Below, in pieces: positions 1 to 64,000 of a stretch of DNA of 64,000 bases (its first letter is position 1; each line of letters begins with the position of its first letter). Under the pieces are notes generated by a model. The model was not told the origin of the DNA, made no database searches, and was given only the letters and a program-made list of their open reading frames with translations. The position numbers were made by a program, and so were the translations under genes. Origin of the DNA: Alphaproteobacteria bacterium (GTDB lineage Bacteria; Pseudomonadota; Alphaproteobacteria; SMXP01). Location: the NCBI GenBank assembly GCA_965214255.1, contig OZ243948.1:1974803-2038802 (forward strand), given 5' to 3'.

Positions 1-302
1 TCAGAGAGGGTCGATTCGGCAGCGGCGTCCGGGTCGACGCTTCAGTCACGCGATTCAACTATAGACTCATTGCCCGCTACGACTTGATCGAACAATCGAG
101 CGGCAGGGTGCTTTACTCCGATGCCAGCGAGTCCATAGTCGCCTATGACGTCGTCAACTCTCAATTCGCGACCTTGATTTCACGCGAGGACGCCCAAGAA
201 CGAGCGGCCGTGGATGTCAGCGACAATATCAAACTGAACCTTGCGCTCTATTTTCAGCGCCGGGGTACGGAGCCAAATATCAACGTGAGCCGCGCGGACT
301 AA
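1..302 (+). CDS. lptE: LptE-like LPS-assembly lipoprotein, 3' fragment (5' end lies outside the window)
   Basis: Frame 3 is open from the window edge (REGRFGSGVRVDASVTRFNYRLIARYDLIEQSSGRVLY...) to the TAA at 300-302. It sits directly upstream of holA, the conserved lptE-holA arrangement. The assignment rests mostly on synteny. Confidence 0.45.
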   Translation, partial: REGRFGSGVRVDASVTRFNYRLIARYDLIEQSSGRVLYSDASESIVAYDVVNSQFATLISREDAQERAAVDVSDNIKLNLALYFQRRGTEPNINVSRAD

Positions 303-321
303 GGGGTGTAGAAACGGGCCG

Positions 322-1374
322 GTGAGACTCAAGAACAAAGACCTCGCGGCGTTCCCGAAGACATGGCCGCCAAAAGCGGATGTCGCCCTGATTTACGGCC
401 CCGACCAGGGGCTGGTGCGCGAGCGCGCCGAAGCGCTCATGGGTCTTTTCATCGAGGATCTGAGAGATCCGTTTCGCGTTATCGACCTTTCCGAAAACGA
501 ATACCGGTCCGACACGACGCGCCTCAGAGACGAGTTCGCAGCCCTGGCCATGCTCGGCGGGCGGCGGATCGTTCGGCTCCGCCTCAGCAGCGAACGCACA
601 AGCGCGGCAATAAAAGCGTTCATCGTCGATCTCGACCGCGGATCGATACCGGGTGACGCGCTCGTCGTCATCGAGGCCGGTGATCTGCCTCCCAGTTCCG
701 CCGCCCGCAAAGCGGCCGAGGCGGCAAAACGAACCGTCGCGATTCCCTGTTACATCGATGACGACCACGCCCTGCGCGCGTACATCAGGCGCACGCTTTC
801 GGATAACGGCCTTGAAATATCCAGTGACACGGCAACGGCGTTGGCGGCCCGGCTCGGCAACGACCGCGGCGTGACCCGGCAAGAACTGGAAAAGCTGGTG
901 CTTTTCAAAAGCAACCCCGAAGGGTCGACCGACAACACCGTTTCCGAGGATGATATCGACGCCGTTATTGCCGAGGCCAATGTGCTCAATATCGAAGATC
1001 TCTGTTATACGGCCGGCCTCGGGCAAATCCGGTCGGTTGAACCGGCCCTGGACCGTTGTTTTCTCGACGGTACGACGCCGCCGTCGGTCATTCGCGCCCT
1101 GATTCACCATTTGGACCGGATTTACGCGTCGCTTGCAACGATGGAGTCCGGCGTTTCCGCAAAAGAGGCGATGCAGACGATGCGGCCACGTATTCATTTC
1201 AAGCGCGCGGCGGCTTTCGAGAAACAGCTTTCACAATGGACCGGCGCCCGGTGCTCAACGGCGATACGGTCTCTCTATGAAGACGAGATCGCGGCGAAAA
1301 ACACGGGCAGCCCGGCGGAAGCCATCTGTCGTCGGGCGGCGTTGCGCATCGCGCAGCTTGCCAATGCGGCCTAA
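322..1374 (+). CDS. holA: DNA polymerase III subunit delta
   Basis: 350-aa ORF with a HolA-like N-terminus (ADVALIYGPDQGLVRERAEAL) and typical length and position. The GTG start at 322 is not verified. Confidence 0.8.
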   Translation: MRLKNKDLAAFPKTWPPKADVALIYGPDQGLVRERAEALMGLFIEDLRDPFRVIDLSENEYRSDTTRLRDEFAALAMLGGRRIVRLRLSSERTSAAIKAFIVDLDRGSIPGDALVVIEAGDLPPSSAARKAAEAAKRTVAIPCYIDDDHALRAYIRRTLSDNGLEISSDTATALAARLGNDRGVTRQELEKLVLFKSNPEGSTDNTVSEDDIDAVIAEANVLNIEDLCYTAGLGQIRSVEPALDRCFLDGTTPPSVIRALIHHLDRIYASLATMESGVSAKEAMQTMRPRIHFKRAAAFEKQLSQWTGARCSTAIRSLYEDEIAAKNTGSPAEAICRRAALRIAQLANAA

Positions 1375-2261
1375 CCGTCCCGGCTCAAGCGGCGGCAGAC
1401 GTCATCGAGTTGTTCAAGGGTTTTATAGTGGATGCGAACGTCGCCGCCCCGCTCGCCTTGATGACCGATGGTCACTTTCAAGCCCAAAGCATTCGAAACA
1501 TTTTGCTCGAGGGCCAGCGTGTCCGCGTCCTTTTCGGTCGACCTCGGCGGCGGCCTCGTGACGTGAGAGTCTTCGGCCTGCTCATCCGCCGCCAAAACTT
1601 CCGCTTGGCGGACGCTCAACGTCTCTTTGACGATTCGATCGGCGAGGCGGTCAGGCTCCGGGGCCCGGAGCAAAGCTCTCCCATGGCCCGCCGTCAAACG
1701 TCCATCCGAAACAAGATCCTGAACGGTCTGCGGCAGCGTCAGCAATCTCAGCGTGTTGGCGACGTGACTTCGGCTCTTGCCGATGATTTTCGCGAGTTGT
1801 TCCTGCGTGTGGCCGAACTCCTCCATGAGGACATGGTAGCCCCTCGCCTCCTCGATTGCGTTGAGATCGGCCCTCTGGACATTTTCGATCATCGAAAGTT
1901 CCAGCGTTTCCGAGTCCGTGAGATCTCGGACGATGACGGGCACCGAGTGGACCGCCGCGCGCTGGGCGGCGCGCCAGCGCCGCTCACCGGCGACAATTTG
2001 ATAGGCATCCTGTTCGCCGGCAACGGGCCGCACGATGATCGGCTGAAGTATCCCGTGCGCGCGAATCGAAACCGCAAGTTCTTCAAGGACATCGCTCCCG
2101 AAGACCTTGCGCGGCTGGTGCGGATTGGGCCGCAAAAATTCGATAGGCAGCTCCCCGGGCGGTTTTTGACCGGTATCGGCCTCAAACCGCTCAATATCGA
2201 TTTTATCGATCAGCGCCGACAACCCGCGCCCCAAACGATCTTGTTTGTCTTGTTCCGACAT
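1371..2261 (-). CDS. parB: Chromosome partitioning protein ParB
   Basis: 296 aa with GRGLSALI near the N-terminus and the ParB box IVAGERRWRAA. It is adjacent to parA. Confidence 0.95.
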   Translation of the reverse strand: MSEQDKQDRLGRGLSALIDKIDIERFEADTGQKPPGELPIEFLRPNPHQPRKVFGSDVLEELAVSIRAHGILQPIIVRPVAGEQDAYQIVAGERRWRAAQRAAVHSVPVIVRDLTDSETLELSMIENVQRADLNAIEEARGYHVLMEEFGHTQEQLAKIIGKSRSHVANTLRLLTLPQTVQDLVSDGRLTAGHGRALLRAPEPDRLADRIVKETLSVRQAEVLAADEQAEDSHVTRPPPRSTEKDADTLALEQNVSNALGLKVTIGHQGERGGDVRIHYKTLEQLDDVCRRLSRDG

Positions 2262-2311
2262 TTATCACCTCCGGTCTTGACCCGCCCTGTCTCTAACCCG
2301 GCCGACGCAAT

Positions 2312-3131
<820 letters not shown>

Positions 3132-3139
<8 letters not shown>

Positions 3140-3749
3140 GGCTGATATCTTCTATACAAAGAACACGGCTTGCCGGATCGGTCCTGCTTGGGACCTGAAC
3201 AAGCTTCATATTCCAACATTTAGTTGCTTCGGTCAATTCAGCCTCAACATGCTGACCTTTCGGAAACAGGCACCGAGTCGTCGGGCGGCAAAACGGCGCG
3301 GCATAGACGAGCAGTCGGTCAAGAGGGGCCAAGGCCCGGGCCGTGACGACGTCCAAGGGAAAAGCGCGCATCCCCTCGACCCGCGAGCATCGAACCTCGA
3401 CGCCGAGGTCAAGCTCATGAACCGCGTGCCGCAGAAAAGCGCATTTTCGGGTGTTGGACTCGACCAGGATGACGCCGATTTCACGGCTGCCATTCAACAA
3501 GACGGCGAGGACAAGGCCCGGCAACCCCGCCCCGCTGCCCATATCCATCAGCGATTTCGCATTATCCGGGATCAATTCGACGAGTTGCGCCGAATCCAGA
3601 ATATGCCGCCGCCAAATATCCGGAAGGGTCGCGGCCCCAACGAGATTGTGGGCGTTATTCCAGGTCTGCAGCATGCCCGCGTAGGCTTTGAGCCGGTCCA
3701 ACGTTTCACGTGAAACATTGGCGGCCGCCGCAAACTCCTCGGGTGACAT
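3132..3749 (-). CDS. rsmG: 16S rRNA (guanine527-N7)-methyltransferase
   Basis: 205 aa with the SAM motif DMGSGAGLPGLVLA. It follows the mnmG-rsmG-parAB order. Confidence 0.9.
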
Positions 3750-3759
3750 TCAGCGTCCT

Positions 3760-5649
3760 CTAGGCCGACGCGCGCCTGTTCAAGCGCTTGACAACGGCCA
3801 AAAGCCGGGTCAGGGCCGCGGGCGTCATGCCCTCGATGCGTGAAGCCTGTCCGAGCGTGGCAGGACGCACCATCGACAGCTTTTCCCGGACTTCGTTGGA
3901 AAGGCCCGACAGGCCCTCATAATCGAAGTCCGTCGGCAGTTCCAGCGACTCGTCGCGGCGAAACGCAAGGATATCCGCGTTCTGTCTATCCAGATATCCG
4001 GCATAATGAGCGTCGATCTCGATCTGTTCCAGGCATTTTCGATTGAACGCGCCCAGTCTCGGCCACAGCCGAAACAGTTCCGTTAAACTTATCTCAGGAT
4101 AGGCCAGCAGATCGAAGGCGCTGCGCCGCCGCCCGTCCTGGTTCACATTCAGGCCCGCCTTTCTGGCTTCCGCCGTGGTCAGACAACAGCTTTCAAACGC
4201 GGCCCGCGCCGCCGCCAGTTCCGACGACTTGTTACCAAAGGCCGTTCGGCGACGCGCCCCAACCAGGCCCGCGTCGATACCCTTGGGCGTGAGCCGCAGG
4301 TCGGCGTTGTCCGCCCTCAGAGAAAGCCTGTACTCGGCCCGCGAGGTAAACATGCGATAGGGCTCCGAGACCCCTCTGGTCACCAAATCGTCGATCAGAA
4401 CCCCCATATAGGCTTCCGACCGGTCGAGAACGAATGCCGTCCTCTCGGACGACTCCGGGCGGCCTGCGAGCAGGGCGGCATTCGCGCCCGCGACAAGTCC
4501 CTGGGCCGCCGCCTCCTCGTATCCCGTCGTGCCGTTGATTTGACCCGCCAGAAAAAGGCCCGGCAGCTTTTTCGTTTCCAGAGACAGGTGAAGTTCCCGG
4601 GGGTCCACGTGATCGTATTCTATGGCGTATCCGAAACGTTTTACGGCGGCCTTTTCCAGCCCCGGAATGGTGTGGACGCAAGCGAGTTGAACGTCCTCGG
4701 GCAGAGACGTCGAAATCCCGTTGGGATAGACGGTATCGTCGTCGAGGCCCTCGGGCTCAAGAAAAATCTGATGGGTATCACGGTCGGCGAAACGCATGAC
4801 TTTGTCCTCGATCGACGGGCAGTAGCGCGGCCCGACACCCCCGATCTGCCCCGAATACATGGGCGCCAGATGGATATTGGCGCGGATGATGTCATGGGTT
4901 TTCGCGGTCGTGCCGGTAATATGGCAGTGAATTTGAGGCCGCTCGATACCGTCGGTCAGATAAGAAAACGTCACCGGAGGCTCGTCCCCCGGCTGCTTTT
5001 CCAGGCCGGACCAGTCGATCGAGGCTTTGTCGAGTCTGGGCGGCGTACCGGTCTTCAAGCGGCCCAGACGAAAATTTAACCGTTCCAGCGTCTTCGCCAG
5101 CCCGAAAGACGGCGGCTCTCCGGCCCGGCCCGCAGGAATGCGCTTTTGCCCGATATGGATTTCGCCGCGCAGGAACGTGCCGGTGGTAAGGATAACGGCC
5201 CCGGATCGAACGGTCTCGCCGGAACTTGTCACGACGCCAGCGACACGGCGGCCCTCAATCAGCAAATCCACCGCCTCTCCGGCCCGTATCGACAGATTCG
5301 GGACGACCCCCAGGGCTTCCTGCATCCCCTGACGGTAAAGGGCGCGGTCCGCCTGGGCCCGTGGGCCGCGAACCGCCGGGCCTTTGCGCCGGTTGAGAAG
5401 GCGGAACTGAATACCGGCAAAGTCGGCAACGCGGCCCATCACGCCGTCCAGGGCGTCGATTTCACGAACCAAATGACCTTTCCCCAAGCCGCCGATGGCC
5501 GGATTGCAGGACATTTCACCGATCTTTTTCGGATCGTGCGTCATCAGCAGCGTTTCAGCCCCGAGCCGCGCGCTGGCGGCCGCCGCTTCACAACCGGCGT
5601 GCCCGCCGCCGATCACGATGACATCACAAGCGTCGTCAACACGTTTCAT
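3760..5649 (-). CDS. mnmG: tRNA uridine 5-carboxymethylaminomethyl modification enzyme MnmG (GidA)
   Basis: It has the FAD motif [15 protein letters not shown] and is ~630 aa. The ORF track starts at 5673. I prefer the ATG at 5649 (MKRVDD...), which is preceded by AGGGA. Confidence 0.95.
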
Positions 5650-5688
5650 GCTTTTCCCTGCCCCTGCGGCCATGTTTCACGTGAAACA

Positions 5689-7035
5689 CTACTTCCCGAT
5701 GCAAAACTCGGAAAAGACGGCATCCAGAACGGTCTCGACATCGATCTTACCCGTAACGCGCCCAAGCGCCTGGGTCGCGGCCCTGACATCTTCCGCCGCA
5801 AGGGCGACATCGTCGGCCCGCGCCTCGAGACACCGGCTCAGCGCGTCCCGACACTCGACCAGCGCCGCGCGGTGGCGCTCCCGCGTCAGACCTCCCTCGC
5901 CGCCCGTGCCGAGCGCGTCTACGGCGGCGCGCGCCAGATGGGCGAGCAACTCACGCAGGCCGTCGCCCGTCTTGGCGGAAACCCGGATGACCGGCGCCTT
6001 CAATCCATGATCGGCCAAATTCCCGAGATCGGCAACCATGTCGATTTTATTTATCAAGTTTATATCCTGAGCCTTGAATTCGATACCGCCGGGCGGCTCG
6101 CTGCGAAAATTCGCCGCATCGTACATGAACAATCGGAGATCGGCCCTGTTCGCGGCCAACCGCGCGCGGCGAATACCCTCGACTTCCACCTCGTCTTCAG
6201 CGCGGCGCAAACCGGCGGTATCGACCACGATCACCGGCAGGCCGTCCAGGTCCAGATGAACTTCGATCACATCCCTTGTCGTCCCCGAGGCGTCCGAAAC
6301 GATCGCCACGTCCCGGCGCGCCAAGGCGTTGACCAGACTGGACTTGCCCACATTCGGCGGCCCCACGACGGCGACGCGAAAGCCGTCCCGAAGCCGCTCC
6401 CCCCTGTGGCCGTCCTCGAGATGCTCCCCGATCTCTTTCAGCACATCCTCCAGAAACCGAAACGCCGAGGCGCGGGCGTCCGCCGGCACGTCCTCGTGAG
6501 AGAAATCTATGACCGCTTCAAGGTAGGCCGCCGCCCGAACAAGCTGCCCCCGCCAACGTTCATAAAGGCCGCCCAGAGCCCCGTCCATCTGCAACACCGC
6601 CTGGCGGCGCTGGGCCTCGGTCTCGGCGGCGATCAGGTCCGCCATCCCCTCGACTTCCGTCAAGTCCAGCTTGCCGTTCTCGAACGCCCGCCGGGTGAAT
6701 TCGCCGGGCTCCGCCTGGCGAAGACCAAGGCGGCTCAAAGCGGCCGTCAAGGCGGAGACCACGGCCCGCCCGCCGTGGACATGGCATTCGCCGACATCCT
6801 CGCCGGTAAAGCTGTGGGGCGCTTCGAATCTGACGATCAGCCCCCGGTCGATCAAGTCGCCGCTCGACGGGTCTCGAAGCGCGCGAAGAGCGGTTCGCCG
6901 AGGGGGCGGCAAATCCGCGCCGGTGAGTTGCGAGAGCGCACGCGACACGCACGGGCCGGACAGGCGGACAACGGAGATCCCCGCCCGTCCGGCGCCGGAA
7001 GACAAGGCAAAGATCGTTCCTTCGTCCAAAGCCAA
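5689..7035 (-). CDS. mnmE: tRNA modification GTPase MnmE (TrmE)
   Basis: 448 aa with G motifs GPPNVGKSSL and DTAGLR and the C-terminal CIGK tetrapeptide typical of MnmE. Confidence 0.95.
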   Translation of the reverse strand: MALDEGTIFALSSGAGRAGISVVRLSGPCVSRALSQLTGADLPPPRRTALRALRDPSSGDLIDRGLIVRFEAPHSFTGEDVGECHVHGGRAVVSALTAALSRLGLRQAEPGEFTRRAFENGKLDLTEVEGMADLIAAETEAQRRQAVLQMDGALGGLYERWRGQLVRAAAYLEAVIDFSHEDVPADARASAFRFLEDVLKEIGEHLEDGHRGERLRDGFRVAVVGPPNVGKSSLVNALARRDVAIVSDASGTTRDVIEVHLDLDGLPVIVVDTAGLRRAEDEVEVEGIRRARLAANRADLRLFMYDAANFRSEPPGGIEFKAQDINLINKIDMVADLGNLADHGLKAPVIRVSAKTGDGLRELLAHLARAAVDALGTGGEGGLTRERHRAALVECRDALSRCLEARADDVALAAEDVRAATQALGRVTGKIDVETVLDAVFSEFCIGK

Positions 7036-7184
7036 GGTCTCGGCGCGCTCCCGATGGATAACCTGAAATGACTATAGCCAACCTCGGCGAAGGCCAAGCA
7101 AAATCGGTTCGCCATCGCGCCGGCTTGAGGATAAACTGCGGCCCGACTGTTCGCTCATCAACCGTTCACTGAAGGCAGGCACTC

Positions 7185-8165
7185 ATGTCAACGTCACATG
7201 CCATCCGCATCCACGAACCCGGAGGCCCGGAGGTTCTAACCTGGGAGAAGATCGACTTGGGCTCCCCCGGCGATCGTGAAGTTCGCGTCAGGCACACGGC
7301 CATCGGCCTCAACTATATCGACATATATCACCGGACGGGGCTTTACCCCCTGGATATGCCGACCGGCATCGGTCTCGAAGGCGCCGGCGTCGTCGAGGCC
7401 GTGGGGCCGGCAGTGCGGACCCTCGCCGTCGGCGACCGCGTGGCCTACGGTACGGGCCCCATCGGATCCTATTCGCAAGCGGCCAACCTGCCGGAGACTC
7501 GCGTCACGCCCATACCGGACGGCATTTCCGACGAGCAGGCCGCCGCGATGATGCTCCAGGGGCTCACGGCATACTATCTGTTGAAAAAGACCTTTCCCGT
7601 CAAAAAGGGCGACTCCGTCCTGATCCACGCCGCGGCCGGCGGCGTCGGGCTGATCGTCTGTCAGTGGGCCGGGCATTTGGGCGCGACGGTCATAGGCACG
7701 GTGGGCTCGACCGAAAAAGCCGCCCTGGCGGAAAAACACGGCTGCGACCACCCGATCCTCTACGGGCAGGAAAACTTCGTCGACCGCGTCGATGAGATAA
7801 CGGGCGGCGGCGGCGTCAACGTCGTTTACGACTCCGTCGGCAAGGAAACCGTGCCGGGGTCTTTGCGGTGTCTCGCCCCGCGCGGCATGCTGGTCAGCTT
7901 CGGCAACGCGTCCGGGCCTCCGGACCCCGTCGACATCGGCAGCCTGGGGGCCAAGGGATCCCTGTTCGTCACGAGGCCGAGCCTGTTTCATTACATGGCA
8001 ACGGACGAAGACCTGAAGGCCGCCGCGCAAGACCTCATCGAGGTCGTGGAAAAAGGAATCGTCCGTATACGGATCAATCAGCGTTACAAACTGGAAGACG
8101 CGGCCCAGGCACACATGGACTTGGAGAGTCGCCGCACCACCGGGTCGACGATCTTGATTCCTTAA
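7185..8165 (+). CDS. qor: NADPH:quinone oxidoreductase (zeta-crystallin/MDR family)
   Basis: 326 aa with an MDR fold and the nucleotide motif [10 protein letters not shown]. No zinc-ligand pattern is present. Confidence 0.85.
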
Positions 8166-9436
8166 GTCTTCTTCATCAACTCGAAGAACTCATCGTTATT
8201 CTTCGTCTGCTGAAGTTTATCGATCAGAAACTCCATGGCGTCCATGGTTCCCATGGGGTTCAATATCCGCCGCAGCACGAACATCTTCTGCAAGATGTTC
8301 GTGTCGACCAGGAGTTCTTCCTTGCGCGTCCCCGACTTCATGATGTCGATGGCGGGATAGGTGCGCTTGTCGGCCAGCTTGCGGTCGAGAACGATCTCCG
8401 AATTGCCGGTGCCCTTGAACTCCTCGAAGATGACTTCGTCCATGCGGCTGCCGGTATCTATCAACGCCGTCGCGATGATAGTCAGAGAGCCGCCTTCCTC
8501 GATATTCCGCGCCGCGCCGAAAAACCGTTTCGGCCTCTGAAGGGCATTGGCGTCGACGCCCCCCGTCAAGACCTTCCCCGACGACGGCACCACCGTATTA
8601 TACGCCCGGCCCAGGCGCGTGATCGAATCGAGCAGTATCACGACATCGCGCCTGTGCTCGACCAGACGCTTCGCTTTCTCGATCACCATCTCCGCCACCT
8701 GAACATGGCGAACCGCCGGCTCGTCGAACGTCGAACTGATGACCTCCCCCTTCACGGAGCGCTGCATGTCCGTGACTTCCTCCGGGCGCTCGTCGATCAG
8801 AAGGACGATCAAATAACACTCGGGATGGTTGCCCGTGACGGAGTGGGCTATATTCTGCAACAGGATCGTCTTGCCCGTGCGCGGCGGCGAAACGATCAGG
8901 CCTCTCTGTCCCTTGCCCAGAGGCGCGACCAGATCGATAACCCGCGCGCTGCGGTCTTTCAAAGTCGGATCGTCGAGCTCCATGTCGAGCTTTTCTTCGG
9001 GATAGAGCGGCGTCAAATTATCGAAATGAACTTTGTGCCTAGCCTTTTCCGGATCCTCGAAGTTGATGGCGACAACCTTGAGCAAGGCGAAATACCGCTC
9101 GCCGTCCTTCGGGCTTCTGATCTGTCCTTCGACCGTGTCGCCGGTCCTCAAGGAAAACCGCCGGATCTGGCTCGGGCTGACGTAAACATCGTCCGGGCCC
9201 GGAAGATAATTCGCCTCCGGGGAGCGCAGGAACCCGAAGCCGTCCTGTAAAACCTCCAGAACGCCGCCCGCGGTGATGTCCACTTCCCGCTGAGACAACT
9301 GCTTCAGGATCGCGAACATCATGTCCTGCTTGCGCATGGCGCTCGCGTTTTCGACTTCGAGTTCTTCGGCAAATTCCAGAAGCTCCGCGGGAGATTTCGC
9401 TTTCAGCTCCTGCAATTTGAGATCATGCGTTGTCAT
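8162..9436 (-). CDS. rho: Transcription termination factor Rho
   Basis: It has the Rho N-terminal and RNA-binding region ([16 protein letters not shown]) and Walker A PPRTGKT. The ORF track starts at 9487. The ATG at 9436 ([12 protein letters not shown]) gives the usual length. Confidence 0.95.
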
Positions 9437-9659
9437 GAGGGGGAGGCCTTTTGGTGAGGAAGAATCCGTTTGGATGCCGAACGGCAAGAGTGAACTGCGA
9501 ATTGATCTGGCGGCCTGCCTGGAGGCTTATCCGACTTCGGTCAAGAGCTTGGATTGAGTGGGGTGTGATAGGCGACTCTTATGAGCAGACGTTTCGGGGG
9601 GACATTGAAGCCAAGCGGTCCACCCGAAGCTTCAAGAAAGCATATATTTCACCGCTTGT

Positions 9660-10020
9660 ATAGCCCGAATCGCACTTTGTCTCTTTGAGAGGTCTCCGGG
9701 TTCCTCTCGGCTTTGTCAATTTTCCAATCTCTTATATCTGTTTTTATAAAAGGGTAGTGTTTGTAATAGAGTTTGTGAAAACTTGGTAAACAATCTTTTC
9801 AACAGCTATTATACCGATCGACTATGACAACTGGATTATAAGGAATACTTATCCCTAAAAGCTTCAAATCTGTTGACAAGTCCTGAAACTGCCTCGCTTC
9901 AAAGGGATAAGCGTTCAATATCAAGGGAATCATCCTGTATATAAGCTCTGGAAAAATTATGATAACGCCGCCGATCCACAGTATTGAAAACTCCCGACAA
10001 GTTGGACCGCGGGATGTGAT
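9660..10020. other. Candidate chromosomal replication origin (oriC): AT-rich non-coding region
   Basis: I count 81 G+C in 240 nt (9721-9960), about 34%, against a visibly >60% G+C background. DnaA-box-like 9-mers are TTATCCCTA (9849-9857), its inverted partner AGGGATAAG (9903-9911) and CGATCCACA (9972-9980). It is flanked by rho/mnmE/mnmG/rsmG/parAB on one side and DUF299/maf/aroE/coaE/dnaQ on the other, the conserved alphaproteobacterial origin neighbourhood. Confidence 0.5.
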
Positions 10021-10112
10021 CAACCTGTTCCCTGTCAAGGCCAAGTCGCGGCGGCCGCTCTCTCGGGCCGGTATTCCACAGCCTGCTTCCCGCGTCTGAC
10101 GGAACCTGCGGC

Positions 10113-10976
10113 GTGCCCAAGAAATTCATATCGGAACGCGCCGCCGGGGAGAGTTCCGAGCTTCGCTTCCACGTTCACCTCGTGTCCGACGCCACCGGCG
10201 AGACCCTCGATTCGGTCTCAAAGGCGGCCTGCGCCCAGTTCGAGAACGCCAAGCCGGCCGAGCATCTGTACGCCTTGATTCGCTCACCCCGCGAGTTGGA
10301 CCGCGCCTTGAGCGAAATCGAGAAGGCCCCGGGCATCGTGCTCTACACCATCATGGACGACGACCTGCGGCTGCTGCTGGAAACGCGTTGTCAGAGGTTG
10401 AACGTGCCCTGCGTCCCGGTCCTGGACCCTATCCTGTCCGCTCTCGCCAACCATCTCGGCGCCAAAGCCACCCACAGGGCCGGCGGCCAGCATCAATTGG
10501 ACATGCAGTATTTCAGCCGCATCGACGCCCTCAACTACATGATGGCCCACGACGACGGGCTCAACACTCAAGACCTCGCTGACGCCGACGTCGTCCTCGT
10601 CGGCGTGAGCCGCACTTCGAAAACCCCGACATGCGTTTACCTCGCCAATCGCGGCATCAAGGCCGCCAACGTCCCCATCGTCAAGGACATCCCGATGACG
10701 GTCCCGTTCGACTCTCTGAAAGGCCCTCTCATCGTCGGCCTAACGGTCTCGCGGGAGCGGCTGATCGAGATACGGCGTCACCGTCTGGCGTCCATGCAGG
10801 CGGACCTCGATACCAGCTATGTGAACGAGGACGACGTTCGAGAAGAAATCGTCTCCGCGCACCGTCTTTTCGAGACGCAGGGTTGGCCGGTCATAGACGT
10901 GTCGAGGCGCTCCATAGAGGAAACCGCCGCCTCGATCCTCAACCTCGTCTCGCGCCGCGCCGCGGGCGAGGCTTGA
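10113..10976 (+). CDS. Pyruvate, phosphate dikinase / PEP synthase regulatory protein (DUF299 kinase-pyrophosphorylase)
   Basis: 287 aa matching DUF299 throughout, including the P-loop-like VGVSRTSKTPTCVYLA. It occupies the position of the RP001/CC0001-type gene next to alphaproteobacterial origins. Confidence 0.9.
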   Translation: MPKKFISERAAGESSELRFHVHLVSDATGETLDSVSKAACAQFENAKPAEHLYALIRSPRELDRALSEIEKAPGIVLYTIMDDDLRLLLETRCQRLNVPCVPVLDPILSALANHLGAKATHRAGGQHQLDMQYFSRIDALNYMMAHDDGLNTQDLADADVVLVGVSRTSKTPTCVYLANRGIKAANVPIVKDIPMTVPFDSLKGPLIVGLTVSRERLIEIRRHRLASMQADLDTSYVNEDDVREEIVSAHRLFETQGWPVIDVSRRSIEETAASILNLVSRRAAGEA

Positions 10977-10982
10977 GAAGGC

Positions 10983-11591
10983 TTGCGCGTGGGGCGCGAT
11001 AGGACGATAGTCCTCGCTTCGGCCAGCGAGGCGCGCGCCGCGCTGCTCCGCTCGGCGGGCGTCGCCGTCGAGGTCCGGCCCGCGAGGGTGGACGAGGAGA
11101 GCGTTCGCGCGGCCCTTCTCCGGGAGGGGGCCGCCGGCCGCGAGGTCGCCGACACGCTGGCGGAACTGAAAGCGACGCGGCGGGCTTTCGACACGGAGCG
11201 GATCGTGGTTGCGGCGGATCAGGTGCTTGTTTTCGACGGGGCGGTTCTCGGCAAGGTGTCGGACCGTGCGGCGGCGCTTGAGCGGCTTCGCGCCCTTCGC
11301 GGCAGGGACCATCGACTCGTCACCGCAGCCTGCGTGGCCAAGGGCGGGTCCGTCATCTGGCGTCATATTGATGTCGCGCGGCTTTGGATGAGATCCTTTT
11401 CGGACGGCTTTCTGGCGGATTTCCTGGAGCGGAACGAGGCCGCCGCCTTGCGCGCCGTCGGCTGCTACGAACTGGAAGGCGAGGGCGCTCAACTGTTCAG
11501 CCGCATCGAGGGCGATTACTTTTCGATCCTGGGTCTGCCTCTCATTCCCGTGCTCGATATCCTGAGAGAGCACGGCGCGCTTGAAAAATGA
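10983..11591 (+). CDS. maf: Maf-like nucleoside triphosphate pyrophosphatase
   Basis: 202 aa with the N-terminal IVLASASEARAALL and Maf length. It lies in the maf-aroE-coaE-dnaQ order. The start codon is uncertain (TTG 10983). Confidence 0.85.
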   Translation: MRVGRDRTIVLASASEARAALLRSAGVAVEVRPARVDEESVRAALLREGAAGREVADTLAELKATRRAFDTERIVVAADQVLVFDGAVLGKVSDRAAALERLRALRGRDHRLVTAACVAKGGSVIWRHIDVARLWMRSFSDGFLADFLERNEAAALRAVGCYELEGEGAQLFSRIEGDYFSILGLPLIPVLDILREHGALEK

Positions 11592-12457
11592 CCGTCAGGG
11601 GAGATACCCGCGTCGCGGCCGTGATGGGCTTCCCCGTCGAACATTCCCGCTCGCCGCTCATCCATGCCCACTGGCTGGCCCGTTATGAAATAAACGGCGC
11701 CATGATCCCGTTGGAAGTCGCACCTCGAGACCTGGCGTCGGTTCTCTCTCTGTTCGACAAGACGGGTCTGGTCGGGGCCAGCGTCACCCTCCCGCACAAG
11801 GAGGCGGTTTTCGGGCTCGTCGATCCTTTCGACGCCGCGACTCGGGCGGTCGGCGCCGTCAACATGATTACCGTCGACGAGGGCGGCGCTCTGGTCGGCC
11901 GCAATACGGACGGGTTCGGCTTTCTCGAAAACGTCAAATCCGCCTGCCCGGAGTGGGAGATCGGCCGCGGTCATACGGTCGTTTTGGGGGCGGGCGGCGC
12001 CGCGCGGGCGGTCGTCCATGCGCTGGCCCTGGCCGGCGCCCCCGAGATCAGACTGGCCAACAGGACAAAAAAGCGCGCCGCGAAGGTCGCGAAAGATTTG
12101 GCGGGCGTGACCGAGTCGAAGATCCGCGTCGGCGGCTGGTCCGAGAGAGAGACGCTTTTGGCGAACGCCGCCGCCGTCGTCAACGCGACCAGCCTCGGCA
12201 TGACCGGCCAGCCCGCCCTCGACCTCGACCTCGACGCCTTGCCGCCGTCCGCGATGGTCTGCGACATCGTGTACACGCCTCTTGAAACGCCGCTGCTCGC
12301 CCAGGCCCGCGCGCGGGGCAACCCCGTCGTCGACGGCCTCGGCATGTTGATCCATCAGGCCCGCCCCGCATTCCGGGAATGGTTCGGCGTGGATCCGGAC
12401 GTCACGGACGACCTGCGCGGCGAGGTCATCGAAGATCTGGAAACAAAGCGTGATTAG
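11588..12457 (+). CDS. aroE: Shikimate dehydrogenase
   Basis: 289 aa with GFPVEHSRSPLIH and the NADP motif GAGGAARAV. It has an ATGA overlap with maf. Confidence 0.9.
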   Translation: MTVRGDTRVAAVMGFPVEHSRSPLIHAHWLARYEINGAMIPLEVAPRDLASVLSLFDKTGLVGASVTLPHKEAVFGLVDPFDAATRAVGAVNMITVDEGGALVGRNTDGFGFLENVKSACPEWEIGRGHTVVLGAGGAARAVVHALALAGAPEIRLANRTKKRAAKVAKDLAGVTESKIRVGGWSERETLLANAAAVVNATSLGMTGQPALDLDLDALPPSAMVCDIVYTPLETPLLAQARARGNPVVDGLGMLIHQARPAFREWFGVDPDVTDDLRGEVIEDLETKRD

Positions 12458-13052
12458 GATCGGTCTGACAGGCTCCATGGGGACGGGAAAATCGGAGACG
12501 GCGCGGATGTTCGCCGCGGAGGGTGTTCCCGTCTTCGACGCCGACGCGGAGGTCCACAGGCTTTACGACGAGGGCGCGACCGCCGCTCTGGTGGCGGCGG
12601 TCTTTCCGGACGCCGTGAGAGGAGGCCGCGTCGACCGCGCCCGCTTGAGCGACCTCGTAACCCGCGACCCGTCGCTGCTGCCGCGGCTTGAACGCCTCGT
12701 TCACCCCCTTGTGGAGCGCGCCCGCCAACGGGCCGTCGAGGAGGCCGAGGCGTCCGGCGCGGCGGCCATCGTTTTGGATATTCCCCTCCTTTTCGAGACC
12801 GGGCGCGCGTCCGACGTCGATGTCGTCGTCGTCGCCACCGCCCCGCCGGAAACCGCGCGCGCGCGCGTCCTCGCCCGCCCGGGCATGACGGAAGACAAGT
12901 TCGAGGTCATGTGCCGGCGGCAAATGCCCGATGAAGAAAAGAGACGCCGCGCGGATTATGTGGTTTACTCGGACCGGGGCTTCGCGGCGGCCCGGCGTCA
13001 GGTCCGCGGCATCATCGCGAGCGTGAAACGGAAAGGCGGCAGCAGCCCATGA
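12450..13052 (+). CDS. coaE: Dephospho-CoA kinase
   Basis: 200 aa with the P-loop GLTGSMGTGKS. Confidence 0.9.
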   Translation: MIRIGLTGSMGTGKSETARMFAAEGVPVFDADAEVHRLYDEGATAALVAAVFPDAVRGGRVDRARLSDLVTRDPSLLPRLERLVHPLVERARQRAVEEAEASGAAAIVLDIPLLFETGRASDVDVVVVATAPPETARARVLARPGMTEDKFEVMCRRQMPDEEKRRRADYVVYSDRGFAAARRQVRGIIASVKRKGGSSP

Positions 13053-13750
13053 CCACCCTCAATGTCGACCCGCGGGAAATCGTCCTGGATACGGAAACGA
13101 CCGGACTGGACGCCGCTGGCGGCGACCGGATCGTCGAAATCGGCTGCGTCGAGCTGCTCAACCATATTCCGACCGGGAGGACCTATCATACCTACGTCAA
13201 CCCGGAGCGGCCCATGCCCTATGAGGCCCAGGAGGTTCACGGTCTTTCGGAGGCGTTTTTGGCCGACAAGCCGGTTTTTTCCTCGATCGTCGAGGATTTC
13301 TTCGCCTTCACGGGCGACGCCGTCCTGGTCATTCATAACGCGCCGTTCGATTTGGGCTTCCTCAATGCCGAGTGCAAAAGAGCGGACAGGCCCCCGATCC
13401 ACGGTGGACGGACCGTCGACACGCTCGCCCTGGCCCGGCAAAAATTTCCGGGATCGTCCAACTCGCTCGACGCCCTTTGCCGGCGGCTCGAAATCGACGC
13501 CAGCGCCCGCGCCAGGCACAGCGCTCTGGTCGACGCCCGCCTTTTGGCGCAGGTTTACCTGGAGCTTATGGGCGGCCGCCAGCACGGCTTCGACCTCAAT
13601 ACGGCCCCGGCGGCCCCGGCGGACAAGGACCGCGCCGCCCGCCCCCGCCCGCGGCTTTTGCGGCCGCTGCTGACCGACGAGGAGCGTCAGGCCCACCGCG
13701 AATTCGTCGCTGCGAAACTCGGCGCGAAGCCCCTTTGGTCCCGTCGTTAG
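13049..13750 (+). CDS. dnaQ: DNA polymerase III subunit epsilon (3'-5' exonuclease)
   Basis: 233 aa with Exo motifs VLDTETTGLD, VIHNAPFDLGFL and HSALVDARLLAQVY. Confidence 0.9.
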   Translation: MTTLNVDPREIVLDTETTGLDAAGGDRIVEIGCVELLNHIPTGRTYHTYVNPERPMPYEAQEVHGLSEAFLADKPVFSSIVEDFFAFTGDAVLVIHNAPFDLGFLNAECKRADRPPIHGGRTVDTLALARQKFPGSSNSLDALCRRLEIDASARARHSALVDARLLAQVYLELMGGRQHGFDLNTAPAAPADKDRAARPRPRLLRPLLTDEERQAHREFVAAKLGAKPLWSRR

Positions 13751-14289
13751 CTCTTGGTCTTCCCCGCGCGTTCGGTCGATGGCTCGTCTTGCCGCTTCGT
13801 CTCGGCCGCGAGTTGCCTTTGATAAAGCGCGACGAAGTCGATCGGGTCGATCATCAGCGGCGGGAACCCGCCGTCCCGCGTCGCGTCCGCCAAGACCCGC
13901 CGGGCGAAGGGAAAGAGAAGCCGCGGACATTCGATAAGGACCACCGGCTGGAGTTGCTCCGCCGGAATGTTGGACAGTTGAAACAGGCCCCCATAGCTGA
14001 GTTCCACGATAAAGGCGACGTCCTTGTCCCGTTTCGCGGTCGCGGCGATCTTGAGATCGACTTCGAACTCCGTATCGCCGCGGCGCGCGGCCTGAACGTC
14101 GACCGATATGTCGATCTTGGGAGAGCCGGCCCCGCCGGCCAGCGCCGCCGGCGCGTTCGGGTTCTCGAAGGAGAGATCTTTCACGTACTGGGCCAGCAAT
14201 CGAAGCTGCGGTTGGGTTTCGCCGCCGCCCTCCGGCTGCGCGCCGCCGTTTCCCTGCCGCCCCGTCGTCGGCCGTTCGTCGCTCGCCAT
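13747..14289 (-). CDS. secB: Protein-export chaperone SecB
   Basis: It has the SecB core LAQYVKDLSFENPNAP...PFARR. The ORF track extends to 14421. The ATG at 14289 (MASDERP) gives ~180 aa. Confidence 0.9.
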   Translation of the reverse strand: MASDERPTTGRQGNGGAQPEGGGETQPQLRLLAQYVKDLSFENPNAPAALAGGAGSPKIDISVDVQAARRGDTEFEVDLKIAATAKRDKDVAFIVELSYGGLFQLSNIPAEQLQPVVLIECPRLLFPFARRVLADATRDGGFPPLMIDPIDFVALYQRQLAAETKRQDEPSTERAGKTKS

Positions 14290-14593
14290 GTCACTTCGCC
14301 TCTCAACGGCCCCGGCGCGCTTGCGCGCCGCCCTGTGGCTATCATGTCCGCCGTTCCGAGACAAGCCGCCCCCGCCCCCGCGCTTTTTGCCGCCCGTCAG
14401 TTGTCTTGGCGGCGCCCGCACCTTAAATAAATAGTGAAAACGACCTAAACAGGCCGCGGCGACATGGACCTTTACGTGGTCTTGGCGTTAAAGTGGACGC
14501 GGCGCCGTGTCGCGCATCGTGTCGCGCATGAAGAGACTTCGAAAACGCGGCGGCGCCATGCGGTATGAGTGACAGGTGAAGGGTTCCCCCGGG

Positions 14594-15298
14594 ATGAGCG
14601 GATTTCAGTTTGTCGATATTCTTTTGCTGGCCATGATCGCGGGCTTTATCGTGCTTCGGCTGCGCGGCGTCTTGGGCCGCCGCACCGGCAACGAGCGCCC
14701 GCCGCGCGAGCGCTTCTCGCGCCGGGACGTCGAAAAAAAGGCCGAAGGCGGCCGGCCGCTCCCGCCGGGGCGGGACTCCGTCGACGCGCCCGCGCAAGGC
14801 CCGTCCCCTCTGCCCGACATCGAAAAGTTCGCCCCGCCGGGCTCGCCCGTCGCCGCCGGCCTTCTGGAAGTCAGGGAGGCCGACCGCTTTTTCGACCCCG
14901 ATCAGTTTCTGGAAGGCGCGAAGGGCGCTTACGAAATGATCGTGGACGCCTTCGCCGCCGGAGACCGGCGGTCCCTGCGCCCCCTGTTGGCCGATGAGGT
15001 TTACGACAGTTTCGACTCGGTGATCGACCGCAGAGAGCGCGACGCGCTTGTCGTGGACTCCAGCTTCGTCGGCATCGAGAAAGCGGAAATCCTCGCGGCC
15101 TCGCTCAAGGAAAAAATCGCCGAGATCAGCGTGAAATTCATAAGCGAGATCATCTCGGCGACGAAGAACGCCGACGGCGCCGTCGTCGAAGGCGACCCGA
15201 ACGCCGTGAGGCGCGTGACGGACATTTGGACGTTCGCGCGCGATACCCGCAGCTCCAATCCGAATTGGATGCTGGTGGCCACGGCGGCGGGCGGTTAG
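14594..15298 (+). CDS. Tim44-domain membrane protein
   Basis: It has an N-terminal TM helix (FVDILLLAMIAGFIVL) and a C-terminal Tim44-like domain. It shows the conserved secB/Tim44-like/mltA synteny. The start is either ATG 14594 or GTG 14576. Confidence 0.8.
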   Translation: MSGFQFVDILLLAMIAGFIVLRLRGVLGRRTGNERPPRERFSRRDVEKKAEGGRPLPPGRDSVDAPAQGPSPLPDIEKFAPPGSPVAAGLLEVREADRFFDPDQFLEGAKGAYEMIVDAFAAGDRRSLRPLLADEVYDSFDSVIDRRERDALVVDSSFVGIEKAEILAASLKEKIAEISVKFISEIISATKNADGAVVEGDPNAVRRVTDIWTFARDTRSSNPNWMLVATAAGG

Positions 15299-15322
15299 CC
15301 GCCGGCTCCGGGCGCGGCGCCC

Positions 15323-16567
15323 ATGGCCAACCGGACCCTTGTCGGCGGCGCGCTGTGCGCGGCGGCGGTCGCCGCGGTTTTCGGGCTGGCCCTCGTCGGC
15401 GCGTGGATGAGCCGCTCCGATCTTTCGGATCTCCCGGACATGCGCGTGCGCGCGTTGTCGTTCGCGCGCCTGCCGGGCTGGGACGCCGACGCCCAGGGAC
15501 AGACCCTTCCCGCGTTCATCCGCGCCTGCGGCCGGCTGAGCGGACGCGACCCCCGCGCCGCGCTCGGCGTTCATGTGCGCTCCGAACGGCTGAACGACCT
15601 GTTCGGGACCGTGGAGGACTGGCGCGCCGTTTGCGCCGCGGCGGGACGGATCGACCACCGGGACACCGCCGCCGCGCGGCGCTTCTTCGAAACCTGGTTC
15701 GTCCCGGTCCGGATCCGTGAATCGGCGCGGCGCGCGGGTCTTCTGACCGGATATTACGAGCCCCGGCTCGAGGGCAGCCGCCGCCGCAGCGCCGCCTTCC
15801 CCGTGCCGCTTCTGCGCCGTCCGCCGGACCTCGTTCAGGTCGAGCTTGGAGATTTCAGCGGCGACCTGAAGGGCGAGCGCGTCTCCGGGCGCGTCGTCGA
15901 CCGCAGACTGCGGCCTTACCACACCCGCGCCCAAATCCGCGCCGGCTCGCTGGACATGGAGGCCCTGGCCCTCGCCTGGGTCGACGATCCGGTGGACGCC
16001 TTTTTTCTTCAGATACAGGGCAGCGGGCGCGTCGTTCTGCGCGACGGCAGCGTTCTGCGGGTCGGATTCGCCGGTCAGAACGGTCATGCCTATTCCGCGA
16101 TAGGCCGGATACTGGTCGAGCGCGGCGCGCTGGCGCTCGAAGACGTTTCGATGCAGAGCATCCGCGCCTGGCTCGACGACCACCCCGATGAGGCCGAGGC
16201 GTTGATGGACGCCAACCGCTCCTACGTGTTTTTCAGAGAAATTCCCGTCTCGAATCCGTCGCTTGGCCCTTTGGGGGCGCAGGGCGTCCCGCTCACCCCT
16301 GAGCGAAGTCTGGCGGTGGACCGCCGCTACTATGCCCTGGGTCTGCCGTTCTGGCTCGATGCCGCGGTCTCGACGCCCGAGACGGGCGCCCGCGCGCTGC
16401 GGCGCCTCGTCGTCGCGCAGGATACGGGCGGCGCGATCAGAGGCGCGCAAAGAGGGGACTATTTCGTGGGCTTCGGCGACGAGGCCGGCGAAACCGCGGG
16501 CCGCATGCGCGCGGAGGCGCGGTTTTACGCCCTCGTCCTGCGCGCGCTTGCCGGGCGCCGTCTATGA
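15323..16567 (+). CDS. mltA: Murein transglycosylase A (MltA family)
   Basis: 414 aa with a signal/TM N-terminus, the MltA domain and a C-terminal 3D domain (AQDTGGAIRG...RGDYFVGFG). Confidence 0.85.
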   Translation: MANRTLVGGALCAAAVAAVFGLALVGAWMSRSDLSDLPDMRVRALSFARLPGWDADAQGQTLPAFIRACGRLSGRDPRAALGVHVRSERLNDLFGTVEDWRAVCAAAGRIDHRDTAAARRFFETWFVPVRIRESARRAGLLTGYYEPRLEGSRRRSAAFPVPLLRRPPDLVQVELGDFSGDLKGERVSGRVVDRRLRPYHTRAQIRAGSLDMEALALAWVDDPVDAFFLQIQGSGRVVLRDGSVLRVGFAGQNGHAYSAIGRILVERGALALEDVSMQSIRAWLDDHPDEAEALMDANRSYVFFREIPVSNPSLGPLGAQGVPLTPERSLAVDRRYYALGLPFWLDAAVSTPETGARALRRLVVAQDTGGAIRGAQRGDYFVGFGDEAGETAGRMRAEARFYALVLRALAGRRL

Positions 16568-16577
16568 CGGCGGCCCG

Positions 16578-17474
16578 TCACGGCTTGTCCGGCCCTATTC
16601 GAGACAGGAACTCGGGCGCGCCCGCGACGCCGGGGCGCAGGCGGTAAAGCGCGCCGGCCCCGGGGCCGCGGGTTTCCCGCCCGCCCTCGCTTATGGTCGT
16701 CACATAGAGTTCGTCCATGGCCTCGCCGCCGAAACCGACGCTGGAGACCATGTCGCACGGGAAGTCTATGGACAGCATCTTCTCGCCGTCCGGGGAATAG
16801 CGATGAACCTGGCCGGTCAGGACCCGCGCCGACCACACGCAGCCGTCCGCGTCGACGGTCATGCCGTCGGGCAGGCCGTCGGCGTCCGGGTCGTCGGTGC
16901 GGACGAAGTCGCGCCCGTTGCCGATGGCCCCGGAGTCCCGGTCGTAATCGAAAAGCCGGATCGCCCCGCTCGGGGTGTCGGTGTAGTACAGGCCGGTCAG
17001 ATCCGGCGTGAAGCCGAGGCCGTTGGAAATGCCGACTCCGTCGAGCAGTTTCACGACCGCGCCGTCGAGGTCGAGGCGGTAAAGGCTGCCGAGGGACTGC
17101 CGCGCCATGGCTCGTCCCGCATCCTTGCACATCGTCCCGCAGAAGACGCGGCCGTTCGGGTCGGCGATGACGTCGTTGAAGCGGTTGCCCCGTTCGCCGG
17201 GAAGCTCGTCGATCACGATGTCGAGCTTGCCGCCGCGCAGCACGCCGACCCTGCCGTGCTCCATGAACATGAGCAGCGCGCCGTCGGCCTGAAAGGTAAA
17301 TCCGCCGATCATCCCGCCCGCGTCGAACACCGGCTCGCGCCGCCCCGCGAGCGGGTCGTACCGGTATACCCGGCCTTGGGTGATATCGCCCCAATACAGC
17401 CGTTTTTCCGTCGGGTGCCACAACGGGTTTTCCCCCGTCTCGTCCATGGAATCGACAATCATTTCCGGCTGCAT
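16578..17474 (-). CDS. SMP-30/gluconolactonase/LRE-family beta-propeller protein
   Basis: It has SMP-30-type repeats (ENPLWHP..RLYWGDI..GRVYRYDP; NGLGFTPD; DGMTVDADG). I prefer the ATG at 17474 (MQPEMIVD). The upstream part of the track ORF is a translation of the junction cassette. Confidence 0.85.
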   Translation of the reverse strand: MQPEMIVDSMDETGENPLWHPTEKRLYWGDITQGRVYRYDPLAGRREPVFDAGGMIGGFTFQADGALLMFMEHGRVGVLRGGKLDIVIDELPGERGNRFNDVIADPNGRVFCGTMCKDAGRAMARQSLGSLYRLDLDGAVVKLLDGVGISNGLGFTPDLTGLYYTDTPSGAIRLFDYDRDSGAIGNGRDFVRTDDPDADGLPDGMTVDADGCVWSARVLTGQVHRYSPDGEKMLSIDFPCDMVSSVGFGGEAMDELYVTTISEGGRETRGPGAGALYRLRPGVAGAPEFLSRIGPDKP

Positions 17475-17527
17475 GGCTTTCGTCTCCGATGACGCGAACG
17501 GCTCGTCGTGCCGACGGGCCGCCGCCC

Positions 17528-17586
17528 GCTCTTGCCCGTGCGGGCAGGACATAGTACCAGACATCAGGCACTGGACAGGGGGCGTC
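17528..17586 (+). promoter_or_regulatory. Junction-cassette core, partial copy 0 (dyad TGCCCG-tg-CGGGCA plus GGACATAGTACCAGACAT), in the divergent SMP-30/island promoter region
   Basis: The dyad is at 17533-17546 and the GGACATAGTACCAGACAT repeat at 17547-17564. The same block recurs at 20979, 23849, 28396 and 30859. Its function is unknown; a promoter or operator role is inference. Confidence 0.35.
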
Positions 17587-18888
17587 ATGAACGAAACCGC
17601 ACCGCCCGCGACCGCATCTTCCGGCGGACCCTCCGCCGCCCGAAAACTGTCGCTGTTATATCTGCCGGGGTTTCATGAGGTCGAGAAGCTGGAAGACCAG
17701 TACGCCCGCATGCTCTGGTACGTTTCTCCCATGTTGGAGGACGTGGGGACGATTTCTCTGGCGACGGGGTTCGACCCTCCCGCCGCGTTGGCGCTCCCGG
17801 ACTATGCCGACCCCGCGGTCGCCGACCTGAAAGACGGTTTCGAGGGGCTCATCGAGTATTTCGACGCGGACGACCTCGACGCCTGGCGGCGGCGTCTGGA
17901 TGCGGCGGACGTCGTCCTCCACTGGGACACGGCCTCGCCCTTTTCCCGAAGACAGGACATCAAGTCCGCGCTTGCCGCCAAGACAGTCTACCCGGTCGAT
18001 CCGCAGAACCAGCGCCGCGAAGGCTCCTTCTACATCTTTCTCTCCCGCGACCACAACGGCGCCGCCCGCCAAGACCTGGCGGCGTCCCGGGACAAGTTCG
18101 CGGGGATGCTCGACGACATCGGCCGCCATGACAAGGCGTACGTGTTCGGCACCGGCCCGTCTCTGGGTCGGGTCATGGACATGGACCTGTCCGACGGCGT
18201 GGCCGTCGCCTGCAACAGCATGGTCAGGAACCGCCCCCTTATGAGACACCTGCGCCCGAAGATCATCGCTCTCGCCGACCCCATATTCCATGCGGGGTTT
18301 TCCCGCTACGCCGGCGTCTTCCGGCGGCATCTGTACGAGGCGCTGGACGACCACGGCTGTTATCTGGTGGTCTTGTTCCGCGACTACCGGCTCTACATGC
18401 GCCATCTTCCCCCCCGGTTTCGGGACCGGCTCATCGGCATCCCCCTCCGCAAGAGCGAAACCCCGAACCTGTGTCTTTCGGACGATTTCAACGTCACCGC
18501 CGCTTTGAACGTCCTGACGCTGCTGCTGCTCCCCCTGGCGTGCACCCTGGCCGGAGAGGTGAACATCGCCGGCTGCGACGGGCGAAAGCTCGAAGACGAC
18601 CGATATTTCTGGGACCACCACCGGGAGTCGCAGATCAACGACGAGATGGACTCCATCAAAAAAGCGCACCCGTCCTTTTTCGACAAGGTCGACTACAACG
18701 ATTACTATCGCGAGCATGTCGCGGTGCTCGAAAAGTGGCTGACCGCGGGAGAGGAAACAGGCAAAGTGTTCCGCAACCTGACGCCGTCGCATATTCCCTG
18801 TCTCGAAAGCAGGTCGAAACCGCCCTCCCTCCTGTCGCGGTCGCTCGCGCGTCTTGGCGCCCTCGCCGCGCTTGTGCGAAAGTCGTAA
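17587..18888 (+). CDS. DUF115 / MptE-like (Maf-type) putative glycosyl- or nonulosonate-transferase, stand-alone copy
   Basis: 433 aa from the ATG at 17587 (MNETAPP). It has a DUF115-like core KAYVFGTGPSLGRV...VAVACNSMV...PKIIALADP. It is near-identical to the C-terminal 415 aa of the 21091-23739 ORF. The family call comes from motif recollection, not from a search. Confidence 0.65.
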   Translation: MNETAPPATASSGGPSAARKLSLLYLPGFHEVEKLEDQYARMLWYVSPMLEDVGTISLATGFDPPAALALPDYADPAVADLKDGFEGLIEYFDADDLDAWRRRLDAADVVLHWDTASPFSRRQDIKSALAAKTVYPVDPQNQRREGSFYIFLSRDHNGAARQDLAASRDKFAGMLDDIGRHDKAYVFGTGPSLGRVMDMDLSDGVAVACNSMVRNRPLMRHLRPKIIALADPIFHAGFSRYAGVFRRHLYEALDDHGCYLVVLFRDYRLYMRHLPPRFRDRLIGIPLRKSETPNLCLSDDFNVTAALNVLTLLLLPLACTLAGEVNIAGCDGRKLEDDRYFWDHHRESQINDEMDSIKKAHPSFFDKVDYNDYYREHVAVLEKWLTAGEETGKVFRNLTPSHIPCLESRSKPPSLLSRSLARLGALAALVRKS

Positions 18889-18898
18889 AGATAAAGTC

Positions 18899-20866
18899 AT
18901 GAAGATCATGGACAACGACCGGGAGCCGGAGGCGGCGAAGATGACGAAGCGGGCGCCGTCCCCCGTCAAGGAGACGGGCGGGTTGAAAGACTTGCTGCGC
19001 TGGCCCGTCCGCCCGTTCGCGCGGACATGGCTGACGAGCCCGACCGTCGCCGTTCTCGCTCTCGGCCTGGGCCTGACCTTCGCGGGGCTGTCCGACGCAG
19101 CGTGGAGCATGTGGCTCGACATGTGGCTCACCGGCGCGGGGTTGGCTCTCGTCGGGTTCGTCATCGTCAAGGAGGGCCTCCTTTGGCGCTGGATGGACAG
19201 ACGGTTGCGGGCCGAGGAACGCGAGCATGCGGCCAAGGCGCTTGCGGACGAGCGCAGCCGCACGGCGCAGGAGTTGACGAAGAGGCTGGCGCAAGCGCTG
19301 GCCGAGGAACGCGCACGCTCGGATCGGGCGTTGACGGAGTCGCTGGCGGCGGAGCGCGAGCATGCGGCCAAGGCGCTTGCGGACGATCGCGCCCGCGCGG
19401 CCAAAGCGCTGGCCGAGGAACGCGACCGTGCGGGGCAGGAGTTGACGAAGACGTTGGCAGAGGCTCTGGCGGAGGAGCGCGCCCGTGCGGAGCAGGAGTT
19501 GGCGAAGACGTTGGCGCAAGCGCTGGCCGAGGAACGCGCACGCTCGGATCGGGCGTTGACGGAGTCGCTGGCGGCGGAGCGCGAACATGCGGCCAAGGCG
19601 CTTGCGGACGATCGCGCCCGCGCGGCCAAAGCGCTGGCCGAGGAACGCGACCGTGCGGGGCAGGAGTTGACGAAGACGTTGGCGGCGGAACGCGCCCGCG
19701 CGGATCGGGCGTTAACGGAGTCGTTGGCGACGGAACGCCGCCGCGCGAGGCGGGAGTTGACCAAGGCGCTGGCGGCGGAGCGCCGCGCCGCGGGGCGGGC
19801 GTCGACGGAGGCGCCCGGCCAACCCGCAATCACCGTCGGCGTCGCCTGTTACAACGCCGCCCCCTATCTCGAACAGTGCATCGGCTCGCTGCTCAAACAG
19901 ACCTTCGGCGACTTCGAGATCGTCGCCGTCGACGACGGCTCGACGGACGACACCGCGGCGATACTGGACGAGTTCGCGCGGACAAGCGACCGGCTGCGCG
20001 TGTTTCACCAGGGCAACGAGGGGCCGGGCCCCGCCAGGAACCTCATTCTCGAAGCGGCCCGGGGCGAATATATCACCTTCGTGGACGCCGACGACTGGCT
20101 GGCGCCCCACTGTCTCGAAGCGGTCCATGACCGCGCCGTTCGCGACGATCTGGACATCCTGTGTTTCGGCTGGGTTCTTGTCGACCATGACGGCGGCGGC
20201 AAGATCGCGCGCCGGTCGGATTACAAGAAGCTCCGCTTCGACCGCCCCGACGAGATGCGGCGGCATGCCTTTGCCGGGCGGATCAAAGCGATAGGCTGCG
20301 CCTCGCTGGTCCGCGCCGCCCTGTTCCATGACCACGGCCTGCGCTATCCGGCCTGTTGGCATGAAGACATGTCCGTGACGCCTTTTCTGTATTTCTACGC
20401 GCAGCGGCACGGATATCTGGACGACGAGTTGTATTTTTGGCGCAAGAGACCGGAGTCGATCACCCACCGCGCGGTCGGCAAGGACCATATCGACGGCATG
20501 ATCGGGGCGTTCCATGAATGGAAGACCCGCCTATTGAGCGAAGGCCGGTTCGACGACTTTCGCGCCTCGTTCGTTGCCGGCGTTTTTGCCTACATGTCCT
20601 ACTTGCTCGGACGCATCGAGGATTCGGATGTCGACCCCGCCCCCCTGGTCGCGTATTTGAGGAACGAAGCGGCGGCGTTCCCGGAGTTGAGGAAATATCG
20701 ACAATATCTTCCCCCCGAGGAAATCCAAGATTACGCGAAGGTGATAGAGACCCTGGTGGACAACGGTCAGGCCGCGTCTGCCGTCTCCGCGCCCTCGCGG
20801 CGTCGGGGACGGGCGGCCGCTGAAAAAGATGTCCGGTCGCCCCCCCCCGCATTGAGCGGCGATTGA
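18899..20866 (+). CDS. Membrane hairpin - 208-aa helical stalk - GT2 glycosyltransferase
   Basis: 655 aa from the ATG at 18899 (MKIMDND). Two predicted TM helices are LTSPTVAVLALGLGLTFAGL and LTGAGLALVGFVIV. An E/R/A-rich repeat runs aa 100-307. The GT2 core has ITVGVACYN...VAVDDGSTDDT...FVDADDW. Confidence 0.85.
   Translation: MKIMDNDREPEAAKMTKRAPSPVKETGGLKDLLRWPVRPFARTWLTSPTVAVLALGLGLTFAGLSDAAWSMWLDMWLTGAGLALVGFVIVKEGLLWRWMDRRLRAEEREHAAKALADERSRTAQELTKRLAQALAEERARSDRALTESLAAEREHAAKALADDRARAAKALAEERDRAGQELTKTLAEALAEERARAEQELAKTLAQALAEERARSDRALTESLAAEREHAAKALADDRARAAKALAEERDRAGQELTKTLAAERARADRALTESLATERRRARRELTKALAAERRAAGRASTEAPGQPAITVGVACYNAAPYLEQCIGSLLKQTFGDFEIVAVDDGSTDDTAAILDEFARTSDRLRVFHQGNEGPGPARNLILEAARGEYITFVDADDWLAPHCLEAVHDRAVRDDLDILCFGWVLVDHDGGGKIARRSDYKKLRFDRPDEMRRHAFAGRIKAIGCASLVRAALFHDHGLRYPACWHEDMSVTPFLYFYAQRHGYLDDELYFWRKRPESITHRAVGKDHIDGMIGAFHEWKTRLLSEGRFDDFRASFVAGVFAYMSYLLGRIEDSDVDPAPLVAYLRNEAAAFPELRKYRQYLPPEEIQDYAKVIETLVDNGQAASAVSAPSRRRGRAAAEKDVRSPPPALSGD
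19196..19819 (+). repeat. Stalk-coding repeat region (11/15/19-residue ER-x-R-A units), with a 225-bp tandem duplication
   Basis: Positions 19291-19458 match 19516-19683 with a single mismatch. The offset is 225 bp, or 75 aa (15+11+11+19+19). Confidence 0.9.
20840..20848 (+). repeat. Homopolymeric C9 tract (in the 3' tail of the 18899-20866 ORF)
   Basis: Read directly as ccggtcg-C9-gc. It is homologous to the ccggtcg-Cn context of the cassettes at 28373 and 30808. Confidence 0.9.
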
Positions 20867-21090
20867 CCGGATCCCCGCATATTTCCGGGGTGCCGTCCAT
20901 GAGTCGAACGGATTCGGAGACGAGTGAGGGAAAGACCCCCCCCCGGCGTGACCGCTCCGTTTTTCCGCCGCCCGGTCTTGCCCGTTCGGGCAGGACATAG
21001 TACCAGACATGGTACCGGACATGGCGGCGTCATCGCGGCGTCTTCCTCCGGGAGACATCCGCGCTTGCGCGAAAGTCATAAAGATAAGTC
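20867..21090 (+). promoter_or_regulatory. Junction cassette copy 1 (head remnant, C9 at 20936-20944, dyad TGCCCG-tt-CGGGCA at 20979-20992, 12-mer direct repeats at 20993-21024)
   Basis: It aligns by eye with 23740-23936, 28290-28520 and 30723-30935. It has 2.5 units of RGACATRGTACC. Its function is unknown. Confidence 0.4.
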
Positions 21091-23739
21091 ATGGAGATCA
21101 TGGACAACGGTCGCGACGCGCCGAAGGCGATGGAGGAAGCGCCCGTCGAGGCGCGCGGCATGAGAGACTTGTCGCAGCGCCCAGCCCGCGCGTTCATGCG
21201 CCATTGGCTGGCGAGTCCGACCGTCGCCGTTCTCGCTCTCGGCCTGGGCCTGACCTTCGCGGGGCTGTCCGACCTGGCGTCGAGCATGGGGCTCGACATG
21301 TGGCTCGCCGGGGCGGGGTTGGCTCTCGTCGGTCTGGTCATCTTCAAGGAGAGCGCCGTTTGGCGCTGGATGCGCGAGCGGGACCTGGAGATCGAGCGCG
21401 AGCGCGCGTCGCGGGAATTGAGAGAAGCGCTGGCGGCGGAACGCGACCGTGCGAGGCGGGCGTTGGGGCAAGCTCTGGCGGAGGAACGCGCCCGCGCGGA
21501 GCAAGGGTTGACGAGGACATCCGGCCAACCCGCAATCACCGTCGGCGTCGCCTGTTACAACGTCGCGCCCTATCTCGAACGATGTATCGGCTCGCTGCTC
21601 GACCAGACCTTCGACGACTTCGAGATCGTCGCCGTCGACGACGGGTCGGCGGACGACACCGCCTCGATCCTCGACGGGTTGGAACGCGCAAGCGGCAAGG
21701 TCCGCGTGCTTCGCCAGGAAAACAGGGGTCTGGGCGCCGCCAGGAACCGTATTCTCGAACAGGCCCGGGGCGAATATATCACCTTCGTGGACGGCGACGA
21801 CTGGCTGGCGCCCCACTGTCTCGAAGCGGTCCATGACCGCGCCGTTCGCGACGATCTGGACATCCTGTGTTTCGGCTGGGTTCTTGTCGACCATGACGGC
21901 GGCGGCAAGATCGCGCGCCGGTCGGATTACAAGAAACTCCGCTTCGACCGCCCCGACGAGATGCGGCAGAACGCCTTTGCCGGGCGGATCAAAGCGATAG
22001 GGTGCGCCTCGCTGGTCCGCACCGCCCTGTTCCACGACCACGGCCTGCGCTATCCGGCCTGTCTGCATGAAGACATGTACGTGACGCCTTTTCTGTATTT
22101 CTACGCCCAGCGGCACGGACGCCTGGACGACGATTTGTATTTCTGGCACAAGAGACCGGATTCGATCACCCAACGAGCGGTCGGCAAGGACCATATCGAC
22201 GGCATGGTCGGGGCGCTCCATTCATGGAAGGGCCGGTTATGGGCCGAGGGCAAGTTCGACGATTTCCGCGCCTCGTTCGTTGCCGGCCTCTTTGCCTACA
22301 TGTCCTACTTCCTCGCACGCATCGAGCGTTCGGACGGCGACCGCGACGCCCTGGTCGCGTATTTGAGGGACGAAGCGGCGGCGTTCCCGGAGTTGAGGAA
22401 ATACAAGCACTATCTTTCCCCCGAGGAAATCCGATATTACGCGAAGGCGATAGAGACCCTGGTGGACAACCGCCGGCCCGCCGCCGCCCGAAAACTGTCT
22501 CTGTTATATCTGCCGGGGTTTCATGAGGTCGAGAAGCTGGAAGACCAGTACGCCCGCATGCTCTGGTACGTTTCTCCCATGTTGGAGGACGTGGGGACGA
22601 TTTCTCTGGCGACGGGGTTCGCCCCTCCCGCCGCGTTGGCGCTCCCGGACTATGCCGACCCCGCCGTCGCCGACCTGAAAGACGGCTTCGAGGGTCTCAT
22701 CGATTATTTCGACGCGGACGACCTCGACGCCTGGCGTCGGCGTCTGGATGCGGCGGACATCGTCCTCCACTGGGATACGGCCTCGCCCTTTTCCCGAAGA
22801 GAGGACATCAAGTCCGCGCTTGCTGCCAAGAAAGTCTACCAGGTCGACCCGGTAAACTGGTTGTGGGCCGGAGACCTCTACCTTTTTCTCTCCCATGACC
22901 ACAACGGCGCCGCCCGCCAAGACCTGGCGGCGTCCCGGGACAAGTTCGCGGGGATGCTCGACGACATCGGCCGCCATGACAAGGCGTACGTGTTCGGCAC
23001 CGGCCCGTCTCTGGGTCGGGTCATGGACATGGACCTGTCCGACGGCGTGGCCATCGCCTGCAACAGCATGGTCAGGAACCGCCCTCTTATGAAACACCTG
23101 CGCCCGAAAATCATCGTCGCGGCCGACCCCATATTCCATGCGGGGTTTTCCCGCTACGCCGGCGTCTTCCGGCGGCATCTGTGCGAGGCGCTGGACGACC
23201 ACGGCTGTTATCTGGTGGTGTTGTCCCGCGACTACCGGCTCTACATGCGCCATCTCCCCGCCCGGTTCCGGGACCGGCTCATCGGCATCCCGTCCCGCAA
23301 GAGCGAAACCCCGAGCCTGTGTCTCTCCGACGATTTCACCGCCTCCACCACGCGGAACGTCCTGACGTTTTTGATGCTCCCGCTGGCGTGCACCCTGGCC
23401 GGGGAGGTGAACATCGCCGGCTGCGACGGGCGAAAGCTTGAAGACGACCGATATTTCTGGGACCACCACCGGGAGTCGCAGATCAACGACGAGATGGACT
23501 CCATCAAAAAAGCGCACCCGTCCTTTTTCGACAAGGTCGACTACAACGATTACTATCGCGAGCATGTCGCGGTGCTCGAAAAGTGGCTGACCGCGGGAGA
23601 GGAAACAGGCAAAGTGTTCCGCAACCTCACGCCGTCGCATATTCCCTGTCTCGAAAGCAGGTCGAAGCCGCATTCGCTCGTATCGCGGGCGCTCGCGCGT
23701 CTTGGCGCTCGCGCCGCGTCGGCGAGGGGCGGACGATGA
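21091..23739 (+). CDS. Membrane hairpin - 51-aa stalk - GT2 - DUF115 fusion protein
   Basis: 882 aa (MEIMDNG...). It has the same TM hairpin, a short stalk (aa 95-145) and a GT2 core (VAVDDGSADDT, FVDGDDW). From ~aa 467 (AARKLSLLYLPGFHEVEKLEDQY) it carries a DUF115 module near-identical to 17641-18888. Confidence 0.85.
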   Translation: MEIMDNGRDAPKAMEEAPVEARGMRDLSQRPARAFMRHWLASPTVAVLALGLGLTFAGLSDLASSMGLDMWLAGAGLALVGLVIFKESAVWRWMRERDLEIERERASRELREALAAERDRARRALGQALAEERARAEQGLTRTSGQPAITVGVACYNVAPYLERCIGSLLDQTFDDFEIVAVDDGSADDTASILDGLERASGKVRVLRQENRGLGAARNRILEQARGEYITFVDGDDWLAPHCLEAVHDRAVRDDLDILCFGWVLVDHDGGGKIARRSDYKKLRFDRPDEMRQNAFAGRIKAIGCASLVRTALFHDHGLRYPACLHEDMYVTPFLYFYAQRHGRLDDDLYFWHKRPDSITQRAVGKDHIDGMVGALHSWKGRLWAEGKFDDFRASFVAGLFAYMSYFLARIERSDGDRDALVAYLRDEAAAFPELRKYKHYLSPEEIRYYAKAIETLVDNRRPAAARKLSLLYLPGFHEVEKLEDQYARMLWYVSPMLEDVGTISLATGFAPPAALALPDYADPAVADLKDGFEGLIDYFDADDLDAWRRRLDAADIVLHWDTASPFSRREDIKSALAAKKVYQVDPVNWLWAGDLYLFLSHDHNGAARQDLAASRDKFAGMLDDIGRHDKAYVFGTGPSLGRVMDMDLSDGVAIACNSMVRNRPLMKHLRPKIIVAADPIFHAGFSRYAGVFRRHLCEALDDHGCYLVVLSRDYRLYMRHLPARFRDRLIGIPSRKSETPSLCLSDDFTASTTRNVLTFLMLPLACTLAGEVNIAGCDGRKLEDDRYFWDHHRESQINDEMDSIKKAHPSFFDKVDYNDYYREHVAVLEKWLTAGEETGKVFRNLTPSHIPCLESRSKPHSLVSRALARLGARAASARGGR

Positions 23740-23936
23740 CCGAACGACGGCCTCCGAGACCCCCCCCCCGCGCCGCGCCCGCAGGCGCTCCCCCGCTCGG
23801 CCTTGAGCGCTTTCGGGGTTTCCGCTCCGTTTTCCCGCCGCCCGGTCTTGCCTGTGCGGGCGGGACATGGTACCGGACACGGTGCTGGACAGGGGGCGTC
23901 GTCGCGGCGTCTTTCCATTGGGCGGGGTCAAGGGTC
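23740..23936 (+). promoter_or_regulatory. Junction cassette copy 2 (C10 at 23760-23769, dyad TGCCTG-tg-CGGGCG at 23849-23862)
   Basis: It is homologous to the other cassette copies and ends in caagggtcATG, the start of the next ORF. Confidence 0.4.
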
Positions 23937-26900
23937 ATGAACCGAACAGGTGCGGCGATGAGCGAGGGAAAGACCGGTCCGCGCGCCCGCGCGGCTCGGG
24001 CGATGAGCGAAACGTCCGGTCGACCCGCGATCACCGTCGGCGTTCCCTGTTACAACGTCGCCCCCTATCTCGAACGATGTCTCGGCTCGCTGCTCGACCA
24101 GACCTTCGAAGACTTCGAGATCGTCGTCGTCAACGACGGGTCGACGGACGACACCGCCTTGATCCTCGACGAGTTTGCGCGGACAAGCGGCAGGATGCGC
24201 GTGCTTCACCAGGACAACAGGGGTCTGGGCCCCGCCAGGAACCGCGTTCTCGAAGCGGCCCGGGGCGAGTATGTCACCTTCGTGGACGGCGACGACTGGC
24301 TGGCGCCGCACTGTCTCGAAGCGGCCCATGACCGCGCCGCTCGCGACGATCTGGACATCCTGTGTTTCGGCTGGGTTCTTGTCGACCATGACGGCGCCCG
24401 AGCGGTTGGGAAGCGCCACGATCATTTGAAATTCCGTTTCGACCGCCCCGACGAACTGCGGCGGCATGCCTTTACCGGGCTGCTCAACCTGATGTCTTGC
24501 GCCTCGCTGGTCCGCACCGCCCTGTTCCATGACCACGGCCTGCGCTATCCGCCCTGTTGGCATGAAGACCTGTACGTGACGCCCTTTCTGCATTTGTACG
24601 CGCAGCGGCACGGATATCTGGACGACGGGTTGTATTTCTGGCGCAAGAGATCGGAGTCGATCACCCAACGAGCGGTCGGCAAGGACCATATCGACGGCAT
24701 GATCGGGGCGTTCCATTCATGGAAAGGCCGGTTATGGGCCGAGGGCCGGTTCGACGACTTTCGCGCCTCGTTCGTTGTCGGCGTCTTTGCCTACATGCTC
24801 CAATTGCTCCGGCGCATCGAGGCCTCGGACGTCGACCGCGGCGCCCTGGTGGCGCATTTGAGGGACGAAGCGGCGGCGTTCCCGGAGTTGAGGACATACA
24901 AGCACTATCTTTCCCACGGGGAACTCCGACATTACGCGAAGGTCATAGAGACCATGGTGGACAACCGCCGGGATGCGGCGGCGCCGAAGACGACGAAGCG
25001 GGCGCCGTCCCCCGTCAAGGAGACGGGCGGGTTGAAAGACTTGCTGCGCTGGCCCGTCCGCCCGTTCGCGCGGACATGGCTGACGAGTCCGACCGTCGCC
25101 GTTCTCGCTCTCGGCCTGGGCCTGACCTTCGCGGGGCTGTCCGGCTTGGCGTCGAGCATGTGGCTCGACATGGGTCTCGACATGGGTCTCGACATGTGGC
25201 TCACCGGGGCGGGGTTGGCTCTCGTCGGTCTGGTCATCGTCAAGGAGGGCCTCCTTTGGCGCTGGATGGACAGACGGTTGCTATCGGAAGAGCGCGAGCG
25301 TGCGGCCAAGGCGCTGGCGGACGAGCGCGACCGCGCGGGACAAGCGCTGGCCGAGGAACGCGCACGCTTGGATCGGGCGTTGGACCAAGGGTTGGCGGCG
25401 GAACGCGCCCGTGCGGGGCGGGAGTTGACGAAGACGCTGGCCGAGGAACGCGCACGCGCAGCCAAGGCGCTTGCGGACGAGCGCGCCCGTGCGGAGCAGG
25501 AGTTGACGAAGGCGTTGGGGCAAGCTCTGTCGGAGGAACGCGCCCGCGCGGACCGGGCGTTGACGGAGTCCTTGGCGGCGGAGCGCGAGCATGCGGCCAA
25601 GGCGCTTGCGGACGAGCGCAGCCGCACGGCGCAGGAGTTGACGAAGACGTTGGCCCAAGCTCTGTCGGAGGAACGCGCCCGTGCGGAGCAGGAGTTGACG
25701 AAGGCGTTGGGGCAAGCTCTGTCGGAGGAACGCGCCCGCGCGGACCGGGCGTTGACGGAGTCCTTGGCGGCGGAGCGCGAGCATGCGGCCAAGGCGCTTG
25801 CGGACGAGCGCGCCCGCGCGGCGCAGGAGTTGACGGAGTCGCTGGCGGCGGAGCGCGAACATGCGGCCAAGGCGCTGGCGGACGAGCACGCCCGCGCGGA
25901 GCAGGAGTTGGCGAAGACGTTGGCGCAAGCGCTGGCCGAGGAACGCGCACGCGCGGATCGGGAATTGAAAAAAGCGGTTGCCGCGGAGCGCGAGCATGCG
26001 GCCAAAGCGCTGGCCGAGGAACGCGACCGTGCGGGGCAGGAGTTGACGAAGACGTTGGCGCAAGCTCTGTCGGAGGAACGCGCACGCGCGGATCGGGCGT
26101 TAACGGAGGGGTTGGCGACGGAACGCGGCCGCGCGAGGCGGGAGTTGACCAAGGCGCTGGCGGCGGAGCGCCGCGCCGCGGGGCGGGCGTCGACGGAGGC
26201 GCCCGGCCAACCCGCAATCACCGTCGGCGTTCCCTGTTACAACGTCGCGCCCTATCTCGAACGATGTATCAGGTCGCTGCTCGAGCAGACCTTCGACGAC
26301 TTCGAGATCGTCGCCGTCGACGACGGGTCGACGGACGACACCGGGTCGCTGCTCGACGAGTTGGCGCGCGAAAGCGTCAGGATGCGCGTGCTTCACCAGG
26401 ACAACAGAGGTCTGGGCCCCGCCAGGAACCGTATTCTCGAACAGGCCCGGGGCGAGTATGTCACCTTCGTGGACGCCGACGACTGGCTGGCGCCCCACTG
26501 TCTCGAGACGGTCCATGACCGCGCCGTTCGCGACGATCTGGACATCCTGTGTTTCGGCTTCGTTCGAGTCGACAGTGACAGCGGCCGGGAAATCGCGCGC
26601 CGACAGGATTATAAGGGTCTCCGCTTCGACCGCCCCGGCGAGATACGGCAGCATGCCTTTGCCGGGCGGATCAACCTGATGTCTTGCGCCTCGCTGGTCC
26701 GCGCCGCCCTGTTTCACGACCACGGCCTGCGCTATCCGGCTTGTCTGCATGAAGACTTGTACGTGACGCCCTTTCTGCATCTGTACGCGGAGCGCCACGG
26801 ATATCTGGACGGCGAGTTGTATTTTTGGCTTGAAAGACCGGATTCGATCACCCGACGAGCGGTCGGCAGGGACCATATCGACGGCATGATCGGGGCGTTC

Positions 26901-28289
26901 CATGAATGGGAAACCCGCCTGTCGAGAGAAGGTCGGCTCGACGACTTTCGCGACGCGGTCGTTGCCGCCCTTTTTCGTTACATTTCCCACTTGCTCCGGC
27001 GCATCGAGGCTTCGGATGTCGACCGCGCCGCCCTGGCCGCGTATTTGAGGGACGAAGCGGCGGCGTTCCCGGAGTTGAGGGCATACAAGCACTATCTTTC
27101 CCCTGAGGAAATCCAAGATTACGCGAAGGCGATAGAGATTATAGACAACGGTCACGACGCGGCCGCCGAAATGGGAAACGGCCTCGATACGGCCCCCGCC
27201 GCGGAGCAAGGGTTGACGAGGACGTCCGGCCAACCCGCGATCACCGTCGGCGTCGCCTGTTACAACGCCGCACCCTATCTCGAACGATGTATCGGGTCGC
27301 TGCTCGAGCAGACCTTCGACAATTTCGAGATCGTCGCCGTCGACGACGGCTCGACGGACCGCACCGGGTCGATACTGGACGAGTTTGCGCGGACAAGCGC
27401 CAAGGTCCGCGTGTTTCACCAGGAGGACAACGAGGGGCCGGGCCCCGCCAGGAACCTCATTCTCGAACAGGCCCGGGGCGAATATATCACCTTCGTGGAC
27501 GCCGACGACTGGCTGGCGCCCCACTGTCTCGAGGCGGTCCATGACCGCGCCCTTCGCGACGATCTGGACATCCTGTGTTTCGGCTTCGTTCGAGTCGACC
27601 ATACCAGCGGCCGAGTGATCGAGCGCCGGTCGGATTATAAGGGTCTCCGCTTCGACCGCCCCGGCGAGATACGGCGGCATGCCTTTGCCGGGCGGCTCAA
27701 GCTGATGACGTGCGCCTCGCTGGTCCGCGCCGCCCTGTTCCACGACCACGGCCTGCGCTATCCGGCCTGTCTGCATGAAGACATGTACGTGACGCCTTTT
27801 CTGCATCTGTACGCGGAGCGCCACGGATATCTGGACGGCGAGTTGTATTTTTGGCGCAGGAGACTGGAGTCGATCTCCCAACGAGCGCTCGGCAAGGACC
27901 ATATCGACGGCACGATCGGCGCTTTCCATTCATGGAAGGGCCGCCTGTCGAGCGAAGGCCGGTTCGACGACTTTCGCGCCTCGTTCGTTAGCGGCCTTTT
28001 TCTTTACATGTTCCACTTGCTCCGGCGCATCGAGCGTTCGGACATCGACCGCGAAGCCCTGGTCGCGTATTTGAGGGACGAAGCGCGGGCGTTCCCGGAG
28101 TTGAGGGCATACAAGCACTATCTTTCCCCCGAGGAAATCCAAGATTACGCGAAGGCGATAGAGATTATAGACAACGGTCACGACGCGGCCGCCGAAACGG
28201 GAAACGGCCTCGATACGGCCCCCGCCGCGCTGCCGCATCGTTCGGACTTGCCCGTCCGGAAAAAACGCAGGGCCCGAAGGTCCGCCTGA
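23937..28289 (+). CDS. GT2 - membrane hairpin - 313-aa stalk - GT2 - GT2 triple-glycosyltransferase fusion
   Basis: ~1450 aa from the ATG at 23937 (MNRTGAAMSEGK). The track ORF starts at 23583 inside the cassette. The three GT2 cores carry VVVNDGSTDDT/FVDGDDW, VAVDDGSTDDT/FVDADDW and VAVDDGSTDRT/FVDADDW. The TM hairpin is at ~25080-25250 and the stalk spans aa 445-757. Confidence 0.8.
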   Translation: MNRTGAAMSEGKTGPRARAARAMSETSGRPAITVGVPCYNVAPYLERCLGSLLDQTFEDFEIVVVNDGSTDDTALILDEFARTSGRMRVLHQDNRGLGPARNRVLEAARGEYVTFVDGDDWLAPHCLEAAHDRAARDDLDILCFGWVLVDHDGARAVGKRHDHLKFRFDRPDELRRHAFTGLLNLMSCASLVRTALFHDHGLRYPPCWHEDLYVTPFLHLYAQRHGYLDDGLYFWRKRSESITQRAVGKDHIDGMIGAFHSWKGRLWAEGRFDDFRASFVVGVFAYMLQLLRRIEASDVDRGALVAHLRDEAAAFPELRTYKHYLSHGELRHYAKVIETMVDNRRDAAAPKTTKRAPSPVKETGGLKDLLRWPVRPFARTWLTSPTVAVLALGLGLTFAGLSGLASSMWLDMGLDMGLDMWLTGAGLALVGLVIVKEGLLWRWMDRRLLSEERERAAKALADERDRAGQALAEERARLDRALDQGLAAERARAGRELTKTLAEERARAAKALADERARAEQELTKALGQALSEERARADRALTESLAAEREHAAKALADERSRTAQELTKTLAQALSEERARAEQELTKALGQALSEERARADRALTESLAAEREHAAKALADERARAAQELTESLAAEREHAAKALADEHARAEQELAKTLAQALAEERARADRELKKAVAAEREHAAKALAEERDRAGQELTKTLAQALSEERARADRALTEGLATERGRARRELTKALAAERRAAGRASTEAPGQPAITVGVPCYNVAPYLERCIRSLLEQTFDDFEIVAVDDGSTDDTGSLLDELARESVRMRVLHQDNRGLGPARNRILEQARGEYVTFVDADDWLAPHCLETVHDRAVRDDLDILCFGFVRVDSDSGREIARRQDYKGLRFDRPGEIRQHAFAGRINLMSCASLVRAALFHDHGLRYPACLHEDLYVTPFLHLYAERHGYLDGELYFWLERPDSITRRAVGRDHIDGMIGAFHEWETRLSREGRLDDFRDAVVAALFRYISHLLRRIEASDVDRAALAAYLRDEAAAFPELRAYKHYLSPEEIQDYAKAIEIIDNGHDAAAEMGNGLDTAPAAEQGLTRTSGQPAITVGVACYNAAPYLERCIGSLLEQTFDNFEIVAVDDGSTDRTGSILDEFARTSAKVRVFHQEDNEGPGPARNLILEQARGEYITFVDADDWLAPHCLEAVHDRALRDDLDILCFGFVRVDHTSGRVIERRSDYKGLRFDRPGEIRRHAFAGRLKLMTCASLVRAALFHDHGLRYPACLHEDMYVTPFLHLYAERHGYLDGELYFWRRRLESISQRALGKDHIDGTIGAFHSWKGRLSSEGRFDDFRASFVSGLFLYMFHLLRRIERSDIDREALVAYLRDEARAFPELRAYKHYLSPEEIQDYAKAIEIIDNGHDAAAETGNGLDTAPAALPHRSDLPVRKKRRARRSA
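25158..25205 (+). repeat. 12-bp in-frame microrepeat ATG-KGB-CTC-GAC, 4 units ([WG]LDM) in the inter-helix loop
   Basis: The DNA reads atgtggctcgac atgggtctcgac atgggtctcgac atgtggctcacc. Paralogous loops have 2 units (19109-19132, 21286-21309 and 28731-28754) or 3 units (34098-34133). Confidence 0.9.
25269..26207 (+). repeat. Stalk-coding repeat region, with a 192-bp tandem duplication
   Basis: Positions 25489-25619 are identical to 25681-25811 (131 nt by my alignment). The offset is 192 bp, or 64 aa (19+15+11+19). Confidence 0.9.
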
Positions 28290-28520
28290 CCGCGGCGGCT
28301 TCTTGAACTTGCAGGCAGGGTTATGAACCGAACGAATACGGCGATGAGCGAAGGAAAGACCGGCCCCGGTCGCCCCCCCCCGCGCGGCCCGCTCTTGCCC
28401 GCGCGGGCGGGACATAGTACCAGACATAATACCGGACACGGCGCCGGCAGGGGGCGTCGTCGCGGCGTCTTCCTCCGGGAGACATCCGCGCCGATGCGAA
28501 AGTCATAATGAGATAAAGTC
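28290..28520 (+). promoter_or_regulatory. Junction cassette copy 3 (MNRT-head remnant at 28323, C9 at 28373-28381, dyad TGCCCG-cg-CGGGCG at 28396-28409)
   Basis: It is homologous to the other copies. It contains the 61-aa track ORF 28323-28508, whose first 15 aa mimic the N-termini of the 23937 and 30936 ORFs. Confidence 0.4.
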
Positions 28521-30722
28521 ATGAAGATCATGGACAACGACCGGGAGCCGGAGGCGGCGAAGATGACGAAGCGGGCGCCGTCCCCCGTCAAGGAGACGGG
28601 CGGGTTGAAAGACTTGCTGCGCTGGCCCGTCCGCCCGTTCGCGCGGACATGGCTGACGAGCCCGACCGTCGCCGTTCTCGCTCTCGGCCTGGGCTTGACC
28701 TTCGCGGGCTTTTCCGGTGCGGCTTGGAACATGTGGCTCGACATGTGGCTCACCGGCGCGGGGTTGGCTCTCGTCGGGTTCGTCATCGTCAAGGAGGGCC
28801 TCCTTTGGCGCTGGATGGACAGACGGTCGCGGGTCGAGGAACGCGACCGCGCTTCGCGGGAATTGGCCCAAGCGCTTGCGGACGAGCGCAGCCGCGCGGA
28901 TCGGGAATTGAAAAAAGCGGTTGCCGCGGAGCGCGAGCATGCGGCCAAAGCGCTGGCCGACGAGCGCGCCCATGCGGGGCAGGAGTTGACGAAGACGCTG
29001 GCGCAAGCTCTGTCGGAGGAACGCGCCCGCGCGGATCGGGAATTGAAAAAAGCGGTTGCCGCGGAGCGCGAGCATGCGGCCAAAGCGCTGGCCGACGAGC
29101 GCGCCCATGCGGGGCAGGAGTTGACGAAGACGCTGGCGCAAGCTCTGTCGGAGGAACGCGCCCGCGCGGATCGGGAATTGAAAAAAGCGGTTGCCGCGGA
29201 GCGCGAGCATGCGGCCAAAGCGCTGGCCGACGAGCGCGCCCATGCGGGGCAGGAGTTGACGAAGACGCTGGCGCAAGCTCTGTCGGAGGAACGCGCCCGC
29301 GCGGATCGGGAATTGAAAAAAGCGGTTGCCGCGGAGCGCGAGCATGCGGCCAAAGCGCTGGCCGACGAGCGCGCCCATGCGGGGCAGGAGTTGACGAAGA
29401 CGCTGGCGCAAGCTCTGTCGGAGGAACGCGCCCGCGCGGATCGGGAATTGAAAAAAGCGGTTGCCGCGGAGCGCGAGCATGCGGCCAAAGCGCTTGCGGA
29501 CGAGCGCCGCCGTGCGGGGCAGGAGTTGACGAAGGCGTTGGAGCAGGCATTGGCGGCGGAGCGCGACCGCACGGACAAAGCGCTGGCCGAGGAACGCGCC
29601 CGCGCGACCGAGGCGCTTGCGGACGAGCGCGCCCGCGCGGGGCAGGCGCTGTCGAAGGCGGTGGGCAAGGTCGATATCACCGTCGGCGTCGCCTGTTACA
29701 ACGCCGCTCCCTATCTCGAACGATGTATCGGGTCGCTGCTCGAGCAGACCTTCGACAATTTCGAGATCGTCGCCGTCAACGACGGCTCGACGGACCGCAC
29801 CGCGTCGATACTGGACGAGTTGGCGCGGACAAGCGGCAAGGTCCGCGTGTTTCACCAGGAGGACAACAAAGGGCAGGGGCTCGCCAGGAACCTCATTCTC
29901 GAACAGGCCGGGGGCGAATATATCACCTTCGTGGACGCCGACGACTGGCTGGCACCCCACTGTCTCGAGGCGGTCTATCGCCGCGCCCTTCGCGACGATC
30001 TGGACATCCTGTGCTTCGGCTGGGTTCTTGTCGACGAGTCCGCCGCTCGAGTGGTCGAGAAGCGCCACGATCATTTGAAACTCCGCTTCGACCGCCCCGG
30101 CGAACTGCGGCAGCATGCCTTTGCCGGACGGCTCAATCTGTTAACCGGCGCCTCGCTGGCCCGCGCCGCCCTGTTCCACGACCACGGCCTGCGCTATCCG
30201 GAGGGCCCCCATGACGACATGTACGTGACGCCCTTTCTGCATTTCTACGCGGAGCGGCACGGATATCTGGACGGCGAGTTGTATTTTTGGAGCGAAAAGC
30301 CGGATTCGGCCTCCCGACGATCGCTTGGCGAGGACCATATCGACAGCATGTTCCGGGCGTTCCATGAATGGAAGACCCGCCTGTCGAGAGAAGGCCGGTT
30401 CGACGACTTTCGCGCCTCCTTCGTTGCGGGCGTTATCGCGTACATGTTCCAATTGCTCCGCCGCATCGAGGCTTCGGATGTCGACCGCGAAGGACGGACG
30501 GCGTATTTGACCCATGAAGCGCGGGCGTTCCCGGAGTTGAGGAAATACAAGCAATATCTTACCCCCAACAAAATCCGATATTACGCGAAGGCGATAGAGA
30601 TTATAGACGACAGTCACGACGCGGCCGCCGAAACGGGAAACGGCCGCGATACGACCCCCGCCGCGCTGCCGCATCGTTCGGTGCCCGTCCGGAAAAAACG
30701 CCGGGCCCGAAGGTCCGCCTGA
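28521..30722 (+). CDS. Membrane hairpin - 283-aa stalk - GT2 glycosyltransferase
   Basis: 733 aa. The first ~100 aa are near-identical to the 18899 ORF. The stalk spans aa 100-382. The GT2 core has VAVNDGSTDRT and FVDADDW. Confidence 0.85.
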   Translation: MKIMDNDREPEAAKMTKRAPSPVKETGGLKDLLRWPVRPFARTWLTSPTVAVLALGLGLTFAGFSGAAWNMWLDMWLTGAGLALVGFVIVKEGLLWRWMDRRSRVEERDRASRELAQALADERSRADRELKKAVAAEREHAAKALADERAHAGQELTKTLAQALSEERARADRELKKAVAAEREHAAKALADERAHAGQELTKTLAQALSEERARADRELKKAVAAEREHAAKALADERAHAGQELTKTLAQALSEERARADRELKKAVAAEREHAAKALADERAHAGQELTKTLAQALSEERARADRELKKAVAAEREHAAKALADERRRAGQELTKALEQALAAERDRTDKALAEERARATEALADERARAGQALSKAVGKVDITVGVACYNAAPYLERCIGSLLEQTFDNFEIVAVNDGSTDRTASILDELARTSGKVRVFHQEDNKGQGLARNLILEQAGGEYITFVDADDWLAPHCLEAVYRRALRDDLDILCFGWVLVDESAARVVEKRHDHLKLRFDRPGELRQHAFAGRLNLLTGASLARAALFHDHGLRYPEGPHDDMYVTPFLHFYAERHGYLDGELYFWSEKPDSASRRSLGEDHIDSMFRAFHEWKTRLSREGRFDDFRASFVAGVIAYMFQLLRRIEASDVDREGRTAYLTHEARAFPELRKYKQYLTPNKIRYYAKAIEIIDDSHDAAAETGNGRDTTPAALPHRSVPVRKKRRARRSA
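28896..29540 (+). repeat. 135-bp (45-aa) in-frame tandem repeat, 4 perfect copies plus a diverging fifth
   Basis: The marker tcgggaattgaaaaaagcgg occurs at 28901, 29036, 29171, 29306 and 29441, exactly 135 bp apart. The copies at 28896-29030, 29031-29165, 29166-29300 and 29301-29435 read identically. Confidence 0.95.
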
Positions 30723-30935
30723 CCGCGGCGGCTTCTTGACTTGCAGGCAGGGTCATGATGAACCGGACAGGCGCAGAGGCGGGCGAAGGAAAGACCGGCC
30801 CCGGTCGCCCCCCCGCCGCGCGCCGGCGTGACCGCTCCGTTTTTCCGCAGCCTGGTCTTGCTCTTTCGGGCAGGACATAGTACCCGACAGGGGGGCGTCG
30901 TTACGGCGTCTTTCTTAACCTGATCAGGCAGGGTC
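30723..30935 (+). promoter_or_regulatory. Junction cassette copy 4 (C7 at 30808-30814, degenerate dyad at 30859-30872), flanked by imperfect direct repeats of the MNRT-head
   Basis: Head-like sequences caggcagggtcatg..aaccg...ggaaagaccgg occur at 30744-30798 and 30925-30976. The second one is the real start of the next ORF. Confidence 0.4.
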
Positions 30936-33900
30936 ATGAACCGAACGGATACGGCGATGAGCGAGGGAAAGACCGGTCCGCGCGGCGGCGCGGCTCGGGC
31001 GGTGAGCGAAACGTCCGGCCAACCCGCGATCACCGTCGGCGTCGCCTGTTACAACGTCGCGCCCTATCTCGAACAGTGCATAAGGTCGCTGCTCGACCAG
31101 ACCTTCGACGACTTCGAGATCGTCGCCGTCGACGACGGCTCGACGGACGACACCGCCTCGATACTGGACGAGTTGGCGCGGACAAGCGGCAAGGTCCGCG
31201 TGGTCCGCCAGGACAACGAGGGGCCGGGCGCCGCCAGGAACCGCATTCTCGAACAGGCCCGGGGCGAATATATCACCTTCGTGGACGCCGACGACTGGCT
31301 GGCGCCGCACTGTCTCGAAGCGGCCCATGACCGCGCCGCTCGCGACGATCTGGACATCCTGTGTTTCGGCTGGGTCCGCGTCGACCATGCCGCCGCCCGA
31401 GTGATCGAGCGCCGGTCGGATTATAAGGGTCTCCGCTTCGACCGCCCCGACGAGATACGGCAGAAAGCCATTGCCGGGCGGCTCAATCTGATGGTTTGCG
31501 CCTCGCTGTTCCGCACCGCCCTGTTCCACGACCACGGCCTGCGCTATCCGGCAGGTCTGTATGAAGACATGTACGTGACGCCCTTTCTGTATCTGTACGC
31601 GGAGCGGCACGGATATCTGGACGACGAGTTGTATTTCTGGCGCAAGAGACCGGATTCGATCACCCAACGAGCGGTCGGCAAGGACCATATCGACGGCATG
31701 GTCGGGGCGTTCCATGAATGGAAAGCCCGCCTGTCGAGGGAAGGCCGGTTCGGCGACTTTCGCGCTTCGTTCGTCCTCGGCGTTGTTGCCTACATGTCCC
31801 AATTGCTCCGGCGCATCGAGGATGCGGACGTCGACCGCGCGGCGCCGGTCCGCCGCCCCGTCGTTGGCGACGCCCTGGTGGCGTATTTGAGAGACAAGGC
31901 GCGGTCGTTCCCGGAGTTGGCGAAATATCGACAATATCTTTCCCTTCAGGAAACCCGTGCTTACGCAAAAGTCATAGAGATCATGGACGACGAGGACGCG
32001 GCGGGCGGGGACGAGCCGGCGTTCGTCGGCCAATACGAGCATCTGCGTTACGCCAACAAGGCCCTGCGGGACGCCCTGGCGGGCCTGGAGGTCAACGAGG
32101 ACCCGGGGACCGTCTTCGATTTTTGCTTCGCCCCCCTCAACGACTATCATGTACGCACGGCGGTCCCCATCGCGGACCGCCTTCGACGGCAGGGGTTCAG
32201 CGTCTGTTTCGTGGACTTCACGCGGGTGGGCCGCGACGAGGGCGTGCGAACGGCGGTCGCGGAGTTGGAGGAGGAACGCTGCCACGATATCTGCGCGTTC
32301 ATAGCCTCCAATCACGGCTTCAGAAACCTGATCGTGTTCAACGATTGGAGCATGCAGACGACGTATCCCCTGGTGCTGGACGCCCGAGACGCCGGGGCGG
32401 CGACGGTCGGCTTCGTCGAGGGGATAAACGATTTCAACGACGTCGACACGGGGCGCTGGCGCAACGCTTACCGCGCCGTCGAGTGGGTGCTTGGCGCCGG
32501 AAACGACGACCGCCAATACTTCCCGGGGTACGGGGGAAAGTTCCGGGTCGCCGGGTTCCCGCGCATCGCCGAGTCGCTCCGGCGCCCGCCGCCGCCGCCC
32601 GCCCGCGAGCGCGCGGTCATCAACGTCAATTTCACCTACGGCGTCCTGGAAGACCGGCGGGACGACTGGCTCGCCTCGGCGATAGAGGGGTGCCGGTTGG
32701 CGAACCTGGACTGGGTGATCTCCCGGCATCCGGCGGAGACGGGCGACCTTTCCGGGCGCCCGTCGGACCCGAGAGGGTTCGCGGACCTGATGGAGGAAAA
32801 CGCGGTCCTTATCAGCCGCTTCAGTTCGTGCATCGTCGAAGCCCTGGCCATGGGCCGCGCCGTCGTCTATCACAATCCGGATATCGAGAGGGTGGCGAAG
32901 TTTCAGGACCCACGCGGCGCTTACAGCGTCAGCCGCGACGCTCGAAGCCTGGCGGCCGCGCTCCGCTTCGAATTGGATCGACTGGGAAGCGTGCCGGCGC
33001 GCAGAAACGGGTTTCTGGCCCATCACTGCGACGTTTCCGCGAATTTCGACCCCTGTCAAAAGGCCGCTCGAATTTTAAGGCAAATCGACGAAGCGCCCCG
33101 GGGTCCGGCGCGGGACGCGGACGTGAACCCGTCTCCCGACTGGTTTCGCTGTTCGCGGGACCGGCATGCCGCGCTCGAGGAAACCCGCGTGGTCGCGGCA
33201 TTTCTCGACGACCTGCCCGCCGGCTCCGTCATGGTCGATGTCGGCGCGGCCAGCGGCGGCGCCCTTGCGCCGTTCCTGGAGCGGGAATGGAGAGTCTTCG
33301 CCTTCGAGCCCGACCCGGAGAACCGCGCGCGGCTGCAGCGAGAACACGGTCATCGCGCGCCGCTGACCGTCGACGCCCGCGCCCTCGGCGGCGAGCCCGC
33401 CGCCAGCGCCGCCTTCTACTCTTCCCGGGAGAGCCCATTCATCGGCAGTTTGCAGGCGTTCACCGACGGCCATGAGCGCGCCGGGGACGTCGAGGTGACG
33501 ACCTTGAGTCATGTGGCGAAGGAGCACGGCCTCCGACGGATCGACGTGCTCAAGATCGACGCCGAGGGGTACGATCTGATGGTGCTCGAGGGCGCGCCGT
33601 GGGACGAGATAAGGCCGCGGGTCATCGTCTGCGAATTCGAGGACGCCAAGACGACGCGGTTGGGCTACACGTTCCACGATCAGGCGAGGTTTCTGGCGGA
33701 CAAGGGCTACACGGTTTTCGTGAGCGAGTGGTATCCGGTCGTGCGCTACGGTATGCGGCACGACTGGCGGCGCCTGGCCCCCTACCCCTGCCGGCTGGAA
33801 AGCTCGAACGCATGGGGCAACCTGATCGCTTTCCGCTCGGCGCCGGATCCGGACGCTTTGAGGGCCGCCGTCGAGACGAGTCTCGGCAAGGCGGCGGAGG

Positions 33901-34466
33901 CGGCGCGGGTGACGAAGGGGCCGCCGCCGAAGGCGACGGAGGAGGCCGGAGGCCCCGTCGAGGCGCGCGGCATGAGAGACTTGTCGCAGCGCTCCGCCCG
34001 CGCGTTCATGCGCGATTGGCTGACGAGCCCGACCGTCGCCATGCTCGCTCTCGGCCTGGGCCTGACCTTCGCGGGGCTGTCCGACCTGGCGTCGAGCATG
34101 GGGCTCGACATGTGGCTCGACATGTGGCTCACCGGGGCGGGGTTGGCTCTCGTCGGGTTCGTCATCTTCAAGGAGAGCGTCGTTTGGCGCTGGATGCGCG
34201 AGCGGGACCGGGAGGTCGAGCGCGCCCGCGCGGACCGGGAATTGAAAGAAGCGCTGGCGGCGGAACGCCGCCGCGCGAGCCAGGCGTTGACCAAGGCGCT
34301 TGCGGACGAGCGCCGCCGCGCGGGGCAGGAATTGAAGAAGGCGGTGGCGGCGGAGCGCAAACGTGCCGAGCGGGCGTTGACCGAAACGTCGGTCCTCCCC
34401 GCCCTGCGGGGGGGGGGCGAGGCCGTCGTGACCTGTAGCGCGCCGCCGACGGACTTTCGAGAGTGA
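30936..34466 (+). CDS. GT2 - GT-B-like domain - FkbM-family methyltransferase - membrane hairpin - short stalk
   Basis: 1176 aa. The GT2 core has VAVDDGSTDDT and FVDADDW. The ~350-aa middle domain is of uncertain family; it contains ISRHPAE, and GT-B / capsule-synthesis-like is only a guess. The FkbM-like block is VDVGAASGG...VFAFEPDPEN...IDVLKIDAEGYDLMVLEG. The TM hairpin is at ~34020-34180 and is followed by a ~63-aa helical stalk. Confidence 0.8.
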   Translation: MNRTDTAMSEGKTGPRGGAARAVSETSGQPAITVGVACYNVAPYLEQCIRSLLDQTFDDFEIVAVDDGSTDDTASILDELARTSGKVRVVRQDNEGPGAARNRILEQARGEYITFVDADDWLAPHCLEAAHDRAARDDLDILCFGWVRVDHAAARVIERRSDYKGLRFDRPDEIRQKAIAGRLNLMVCASLFRTALFHDHGLRYPAGLYEDMYVTPFLYLYAERHGYLDDELYFWRKRPDSITQRAVGKDHIDGMVGAFHEWKARLSREGRFGDFRASFVLGVVAYMSQLLRRIEDADVDRAAPVRRPVVGDALVAYLRDKARSFPELAKYRQYLSLQETRAYAKVIEIMDDEDAAGGDEPAFVGQYEHLRYANKALRDALAGLEVNEDPGTVFDFCFAPLNDYHVRTAVPIADRLRRQGFSVCFVDFTRVGRDEGVRTAVAELEEERCHDICAFIASNHGFRNLIVFNDWSMQTTYPLVLDARDAGAATVGFVEGINDFNDVDTGRWRNAYRAVEWVLGAGNDDRQYFPGYGGKFRVAGFPRIAESLRRPPPPPARERAVINVNFTYGVLEDRRDDWLASAIEGCRLANLDWVISRHPAETGDLSGRPSDPRGFADLMEENAVLISRFSSCIVEALAMGRAVVYHNPDIERVAKFQDPRGAYSVSRDARSLAAALRFELDRLGSVPARRNGFLAHHCDVSANFDPCQKAARILRQIDEAPRGPARDADVNPSPDWFRCSRDRHAALEETRVVAAFLDDLPAGSVMVDVGAASGGALAPFLEREWRVFAFEPDPENRARLQREHGHRAPLTVDARALGGEPAASAAFYSSRESPFIGSLQAFTDGHERAGDVEVTTLSHVAKEHGLRRIDVLKIDAEGYDLMVLEGAPWDEIRPRVIVCEFEDAKTTRLGYTFHDQARFLADKGYTVFVSEWYPVVRYGMRHDWRRLAPYPCRLESSNAWGNLIAFRSAPDPDALRAAVETSLGKAAEAARVTKGPPPKATEEAGGPVEARGMRDLSQRSARAFMRDWLTSPTVAMLALGLGLTFAGLSDLASSMGLDMWLDMWLTGAGLALVGFVIFKESVVWRWMRERDREVERARADRELKEALAAERRRASQALTKALADERRRAGQELKKAVAAERKRAERALTETSVLPALRGGGEAVVTCSAPPTDFRE
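34408..34417 (+). repeat. Homopolymeric G10 tract near the 3' end of the 30936-34466 ORF
   Basis: Read directly as ctgc-G10-cgagg. It encodes RGGG in the linker after the stalk. Confidence 0.9.
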
Positions 34467-34475
34467 ACGCCCGCC

Positions 34476-35408
34476 ATGAGCGCCGTGTCCATCGTCATCC
34501 GCGCCCTGAACGAGGCCGCCCACCTGCCCGCGCTGTTCGACGGACTCGCCCGCCAGACCCGCAAGCCCGAGGAAGTCATCGTCGTCGATTCGGGCTCGAC
34601 CGACGACACGGTGGCCCTCGCCGAGCGCGCCGGGGCGCGCGTGATCGCGATCGCGCCGTCGGCCTTCACCTTCGGGCGCGCCCTCAATGTCGGCTGCGCC
34701 GCGGCGGCGGGCGAGCTTCTGGTGTTCACCAGCGCCCATGTCTATCCCGCCGACGAGTACTGGCTCGAGCGCTTGACCGCGCCGCTGGAGGCGCACGGCG
34801 ATACGGCCCTCGTCTACGGAGGCCAGACCGGCGACGAGCGCAGCGCCTTTTCCGAGTTGGAGATCATGCGGCGGTGGTTTCCCGCCGAGTCGGACCCCGA
34901 TCAGGCCCACCCCTTCTGCAACAACGCCAACTGCGCGGTGCGGGCCTCGGTGTGGGCGACGCATCCCTACGACGAGGAGTTGACCGGGCTCGAGGACATC
35001 GCGTGGGCCTTTCAGGTCCAGCAGGACGGCCATCGGATCCGCTACCAGGCCGACGCGGTCATCGTCCACGTGCATGAGGAACGGTTCGATCAAATCGTCA
35101 ATCGATACCGCCGGGAAGCGATCGCCCACAAGAGGATATTCGGCCATCACAGGATGTACGCCCCGGAGGCGCTCGGCCTGTTCGCCGCCAACACCGCGCG
35201 CGATTACCTCGCGGCCCTGCTGCAAGGCCGCTTTCTGGCCAATTTGTGGGGGATTCCGAAATTCCGCTTCGCCCAGTTCTGGGGAACGTGGCGCGGCTTT
35301 CGTCAGGTCGGCGAACCGTCGCGGGTGCTGAAACGCCGCTTCTATTATCCGCGGGGGTTCGTCTGGCGGCGCGGCAAAGCCCGGTTCGGGCCGTGGGGGC
35401 GCCCGTGA
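34476..35408 (+). CDS. Glycosyltransferase family 2 (divergent from the seven paralogous modules)
   Basis: 310 aa with VSIVIRALNEAAHL...VIVVDSGSTDDT...GLEDIAW. It lies in the same reading frame as the preceding ORF, separated by a TGA plus 9 nt. Confidence 0.85.
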   Translation: MSAVSIVIRALNEAAHLPALFDGLARQTRKPEEVIVVDSGSTDDTVALAERAGARVIAIAPSAFTFGRALNVGCAAAAGELLVFTSAHVYPADEYWLERLTAPLEAHGDTALVYGGQTGDERSAFSELEIMRRWFPAESDPDQAHPFCNNANCAVRASVWATHPYDEELTGLEDIAWAFQVQQDGHRIRYQADAVIVHVHEERFDQIVNRYRREAIAHKRIFGHHRMYAPEALGLFAANTARDYLAALLQGRFLANLWGIPKFRFAQFWGTWRGFRQVGEPSRVLKRRFYYPRGFVWRRGKARFGPWGRP

Positions 35409-36073
35409 ACGTCGTCGCCTTCGTTCCCATGCGCCATGACAGCGAGCGCGTGCCCGGAAAGAACTATCGACCGCTCAACGGCCGCCCCCTGTTCCATCAT
35501 ATGGTCCTCGCGCTGCTCGCATGTCCTGAGGTCGTCCGCATCGTCATAGACACCGACAGCCCGACCGTGGCGGAACAGTGCGCGGCCCAATTCCCGTCCG
35601 TCGAGGTGATCGACCGCCCCCGGCGCCTGCGCGGCGGCGGCGTCCCGATGACCGAGGTGCTGCGCCACGCCGCCGCCGTCGTCGACAGCCCCTGGTATCT
35701 TCAGACCCACTCCACCAGCCCGCTGCTGCGCGCCGAGACCGTCTCGCGGGGCCTCGAGGCTCTCGAACGGAGTCTGGACCGCCACGATTCCCTGATGTCC
35801 GTGACCCGCTTGCAGACCAGGCTTTACGACGCCGACGCGCGGCCGCTCAATCACGACCCCAAAGTCCTGCTGCGCACCCAGGACCTGCCGCCCGTTTTCG
35901 AGGAGAACTCCGGCATGTACGTGTTCACGCGGGAGCAGATCGCGGAGGGGCGGCGCTTCGGCGACCGGCCCCTGCTGTTCGAGATCGACCCGGTCGAGGC
36001 CGTCGACATCGACGAGGAGGCGGATTTCGCGCTGGCCGAGGCGCTGCACCGCCTCCGGGACGGCGCGCCGTGA
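35405..36073 (+). CDS. Acylneuraminate cytidylyltransferase-family (CMP-sugar synthetase, NeuA/KdsB-like) protein
   Basis: 222 aa from the GTG at 35405, with a GTGA overlap with the upstream stop. The N-terminus VAFVPMRHDSERVPGKNYRPLNGRPL is typical of the CTP_transf_3 family. Confidence 0.8.
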   Translation: MNVVAFVPMRHDSERVPGKNYRPLNGRPLFHHMVLALLACPEVVRIVIDTDSPTVAEQCAAQFPSVEVIDRPRRLRGGGVPMTEVLRHAAAVVDSPWYLQTHSTSPLLRAETVSRGLEALERSLDRHDSLMSVTRLQTRLYDADARPLNHDPKVLLRTQDLPPVFEENSGMYVFTREQIAEGRRFGDRPLLFEIDPVEAVDIDEEADFALAEALHRLRDGAP

Positions 36074-37017
36074 AGGTCGCCGTCACCTGCCTGCAACTCA
36101 TCCGCGACCTCGACGACGTGCGCGGCGCGATGGAGGCCGCCGGGCTGACGCTGCGCGTGCCCGAGATCGAGGGCCAGCATCTCGAAGGGGACGACCTGGT
36201 CGCCGCGCTGGAGGGCTGCGTCGGCGTCGTCGCCGGCGACGACCGCTTCACCGCGCCGGTGCTGGACCGGCTGCCCGACCTGCGGGCGATCTCGAAATGG
36301 GGCGTGGGCCTGGACGGCATCGACCGCGACGCGGCGGCGGCGCGGGGCGTCTCCGTCTCCAATACGCCGGGCATGTTCGACGACGAGGTCGCGGACGTGG
36401 CCATGGCCTACACCGTCATGCTGCTGCGCCGCCTGCACGCGGTCCATGACGGCGTGGCGCGGGGTGAGTGGCCCAAGCCCGCGGGGCGCTCCGCCGCGGG
36501 GCTGCGGATGGGTATCGTCGGCTTGGGCGGCATCGGCCGGGCCCTGGCGCGCCGCGCCCTGGCCGCGGGCATGGACGCCGTCGGGACCGACCCGTCGCCC
36601 GAGAGCCGGGCGCTGGCGGAGGCCGCCGGCGCGGCCGTCGTCTCCCTCGACGAGGTGCTGTCGACCGGCGACGTGGTGTCCCTGCACTGCCCGCTGACCC
36701 GCGACACCCGTCACCTTCTCGACGCCGACCGTCTTGCCGCGATGAAGCCGGGCGCCTTCGTCGTCAACACCGGCCGCGGCGGCCTGATCGACACGGCGGC
36801 GCTGGCGGCGGCCCTTCGTTCCGGGCGTCTCGCGGGGGCCGCCCTCGACGTGTTCGAGGACGAGCCGCCGGGCCCCTCGAACCCCATACGCGGCTGCGGC
36901 AACGTGATTCTGGGCTCCCACAACGCCTCCAACACGCGCCAGGCGTCCGCGCGCACCCACCGCCGGGCGGTCGCCAACCTGGCCCGGGCGCTCGGTCTTC
37001 AGGTCCGCTTCCCATGA
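36070..37017 (+). CDS. D-isomer-specific 2-hydroxyacid dehydrogenase (phosphoglycerate dehydrogenase-like)
   Basis: 315 aa from the GTG at 36070, with a GTGA overlap. It has the NAD motif GIVGLGGIGRALARR and the catalytic-region motif NTGRGGLID...GAALDVFE. Confidence 0.85.
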   Translation: MKVAVTCLQLIRDLDDVRGAMEAAGLTLRVPEIEGQHLEGDDLVAALEGCVGVVAGDDRFTAPVLDRLPDLRAISKWGVGLDGIDRDAAAARGVSVSNTPGMFDDEVADVAMAYTVMLLRRLHAVHDGVARGEWPKPAGRSAAGLRMGIVGLGGIGRALARRALAAGMDAVGTDPSPESRALAEAAGAAVVSLDEVLSTGDVVSLHCPLTRDTRHLLDADRLAAMKPGAFVVNTGRGGLIDTAALAAALRSGRLAGAALDVFEDEPPGPSNPIRGCGNVILGSHNASNTRQASARTHRRAVANLARALGLQVRFP

Positions 37018-37754
37018 GACGGGTCGTCATCACCGGCGCCTGCGGCGGGATCGGACGGGCCGCGGCATCGGCGTTCGCCGCGCGCGGCTGGCGGGTGATC
37101 GGCGTCGACCGTCGGGGGCCGGAGCCGGACCTCGCCTTCGACCGCTTCGAACTCGCGGACCTCGGCGCGGAGGGCGCGGTCGCGTCCCTGTTCTCCCGCC
37201 TGTCCAACGAGGGATCCTTGGCGGCGCTGGTCAACAACGCCGCCGTCGGCCTGGACAAGCCCCTGCGCGAGACCACCGACGCCGACTGGGCGCGGGTGAT
37301 GAACGTGAACCTGCGCGCCGCGTTCCAGTGCATCCGCGAGTCCCGTCCGATGCTGGCCGCGGGCCGCGGCGCCGTGGTCAATGTCGGCTCGGTGCACGCC
37401 GTCGCGACCTCGGCCAACGTCGCCGCCTACGCGGTGACCAAAGGCGCGCTCTCCACCCTCACGCGCTCCGCGGCGCTCGAACTCGCCGCGGACGGGGTAC
37501 GGTGCAACGCCGTCCTGCCCGGCGCGGTCGATACGCCGATGCTGCGGCAGGGTCTGTCGCGCCGCCCCCATCCCGACGGGGCCGAGGGCAACCTTCGGGA
37601 CCTGACCGCGCGCACGCCCCTGGGGTTCGTCGCCGCGCCGGAACATATCGCGCCGGTCATTTATTTCCTTGCCGACGGCGAGCAGTCGCCCTACATAACC
37701 GGACAGTCGCTCGTCGCCGACGGCGGGGCCACGCTCAGGCTCGCCACCGAGTGA
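37014..37754 (+). CDS. Short-chain dehydrogenase/reductase (SDR)
   Basis: 246 aa from the ATG at 37014, with an ATGA overlap. It has TGACGGIGRA, NNAAV and YAVTKGAL (YxxxK). Confidence 0.85.
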   Translation: MRRVVITGACGGIGRAAASAFAARGWRVIGVDRRGPEPDLAFDRFELADLGAEGAVASLFSRLSNEGSLAALVNNAAVGLDKPLRETTDADWARVMNVNLRAAFQCIRESRPMLAAGRGAVVNVGSVHAVATSANVAAYAVTKGALSTLTRSAALELAADGVRCNAVLPGAVDTPMLRQGLSRRPHPDGAEGNLRDLTARTPLGFVAAPEHIAPVIYFLADGEQSPYITGQSLVADGGATLRLATE

Positions 37755-37791
37755 CGCGCCGCGGCGCCGCCCCGAAGGAGAACCGTTGTCC

Positions 37792-38334
37792 ATGGCCGAT
37801 CAGCGCCCCTTGAGCCCGTCCGAAAAGGCCCTTTGGCGGCGCTATGCCGAAGGGGTGACGCCCCTGTCCGAACAGTCCTCTTGCGGGCAGGGAACCGCGC
37901 CGCCGCGCCCCGCGCTCCCGGACCGGCCGCCGCCGCGGCCTGCGGGAAACGCGACCCCGCGCCGCGGCCCCGGCAAACCGGGCCCGCTCGACCGCTCTCT
38001 GAGGCGCAAGCTGAAAACGGGGCGCGCGACGGTCGACGCCGTCCTCGACCTTCACGGCTTTCGCGCGGCGCAGGCGGAGCATGTTTTGCATCGCTTTATC
38101 GAGAGCGGCCGCAAAAACGGGCGGCGATGCGTCCTGGTCATAACCGGCAAGGGGCGCGTTTCCGACGATCGGCCGGCCCCCGCGTCCGGCATATTGCGCC
38201 GGCTGGTTCCCGAATGGCTGCGCCGTCCGCCGTCCGCGCGCCTCGTCTTGTCGTTCGGGCCGGCGGAGCGCCGCCACGGCGGCGACGGCGCGTTTTATGT
38301 CGTGCTGCGTTCGAGGCGGGATCCTGAGCGCTAG
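37792..38334 (+). CDS. Smr-domain protein
   Basis: The Smr core is [20 protein letters not shown]...VLVITGKG. The start is either ATG 37792 or TTG 37786. Confidence 0.8.
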
Positions 38335-39638
38335 AGAATGAACTTGCTGAGATCGACGTTCTTCGCGAGATCGCCCACATTGTCGTGAACATATTGGGCG
38401 TCGACGATCAACGACTCGCCGGGACGGTCCGGCGCGGTGAAACTGATATCGTCCAGGACCCGCTCCAGGACCGTCTGCAAGCGGCGCGCGCCGATGTTTT
38501 CGACGGCGGAATTGACCTCCGCCGCGATGTCGGCCAGCGCCTCGATGCCGTCTTCGGTGAAATCGAGATTGAATTGTTCGGTCTCCATAAGCGCCTTGTA
38601 CTGTTTGATGAGACTCGCTTCGGGCTCCGTCAGAATGCGCTTGAAGTCGTCCTTGGTCAGGGCGTTCAACTCGACGCGAATGGGAAGCCGCCCTTGAAGT
38701 TCCGGCAGAAGGTCGGCGGGTTTCGCCAGATGAAAGGCGCCCGAGGCGATGAACAGGATGTGGTCGGTCTTGACCACGCCGTATTTGGTGCTCACGGAGG
38801 TGCCTTCGAGCAGCGGCAGCAGGTCCCTCTGCACGCCTTCGCGGCTGACGTCGCCGCCGACCCGTTCCGAGCGGGCGGAAATCTTGTCGATCTCGTCGAT
38901 GAACACGATCCCGTCATTTTCCGCCGCTTCGAGCGCTTCGTGGATCAACTGGTCCTCGTCGAGCAGCTTGTCCGATTCCTCGGCGATCAGAATGTCATGG
39001 GTTTCCTTGACCTTCATGCGCCGCTGTTTGGTGCGCCCGCCCATGGCTTTGCCCAGGATGTCGTTGAGATTGATCATGCCCATCTGCGCGCCGGGCATGC
39101 CGGGAATCTCGAAGCTCGGCATGACGTTGCCGTGGTCGGAAACTTCGATCTCGATGTCCTTGTCGTTCAGTTCGCCCGCGCGGAGTTTGGTCCGGAAGGA
39201 CTCGCGCGTGGCCTCGCCCGCGTCGGGTCCGACCAGGGCGTCGACCACCCGCTCCTCGGCGTTGAGATGGGCCTGCGCCGAAACCTCGTCGTGTTTCCGC
39301 TCGCGCGACTGGGTTATGGAGACCTCCACCAAATCGCGGACGATCTGCTCCACGTCGCGGCCGACATAGCCGACTTCGGTGAATTTCGTGGCCTCGACCT
39401 TGATGAACGGCGCGTTGGCGAGACGCGCCAAACGCCTCGAAATCTCCGTCTTGCCGACGCCGGTCGGCCCGATCATCAATATGTTCTTGGGCAGGACCTC
39501 CTCGCGCAGCCCCTCCGCCAGTTGCTGCCGCCGCCAGCGGTTGCGCAAAGAGATCGCGACCGCGCGTTTGGCGTCGTTTTGCCCGATGATGTGGCGGTCC
39601 AATTCGGAAACGATTTCCCGTGGAGAAAAGCTGGACAT
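38331..39638 (-). CDS. hslU: ATP-dependent protease ATPase subunit HslU
   Basis: 435 aa with Walker [16 protein letters not shown]. It pairs with hslV. Confidence 0.95.
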
Positions 39639-39651
39639 GAATAGCCGACCT

Positions 39652-40218
39652 TTAGCTTTCGATTTTTTCTACGATGACGTTGGCGTTGGTGTAGACGCAG
39701 ATATCGGCCGCGATCCTCATGGACTTGACGGCGATGTCCTCCGCGTTCAAGTCGGAGTCGTACAAGGCCCGCGCCGCCGCCAGAGCGTAGTTGCCGCCGG
39801 AGCCGATGCCCATCACGCCGTCTTCCGGGTCGAGCACGTCGCCGGTGCCCGTCAGCACCAGGCTGACGTCCTTGTCGGCGACGATCATCATGGCTTCCAG
39901 CCGGCGCAAATATCTGTCCGTCCGCCAATCCTTGGCAAGCTCGACGCAGGCCCGGGTAAGCTGGCCGGGATATTGTTCGAGTTTGGCTTCGAGACGCTCG
40001 AACAGGGTGAAGGCGTCCGCGGTCGCGCCGGCGAACCCGGCGATGACGCTGCCCTTGCCCAGCGGCCGCACCTTGCGCGCCTCGGCCTTGATGATGGTGT
40101 CGCCGAAGCTGACCTGCCCGTCGCCGGCGATGACGACCCGGTTGTTTTTGCGGACCGTGAGCACCGTCGTGCCGTGCCAGGGCGTCCGCGCTTCGTGAAC
40201 GTTCGGGGGTGACTCCAT
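39652..40218 (-). CDS. hslV: ATP-dependent protease subunit HslV
   Basis: 188 aa with the [10 protein letters not shown] catalytic-Thr region and the GDGQVS motif. Confidence 0.95.
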
Positions 40219-40387
40219 TCTTCGACCTTGACAATTCGGAGGCGTGCCGGATGATCAGCCCTTGATTTGGCGCTTTGACGCGCCGAGGTCAAGCCCCGGC
40301 GTGAAATCCGCGCCGAGACCCGGACCGTCCCGCCCGTTTCGTGCTATACAGGCACGGGCCCGGTGCCCTGTTATCGGAGTGACCCTC

Positions 40388-40981
40388 ATGCGCGTGGCGA
40401 CAGTCGAACGCAAAACCAAGGAAACGGACATATTCGTCTCGCTCGATCTGGACGGGGTCGGCGAATACGATATCGACACGGGCATCGGGTTTCTCGATCA
40501 TATGCTCGAAAGCTTTTCCAAGCACGCGGCCATCGATCTCAAGGTGCGCGCGGAAGGCGACCTGCACATCGATATGCACCATACCACGGAAGACACGGGA
40601 ATCGTCACGGGTCAAGCGGTGGCCCAGGCGCTGGGCGACATGGCGGGGCTGCGCCGGTTCGGTTCGGCGGTGATTCCCATGGACGAGACGTGCACGCGGG
40701 CGGCGGTCGACGTCTCGGGCCGCCCCTACCTGGTTTGGAACGTCGCGTTCACGCATCCCAAAGTGGGCGACATGGACACGGAGCTTTTCAAGGAGTGGTT
40801 CAAGGCCTTCGCCCAACACGCCCGTATCACGCTTCATCTGGAAACCCTTTACGGTGAAAACAATCACCATATCGTGGAGTCGAGTTTCAAGGCGCTGGCG
40901 CGCAGCCTGCGCCAGGCCGTCGAGTTCGACGAACGCCAAAACCGGGACATACCGTCCACCAAGGGCGTGCTCAGGACTTAG
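40388..40981 (+). CDS. hisB: Imidazoleglycerol-phosphate dehydratase
   Basis: 197 aa from the ATG at 40388 ([15 protein letters not shown]), with the DHMLE and HHIVES metal motifs. Confidence 0.95.
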
Positions 40982-41029
40982 GGGCGGGCGGATGCTGCCG
41001 TCGGGCCCCCGGACCTTCGCGCTGAAGAC

Positions 41030-41677
41030 ATGATCGTCGCCGTCATCGATTACGGGTCCGGCAATTTGCGCTCCGCCGCGAAGAGCTTCGAGCGGGCCGC
41101 GCTCGAAAACGGACTCGCCGCTCGAATCGAGGTCACCGCGGACCCGAAACGGGTCGCCGCCGCGGACAGGATCGTGTTGCCGGGGGTCGGCGCGTTCGCC
41201 GACTGTTTGCGCGGGCTCGAAGCGATAGACGGCATGCGCGACAGCCTCGAAGACGCCGTGCGCGAACGGGGGAGACCGTTCCTGGGCATCTGCGTGGGCA
41301 TGCAACTCATGGCCGAGCGCAGCTTCGAGCACGGCGAGCACCGCGGCTTCGGCTGGCTCGCGGGGGATGTCGTGCCGTTCGACCGGAAAGACGTGCCGAA
41401 GATCCCCCATATGGGCTGGAACGAACTGTCCGTCGAGGCGGCCCATCCCTTGACCGAGGGTCTGGACGAGGGGGAAAGCTTGCCCCATGCCTATTTCGTT
41501 CATTCCTACGTTCTCGAGGTGCGGGACTCGGGGCGCCTGCTGGCGACGACCCGTTACGGGTCCGACATCGCCGCGGCGGTGGCGCGGCGAAACCTCGCCG
41601 GCACGCAGTTCCATCCGGAAAAGAGTCAGAGGACGGGGCTGCGGTTCATCGCCAATTTTTTGAGGTGGCGCCCGTGA
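41030..41677 (+). CDS. hisH: Imidazole glycerol phosphate synthase, glutaminase subunit
   Basis: 215 aa with GICVGMQL (the catalytic Cys) and VHSY. Confidence 0.95.
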
Positions 41678-42411
41678 ATCTCTATCCGGCCATCGACGTG
41701 AAGGACGGCGCGTGCGTTCGTCTGGTCAGGGGGGAGATGGAGCGGGCGACCGTGTTCAACGACGACCCCGGACGGCAGGCGGCGGCGTTCGCGGCGCAGG
41801 GGTTCGGCTGGATTCACGTGGTCGACCTCGACGGCGCGTTCCGGGGCGCGCCGGTCAACGCCCGCGCCGTCGCCGCGATCCTGGAGGCGGTCTCGGTGCC
41901 GATACAGTTGGGCGGCGGCATCCGCGACATGAGCACCGCCGCCCATTGGATCGAAAAGGGCGTCAGGCGCATCGTCCTGGGCACCGCCGCCGTGCGCGAC
42001 CCCGGCTTCGTCGCCGAGGCGGCGCGGACCTTTCCGGGGCAGGTGGCGGTCAGCCTCGACGCCCGCGGCGGCCGCGTCGCCGTCGAAGGCTGGGCCGAAG
42101 ACACCGGAGTCGACGTTGTGGACGCGGCCCGCAGGCTCGAAGACGCGGGCGCGGCGGCGCTCGTCTTTACGGACATCGATCGCGACGGCGTGCTCACGGG
42201 CGTCAACGTCGCCGCGACGGCGGCGCTCGCCGAGTCCGTCTCCCTGCCCGTCATCGCCAGCGGCGGCGTCGCGTCCCTCGATGACATCGAGGCCTTGAGG
42301 GACGCCGGCTGCCCGGGCATCGACGGCGCCATCGTCGGCCGGGCGTTGTATGACGGGCGCATCCGCGCGGGCGAGGCTTTGGCATTGCTGAAAGGCGACG
42401 CCGGTGCTTAA
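41674..42411 (+). CDS. hisA: ProFAR isomerase
   Basis: It has [19 protein letters not shown]. The GTG at 41674 overlaps the hisH stop (GTGA). The track start at 41665 is an alternative. Confidence 0.9.
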
Positions 42412-43168
42412 AGTTCGCGTCATACCGTGCCTCGACGTCAAGGACGGACGGGTCGTCAAAGGCGTCAATTTCGTCAATTTGAGGGACGCGGGCGACCCGG
42501 TGGAGCAGGCCGAAATCTACGACCGCGCGGGCGCCGACGAGTTGTGCTTTCTCGACATCACCGCGAGCCACGAAAACCGGGACATGATTTTCGACGCGGT
42601 CGCGCGCACCGCCGAGCGGTGTTTCATGCCGCTGACGGTGGGCGGCGGGGTGCGCTCCCTCGACGACATCCGCAAGCTCCTCGCCGCGGGGGCCGACAAG
42701 GTCTCGATCAACACCGCCGCCGTCGAGAACCGGGACTTCGTCCGCGACGCGGCGCACAAATTCGGCAGCCAGTGCATCGTCGCGGCGGTCGACGCCAAGC
42801 GCGTGAGCGCCGGCAAGTGGGAAATCTTCACTCACGGCGGGCGGCGGCCCACGGGCATCGACGCGGCGGCCTATGGGGCCCAAGTCGCGGCCTTGGGCGC
42901 CGGCGAGATCCTGTTGACCTCCATGGACCGGGACGGCACCGGGGACGGCTTCGATCTGGACCTGACGCGGACGCTCGCCGACGCGGTGACCGTTCCGGTG
43001 ATCGCCAGCGGCGGCGTCGGCTCCCTCGCGCATCTGGTCGAGGGCGTGAAAAGGGGGCACGCGAGCGCGGTCCTCGCGGCGTCGATTTTTCACTTCGGCG
43101 CGTTTTCGATCCGGGAGGCGAAAGAACATATGCATGAGGCCGGCATCGCCGTGCGCCTTGCCGACTGA
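42404..43168 (+). CDS. hisF: Imidazole glycerol phosphate synthase, cyclase subunit
   Basis: 254 aa with [19 protein letters not shown]. Confidence 0.95.
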
Positions 43169-43203
43169 CATCCATGGGAACGGCTCTGTGATATTCTAGG
43201 CAT

Positions 43204-43860
43204 ATGAAAAAGACGGCGGTCGAAACGTTTTTCGCGCGGCTCGAGCAAAAAATGCCGACTCCGCGCGGCGAACTGCACTACAAAAATCCCTATACGCTGC
43301 TCGTCGCCGTCGTCCTGTCGGCGCAGGCCACGGACAAGGGAGTCAACAGGGCGACGGCGCCGTTGTTCAAGCGCGTCGATACGCCGCAGAAGATGATCGC
43401 GCTCGGCGAGAACAGGCTGCGGGACGCCATCAAGTCGATCGGCCTGTACCGCACCAAGGCCAGGAACGTCATCGCCCTGTCGAGACGACTGGTGGAAGAA
43501 TTCGACGGCGAAATACCGACCACCCGTGAAGACCTGATGACGCTTCCCGGCGTCGGGCGCAAGACGGCGAACGTGGTGTTGAACATCGCCTTCGCGGCGC
43601 CGACCATCGCCGTCGACACCCATATCTTTCGCGTCTCCAACCGCACCGGCCTGGCGCCGGGCAAAACGCCCCTCGACGTGGAGGAGAAACTCGAAAGGGC
43701 CGTGCCCGACAGGTTCAAGCTCCACGCCCATCACTGGCTGATTCTGCACGGCCGGTACGTTTGCAAGGCGCGCACGCCGGAATGTTACGACTGCGTCGCC
43801 GCCGACCTGTGCCCCTATAAGGACAAGACGCCGTTTGCCAAGCGGCGTGACCGCCCCTGA
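43204..43860 (+). CDS. nth: Endonuclease III
   Basis: 218 aa with the HhH motif LPGVGRKTANVV and the 4Fe-4S cluster motif CKARTPECYDCVAADLC (C-x6-C-x2-C-x5-C). Confidence 0.95.
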   Translation: MKKTAVETFFARLEQKMPTPRGELHYKNPYTLLVAVVLSAQATDKGVNRATAPLFKRVDTPQKMIALGENRLRDAIKSIGLYRTKARNVIALSRRLVEEFDGEIPTTREDLMTLPGVGRKTANVVLNIAFAAPTIAVDTHIFRVSNRTGLAPGKTPLDVEEKLERAVPDRFKLHAHHWLILHGRYVCKARTPECYDCVAADLCPYKDKTPFAKRRDRP

Positions 43861-43960
43861 AACGCCGCCTCATGACAGTGGTCATCGGCCGCGGTTCGTT
43901 GTATGCCTTCGGCCCTCCGCGCCGACTCGTCGGGTCGCCGCGTTTCAAGGACGAGGGACG

Positions 43961-44977
43961 ATGCCCGCGGCAAACACCGATTTCGACGTGCTGGCGATCG
44001 GCAATGCGATCGTCGACGTCCTGGCCCATGTCGACGACGCGTTTTTGGCGGCGCGAAACATCCGAAAGGGAACGATGACCTTGATCGACGAGGCGCAGGC
44101 CACGCGGCTCTACGCCCACATGCCGCCGAGCGTGGAGGTGTCCGGCGGGTCGGCGGCCAATACCGCCGCCGGCGTCGCCTCGTTCGGCGCCCGCGCCGCC
44201 TATGTCGGGAAAGTGCGCGACGATCAACTGGGCGAGGTCTTTTCCCACGATCTGCGCGCCGCCGGGGTGTCGTACGAAACGACCCCGTCGACGGAGGGCC
44301 CGCCCACCGCGCGCTGCTTGATTCTGGTCACCCCCGACGCGCAGCGCAGCATGAACACGTTTCTCGGCGCGGGGCACATGCTCGGGCCGGACGATATCGA
44401 CCCGGACCGCGTCGCCGCCGCGCGCACCGTGTATATGGAAGGCTATCTTTATGAACAGCCGGCGGCCAGGAAAGCGTTCGAAAAGGCCGTAAAGATCGCG
44501 AAAGAGGCCGGCAACAAGGTCAGCCTGACCTTGTCGGATCCGTTTTGCGTCGAGCGCTGTCGGCGCGAATTTCAAGCCCTCGTCGACGGGGGCGTCGATC
44601 TTCTGTTCGCCAACGAGGCGGAGATTTGTTCGCTCTATCGAACCGGGACGTTCGACGAGGCGCTTCAGATCGTGCGCGGCAAGTGCGAACTGACGGCGCT
44701 CACCCGTTCGGCGGCGGGCTCGGTGATCGTCTCCGGCGGGGACGTGCATGTCGTCGACGCCGAACCCGTGGACCGTCTCGTGGACACGACGGGCGCCGGC
44801 GACCTCTATGCGGCGGGCTGTCTGTTCGGCTACGCCGCGGGGCACGATCCTCTCACATGCGGCCGTTTGGGCAGCCTGGCGGCGGGAGAAATCATAGGCC
44901 ATTTCGGCGCCCGCCCCGAAGCGTCTCTGGCCGGGTTGGCCAGGCGAAAAGGATTGCCGACGGCGGGCGGCGGTTAG
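43961..44977 (+). CDS. PfkB-family carbohydrate/adenosine kinase
   Basis: 338 aa from the ATG at 43961, with GGSAANTA and DTTGAGDLYAAG. Confidence 0.85.
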   Translation: MPAANTDFDVLAIGNAIVDVLAHVDDAFLAARNIRKGTMTLIDEAQATRLYAHMPPSVEVSGGSAANTAAGVASFGARAAYVGKVRDDQLGEVFSHDLRAAGVSYETTPSTEGPPTARCLILVTPDAQRSMNTFLGAGHMLGPDDIDPDRVAAARTVYMEGYLYEQPAARKAFEKAVKIAKEAGNKVSLTLSDPFCVERCRREFQALVDGGVDLLFANEAEICSLYRTGTFDEALQIVRGKCELTALTRSAAGSVIVSGGDVHVVDAEPVDRLVDTTGAGDLYAAGCLFGYAAGHDPLTCGRLGSLAAGEIIGHFGARPEASLAGLARRKGLPTAGGG

Positions 44978-45294
44978 CGGCTTGCCTTTTCTTCCAGTCC
45001 CGAGCGTTTCCGGCGGCGGCGCAATTCGTCGAAAACGTCCCCGGGGCTTACCTCTCGAACGGCGAGCAGCACGAGCAGGTGATAGATCAGGTCCGCGGCT
45101 TCGTGGACCAGATCCCGGCGATCGTTCCGAACGGCCGCGAGGGCCGTCTCGACCGCTTCTTCGCCCAGTTTTTTGGCGCATGTCTCCGCGCCCGCGGACA
45201 TGAGTCGAGCGGTATAGGACGCCTCCGGGTCCGCGCCCCGCCGCGACGCGATCACCCGATAAAGGTCGTCAAGGATGGTGCAAGGCTGAGTCAT
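44974..45294 (-). CDS. hisE: Phosphoribosyl-ATP pyrophosphatase
   Basis: 106 aa (MTQPCTILDDLY...EEAVETALAA...EAADLIYHLLVLL). It forms the C-terminal part of a longer spurious track ORF. Confidence 0.9.
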   Translation of the reverse strand: MTQPCTILDDLYRVIASRRGADPEASYTARLMSAGAETCAKKLGEEAVETALAAVRNDRRDLVHEAADLIYHLLVLLAVREVSPGDVFDELRRRRKRSGLEEKASR

Positions 45295-45444
45295 GGGAGC
45301 AACGGGCCGTTTCAAGTGAATGAGGGGCCCAAGCCTTAACAGATTACGGCCCCGCCCGCTACAGAGGGCCGCCGCGCGCGGCCCGCGTTCGAGAGCGCAA
45401 GAATCGGGTGGCCGGGGGCGGCCCCGCCTAGTAACGTGCGGGGC

Positions 45445-46305
45445 ATGTCCGGAGCGGGCGCACAACCGAACCCGATGTCGCGCGACTATGAGCGCGTGGC
45501 GTCGGCCATCGCCTATCTCGTCGACCATGCGGTCGAGCAGCCGGACTTGGCGCGCGTCGCGGCGCATGCGGGGTTGAGCCCCCACCATATGCAGCGCGTG
45601 TTCAAACGCTGGGCGGGGATCAGCCCCAAACAGTTTCTCGGATTCGTCACCCAGCAACGGGCGCGCGCCCTGCTGCGCGAACAGACGCCCCTGCTCGATA
45701 CGGCATTGGACGTCGGCCTCTCGGGCCCCGGCCGCCTGCACGATTTGTGCCTTACATGGGAGGCCATGACACCCGGCGACATCAAGGGCGGCGGGCGGCG
45801 GGTGCGGCTCGCCTACGGATTTCACGACTCGCCGTTCGGCCGCGCTCTTTTGATCGCCGCGCCGAGAGGGTTGTCGGGCCTCGCCTTTTGCGACGCCGGC
45901 GGCGAGGCCGCGGCGTTGAGGGACTTGACCGGCCGCTGGCCGCACGCGCTCCATGAACGGGACGAGGACAGGACCGGTTCCTATGCGGAGACGCTTTTTC
46001 ACGGCAAGCGCGGCGACATGCGTCTGCTGATGCGCGGCACGGCCTTTCAAATCAAGGTATGGGAGGCGCTGCTGCATATTCCGCCCGGACGGGTTGTCAG
46101 TTATAGTGCCGTCGCCGCCCATATCGGCGCGCCCCGCGCCGCGCGCGCCGTCGGTCAGGCCGTCGGCAGAAACCCCGTTGCCTATGCCGTGCCCTGTCAC
46201 CGCGTCCTGCGAAGCAGCGGGGCCCTGGGGGGCTACCGTTGGGGGCAGACCCGCAAGCGCGCCATGCTGGCGTACGAACGGGGCCGCCGGGACCTCGTCT
46301 CGTAA
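45445..46305 (+). CDS. AraC-type HTH fused to methylated-DNA--protein-cysteine methyltransferase (Ada/Ogt-like)
   Basis: It has the HTH LARVAAHAGLSPHHMQRVFKRWAGISPKQF and the C-terminal MGMT active site VPCHRV. Confidence 0.9.
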   Translation: MSGAGAQPNPMSRDYERVASAIAYLVDHAVEQPDLARVAAHAGLSPHHMQRVFKRWAGISPKQFLGFVTQQRARALLREQTPLLDTALDVGLSGPGRLHDLCLTWEAMTPGDIKGGGRRVRLAYGFHDSPFGRALLIAAPRGLSGLAFCDAGGEAAALRDLTGRWPHALHERDEDRTGSYAETLFHGKRGDMRLLMRGTAFQIKVWEALLHIPPGRVVSYSAVAAHIGAPRAARAVGQAVGRNPVAYAVPCHRVLRSSGALGGYRWGQTRKRAMLAYERGRRDLVS

Positions 46306-46357
46306 AGGGCGCGGATGTTCCAGACCCGGGCGCGGAACGGCAAGTCGGAGGCAGGAC

Positions 46358-46792
46358 GTGTGGTCTTACGTCTTTGTAGGGATTTTGTTCGCGGCCTTCA
46401 CCGTGTGGTTCGTCGCGTCGTGGTGGCGCGACGGACGCGAGGTCGAAGCCGAGGCGCGCGCGGTCTTCGAAGATATACGGCAACGAAAACACCACCCCTT
46501 GAGCGGACTGAACGAGCGGGAATTCATCGCGCTTTATTCGCGCGCCAACCGCTCGGGGAGTCCCGTCTATATCGTCGTGTTTCTGGCCTTTGCCGCCGCC
46601 GGCTCCGTCCTGGCCCTGGCCCTCATGTCCCTGGTGAGACAGTACCTGTATCTCGGCCCTTGGGTTTGGGGCTTTCAGACGTTCTTCGCGCTGATTTTAT
46701 CCTGGGTGGCGGCGTTCGCCGCGACCCTTAAATTATATCACGCGCGCAAGCCCGGACCGCGGGAAGAGGCGTTTCGACGGTCCAGGTTCTAG
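46358..46792 (+). CDS. Hypothetical small membrane protein
   Basis: 144 aa from the GTG at 46358, preceded by ggaggcagga. It has three hydrophobic helices (VFVGILFAAFTVWFV, IVVFLAFAAAGSVLALALM, FFALILSWVAAFAATL). I recognise no family. Confidence 0.5.
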   Translation: MWSYVFVGILFAAFTVWFVASWWRDGREVEAEARAVFEDIRQRKHHPLSGLNEREFIALYSRANRSGSPVYIVVFLAFAAAGSVLALALMSLVRQYLYLGPWVWGFQTFFALILSWVAAFAATLKLYHARKPGPREEAFRRSRF

Positions 46793-46800
46793 CGCGGGCT

Positions 46801-47607
46801 TCATAATCCCAATACGTCGATCATCGAATAAAGGCCGGCGGGGCGGCCCTGCCCCCACAGCGCGGCCTTGAGCGCGCCGCGCGCGAACACGGAGCGGTCT
46901 TCGGCGATATGGCCGAGTTCGATGCGTTCGTAATCGGCGGCGAAGATGACCTTGTGCTCGCCGACGACGCTGCCGCCGCGCAAAGCCGCGAACCCGATGC
47001 CGCCGGGCGGGCGTTCGCCGGTATGGCCGTCACGGCCGCGAACGGCGACGCCGTCGAGGTCGACGCCGCGCCCGTCCGCCGCCGCTTCGCCCAACATGAC
47101 CGCCGTTCCCGACGGCGCGTCGACTTTATGCCGGTGATGCATGTCCAGGATTTCGATATCGAAGTCCGCGTCCAGGGCTTGGGCCGCTTTTCGAGTGAGT
47201 TGAGCGAGCAGAGTCACGCCCAGGCTCATATTGCCCGCCTTGATGATCGTGGCGGCGGCGCTGGCGTCGCGGACGGCCCGCTCGTCGCGCTCGTCGAGCC
47301 CCGTCGTTCCTATGACGTGAACGAGTTCGCGCGCCGCCGCGATCTCCGCATGCCGGACGGTCGCGGACGGCGTGGTGAAATCCAGCACCGCGTCCACATT
47401 CGCGAACGCGCGTTCCGGATCGTCCGTGACGAGCACGCCCGAGGGCCCAAACCCCGCGAGCACGCCCAGATCGTCGCCGACGGCCGGATGACCGCCGCTC
47501 TCCGTCGCGCTCGCCACCGTCACGCCCCCGGTTCGGTGCGCGCACCGGGCCAGCGTCAGACCCATGCGGCCCGCGGCGCCGGCAACAGCCAGTCTCAGGT
47601 CGGCCAT
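46801..47607 (-). CDS. dapB: 4-hydroxy-tetrahydrodipicolinate reductase
   Basis: 268 aa with LAVAGAAGRMG and DMHHRHKVDAPSGTA. Confidence 0.95.
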   Translation of the reverse strand: MADLRLAVAGAAGRMGLTLARCAHRTGGVTVASATESGGHPAVGDDLGVLAGFGPSGVLVTDDPERAFANVDAVLDFTTPSATVRHAEIAAARELVHVIGTTGLDERDERAVRDASAAATIIKAGNMSLGVTLLAQLTRKAAQALDADFDIEILDMHHRHKVDAPSGTAVMLGEAAADGRGVDLDGVAVRGRDGHTGERPPGGIGFAALRGGSVVGEHKVIFAADYERIELGHIAEDRSVFARGALKAALWGQGRPAGLYSMIDVLGL

Positions 47608-47676
47608 CCCGCATTGTCTCCCGAAGTTCGGATCGGATATATCAGGCCCTGGGGCCGCGGTAAATCTTCGTCGGGT

Positions 47677-48804
47677 TCAGTCTTTGATCTCGCCCCAAAA
47701 CTCTTTGACTTTGGTAAAGAAACCGGACGACACGGGCGTGTTTTTCGCGGTGCTGGCCTGTTCGAATTCCTTGAGCAGATTTTTTTGTCGGGACGTCAGT
47801 TTTACCGGCGTCTCCACGGTGACCTGGATATAGAGGTCGCCTTTGCCTTGACCGCGAAGGCCGGGCATGCCCTTGCCGCGCAAGCGGATTTGCTGGCCGG
47901 ATTGGGTGCCCGGCGAAACGGTCACCAGCCCGCGGCGTCCGTCCAGCGTGGGGACTTCGATTTGGCTGCCCAGGGCGGCCTTGGTCACGGAAACGGGGAC
48001 TTGGCAAAACAGGTCCATGCCGTCGCGCCGGAATAATTTGTGAGGCGCGACCGACACGAAAATGTAGAGGTCACCCGCCGGGCCGCCGCGCATTCCCGCT
48101 TCGCCTTCGCCGGAAAGCCTGATCCGCGTTCCCTCTTCGACGCCTTGCGGGATGTTGACCGACAGGGTCCGTTCCTTGTTGACGCGGCCCGTGCCGGCGC
48201 ATGAACGGCACGGGTCCTGAATGGTGCGGCCCTGGCCGTGGCATGAGGGGCATGAGCGTTCTACGGTGAAAAACCCCTGTTGCGAGCGGACCCGGCCGCG
48301 CCCCTGACAAGTCGAGCAGGAGACGGGCTCGGCCCCTTCTTTGGAGCCGGACCCCGAACATGCGTCGCATGCGACCGACGCCGGTACGCGTATTTCGGTC
48401 GTCTTGCCGTTGAAGGCGTCGTCCAGCGATATCTCCATGTTGAATCTGAGATCGTTGCCGCGGTTGCGCTCGCTTGTCCCGCGCGGGCCGCCCATGAAGT
48501 CGCCGAACAGGTCGCCGAAAACATTCGTGAAGGAGGACCCGAAGCCTTCGTCGAAGCCGCCCGCCCGGCCCTGGCCGCCTTCGAACGCCGCGTGGCCGAA
48601 TTGGTCATAGGCCGCCCGTTTCTGGTCATCCTTGAGGATATCGTAAGCTTCGTTGATCTCCTTGAACTTCCGCTCGGCCTCCTTGTCGCCGGGGTTGCGG
48701 TCCGGATGATAGAGCATGGCAAGTTTGCGGAAAGCCGCCTTCAACTCGTCCGGCGACGCGTTCCGGTCGACGCCCAGGACCTCGTAATAACCACGCTTTG
48801 CCAT
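47677..48804 (-). CDS. dnaJ: Chaperone DnaJ
   Basis: 375 aa with the J domain YHPDRNPGD, a G/F region and four CxxCxGxG motifs. Confidence 0.95.
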
Positions 48805-48824
48805 ATTATCGTCCGACGGTCGTC

Positions 48825-48850
48825 AGCCTGCGGATTGACACGCGCAGGCT
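48825..48850 (-). other. Stem-loop in the dnaK-dnaJ intergenic spacer
   Basis: AGCCTGCG (48825-48832) pairs with CGCAGGCT (48843-48850) around a 10-nt loop. There is no U-tract, so it is not a canonical terminator. Confidence 0.3.
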
Positions 48851-48853
48851 CGG

Positions 48854-50767
<1,914 letters not shown>

Positions 50768-50871
50768 CTCGATCTCTCTTCTTTTCGGCGGCGCTCGCCG
50801 GTCGTATCGTCCACCGGACCGAACCCCAGTTAACGTCGAAATTTAATCAGGAAGTCGTGCTTCCTGAGAGG

Positions 50872-50900
50872 ATATAGGTTGAGGCGGCGATTCGCGCAAC
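50872..50900 (-). promoter_or_regulatory. Candidate sigma32 (RpoH) heat-shock promoter of dnaKJ
   Basis: The minus strand reads gTTG-N18-CCTATAT (the complement of 50872-50900). This fits the alphaproteobacterial heat-shock consensus CTTG-N17/18-CYTATNT. It is followed by the hairpin CAGGAAG-5nt-CTTCCTG at 50848-50866. Confidence 0.4.
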
Positions 50901-51002
50901 CGGCAACGGCAAAGTTTATGCCCGTCCCGGGCCGGGCCGCGACCGTTTCAACCGCATGTTCAGGGTTGCAGTGAGCGGGCCTTGGGCGGATAGTCTGCGG
51001 CC

Positions 51003-51977
51003 ATGAGCGACCCCAAACCGGATGCCGCGCCCTCTTGTTGGGTCCTGACGGAGGGCTTGGCCGGCATGGAAGCGCAGGCCCGGGGCTTGGCCGAGGCGAT
51101 GGGCCTTGAGCCGCGCGTCCTGCGTGTCGAGTTGACGCGCCCCTGGCGCTGGCTGCCGCCGCTGCTGGTTCCCGACCCGCTGCGATTCGTGGCCGCGGAG
51201 GGCCGTCCCGCAGGGCCGCCGTGGCCCGACATGCTCATATCCTGCGGGCGGAAATCGGTTGCCCCGGCGATGACGATGAGACGTTTGGCGGGCGCGGCGA
51301 CGTTTGCCGTTCATATTCAGAACCCGGGCGTCGATCCGGCCAGGTTCGATCTGGTCGTCGCGCCGTCGCACGACAATCTCGAGGGCCTCAATGTCATCCC
51401 GACTCTGGGGTCGCTCGGCCGCGTGACACCGGAGCGGCTGGCCGCGGCCGGCCCGCGGTTTCTAAGCCGTTTCGAACACCTTCCGCAGCCCCGCGTCGCG
51501 GTTCTTGTCGGCGGCGACAGCCGTGCCTTCGAACTCACCGAAGACATCGCCCGCCGTTTGGTCCGCGACCTGGTTTCGCTTACCCGGCGGCACGGGGCGG
51601 GTCTGATGGTGACCGGGTCGCGCCGCACCGGCCCGGGCATCATGGAGCTTGTGCGAGAGGGCTTGAGACATGTCCCGGCGGAGGTCTGGAACGGCGAGGG
51701 CGACAATCCCTATTTTGGGATGTTGGCGCTTTCCGACCATGTGATCGTGACCGGCGAATCGGTGAACCTGGTATCGGAGGCCGCCGCCACCGGCCGTCCG
51801 GTGCATGTGGTGCCCCTGAAAGGAGGGTCCGCGCGCTTCGACCGGTTTCATCGCGCCATGGAGCGCGCGGGCATTACACGACCCTTCGACGGGCGTCTCG
51901 ACCGCTGGAGCTACCAACCCCTTCAAGAAACCCGCCGCGTGGCCGAAGAGATAAGCCGCCGCCGGCTGTCGGGCTAG
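51003..51977 (+). CDS. ELM1/DUF1022-family protein (annotated in databases as mitochondrial fission ELM1-like)
   Basis: 324 aa. The family assignment comes from my recollection of the conserved layout (WVLTEGLAGMEAQ...VAVLVGG...VTGESVNLVSEA) and was not searched. Confidence 0.65.
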   Translation: MSDPKPDAAPSCWVLTEGLAGMEAQARGLAEAMGLEPRVLRVELTRPWRWLPPLLVPDPLRFVAAEGRPAGPPWPDMLISCGRKSVAPAMTMRRLAGAATFAVHIQNPGVDPARFDLVVAPSHDNLEGLNVIPTLGSLGRVTPERLAAAGPRFLSRFEHLPQPRVAVLVGGDSRAFELTEDIARRLVRDLVSLTRRHGAGLMVTGSRRTGPGIMELVREGLRHVPAEVWNGEGDNPYFGMLALSDHVIVTGESVNLVSEAAATGRPVHVVPLKGGSARFDRFHRAMERAGITRPFDGRLDRWSYQPLQETRRVAEEISRRRLSG

Positions 51978-52690
51978 GCCGTCGAGTCCGTCGTCTCCCC
52001 GTCCGGGTCCGGCGTCGATGCGGGCGACTCACCCGTCGACGAGGCCGCGTCGGACGGCGCCTCCGCCTCGTGTTTGGCGACGATCACCTCGGCCGCGCGC
52101 AGCAGCCGCTCGTTCAAGGCATATCCAACCCGTATGACCTGTGCGACCGAGCCTTTGGGCAGGTCGCGCCGCGGCATTTCCGCCATGGCCTGATGAAGGT
52201 TGTGATCGAACTTTTCTCCGGAGGCGGGTTCGATCTTGACGATGCCGTTTTTCTCGAACGCCGACTGAAGTTCCCGCTCGGTCATTTCGATGCCGGCGAT
52301 GAAATTGCTCCCGGCGTCTCGGAGGTCCTCCGTCACGCTTTGCAGCGCGCGCTGCAAATTGTCGGCCACGTTCATCAGGTCGCGGGCGAACCTGTCGATG
52401 CCGAATTTGACGGCATCGATTTTTTCCCGCTCGGTCCGTTTGCGCACATTTTCCGCTTCGGCGGCCACGCGAAGAAGCCTGTCTTTGAGGTCCGCGATCT
52501 CTTTCTGCAGGTCTTCGACGGCGGGCTCGCTCTTTTCGTCGGTCGGCGCGTCAGGGGGCGGCGTCGACGCTTCCTCTCCGGTTCGCTCCCGGGCCGGGTC
52601 TTGGGGCTGCGACTCGTCCTGCCCTTCCGGGTCCGGCGTTTCGGGCGCAGGCTCGCGCCCTTTCTCGTGCGGATCGTCCGGCAAACTCAT
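51974..52690 (-). CDS. grpE: Nucleotide exchange factor GrpE
   Basis: 238 aa from the ATG at 52690, preceded by GGAGGAGGT. It has the AEAENVRKRTEREK motif. Confidence 0.95.
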   Translation of the reverse strand: MSLPDDPHEKGREPAPETPDPEGQDESQPQDPARERTGEEASTPPPDAPTDEKSEPAVEDLQKEIADLKDRLLRVAAEAENVRKRTEREKIDAVKFGIDRFARDLMNVADNLQRALQSVTEDLRDAGSNFIAGIEMTERELQSAFEKNGIVKIEPASGEKFDHNLHQAMAEMPRRDLPKGSVAQVIRVGYALNERLLRAAEVIVAKHEAEAPSDAASSTGESPASTPDPDGETTDSTA

Positions 52691-52736
52691 ACCTCCTCCT
52701 TCGATCAAACTCGGGGCTCCGTTCGGCGCTTGTCTA

Positions 52737-53819
52737 TCAGGACACCACACGTCCTACAACCTTCGCCGTGTAGTCCACCAGAGGTATGACGCGCGCGTAA
52801 TTCAGCCGTGTCGGGCCGATCACGCCCAGCGCGCCCACCACTTTCCGGTCGCTGTCCATATAGGGCGAAATGATGAGCGACGACCCGGAAAGACTGAACA
52901 GCCGGTTCTCGGAACCGATGAAAACCTTGATCCCTTCGCCGGCCATGGCGAATTCCATGAGTTGGATGAGGTCGCGCTTGTTTTCCAGGTCGTCGAACAG
53001 CATGCGCACCCGTTCCAGGTCCGCGGCGGCCTCGATATCTTCGAGAAGATTGGCGCGTCCGCGAACGATGAGCGACGCCGGCTCGATGGTTTCGTCGCCG
53101 GACAAGTCCACGAGTCCGGCTTGAACGAGTTTCGCGGTCAGTTCGTCCAATTGGGCTTTTTCGTGTTCGATCTCCGCTAAAACCTCGTCCTTGACCTCGG
53201 ACAGCGTGCGGCCCCTGATGCGCGCGTTCAAGAAATTGCCGGCCTCGGTCAGGGCCGCCGGCGGCATGCCGAGCGGTACTTTCACGATGCGGTTTTCAAC
53301 GGCGCCCCCTTCGGTGACGATCACCACGAGAGCCTGACCGGGCGCGGTCGAGACGAACTCGATATGCTTGAGCGGCGCTTCGACTTTGGGCGTTACGATG
53401 AGCCCCGCGCATTGGGACAGGCCCGACAGCATGGCGGTCGCTTTGGTGAGCACGTCTTCGATGGTTCTTTCGCTCCCCGCGAGCCGCTGCTTGATGGACC
53501 GCCTCTCGGCTTCCGAGAGATCTCCGATTTCGAGAAACGCGTCGACAAAGAGCCTGAGACCCGGCTGGGTCGGCACCCGCCCCGCACTCGTGTGCGGCGA
53601 GTGCAGCAGACCCATGTGCTCCAAATCGGACATGACATTGCGGATCGTGGCCGCCGACAAGGACAGGTATGAGCGCTGCGAGACCGTGCGGGAGCCTACC
53701 GGGTCGCCGGTATCCAAATAGGTCTCGACGATTTCCCGAAAAATGGCTCGGGAACGTTGATCCAAATCGTTCAAGCTGATCTGCCCCGCGTTCGACACCG
53801 GCCCGTCACCCAAAACCAC
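52737..53819 (-). CDS. hrcA: Heat-inducible transcription repressor HrcA
   Basis: 360 aa with the N-terminal w[29 protein letters not shown]. It lies in the hrcA-grpE order. Confidence 0.95.
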
Positions 53820-53931
53820 GATCCTTCCGCAAGTACGGATATCAAACTATCATAAATCGCGCCTGGACGCAGACCTCTCCGCAGGCTACAGAACGGCACG
53901 TTTTCAGCCTCCATTTCTGAAGGGAAAGCTC

Positions 53932-54651
53932 ATGCGCCCCTCTGGACGACAACCCGACGATTTGCGCCCGGTTTCCTTCGAGCCGGGCTTTGCCAAACAT
54001 GCCGAAGGCTCCTGCTTTGTCAGGTTCGGCGGCAGCCACGTTCTGTGCACCGCAAGTCTGGAAGACAGGGTGCCGCCGTTTTTACGCAATACGGGCCGAG
54101 GCTGGGTCACGGCGGAATACGGCATGCTGCCGCGCGCCACCGGCAGTCGCATGCGCCGGGAGGCCGCCGCCGGGCGGCAATCGGGGCGGACGCTTGAAAT
54201 TCAAAGGTTGATCGGACGTTCACTGCGTGCGGTCATCGACGCGGAAAAGCTGGGGGAGCGTCAAATTACGGTCGATTGCGACGTCATCCAGGCCGACGGC
54301 GGCACGCGCACCGCCTCCATCACGGGCGCTTGGGTGGCCCTCAAACAATGCGCCGACCATATGACCGCAACCGGTTTGATCGAGGCGGAGGCGGTCATGG
54401 ATCAGGTCGCCGCGGTTTCCTGCGGCATTTATGACGGCGTTCCCGTCCTGGATCTCGATTATGCGGAGGATTCGTCCGCTTCGGCGGACGCCAATTTCGT
54501 CATGACCGGCGCGGGCGGGATTGTGGAAATTCAGGGCACCGCCGAGGGCGACCCTTTTAGCGAGAGCGAATTCCAATCGCTTATGGCGTTGGCGAAAGAG
54601 GGCATCGGCGCGTTGCTGCGTTTGCAAAGGGAGGCGCTCCGCTTCAAGTAG
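53932..54651 (+). CDS. rph: Ribonuclease PH
   Basis: 239 aa with [13 protein letters not shown] and [14 protein letters not shown]. Confidence 0.95.
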
Positions 54652-54683
54652 CCGCGTCCCCTGTTTCGTACTATTGTCCGCTC

Positions 54684-55304
54684 ATGACCGCCCGCGCTTA
54701 TCGAACCTTTTCCGATGACTCGATCGTAGTGGCGAGCCACAACCCGGGCAAGGTCCGCGAAATCACGGCATTGCTGGCGCCGTTTGACGTTCGCGTGATG
54801 TCGGCGGCGGACCTGGGCCTGCCGGAACCGGAGGAAACCGGCGGCACTTTTGCCGCGAACGCGCGTTTGAAAGCCGGCTCGGCCAGTTACCATTCCGATC
54901 TTCCGTCCCTGGCCGACGATTCGGGTCTTTGCGTTTCGGGTTTGGGCAATGCGCCCGGCATATATTCGGCGCGATGGGCGGGCCCGGCGCGCGACTTTAC
55001 GGCCGCCATGCGCCGCGTTCACAAGGAATTGACGGATATGGGCGGCACCGACCGGCGCGCCCATTTCGTCTGCTGTTTGTGCCTCGCCTGGCCCGACGGC
55101 CATGTGGAAACGTTCGAGGGGCGGGTGGACGGAGATCTCGTCTGGCCGCCGAGAGGCGACGGGGGGTTCGGTTACGACCCGATGTTCGTACCGGAGGGTC
55201 AGAGCCGGACGTTCGGTGAATTGGAGTCCGCCGTGAAACAGGCCGTCTCCCATCGGACCAGGGCGTTCACACGGTTGGTCGATGCCTGTTTTGCCGACCG
55301 CTGA
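54684..55304 (+). CDS. rdgB: Non-canonical purine NTP pyrophosphatase (RdgB/HAM1)
   Basis: 206 aa with [11 protein letters not shown] and FGYDPMF. Confidence 0.95.
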
Positions 55305-56445
55305 CGAAAAACGGCCGCTTGGAATCTACCTGCATTGGCCGTTTTGCGAAGCGATTTGCCCCTATTGCGATTTCAATGTGGCTCGCGGGCGTAATGTGGA
55401 TGACCATGCGTGGACCGACGCGTTCATCGCCGAACTCACCCATATGAGATCGAAAGCGGTCAATCACGTCGTGGAAAGCATCTATTTCGGGGGCGGCACG
55501 CCGTCCCTCATGACGCCCGCGAACATTCGCAGGCTGATCGATCACATAAAGTCGTTGTGGAACGTGCGCGACGATTGCGAAATCTCGCTTGAAGCCAACC
55601 CCACCCACGGAGAAACCGGGCGCTTTGCGGCCCTGGCCGAAGCGGGCGTCACGCGGTTGTCTCTCGGTGTTCAGGCTCTGAACGACAAGGACCTCAAGCG
55701 GCTGGGGCGTTGGCACTCCAAAGACGATGCCCGGCGCGCTTTCGACAGGGCGCGTCCGCTTTTTGACGTGGTCTCGATCGATCTCATTTACGGGCGGCCC
55801 GGACAGTCGTGCGCCGATTGGTCGGTCGAGCTTGGCGAAGCATTGTCTTGGCGTCCGCTTCATCTTTCGCTCTATCAGTTGACGATCGAGCCGGGCACGG
55901 CGTTTTGGAACATGCGCGCGCGCGGCGCGCTCACGATGCCGCCGGAAGAGGGTCTTGCCGACCTTTATGACTTGACGCAGGAACTTTGCGAGAGGTCCGG
56001 ACTGTCCGCCTACGAGGTATCCAATCACGCGCTGCCCGGGCGCCAATGCCGGCATAATCTGGGCTACTGGCGGTCACAAGATTATGTCGGCGTGGGTCCG
56101 GGCGCCCATGGACGCCTCACCGTCCACAAAACGCGGTACGCGACCGAGACCGTTCGCAAGCCTCAAGATTGGCTGCGGCAGGTTGCGCGGAGCGGCCATG
56201 CCGTTCGCTGCCGGGAGGCGCTGTCGGCGAAAACCCGGGCTGCCGAGATGCTGCTTATGGGACTCAGACTCTCAAGCGGCATTTGTCTCGCGGAATATGA
56301 AAGGATTTCCGGCGCGCCGCTTGCGGAAGATCGGCTCGCGGAACTTGAAGAACAGGATTTGGCGTGTCGCGTCGACGGCCGCCTTTACACCACAAAACAG
56401 GGCCGCGCCGTTCTCGACCGTGTTGTTGAAGCGTTGGCCCCTTAG
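55282..56445 (+). CDS. hemW: Radical SAM heme chaperone HemW (HemN-like)
   Basis: 387 aa with the [10 protein letters not shown] (CxxxCxxC) motif. It follows the rph-rdgB-hemW order. Confidence 0.9.
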
Positions 56446-57752
56446 GAACCGGCTTCGAAAGCCTTGGGCGCCGCACCGATCACGTCGAAACCGTCCGTCG
56501 TCACTTTGAGCACGGCCAGGCCCCTCTCCGAGCGGCCGTCGGGCAACAGGCGGAACCGTCCGTCGACCCCGACAAAGCCTTCGGGGTTGGTTATATCGGC
56601 TTGGCGGAAGCGCTCGCCCTTCGGACCTGCAGCGAGGGCGGCGGCCAGCGTCACTGCGTCATAGGCGAGGCTGGCGATACGTTGCGGCGCGCGGCCGTAG
56701 GTCCGGGCGAAGCTTTGTCTGAATGTTTCGTAGGTATTGGGCGAGGGCGCCGCGAACCAGCCGCCCTGCAGGGACGGTTCGCGGACGATTTCCGGATTGT
56801 CCCACAGCCCCGTGCCCAGAAATTTCACGATACGCGGGTGAACCTCATAATAGGCAAGCAGGGGCGCCAGGCTTTTCAAGAGGTTGCCTTCTTCCGGAAT
56901 GAGCACCGCCTGGTAGTCGGTCCCGCCCCAAACCTCGATCTTTTCCAACAGCTCAAGCTCTTTCTGCGAATCTTCGTCCTCCTTTTCGCCCAAACGCCGT
57001 CTTTCGAACTGGATGGCCGCCAGTCGGGCGTCGTAGTTCGCTATCCGTTTGACCGGCTCGAACATGCGCGAGGGTTCCCGGACGTAATGTTCAACTTGAG
57101 TAACGGTGCCGCCCGTTTTTATCACGCTGTCATTGAACGCCGTCCGCACGCGCTCCCCGTAAGGCCCTTCAGGAATCAGGGCCGCAAATCTCGATATGCC
57201 CCGTGACACGGCAAAGCGCGTCACGGTTTCAATTTCGTCTTCGGGCATGAAACTCAGTAGATAGACGCCGTCTCCCGCAACGTTTCGATCTGTCGAGAAG
57301 GCTACGACGGGTACGCCGGCCGCGCGGGCAACGGGCGCCGCCGCTTGCACCGACGGTGCGAACAACGGGCCCAGAATCAGTTCCGCGCCCTGATCGACCG
57401 CTTCCCGTGCCGCCGCCGCCGCGCCTTCAGGCGTACCGTACGTATCTTTGGGAACAAGCAGCAGAGCCTCGTTGCTCTGATCGAAAAGAGCGAGCTGGGC
57501 GGCCTCGAACAGCGATTGGGCGCGCTCACGAATGTCTTCGGATTCTGCGCCCAAAGGCAATAAAATGGCGACGCGCACCGGGTCCCGGTTTTCCATGTGG
57601 GGCGGCATGATCCCCCGGCCGGGGCCTTGAGTTCCGATGGATGTTGCGGCCGCACCCGTTATAGTCCCCGCTCCGGGCGTCTCGCGGGCGCCGCAGGCCG
57701 CCAAAAAAGACATGCCCAGGAGGCAAGCGACCTTGAATATCGAAGGCGTCAT
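56442..57752 (-). CDS. LpoA-like penicillin-binding protein activator / periplasmic-binding-protein-fold lipoprotein
   Basis: 436 aa from the ATG at 57752, with the lipobox LAAC. It has a type-I periplasmic binding fold. It lies divergent from rsmI-yraN, as in the yraL-yraM-yraN arrangement. Confidence 0.75.
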   Translation of the reverse strand: MTPSIFKVACLLGMSFLAACGARETPGAGTITGAAATSIGTQGPGRGIMPPHMENRDPVRVAILLPLGAESEDIRERAQSLFEAAQLALFDQSNEALLLVPKDTYGTPEGAAAAAREAVDQGAELILGPLFAPSVQAAAPVARAAGVPVVAFSTDRNVAGDGVYLLSFMPEDEIETVTRFAVSRGISRFAALIPEGPYGERVRTAFNDSVIKTGGTVTQVEHYVREPSRMFEPVKRIANYDARLAAIQFERRRLGEKEDEDSQKELELLEKIEVWGGTDYQAVLIPEEGNLLKSLAPLLAYYEVHPRIVKFLGTGLWDNPEIVREPSLQGGWFAAPSPNTYETFRQSFARTYGRAPQRIASLAYDAVTLAAALAAGPKGERFRQADITNPEGFVGVDGRFRLLPDGRSERGLAVLKVTTDGFDVIGAAPKAFEAGS

Positions 57753-57865
57753 AATCCGGAAGGCCCGCTCGGTCGAGCGTGTAACTGTATGATCGGTCAA
57801 CTCGCGAAACGACATCTTTGCAAACACGAAAATTCCGTCAACTTATGTCCCGACCCCCTCGACGC

Positions 57866-58747
57866 ATGAGCACCTCGGCGGATCAAAAAATATTGAGCCC
57901 CGGACTCTATGTCACCGCAACGCCGATCGGAAATCTGCGCGATATCACCTTGCGTGCGCTCGATGTGCTCGCCGCCTGTGACCTCATTCTTTGCGAAGAT
58001 ACCCGTGTAACCAAAAAACTGTTGAACGTTTACGGAATCACAAACCCCGTGCAAGCATATCATGATCACAATGCGGCAAAATTACGCCCCCGGATCCTGG
58101 CGCGTCTGGACGCGGGGCAACGGATTTGCCTGGTGAGCGATGCCGGCACGCCGCTCATCGCAGATCCGGGCTACCGGTTGGTTGGTGAATGTGCGTCGCG
58201 CGGCATCGCCGTAACGGCCGTGCCCGGCGCCTCGTCTCCCATAGCGGCCCTCAGTGTCGCCGGGCTGCCCACCGACCGCTTTCTCTTTGCCGGGTTTGTC
58301 CCTGCAAAAGCCGGCCCGCGCCGTCGGTTTCTGGGAGGTCTCGCCAAGGTGGATGCGACGCTTGCGTTGCTGGAAACCGGCCGTCGTCTGGCGCCGAGTT
58401 TGTCGGACATGTCGGACATCATGGGCGATCGGTTCGCCGTTGTCGCGCGCGAACTGACGAAGAAATTTGAAGAGGTACGGCGCGGTAATCTTGCGGCCCT
58501 GGCCGCAAGTTATGCGCAGGCCGCGCCGCCCAAAGGAGAACTGGTTGTCATGCTGGGGCCGCCGAAAGCCCCATCGCCGACGGCTGAAAGCGTTGAAGAC
58601 ATTGTCAAACGGGCGGTGTCCGCATTGCCGGACATGACCACGAAGGAGGCCGCATCGGCGATTGCCGGACAATTCAATCTGTCAAAGCGCGCGGTCTATG
58701 CAAGCCTTGTCGCGTTGAAGAAAGCAAAGTTTCGTGACGGGACTTGA
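57866..58747 (+). CDS. rsmI: 16S rRNA (cytidine1402-2'-O)-methyltransferase
   Basis: It has LYVTATPIGNLRDIT and CEDTRVT. Alternative starts are at 57818 and 57845. Confidence 0.9.
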   Translation: MSTSADQKILSPGLYVTATPIGNLRDITLRALDVLAACDLILCEDTRVTKKLLNVYGITNPVQAYHDHNAAKLRPRILARLDAGQRICLVSDAGTPLIADPGYRLVGECASRGIAVTAVPGASSPIAALSVAGLPTDRFLFAGFVPAKAGPRRRFLGGLAKVDATLALLETGRRLAPSLSDMSDIMGDRFAVVARELTKKFEEVRRGNLAALAASYAQAAPPKGELVVMLGPPKAPSPTAESVEDIVKRAVSALPDMTTKEAASAIAGQFNLSKRAVYASLVALKKAKFRDGT

Positions 58748-59108
58748 CGACGGTCCCTCACGGTCGCGCCAAAAAGCCGAGCGCTCAGGTGTGTGGGCCG
58801 AGCGGATTTGTGCCCTGTACTTGCAGGCCAAGGGATATCGCGTGCTGAAACGCCGCTACCGGACACCCGTCGGCGAAATCGATTTCATTGCTTGCAAGGG
58901 CGGTACGGTCGTTTTTGTCGAAGTGAAATTTCGCACCGGCAAGGCGGAGGTGTTGGAGGCCGTGACACCGCTCCAAATGAGGCGCATTCGCCGCGCCGCC
59001 GCGTTGTTTGCGGCGCGAAATCCCCGATGGGCGAAATCGGACCAGCGCTTCGATGTCGTGACTTTGTCGCCTTGGACGCTCCCAAAACATGTTAAGAACG
59101 CATGGTAA
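58734..59108 (+). CDS. yraN: YraN-family (UPF0102) endonuclease-like protein
   Basis: 124 aa with GEIDFIACKGGTVVFVEVK. Confidence 0.85.
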   Translation: MTGLDDGPSRSRQKAERSGVWAERICALYLQAKGYRVLKRRYRTPVGEIDFIACKGGTVVFVEVKFRTGKAEVLEAVTPLQMRRIRRAAALFAARNPRWAKSDQRFDVVTLSPWTLPKHVKNAW

Positions 59109-59168
59109 GGGACCGGAATTCATGTGATACGTTCCACTTGTCCCGGCTGTTTTTCGACGGCTTGCCTC

Positions 59169-60035
59169 ATGCCCGAACCACTAGAGCTTCATCGCACGGA
59201 AACTCTCGCTCGATTAAAAGAAATCGGCGCCATGAAGGATGATGAAGTTCCCGTGGCGGAAGCGGCCCTTTTGCTTGCGGCCCTCGACCGGCCCGGCACC
59301 TTGCTCGAGCCGTATTTTGCCCATTTGGGTGAGATGACCGGGGCCGTTTCCCGGTTCTTGGCGACCATGGACCTTCCTGGCGGACAGCTTTCGGTGGGCG
59401 CGGCGCGGGCCCGGGCTTTGGGCGCCGTCATCGGTGACGAGTTTGGCTATTCAGGAGACCGGATAAACTACGACGACTTGCGGAATGCCAATCTTGTAGA
59501 CGTGATCGAACGACGCAAAGGTCTGCCGGTGGCGTTGGGCATCCTCTATATTCACTGTGCTCAGCGCCTGGGCTGGGATCTGGCGGGCCTCGGCTTCCCG
59601 GGTCATTTCGTGTTAGGTTTGCGCGACGGCGCTGAACATATCATTCTCGACCCGTTCAACGGCGGACGCGTTCTCCATGCCGAAACCCTGGCCGAGCTTC
59701 TGCAACAGATGGGAGGCCCGTCCATTCAATTGAGCCCTGCCATGATTGAGCATGTCGATAATCGGGCGGTGCTGTTGCGCCTGGAAAACAACATCAAAAC
59801 GCGACTCGTCGCTCAAGGTGACTATGACAAGGTGGAGGAAGTCATTCAGCGCATGGTTCTGATCGCGCCCGGCGAAGCGGACCTGTGGTTGGAATTGGGC
59901 GAAGCGCATGCTCAGGCGGGCAAGCTCGGGGCCGCCATACAAGCGCTCAAAAACTGTTTGGCGAAAAACCCCGGGCAGGCGCTCAAGCATGAAGCCAGCC
60001 GGGCCCTTGACAGCCTGCGGCGCAAACTCAATTAG
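59169..60035 (+). CDS. SirB1-like transglutaminase-like/TPR protein
   Basis: ~288 aa with a SirB1-type N-terminal region and a C-terminal TPR-like helical region. The family call is from recollection. The start could also be GTG 59124. Confidence 0.6.
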
Positions 60036-60066
60036 AACCGCTCAACGAACCAGGACTACGCGCTCC

Positions 60067-61020
60067 ATGACGCTCAAAGTCGCCATCCAGATGGATCCGA
60101 TCGACGAGATCGATATCAAGGCCGACTCGACCTTTGCCCTGGCCCTCGAGGCGCAAGCCCGCGGTCATGAGCTTACCTATTATTTGCCTCACCATCTGAG
60201 CATGAAGGATGGGCGTCTCATCGCCCGCACCCGTGCTCTCGAGGTGCGCCCGGACGCCGGCAATCACTTTACTCTGGGTACGGAGACTATTGTCGATCTA
60301 GCCGTTATGGACGTTGTTTTGATGCGTCAGGACCCGCCCTTTGATATGAGTTACATAACGGCGACTCATTTGCTTGAGCATATTCATCCGGCGACTTTGG
60401 TCGTGAATGATCCGGCCGAAGTGCGCAACGCTCCGGAAAAACTCTTTGTTACCCGCTTTCCGGATCTGATGCCGCCCACACTCATCTCAAGTGATCCGCA
60501 AGAGATCAAAGCGTTCCGCGAGGTGCACGAGGATATCATTCTAAAACCCCTTTACGGCAATGGGGGCGCAGCCGTGTTTCGGGTGGCGCCCGGAGACGAG
60601 AACATCAACGCTCTTTTGGAGGTCTTCACCGAACTCTATCGCGAGCCCATTGTGGTTCAGTCCTATCTGCCCGAGGTGCGTCGGGGCGATAAACGGATTA
60701 TTTTGATTGACGGTGAACCTGTGGGCGCCGTTAATCGAGTGCCCCTGGCGGGCGAGGTTCGTTCCAATCTTCATGTCGGCGGTCTTGCGGAGCAGTCCAT
60801 TTTGACGGAACGTGACCGGGAGATCTGTGCGGCAATAGGACCCGAACTTAGAGTGCGGGGGCTCATTTTTGTCGGGATTGATGTCATCGGTGGGTTTCTT
60901 ACGGAGATTAATGTGACCAGCCCTACGGGTATTCAGGAGATCACCCGATTTGACGGTTCCAATATTGCAGGTCTTGTCTGGGAGGCCATAGAGGCGCGCC
61001 GCTTGAATTTTGTTCCCTAA
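60067..61020 (+). CDS. gshB: Glutathione synthetase
   Basis: 317 aa from the ATG at 60067, with [26 protein letters not shown] and the ATP-grasp motifs LKPLYGNGG and [12 protein letters not shown]. Confidence 0.95.
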
Positions 61021-61082
61021 ATGTTCTTGAAGATGATCTCCGGGTCGACTATGTTGGGGACGGCTTTGGATATGAGGCGGCT

Positions 61083-62615
61083 ATGGTTGCGCACGTTTAC
61101 ACCCTTGCCTTTGAAGGCATTAACGCTCGGGAGGTCGATGTCCAGGTCCAGGTGACTTCGGGCATGCCCTGCTTCTCGGTCGTCGGCCTGGGCGACAAAG
61201 CGGTGTCTGAAAGCAAGGATCGTGTAAGGGCCGCTCTGTCCGCCATAGGTTTAGGCTTTCCCGCCAAGCGAATTACCGTCAATTTGGCCCCGGCCGACCT
61301 GCCCAAAGAAGGCAGCCATTATGATTTGCCCATCGCCTTGGGTCTTATGGTAGCGCTTGATGTGCTGCCCGCCGAAAGTTTGAATCGTTATGCGGCTATC
61401 GGCGAGCTTGCCCTTGATGGCGCTATCAGCAAGGTGGCGGGAGCGCTGCCCGCGGCCATGGCGGCCCATACCAACAACCGCGGACTCATTTGCCCGAAGG
61501 ACTCCGGGCCGGAGGCTGCCTGGGCCGGCAACACCGCCGTCCTTGCCGCTCACAGTCTTATCAGCCTGGTCAATCACTTCAAAGGCAAGCAGATTTTGAC
61601 ACCGCCTGCGCCGGGGGCGCCTCTTGAAAGGCGGTCCGCGCCTGATTTGAGAGAGGTGCGCGGTCAGGAAACCGCTAAACGCGCCCTCGAAGTGGCGGCG
61701 GCCGGAGGGCACAACCTGTTGATGGTGGGCCCGCCCGGCGCGGGCAAGTCCATGATGGCGGAGCGTTTACCGGGTCTTCTGCCGCCGCTTACGGCCGCGG
61801 AGATGCTTGAAGTCAGTATGGTGCACAGCCTCGCCGGGCTGATCGATAAAGGCCGCATCGGTCGAGACCGGCCTTACCGTGCGCCCCATCATTCGGCCAG
61901 CATGGCGGCCATGGTGGGTGGGGGAAGCAGGATTAAACCGGGCGAGATTTCCCTCGCTCATTTGGGCGTCCTGTTTCTCGACGAGTTGCCGGAATTTGCG
62001 CGTCCCGTGCTCGACTCTCTACGCCAGCCCCTGGAGATGGGCGAGGTAAGCGTGGCGCGGGCCAATGCCCACGCGACCTTTCCGGCCTGCTTTCAACTGA
62101 TCGCAGCCATGAATCCCTGTCGTTGTGGGCTTGCCCATCAGCTTGGACGGGCCTGCCGCCGCGGCTCCTATTGTATCGAGGAATATCAGACGCGGATTTC
62201 AGGGCCGCTTCTCGACCGTATCGATATCCGGCTTGACGTGCCGGCTGTCAGCGCTGCCGACTTGACCTTGCCGCCCGCACAGGAAGGCACGGCGGAAGCC
62301 GCCGCGCGCGTCGCGCGCGCGCGGCAAGCGCAGCATGATCGGTATGCGGGGCATGACGCGCCAGGCTCTTTGACAAATGCGCGCGTCCCCCCTTCATTGT
62401 TGGAAAAAGCGGCAAAACCGGACGAGCAGGGGGCGTCCCTTCTTGCCAAAGCGATCGAGGCTTTGAACCTGAGCGCCCGAGGTTATCACAGGGTCTTGCG
62501 CGTCGCGCGCACGCTTGCGGATTTGGACCGGGCCGAGGTGGTGGGGCGGGTTCACATTGCCGAAGCGCTCGCCTACCGTCGTGCGCCCGGGGCTCAACTG
62601 GCCGCCGCGGAATGA
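61083..62615 (+). CDS. comM: Mg-chelatase-like AAA+ protein ComM/YifB
   Basis: 510 aa with Walker A MVGPPGAGKSM and Walker B LFLDELPEF. Confidence 0.95.
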   Translation: MVAHVYTLAFEGINAREVDVQVQVTSGMPCFSVVGLGDKAVSESKDRVRAALSAIGLGFPAKRITVNLAPADLPKEGSHYDLPIALGLMVALDVLPAESLNRYAAIGELALDGAISKVAGALPAAMAAHTNNRGLICPKDSGPEAAWAGNTAVLAAHSLISLVNHFKGKQILTPPAPGAPLERRSAPDLREVRGQETAKRALEVAAAGGHNLLMVGPPGAGKSMMAERLPGLLPPLTAAEMLEVSMVHSLAGLIDKGRIGRDRPYRAPHHSASMAAMVGGGSRIKPGEISLAHLGVLFLDELPEFARPVLDSLRQPLEMGEVSVARANAHATFPACFQLIAAMNPCRCGLAHQLGRACRRGSYCIEEYQTRISGPLLDRIDIRLDVPAVSAADLTLPPAQEGTAEAAARVARARQAQHDRYAGHDAPGSLTNARVPPSLLEKAAKPDEQGASLLAKAIEALNLSARGYHRVLRVARTLADLDRAEVVGRVHIAEALAYRRAPGAQLAAAE

Positions 62616-62799
62616 GACGCAGACCGAAGCCCTTGATGTTGTCATCCCGCGTGATGCGCTCGCGTTCGTTCGACATGGATGGCTTCTCGACCGAACCGTT
62701 GGAGCCGGGCGCCTCGCGACGTGATCAATCGCTGGACAAACTCGCCGCGCATCGCCATGGTGTCGCGAGCGCGTTGGGGCGGGTTCCACGGAGACGGGC

Positions 62800-64000
62800 G
62801 TGGCGGAGTTGGCCGGTCAAGGATATTCCAGACTACGAACCTGGTTCGATTCTCTCCAAATCTACAGGCATCCCCGTGTCGTTGCGATGTTGTTCCTGGG
62901 CTTCTCGGCGGGGCTTCCCTATTTCTTGATCTTCGGCACGCTGTCGGCGTGGCTCCGGCAAGAGGAAGTGGAACGCGCAGCGATCACTTACTTTAGCTGG
63001 GTCGGAATTTTGTTCTCGTTCAAATTCGTCTGGGCGCCCGTCATCGACCGGGCGCCCCTGCCGCAATTGACAAAGGTTCTGGGCCGGCGGCGCAGTTGGA
63101 TGCTGGCCGGTCAAATCGGTATCTTGACCGCTCTGGTTGGCATTGCCCTCAGCGATCCGGCGACGCAACTTGCCTATGTTGCGATGCTCTGCGTCTTTTT
63201 GGCGTTTTCTTCCGCCACTCAGGATATTTCCATGGATGCCTATCGCATCGAAGCGGTGCCTCCAAATATGCAGGGAGCGATGGCCGCGACTTATCAACTG
63301 GGGTACCGCTTGGGCATGATCGTCTCGGGGGCAGGCGCGCTTTATATAGCTGCATCGAGCGGCTGGCGGATTGCCTATTTGGCCATGGCCGTGCTGGTTT
63401 TTGTCGGCGTGATCACGGTTTTGGTCATACAAGAGCCAACACCGCCGCGTGACGAGGCCGCCGACGAGCGAGAGAAGAAGCTGGCAAATTCCTTGTCATC
63501 CGGATTGGGCGGGCAAGGACACGCTCTGATCCATTGGTTTTCCGCCGCGGTGATCAGCCCGTTCGTCGATTTCTTTTCACGCGTGGGCCGGGTCGGCGTC
63601 GCCATCCTGGTTTTTATTGCCGTTTACAAGTTGAGCGATGTTGTTCTCGGCATCATTGCGAATGTTTTCTACATAGATTTGGGCTTCACCCTTTCCCAAA
63701 TCGCCAGCGTGACGAAAGTCTTCGGTGTCGTCATGACCATGATCGGGGCGGTCGTCGGCGGCATGTCGGTATCACGTTACGGGATTATGCGTCCCGTTCT
63801 CGCGGGGGCCGTCTTGATCGCCGCTACGAACCTTTTATTCGCCTTACTTGCCGTCGCAGGTGCGGACCTTGTGTTTCTAACTCTCACAATTAGCGCCGAC
63901 AACTTCACCCAGGGCTTTGCGGGGGCTGCATTCATTGCGTATATGTCCAGCCTGACCAACACCGCTTACACGGCCACGCAATACGCTTTATTCAGTTCGA
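62800..64000 (+). CDS. ampG: AmpG-family muropeptide MFS permease, 5' part (3' end lies outside the window)
   Basis: Frame 1 is open to the window end, so it is absent from the stop-delimited track. The sequence LQIYRHPRVVAMLFLGFSAGLPYFL...FKFVWAPVIDR resembles the AmpG N-terminus. The start is uncertain (GTG 62800, TTG 62809 or ATG 62887). Confidence 0.85.
   Translation, partial: MAELAGQGYSRLRTWFDSLQIYRHPRVVAMLFLGFSAGLPYFLIFGTLSAWLRQEEVERAAITYFSWVGILFSFKFVWAPVIDRAPLPQLTKVLGRRRSWMLAGQIGILTALVGIALSDPATQLAYVAMLCVFLAFSSATQDISMDAYRIEAVPPNMQGAMAATYQLGYRLGMIVSGAGALYIAASSGWRIAYLAMAVLVFVGVITVLVIQEPTPPRDEAADEREKKLANSLSSGLGGQGHALIHWFSAAVISPFVDFFSRVGRVGVAILVFIAVYKLSDVVLGIIANVFYIDLGFTLSQIASVTKVFGVVMTMIGAVVGGMSVSRYGIMRPVLAGAVLIAATNLLFALLAVAGADLVFLTLTISADNFTQGFAGAAFIAYMSSLTNTAYTATQYALFSS

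Follow-up and report, generated by a model that had tools for sequence, protein, structure and literature searches.

We describe a ~20-kb island from an uncultured alphaproteobacterium, located at 17.5-37.8 kb of the 64-kb stretch of DNA analysed (the window), which is best explained, with moderate confidence, as a cytoplasmic-face machinery for the assembly and decoration of a lipid-linked surface polysaccharide destined for ABC-type export. Translations and Pfam matches reveal seven intact paralogous GT2 modules and five two-helix anchors (TM2) spread over six co-directional ORFs, exactly in the order given in the original prediction, together with one GT-B-fold module, one FkbM methyltransferase and two copies of a 420-aa O1-type module; 3' of this array lie a divergent GT2, a CMP-sugar-synthetase-like enzyme, a 2-hydroxyacid dehydrogenase and a short-chain dehydrogenase (SDR) (Table 1). 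All ORFs are open, with coding-like GC3 (0.77-0.88). Searches across the whole 64 kb bore out the reported absence of wzm/wzt, wzx/wzy and flagellin genes and found no pilin, S-layer, initiating transferase, ligase or acceptor gene either; a NeuB/PseI-type synthase is likewise absent. The start of O4 is uncertain: position 23937 matches the N-terminus of O6 (MNRT..AMSEGKTGP), whereas the database call P0113 (1517 aa) implies 23736. For O2, the database gene call starts at 18941 (P0001, 641 aa). Vestigial MNRT..AMSEGKTGP starts are also present in intergenic regions.

Table 1. Features of the island and its flanks (positions in the window).
Feature	Position	Strand	Details
SGL (SMP-30/gluconolactonase-like) gene	16578..17588	-	PF08450, E 4e-69; island flank
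Leader element, copy 1 of 5	17530..17558	+	hairpin TCTTGCY-N4-CGGGCRGG, then ACATRGTACC
O1, stand-alone two-domain protein, unnamed family	17587..18888	+	"DUF115" in the original prediction
O2, TM2-stalk-GT2	18899..20866	+	anchor 18962-19195, 211-aa stalk 19196-19828, GT2 M1 19829-20749
Leader element, copies 2-5	20976-21004, 23846-23874, 28393-28421, 30856-30884	+	
O3, TM2-short stalk-GT2-O1-type	21091..23739	+	anchor 21139-21372, 54-aa stalk 21373-21534
O3, distal modules	GT2 M2 21535-22455; second O1-type module ~22477-23739	+	
O4, GT2-TM2-stalk-GT2-GT2	~23937-28289	+	three PF00535 stretches (Pfam)
O4, parts	M3 24030-24950, anchor 25011-25268, 316-aa stalk 25269-26216	+	
O4, distal GT2 modules	M4 26217-27137; M5 27240-28163	+	
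O5, TM2-stalk-GT2	28521..30722	+	anchor 28584-28817, 286-aa stalk 28818-29675, GT2 M6 29676-30599
O6, GT2/GT-B/FkbM/TM2/stalk	30936..34466	+	M7 31029-31979, GT-B-fold domain ~32112-33095
O6, C-terminal parts	FkbM ~33237-33713, anchor 33951-34196, ~65-aa stalk 34197-34463	+	Pfam, NCBIfam
O7, divergent stand-alone GT2	34476..35408	+	PF00535, E 5e-20
O8, CMP-ulosonic/sialic-acid-synthetase-like cytidylyltransferase	35405..36073	+	PF02348 (CTP_transf_3), 100 bits
O9, D-2-hydroxyacid dehydrogenase	36070..37017	+	PF02826 (2-Hacid_dh), E 6e-56
O10, short-chain dehydrogenase, glucose/aldose 1-dehydrogenase-like	37014..37754	+	island end (Pfam, NCBIfam)
Smr	37735-38277	-	after O10, then hslU; both called in L168

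The seven GT2 modules share 71-82% amino acid identity and, because they are 81-94% identical in DNA and always in register, represent distinct copies rather than one collapsed sequence. The alignment confirmed that [DN]DGS[TA]D and FVD[AG]DDW are kept in 7/7 modules; variation is concentrated after the DxD motif (columns 111-160) and in the C-terminal helices, and the donor-side motifs are intact throughout. Intact motifs, open ORFs and coding GC3 are signs of functional modules. The best matches are NF007482 (E 2e-31), GalT1 (5HEA), chondroitin synthase and TarS (5TZE), with scores far under every equivalog cut-off (about 110 versus 423 bits), and a relative of at least 50% identity occurs in only 1 of 185,579 species genomes. 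The closest sequence relatives, GT2 enzymes of the TarS/TarP and WaaH-like types, also combine a GT-A catalytic domain bearing DxD with a helical C-terminal extension, but none is fused to a transmembrane hairpin and stalk.

The five anchors have a mean column identity of 80%, and each is followed by an Ala/Glu/Arg/Leu stalk of 54-316 aa, the length varying between paralogues; distal to the O6 stalk there is no further module. Hydrophobic residues of the stalks display a single sharp periodicity of 3.75 (15/4), with none at 3.5, and the stalks probably form a coiled coil with 15-residue periodicity, but could be single helices. The O5 stalk includes a 135-nt (45-aa) repeat present in 5.3 copies (95%). 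Two strains sharing 97-98% identity have O2 stalks that are 201 nt apart in length. The anchor profile matches only 14 of 1.84 billion cluster representatives, and this anchor type was seen exclusively in fusion with glycan-building or -modifying modules, namely GT2, FkbM, Methyltransf_24, polysaccharide pyruvyl transferase, a GT29-like stretch and sulfotransferase-like domains. Basic anchor flanks, an acidic loop and the dependence of all the enzymes on cytoplasmic donors uphold the earlier argument for a cytoplasmic topology. A leader element recurs 29-100 nt upstream of the O1, O3, O4, O5 and O6 starts (five matches, all on the + strand, versus 0 expected).

The "DUF115" label given to the O1-type modules fared less well. 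O1 has no sequence match in Pfam, NCBIfam or PDB, and the C-terminus of O3 has none in Pfam or NCBIfam at E<=0.01; PF01973 matches are sub-threshold (6/22 O1-family members, best E 0.032), and hhalign of the O1 type against a true MptE-like protein gives 4% probability. For the O1 AF2 model (pLDDT 90), the highest-probability Foldseek matches are ST6GALNAC2+CMP (0.96) and CstII (0.94). The O1-type modules form a family of their own, with neither a name nor a Pfam model, with a predicted sialyltransferase-like fold in the C-terminal domain and at best distant kinship to PF01973. As in Maf/DUF115 and GT42/GT29 proteins, this domain carries GTGPS...N...GCDG-type motifs, and among 37 metagenome loci of at least 10 kb that encode O1-family members, 25 include a CMP-sugar-synthetase-like gene (O8); unlike in those proteins, there is no flagellin context and an extra N-terminal Rossmann-like domain is present. 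The O3 module is 90% identical to O1 at the amino acid level, with a dN/dS of 0.39.

Downstream, O6 combines an FkbM domain (PF05050, E 4e-20) with a central domain of GT-B fold, which in a low-confidence model (pLDDT 58) resembles UDP-GlcNAc 2-epimerases, PimA and TagF (Foldseek E ~1e-8); the protein is 53-55% identical over ~700 aa to GT2-GT-B proteins in L002, L003, L004 and L084. O7 is weakly similar to GpgS and MftF, with orthologues 82% identical in L004 and 42% in L085. The closest solved structures to O8 are those of NeuA (E 4e-12), followed by KdsB, and its scores lie under the PseF and KdsB equivalog cut-offs. The O6-type protein and O7-O8-O9 are kept together at about 80% identity in L004, a gammaproteobacterial MAG, and at about 40% in L085. 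Judging from family-level annotations, a conserved cassette of O7-O10 with the SGL gene probably makes a CMP-activated acid sugar. The SGL gene possibly belongs to the system; next to O7-O8-O9 in the distant locus L085, and likewise in 4 metagenome loci, lies a homologue (35% identity).

The original prediction left the substrate open, and the window indeed holds no exporter; relatives of the GT2/anchor proteins and of O1, however, lie beside Wzm/Wzt, which narrows the choice. The nearest GT2/anchor relatives occur in glycan loci; in L003, wzm and wzt are directly upstream of a GT2 and a GT2-GT-B-TM2-stalk protein with a sulfotransferase-like end, with a methyltransferase-GT2 and a true MptE-like protein also 3' of them. 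ABC2_membrane and ABC_tran domains are encoded beside O1 homologues in L093, L099, L100 and L111 (Pfam), and Wzt_C was found in L099 and L167. Besides O8, the 37 O1-family loci include O9 (21/37, found together with O8), FkbM (16/37), O7, MptE-like and Wzt-like ATPase genes (14/37 each) and O10 (13/37). Proteins of L085 (1530 aa), L100 (1518 aa) and L093 (1199 aa) have a common layout, [O1-like]-GT2-(FkbM)-two TM helices-helix-Methyltransf_24, in which the helix before Methyltransf_24 is ~150-200 aa long and heptad-rich; a terminator-type enzyme thus lies at the far end of a stalk, as described for WbdD, WbbB and ORF6 of O7 (PMC11231755). Through these relatives, the Wzm/Wzt context points to a lipid-linked polysaccharide rather than flagellin.

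The analogies initially proposed, WbdD and WbbB, proved the right choice. The Escherichia coli O9a protein WbdD is a kinase-methyltransferase terminator on a coiled-coil molecular ruler, which binds the membrane by a C-terminal amphipathic helix, recruits the separate polymerase WbdA and carries no GT. The island resembles it in having a membrane-tethered helical spacer, the length of which could gate enzyme access to the growing chain, and in that termination via methylation (FkbM) is plausible; unlike WbdD, it has no kinase domain (Pfam). ORF6 of Klebsiella pneumoniae O7 is organized as terminator-coiled coil-2xGT2, WbbB of Raoultella/Klebsiella O12 is similar, and both are coiled-coil proteins of ABC-transporter-dependent O-antigen synthesis that combine terminator with polymerase GT modules (PMC11231755). 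As in ORF6 and WbbB, a long helical segment parts the GT modules from other catalytic modules, GT2 and stalk share one polypeptide, the locus type is Wzm/Wzt-associated, in some cases with Wzt_C (in relatives of the island), and methyltransferase-type terminators occur (FkbM in the island, Methyltransf_24 in relatives). By contrast, the island proteins are anchored by a two-helix transmembrane hairpin, placed centrally or N-terminally, instead of associating peripherally; the stalk periodicity is 15/4 instead of heptad; one locus encodes five paralogous stalk proteins, graded in length, instead of a single one; and the distal modules are GT2, not terminators. Beyond the generic GT2 fold, we found no sequence similarity to ORF6 or WbbB. 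Thus, the claim of an undescribed architecture holds for the exact array, for which no characterised or named family was found and every close homologue is unnamed, but not for a helical stalk carrying GT2, which has already been described (PMC11231755).

Could the array instead be mostly evolutionary debris, that is, recent, now redundant and drifting duplicates, or owe part of its copy number to misassembly, with only O1 and O6-O10 functional? We consider this unlikely, although dN/dS reaches 0.52-0.90 among GT2 modules and 0.75 between strains, versus 0.08-0.34 in flanking housekeeping genes, an elevation that relaxed constraint on redundant copies could also produce. Furthermore, relatives from other taxa lack an array and have just one O6-type protein, and the vestigial intergenic starts would fit decay. 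Both array borders are confirmed by two independent assemblies from other samples, L001 (colinear with window 8936-21320) and L168 (colinear with 33614-49641, 98% identity); these end inside or beside repeats, and the internal copy number comes from the present assembly alone. However, the ~17-kb array runs without a stop or frameshift, copies that diverge by 6-19% in DNA cannot stem from collapse or artefactual duplication, every gene has retained a conserved leader element of its own, and O1, O2 and the O3 start follow in the same order in the second strain. Strain divergence is mosaic between paralogues (88.3% to M1, 88.6% to M2), and, with the raised between-strain dN, this similarity pattern is the mark of gene conversion, not decay.

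Maf-like protein glycosylation, whereby O1-type modules would add a CMP-activated nonulosonic-like sugar to flagellin, pilin or S-layer protein for extension by the GT2 modules, is quite unlikely. The resemblance of O1 to CMP-dependent sialyltransferases, the weak PF01973 matches, the NeuA-like cytidylyltransferase and the true MptE-like proteins in related loci are all in line with it, yet no flagellar, pilin or S-layer gene occurs in the window or the related loci inspected, NeuB/PseI is missing, relatives adjoin Wzm/Wzt (some with Wzt_C), and membrane-tethered multi-GT proteins with methyl-, sulfo- and pyruvyltransferases are typical of polysaccharide assembly; S-layer glycans built on a lipid carrier and exported by an ABC transporter would fit the polysaccharide explanation until the last transfer step. 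Very improbable is an unexported, intracellular or membrane-associated methylated glycan primed by a hydroxy acid such as glycerate, akin to mycobacterial methylglucose/methylmannose polysaccharides. FkbM, the missing exporter, the membership of O9 in the glycerate/phosphoglycerate dehydrogenase family and the weak similarity of the O7 N-terminus to glucosyl-3-phosphoglycerate synthase (GpgS) could be read this way, but that similarity spans about 100 residues (E ~1e-6), all in the generic nucleotide-binding part, relatives have Wzm/Wzt and Wzt_C, and a membrane tether with graded stalks has no obvious role for a soluble polymer.

Under the favoured polysaccharide explanation, the product would be O-antigen- or capsule-like and exported by a Wzm/Wzt transporter encoded elsewhere in the genome. 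The five hairpin proteins would sit in the inner membrane with both ends cytoplasmic, each extending a long alpha-helical stalk into the cytoplasm as a scaffold or spacer, the role of the coiled coils in WbdD, WbbB and K. pneumoniae O7 ORF6. O6 would keep its GT2, GT-B and FkbM modules near the membrane, whereas O2-O5 would place near-identical GT2 modules at the tips of stalks ~54, 211, 286 and 316 residues long, O3 adding an O1-type transferase; these distal enzymes would therefore reach the growing chain only at a matching chain length. The O10 SDR, the SGL lactonase, O9 and O8, with the O7 GT2, probably produce a CMP-activated acidic sugar, which the sialyltransferase-fold O1 modules probably attach as a cap or branch. 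On this view, the array arose by tandem duplication of an anchor-stalk-GT2 unit and is still changing through gene conversion and the growth and shrinkage of stalk repeats. As counterpoints, the Wzt-like ATPase is found within 10 kb in only 14/37 relatives' loci and not in the 64 kb, and the ruler logic may not be directly transferable, because the distal enzymes in the window are GT2, not classic terminators, and the sole methyltransferase is membrane-proximal. By analogy, the stalk-array system looks like a variant of the coiled-coil scaffold/ruler logic of ABC-transporter-dependent O-antigen assembly, with four apparently new features: an anchor made of a transmembrane hairpin, a stalk period of 15 residues, an array enlarged to five stalks of graded length bearing GT2 distally, and a conserved cassette for a probable CMP-activated acid sugar.

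Ten genes (O1-O10), all on the plus strand and with a coding-type GC3 of 0.77-0.88, occupy 17.5-37.8 kb of the window. The module order put forward in the original prediction was reproduced exactly by translation and Pfam analysis (Table), and the HMM searches proposed with it matched the GT2, FkbM and CTP_transf_3 families above cut-off. Equally, the noted absence of wzm/wzt, wzx/wzy and flagellin genes was borne out over the full 64 kb searched, the remainder of which is alphaproteobacterial housekeeping (parAB, gidA, mnmE, rho, secB, Tim44-like, mltA, hslVU, hisBHA and dnaKJ). The island lies between the core genes mltA and smr/hslU, and its GC content reaches 0.745 across O9-O10. Two further ORFs in the window have coding-like composition and no Pfam match, and no Rfam match was obtained anywhere in the window. 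Where O4 begins is ambiguous. In the public gene call, of 1517 aa, it starts at 23736, overlaps the O3 stop and translates the leader element described below as a Pro/Arg/Ala-rich extension. Sequence homology with O6 favours a start at 23937.

Table. Features of the island and of the rest of the window.
Feature	Position in window	Strand	Content
Island	16578-37754		between mltA and smr/hslU
SGL	16578-17588	-	SMP-30/gluconolactonase-like gene
O1	17587-18888	+	433 aa, no Pfam match
O2	18899-20866	+	hairpin anchor, stalk, GT2
O3	21091-23739	+	anchor, short stalk, GT2, second O1-type module
O4	~23937-28289	+	GT2, anchor, stalk, GT2, GT2
Region of ambiguous O4 start	23736-23936
O5	28521-30722	+	anchor, stalk, GT2
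O6	30936-34466	+	GT2, central domain, FkbM methyltransferase, anchor, short stalk
O7		+	divergent GT2
O8		+	CTP_transf_3 cytidylyltransferase
O9		+	D-2-hydroxyacid dehydrogenase
O10		+	SDR
Leader element (5 copies)	17530-17558, 20976-21004, 23846-23874, 28393-28421, 30856-30884	+	conserved ~75 nt
12-nt tandem repeats	25152-25196, 34087-34130		code (W/G)LDM units of anchor loops
O4/O6-type N-terminus remnants	28300-28520, 30730-30935, 20870-21090		intergenic
ORF	289-1374	+	coding-like, no Pfam match
ORF	58082-58672	-	coding-like, no Pfam match

The array is built around seven paralogous GT2 modules (M1-M7) of ~307 aa each, which share 71-82% protein identity and 82-90% DNA identity and match PF00535 with E values of 1e-36 to 1e-37 (gathering cut-off 23.3 bits). 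Alignment confirmed the earlier claim that catalytic-type motifs are kept throughout, the DDGS/NDGS and D[AG]DD motifs being invariant in 7 of 7 modules. At the DNA level the copies differ by 6-19% and thus do not represent a collapsed or duplicated read pile, which rules out an assembly artefact as the source of the seven modules. The borders of the island are covered by assemblies from other samples, L001 being colinear with window positions 8936-19358 (97%) and 19631-21320 (93%) and L168 with 33614-49641 (98%). Both contigs end within or adjoining repeats, as expected of a true repeat array, so that the array interior is represented by the window assembly only; its least secure part is the copy number of the 135-nt repeat in O5 (5.3 copies at 95%). 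Between the window and L001, the flanking housekeeping genes have dS values of 0.05-0.09 and dN/dS of 0.08-0.34, and the O2 GT2 module has a dS of 0.086, a dN of 0.064 and a dN/dS of 0.75, with equal similarity to M1 of O2 and M2 of O3. Among the paralogues, dN/dS ranges from 0.52 to 0.90, the closest pair switches along the module, and the variable columns cluster in the C-terminal helices and after the DxD motif, the donor-binding part being conserved. Gene conversion combined with diversification on the acceptor side fits these patterns best. Relaxed constraint on redundant copies is a possible alternative.

At the gene junctions, the terminal sequence of a GT2 module (YAKxIE-IMDN...) leads into the beginning of the following anchor protein (MKIMDN/MEIMDN), and remnants of O4/O6-type N-termini (MNRT.TAMSEGKTGP; MSRTDSETSEGKT) persist in three intergenic regions, where they are traces of the fusions and deletions behind the present boundaries. 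Together with the per-gene leader copies, these junctions and vestigial starts support the window as a derived, duplicated form of an anchor-stalk-GT2 unit. The leader copies precede O1, O3, O4, O5 and O6 by 29-100 nt, measured to the start of each gene (five copies versus 0 expected), and strain L001 has one as well (11889-11906). Each contains a 9-bp hairpin (TCTTGCCCG-N-CGGGCAGGA); after the hairpin comes ACATAGTACCAGACATGGTAC, with a GTACC/GGTAC inverted repeat inside it. The hairpin is conserved yet shows almost no covariation (1 compensatory pair) and has no Rfam match, and scans for sigma-70 promoters and terminators remained at chance level. The element could serve the genes as a common promoter/operator or as an RNA leader.

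Five of the proteins carry a two-helix transmembrane hairpin, with a mean column identity of 80% in the alignment of the anchors; each comprises two hydrophobic segments of ~19 residues, flanked by basic residues and joined by an acidic W/L/D/M loop. This loop, predicted to be periplasmic, contains one (W/G)LDM unit in O2, O3 and O5, two in O6 and three in O4, coded by 12-nt tandem repeats. A profile of the five anchors retrieved only 14 proteins among 1.84 billion representatives. Three of them come from the window itself or from the sister strain, the remainder being large proteins with GT2, FkbM, Methyltransf_24, a polysaccharide pyruvyl transferase or a GT29-like stretch. The stalks that follow the anchors measure 211 (O2), 54 (O3), 316 (O4), 286 (O5) and ~65 aa (O6), are made up of 45-, 135- and 225-nt tandem repeats, and consist of ~28% Ala, 16% Glu, 16% Arg and 12% Leu. 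Their hydrophobic residues recur with one sharp period of 3.75 (15/4) and none at 3.5, a pattern consistent with an extended amphipathic helix bearing a putative non-heptad, pentadecad-type packing stripe. The O2 stalk is 201 nt longer in the window than in L001, indicating that stalk length is polymorphic within essentially one species.

Assignment of O1 proved less straightforward. The 'DUF115' label originally given to O1 and to the C-terminal module of O3, which is 90% identical to O1 in amino acid sequence, is not confirmed: neither matches PF01973 at E<=0.01 (gathering score 34.6 bits), and although PF01973 is the most frequent sub-threshold Pfam match in the O1 family, it was hit in only 6 of 22 members (best E 0.032). 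Searches of Pfam, NCBIfam and the PDB (phmmer and profile) returned nothing significant for O1, and when the O1 family was compared by hhalign with the true MptE-like protein encoded in the related locus L003, only a short G-x-D/HP-x-FF stretch aligned, at a probability of 4%. An AF2 model built from 22 homologues (pLDDT 90) comprises two alpha/beta domains, for which reason whole-model Foldseek comparison is noisy. Ranked by Foldseek probability, not by E-value, the top structures are human ST6GALNAC2 with CMP (0.96) and CstII (0.94; TMt 0.49), with weak E values of ~0.01-0.02, and the top 50 include no Maf structure. We read O1 as a probable distant, sialyltransferase-like relative of DUF115 that falls short of the threshold set for membership of that family. 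A flagellin/Maf role ranks low, since the window holds no flagellin or flagellar genes and no nonulosonic-acid synthase pathway, and related loci have Wzm/Wzt instead. The O1 family is unnamed, with 27 clusters in the protein collection and at least 129 stretches in JGI metagenomes.

Among the remaining enzymes, the FkbM domain of O6 scores 73.2 bits against PF05050 (cut-off 22.7) and 69 bits against TIGR01444 (cut-off 37.7). The central domain of O6 adopts a GT-B fold in an AF2 model of low confidence (9 sequences, pLDDT 58; used for fold class only), with Foldseek E values of ~1e-8 to UDP-GlcNAc 2-epimerases, PimA and TagF. A TagF-like, CDP-polyol role of this domain was considered and is a possible reading; the model resembles generic GT-B folds only. 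O7 matches PF00535 with an E value of 5e-20, and a database look-up of the window's own O7 protein gave no record. O8 is a member of the CMP-ulosonic acid synthetase family (PF02348, 100 bits; cut-off 22.6) that falls under the equivalog cut-offs for PseF (62 versus 205.7) and KdsB (24-32 versus 155-255), and its closest structures are those of NeuA (E 4e-12).

Relatives of these components are scarce but instructive. About a dozen unnamed metagenomic proteins resemble the GT2 module at 47-52% identity, and among 185,579 species genomes L004 alone has a relative at this level; a further 79 loci from that scan were set aside as generic actinobacterial or firmicute GT2 genes (30-37% identity). 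Architectures vary: GT2-anchor-stalk-sulfotransferase-like (P0004), GT2-GT-B-anchor-short stalk-sulfotransferase-like (P0005, L003 and L004), GT2-GT-B (P0006) and anchor-stalk-unknown domain (L084). In L003 the relatives' genes lie directly 3' of wzm and wzt, adjoining a true MptE-like gene. In L004, a MAG labelled Gammaproteobacteria, O7, O8 and O9 orthologues directly follow an O6-type gene, indicating horizontal spread of a conserved core; their identity of 79-82%, against 75-83% between the host HslU and its best named relatives (uncultured Alphaproteobacteria, Parvibaculaceae), is a sign that the cassette was recently transferred horizontally. The genes on either side of the L004 cassette (14933-17486) comprise a sulfatase-family member, a HAD-UbiA prenyltransferase fusion and a GtrA-like gene (13435-14889 and 17523-19844), a set reminiscent of polyprenyl-phosphate-sugar decoration systems; the window has no such genes. 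The low-GC organism of L085 combines SGL, O7-, O8-, O9- and O10-like genes with three O1-type modules, one of them at the head of a 1530-aa protein ordered as O1-like-GT2-FkbM-two TM helices-coiled coil (~170 aa)-Methyltransf_24. This layout recurs in L100 and L093. Radical-SAM genes adjoin the O8/O9 cassette or an O1 homologue in L085 (3966-5396, B12-binding) and L088 (371-1585), a hint of further sugar modification in some relatives. Across the 37 O1-family loci of at least 10 kb, the genes counted alongside were O8 (25 loci), O9 (21), FkbM (16), O7, MptE-like and Wzt-like ATPase (14 each) and O10 (13). By Pfam, Wzm and Wzt stand beside the O1 homologue in L093, L099, L100 and L111, and Wzt_C occurs in L099 and L167.

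In ABC-transporter-dependent glycan assembly, coiled-coil proteins scaffold the polymerising glycosyltransferases and hold the terminator away from the membrane, and the coiled coil has been described as a marker of that strategy, with WbdD, WbbB and ORF6 of Klebsiella pneumoniae O7 as examples (PMC11231755). The Wzm/Wzt and layout associations of the relatives probably place the island in this class. Two features nevertheless set it apart. In WbdD, WbbB and ORF6-O7 the terminator is distal, and relatives of the island agree in carrying Methyltransf_24 or a sulfotransferase-like domain at the distal end, whereas in the window the distal position is taken by GT2, joined in O3 by an O1-type module, and FkbM sits on the membrane side. 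The ruler proteins are peripheral, bound through an amphipathic helix, unlike the anchors of the window, which are integral hairpins as predicted from their hydrophobic segments. Members of the ruler class have Wzm/Wzt in the locus, often with Wzt_C, as do the relatives L003, L093, L099, L100, L111 and L167 but not the 64 kb studied here. The proposal of an undescribed system therefore holds in part: we found no characterised family with the exact architecture and no description of the anchor-stalk-GT2 arrangement of the window in the literature, while the underlying principle is known from WbdD, WbbB and ORF6-O7. The unnamed components are the anchor, the O1 family and the O7-O10 cassette.

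Taken together, these observations allow a model to be outlined. After duplication of the anchor-stalk-GT2 unit, GT2 modules occupy the ends of four stalks that differ in length, and one O6-type protein keeps GT2, GT-B and FkbM at the membrane. A role of the O1 modules in transferring a CMP-activated acid sugar is suggested by the tight linkage of the O1 family with O8/O9, the NeuA-like O8 and the apparently sialyltransferase-like O1 fold. Judged from family-level functions only, an aldose could be converted to a CMP-2-ulosonic acid, in a chemically coherent sequence, by the SDR, the SGL lactonase, the 2-hydroxyacid dehydrogenase and the cytidylyltransferase. The full combination, namely graded rulers (54-316 residues, ~8-47 nm if fully helical) that spatially encode a non-uniform polysaccharide without a template, antigenic variation between strains, an undescribed CMP-2-ulosonic-acid route and a new sialyltransferase-fold family using that donor, is a speculative one that we consider improbable as a whole. 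If it were true, near-identical GT2 modules with diverged acceptor loops would be held at fixed heights above the membrane, the growing lipid-linked chain would be glycosylated or capped differently according to the length it has reached, and expansion of stalk repeats together with gene conversion would produce rapid strain-to-strain antigenic variation.

To our knowledge, how bacteria control the length and end-structure of surface polysaccharides without a template has been worked out in just a few enterobacterial models, each with one coiled-coil ruler. A five-ruler locus with integral anchors and glycosyltransferases at the tips would provide a test of whether the ruler principle can encode more than one chain length, and the natural variation of stalk length in 45-nt repeats would make engineering straightforward. 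The O1 family, the O7-O10 cassette, which is represented in 25 of the 37 O1-family loci, and the anchor are without a name or model in current databases. Their annotation would shed light on a kind of environmental glycan locus that recurs but is uncharacterised, and perhaps on a new nucleotide-activated sugar.

Follow-up and report, generated by a model that had tools for sequence, protein, structure and literature searches.

Coiled-coil rulers are the accepted form of length control in ABC-transporter-type pathways, and the known cases combine one ruler with a dedicated terminator at its tip. [quoted passage not shown] In WbbB (K. pneumoniae O12) and ORF6 (serotype O7), GT2 and modifying modules are joined via a coiled coil within one polypeptide, and the distribution of modules is flexible between systems of this type (PMC11231755).

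The gene cluster analysed here differed from WbdD in its anchor (a TM hairpin instead of a C-terminal amphipathic helix), in its distal module (GT2 instead of a methyltransferase/kinase terminator) and in the number of its stalk proteins (five, compared to one ruler per system). In WbdD, the coiled coil is trimeric, of the heptad type, and measures about 20 nm. Rulers of the WbdD/WbbB type operate with Wzm/Wzt ABC export, whereas within the 64-kb window neither an ABC transporter nor a flippase nor an initiating transferase was found; a transporter may be encoded elsewhere in the genome. Proteins C and E of the cluster and two relatives (P0234 and P0264) resembled WbbB and ORF6 in following the order of GT modules, spacer and other enzyme, but they differed in having a TM hairpin that separates the coiled coil from the proximal modules and in having stalks built from 11-, 15- and 19-residue units; in addition, the distal modules in the window were paralogues of the proximal GT2. 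On the preferred, tentative reading, the cluster could quite possibly represent an architectural variant, not seen before, of the spacers or rulers formed by coiled coils when bacteria assemble glycans.

The window was a 64-kb stretch of contig OZ243948.1 (GCA_965214255.1), assigned to an Alphaproteobacteria bacterium of the SMXP01 lineage, and coordinates below are window positions. All genes listed lay on the + strand, and the cluster was flanked by housekeeping genes (SecB, Tim44, MltA, Smr, HslUV and his genes). Gene A (18899-20866; 655 aa) encoded a TM hairpin (19031-19195), a stalk of 208 aa (19196-19819) and a GT2 module (19820-20866), an order also found in gene D (28521-30722; 733 aa; TM hairpin 28653-28817, stalk of 283 aa 28818-29666, GT2 29667-30722). 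In gene B (21091-23739; 882 aa), the TM hairpin (21208-21372), a stalk of 51 aa (21373-21525) and a GT2 module (21526-22530) were followed at the distal end by a further domain (22531-23739) with 90% identity to its paralogue, the two-domain protein encoded by gene U (17587-18888). Pfam and NCBIfam searches with gene U returned no match, none of its about 27 homologues was named, and its AF2 model (pLDDT 89) matched the sialyltransferases CstII and ST6GALNAC2 weakly in a fold search. Gene C (23937-28289; 1450 aa, counted from the ATG at 23937) possessed one GT2 module before the anchor (no. 1, 24021-25025), then the TM hairpin (25080-25268), a stalk of 313 aa (25269-26207) and two further GT2 modules (no. 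2, 26208-27230; no. 3, 27231-28289). Its database entry (P0134; 1517 aa) starts further upstream, and the stalk count is independent of the choice of start.

Gene E (30936-34466; 1176 aa) encoded a GT2 module (31020-32024), a 'mid' domain (~32061-33125) and an FkbM methyltransferase (~33237-33713) on the proximal side of the anchor, followed by the TM hairpin (34020-34196), a stalk of 63 aa (34197-34385) and a 26-aa tail (34386-34463). The initial annotation had taken E as a fifth anchor-stalk-GT2 protein; instead, the gene ended in a TGA stop, followed after 9 nt and in the same frame by the ATG of a separate gene, F (34476-35408), which encoded a GT2 of another subfamily (29-37% identity to the other GT2 modules). 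This gene boundary was kept in a second strain (L082), where the orthologue of E retained the stop codon and had a stalk 4 aa shorter. Three precursor-pathway genes, encoding a cytidylyltransferase (CTP_transf_3), a D-2-hydroxyacid dehydrogenase and an SDR, followed at 35387-37754; the same trio also adjoined a protein with a 'mid' domain on a metagenome contig (L088) that was low in GC and unrelated.

Every anchor consisted of two hydrophobic helices, flanked on both outer sides by six or seven K/R each and joined by a loop lacking K/R, a layout from which the positive-inside rule predicts both termini to be cytoplasmic. Since protein C possessed GT2 modules on both sides of its TM hairpin, both ends must share that side. 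The anchors had been described as identical, which was an overstatement, as they fell into two subtypes (A/C/D, 92-97% identical; B/E, 90%) with 65-73% identity between them. The subtype followed stalk class, A, C and D being long and B and E short.

The stalk residue counts given by the initial annotation (A, 208; B, 51; C, 313; D, 283; E, 63+26) were reproduced exactly, counting from WRWM to [QK][PV][AD]ITVG in A-D and, for E, the 89 residues past WRWM. The five-step length 'ladder' built on them did not hold up, consisting of unequal numbers without statistical content that are better described as two short stalks and three long ones. Hydrophobicity in the A, C and D stalks peaked in Fourier analysis at 3.73-3.75 residues per turn, with a power of 154-285 compared to shuffle maxima of 48-51 ± 12 (3-6 times higher). 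In P0001 the periodicity was 3.76 (LIVMF scale), and the relatives P0234, P0264 and L002 gave 3.71-3.75. A value of 15/4 = 3.75 is a pronounced right-handed coiled-coil periodicity (PMC4786415), and by this measure the stalks bear a non-heptad, right-handed coiled-coil signature. They also parsed completely into units of 11, 15 or 19 residues, each of them centred on a conserved E-R pair that straddled the hydrophobic seam. Low-complexity drift, suggested earlier as an alternative origin, is at odds with such ordered and strongly non-random arrays.

On a helical wheel of 3.75 residues per turn, the seam (0 degrees) was 92% L/I/V/M/F, the flank at -60 degrees was 72% E/D with no basic residues, and the flank at +30 degrees was 59% R. 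Helical stretches of 51-313 residues carried this seam. In the AF2 model of A, TM2 continued straight into the stalk helix at pLDDT 70-82. By their periodicity, seam and E-R pair, the stalks look like structured, continuous helical rods and not disordered linkers. Their composition (28% A, 15-17% E, 14-17% R), which allows numerous E/R pairings from i to i+4, would also suit a monomeric single alpha-helix of the ER/K type, a stiff spacer without oligomerisation. This is very improbable, as the continuous seam (12% Leu overall) is absent from SAH domains and the conserved units read L..aL..ER instead of alternating charge blocks.

The AF2 monomer of A bears on a further arrangement, in which each stalk would fold back as an intramolecular antiparallel hairpin, similar to SMC/Rad50, leaving the GT2 module beside the anchor at any stalk length and varying only the length of the spike. 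The model divided the stalk into near-equal helices (71-177 and 190-302) separated by a turn of pLDDT below 50 (178-189). With regard to the continuous helices proposed by the initial annotation, the helices themselves, the periodicity, the seam and the E-R pair agreed, whereas this mid-way break matched the fold-back named there as contrary evidence, a point that a monomer model cannot settle. The break fell within an ordinary repeat unit (AGQELTKTLAEA) that was helical elsewhere, with no hinge or unique central motif, and the centre of the D stalk consisted of three identical repeats. AF2 calls of helix orientation in coiled coils are, moreover, unreliable (PMC11651203). Stalks of 40-52 residues, as in B and the relatives, and those of two or three units among the relatives would be too short for hairpins. 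Since acidic and basic residues occupied opposite flanks of the seam, a parallel in-register rod is favoured over a hairpin: in a parallel bundle the flanks could meet and E-R' bridges could form, whereas antiparallel pairing would bring like charges opposite each other. The hairpin is considered unlikely.

The enzyme modules matched PF00535 (E = 1e-36 to 1e-115 for A-E; 5e-20 for F). Residues D39, D43, D89, D91 and D92 (VDxDDW) were invariant in all seven modules and in the relatives, as was D183, while H181 and E182 were present in at least 90% of sequences. To judge from profile and acidic motifs, the modules belong to Glycosyltransferase family 2, with a GT-A fold. Fold searches matched 5hea, 6p61 and TarS at probability 1.00, and the nearest folds were polymer-acting GT-A enzymes (CgT, TarS, RmlT, TarP, K4CP). 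The claim of an identical catalytic module went too far, the seven related GT2 modules being only 69-83% identical pairwise. Distal and proximal GT2 modules shared 72-83% identity, and the distal ones appear to be ordinary paralogues with no recognisable terminator among them.

The same hairpin and a stalk of 15-residue E-R units were found in a few distant relatives, with stalks of 36-145 residues whose tip was free in some and carried another enzyme domain in others. Several relatives, as well as E itself, had a free-ended stalk with a bare tip. In others, including one gammaproteobacterial MAG, 40, 52 or 145 stalk residues led to a C-terminal domain of ~290 aa, whose similarity to sulfotransferases was below threshold. 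That the same stalk can bear a different enzyme domain at its tip is a point in favour of a ruler.

Stalk length was, on the other hand, not conserved. Comparison of orthologues, proposed by the initial annotation as a check, went against the ruler: the A orthologue of a sister strain had a stalk of 141 residues versus 208, despite flanking DNA of 97% identity. The D stalk, in which Tandem Repeats Finder reported a 135-bp period with 5.3 copies and 95% matches, contained three tandem 135-nt (45-aa) copies (29001-29405) with no nucleotide difference between them, and because these copies are 100% identical in DNA the array must be young. The A stalk contained a 225-nt duplication (94% identical). 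The long arrays are evidently the product of very recent tandem duplication, and stalk length is evolutionarily labile. The A, C and D lengths were equal modulo 15, which 29-47% of random unit-to-unit recombinations would also give; such agreement is common by chance and provides no evidence of selection.

These observations fit neutral repeat instability, in which a real coiled coil would only oligomerise or tether the enzymes, perhaps co-assembling paralogues, and its length would be a by-product of unequal recombination that is not read out. In line with this, relatives manage with stalks of 36-52 residues or free-ended ones, the nucleotide differences between repeat copies were about half synonymous and half non-synonymous, indicating no strong purifying selection on single copies, and the cluster in its entirety is an array of recent duplicates (GT2 DNA 81-94% identical from copy to copy). 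Arguing the other way, neither the L/E-R pattern nor the reading frame had been lost in any repeat copy, over up to 939 nt, the 15-residue unit was common to alpha- and gammaproteobacterial relatives, the long or short class correlated with anchor subtype, and a functionless rod of 30-47 nm would be costly. Neutral instability is a serious, if somewhat doubtful, rival. Of the molecular-ruler reading put forward initially, the anchor-stalk-enzyme layout fits known coiled-coil rulers, whereas the unconserved length and the lack of a recognisable terminator do not; a ruler function of stalk length is a plausible hypothesis.

In the coiled-coil ruler reading, each stalk would form a membrane-rooted, parallel, in-register, non-heptad right-handed coiled-coil rod, averaging 15 residues per four turns, its base pinned at the cytoplasmic face by the two-helix TM hairpin. 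The rod would oligomerise the enzyme and may hold the tip module (one GT2 in A and in D, two in C, a GT2 with the U domain in B) about 8-47 nm off the membrane, while modules N-terminal to the anchor (GT2 no. 1 of C; the GT2, 'mid' and FkbM methyltransferase domains of E) would stay at the membrane. Together, the proteins may constitute a multi-enzyme complex assembling a long glycan, presumably a membrane-anchored acceptor polymer, that grows outward from the membrane, with the distal modules restricted to chains that have grown far enough to meet them. Unequal recombination among the 33-, 45-, 57- and 135-bp repeats could quickly reset stalk length. An extended form of this model, a multi-ruler 'height code', would have paralogous GTs at about 8, 31, 42 and 47 nm acting on one membrane-anchored glycan in a height-dependent order, with heights reset in 15-residue quanta by recombination and strains thereby diversifying chain length or block pattern; we regard it as improbable.

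Parts of this architecture have counterparts elsewhere. The stalks of YadA-type trimeric autotransporter adhesins (pentadecad/hendecad) share the 3.75 periodicity, the 11/3 and 19/5 units and the near-core charges, but they belong to extracellular adhesins and have no sequence relationship to the stalks described here. TarS, TarP and RmlT, whose solved folds are among those nearest to that of the GT2 module (a Leptospira GT2 and CgT rank higher), are wall-teichoic-acid GT-A oligomers acting on long lipid-linked polymers; they oligomerise by globular or short helical C-terminal domains and have neither a TM hairpin nor a long stalk. In Golgi type-II glycosyltransferases, a cytoplasmic tail, a TM segment and a stem of variable length hold the GT domain off the membrane; these enzymes differ in being eukaryotic and lumenal, with mostly flexible stems and no homology.

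The cluster departs from the known ruler systems in its five stalk proteins, with TM-hairpin bases, non-heptad rods of 11-, 15- and 19-residue units and ordinary GT2 tips. If stalk length is read out, the variants of 51-313 residues would amount to a natural experiment in how rulers work and offer a mechanism for rapid diversification of surface glycans. If it is not, the cluster would be an example of unstable repeats inflating a spacer, and would advise caution in inferring function from length.

The glycan-biosynthesis island occupied approximately 17.6-37.8 kb of the window, with every gene on the + strand, and was inserted between two groups of conserved alphaproteobacterial housekeeping genes, one encoding SecB, Tim44, MltA and an SMP-30-like protein, the other Smr and HslUV. 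Five neighbouring genes (A to E) encoded proteins with a transmembrane (TM) hairpin anchor and a helical stalk. In A (18899-20866) and D (28521-30722), the stalk led from the anchor to a single GT2, and B (21091-23739) had the same layout with a U-like domain after the GT2. C (23937-28289) had one GT2 before the anchor and two after the stalk, while in E (30936-34466) a GT2, a "mid" domain and an FkbM methyltransferase preceded the anchor and stalk. They were preceded by U (17587-18888), which belonged to no known family, and followed by F (34476-35408), a separate GT2, and by a trio of precursor-pathway genes (35387-37754) encoding a CTP_transf_3 cytidylyltransferase, a D-2-hydroxyacid dehydrogenase and an SDR. 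No transporter or initiating enzyme was found close to the cluster. Across the cluster region, no Rfam family was matched, and promoter-like or terminator-like sites were not in excess.

Stalk lengths, counted from the WRWM motif after TM2 to the [QK][PV][AD]ITVG motif at the GT2 start, exactly reproduced those of the initial annotation for A (208 residues), B (51), C (313) and D (283), while the 89 residues past WRWM in E comprised 63 helical residues and a 26-residue tail, also as described. At 0.15 nm per residue, the stalks would span 31 (A), 8 (B), 47 (C), 42 (D) and 9 nm (E). The observation is real, with corrections. The anchors, previously regarded as identical, formed two subtypes (92-97% identity among A, C and D, 90% between B and E, and 65-73% between subtypes), and the subtype coincided with the stalk class, long in A, C and D (208/283/313 residues) and short in B and E (51/63). 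The GT2 modules, previously considered nearly the same, shared only 69-83% identity among the seven related copies, all of which kept the catalytic acidic motifs. Finally, E did not carry a GT2 after its stalk: the tail ended at a TGA stop, followed after 9 nt by the ATG of F, which lies in the frame of E but shares just 29-37% identity with the remaining GT2s. As the stop, spacer and start (34464-34478) were conserved in a second strain (L082), this junction is a real gene boundary, and read-through or a pseudogene was rejected; the layout fits translational coupling, as opposed to a fusion that has been broken.

Each anchor consisted of two Gly/Ala-rich hydrophobic helices connected by an acidic loop of 11-19 residues devoid of K/R, and 6-7 K/R were found both in the 30 residues before TM1 and in the 20 residues after TM2. 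Both anchor ends are therefore predicted to be cytoplasmic, in agreement with protein C, in which nucleotide-sugar-dependent GT2 modules flank the hairpin on both sides. The periplasmic loop also contained a 12-bp (LDMW/LDMG)n micro-repeat (25152-25196 and 34087-34130, with further instances in A, B and D). Its length varied: A, B and D had a loop of 11 aa, E and the database protein P0001 one of 15, and C one of 19.

Ala made up about 28% of the stalk residues, Glu 15-17%, Arg 14-17% and Leu 11-13%, and Pro was nearly absent. They divided completely into 11-, 15- and 19-residue units of the form L(xxxL)0-2-a-x-E-R-x-R/H-A, and their hydrophobicity showed a Fourier peak at 3.73-3.75 residues per turn with a power of 154-285, compared to shuffle maxima of 48-51 ± 12. 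This full parse and the periodicity above shuffles led us to reject low-complexity drift as the origin of the stalk sequence. Units of 11/3 and 19/5 are natural neighbours of the 3.75 (15/4) coiled-coil periodicity (PMC4786415). When plotted on a helical wheel at 3.75 residues per turn, the stalks had a seam with 92% L/I/V/M/F at its centre, a -60 degree flank with 72% E/D and zero basic residues, and a +30 degree flank with 59% Arg. Set beside this seam, a monomeric single α-helix appears very improbable. In coiled coils, flanking positions make e-g' contacts if the helices are parallel, and e-e' and g-g' contacts if they are antiparallel. Following this contact logic, the flank charges would be joined in E-R' bridges if the bundle is parallel and in register, and would clash, like against like, in an antiparallel pair; this would favour the parallel bundle.

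An intramolecular antiparallel hairpin, in which the stalk folds back on itself, was suggested by the AF2 model of A, obtained in monomer mode from a 13-sequence alignment (mean pLDDT 76). The model placed TM1 at residues 48-66 and a confident GT2, and extended TM2 unbroken into a helix (71-177), followed by a low-confidence break (178-189) and a second helix of near-equal length (190-302). However, the break falls within an ordinary repeat unit (AGQELTKTLAEA), the monomer run offers the stalk no partner chain, and AF2 is known to be unreliable when it assigns helix orientation in coiled coils (PMC11651203). The hairpin is thus a live but weaker rival, and the like-charge clashes expected from antiparallel pairing contribute to making it unlikely.

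The stalks bore traces of repeat duplication. In D, a 135-bp (45-aa) repeat recurred 5.3 times, and three of the copies (29001-29405) were 100% identical in DNA. The stalk of A included a 225-bp duplication (94% identity), and C had periodicities of 135 and 192 bp. In a metagenomic sister strain that matches the window at 97% identity in the flanks and shares its gene order (U, A, B start), the A orthologue had a stalk of 141 residues instead of 208, and in another strain an 11-residue unit replaced one 15-residue unit in the E orthologue; the sister-strain comparison covered the A orthologue and the end of E. Such lability fits a reading in which the coiled coil merely oligomerises or tethers the enzymes and repeat instability lets the lengths drift, which is a genuine, if doubtful, possibility. 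Yet between-strain lability cuts both ways, as it could reflect neutral drift or diversifying tuning. Stalk lengths modulo 15 were 13 in A, C and D and 6 in B and P0001, but this was rejected as evidence of selection for helical phase, since an offset from unit to unit drawn at random is a multiple of 15 in 29-47% of cases. The short-read metagenome assemblies of sister strains (L001, L082, L083, L084) all broke at the cluster borders, as expected of a real repeat array; repeats have thus excluded the cluster from most assemblies, and its diversity has probably been under-sampled.

The M[KE]IMDN starts of A, B and D (18899, 21091, 28521) were homologous to the IE[IT][IM](V)DN tail ending each GT2 (cf. 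~24938), and the array therefore arose through tandem duplications in which the unit copied was [anchor-stalk-GT2]. The duplicated units stayed fused in C and are split elsewhere by ~200-nt paralogous leaders, and gene boundaries reflect which unit junctions retained a stop and a leader. Immediately before the start codons of B, C, D and E lies a paralogous leader of ~130 nt (~20960-21090, 23800-23936, 28390-28520 and 30800-30935, respectively); it contained GTCTTGCCCGTTCGGGCAGGAC and GTACCAGACATGGTAC, both of them conserved inverted repeats, and matched neither Rfam nor promoter/terminator consensus. All five homopolymer runs of at least 9 nt in the 64-kb window were located inside the cluster (20840-20848, 20936-20944, 23760-23769, 28373-28381, 34408-34417), including C9/C10 tracts that lie 140-177 nt ahead of the B, C and D start codons, and a G10 run in the tail of E. 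The latter reads RGGG in frame and has equal length in L082, and the A-B tract in L001 was no simple length variant. Phase variation by homopolymer tracts, whether in E or before B, C and D, was thus not supported, although it may still occur.

The anchor-stalk module was also present outside the genome of the window. P0004 had a GT2-anchor layout with a 110-residue stalk and a free C-terminus (the gene ends mid-contig), whereas P0005, P0007 and P0011 had a GT2-mid-anchor layout with a 36-residue tail. Three relatives shared a C-terminal domain (~290 aa in L002) placed after the stalk: L002, from a gammaproteobacterial MAG (GT2-mid-anchor, 40 residues, two 15-residue units), P0234 (GT2-GT2-(MptE-like)-FkbM-anchor, 52 residues) and P0264 (FkbM-GT2-mid-anchor, 145 residues, about nine units). 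This domain had no significant match in Pfam, NCBIfam or PDB sequence searches, with a sub-threshold similarity to sulfotransferases (Sulfotransfer_3, E = 0.011). The L..aL..ER unit was kept in L002, P0234 and P0264, and to a lesser degree in P0004; the first three also kept the 3.7-3.75 peak, compared to 4.85 in P0004, and the periodicity signal of the short P0005/P0006 tails was not above shuffles. It follows that structural selection acts on the unit in lineages far apart, that the stalk can bear different enzymes or nothing at its far end, and that very long stalks are specific to the lineage of the window. A profile of the anchor and early stalk retrieved nothing at E <= 0.001 from a set of 5.8 billion proteins, candidates being swamped by low-complexity words. 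The exhaustive HMMER search added only P0165, P0234 and P0264 as new anchor-bearing relatives; as three full-length relatives had added GT2 columns to its profile, its best 150 matches were mostly multi-GT2 proteins and it cannot gauge the rarity of the module. A GT2-profile scan of GTDB species representatives, a set without the 2.79-Mb source contig of the window, identified L002 as the only close relative. In JGI metagenomes, a scan with the anchor found no match, and one with the mid domain found two distant loci, both without anchors.

Together with the domain that ends B (22531-23739), U made up a small, unnamed and uncharacterised family, which counted about 27 members in the database and shared a conserved GTGPS motif, in which T, G and P were invariant and the first G and S were present in at least 90% of members. 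U had no significant match in Pfam, NCBIfam or PDB sequences, and its confident AF2 model (pLDDT 89), comprising two Rossmann-like domains, had weak PDB fold matches only, with the sialyltransferases ST6GALNAC2 and CstII as the highest-probability ones. Together with the nearby cytidylyltransferase, these matches hint at a candidate new family of CMP-sugar transferases. The mid domain of E (~32061-33125) also lacked significant matches in Pfam, NCBIfam and PDB sequences, and was 61-63% identical to its relatives. On a distant low-GC metagenome contig (L088, 6318-11020), it adjoined the same trio of cytidylyltransferase, 2-hydroxyacid dehydrogenase and SDR genes as lies at 35387-37754 here, which suggests that the mid domain and the trio form a conserved unit for donor synthesis and transfer.

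The GT2 fold was nearest to the polymer-acting GT-A enzymes CgT, TarS, RmlT, TarP and K4CP, and would fit action on a long polymer, without pinpointing which. In systems of the WbdD, WbbB, ORF6-O7 and ORF7-O4 type, coiled-coil length determines chain length, and the split of modules over polypeptides differs among serotypes (PMC11231755). C, E, P0234 and P0264 resemble WbdD/WbbB systems in their succession of GT modules, membrane attachment, coiled coil and other module. In contrast to those systems, attachment here is through a TM hairpin between modules, the coil is non-heptad, one cluster holds five stalk proteins, the window has paralogues of the proximal GT2 as its distal modules, and transporter and initiating enzyme are absent nearby. 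The reading we favour, tentatively, is that the stalk may be a membrane-rooted, parallel, right-handed coiled-coil spacer, which would make it an architecturally new form of the glycan-assembly ruler.
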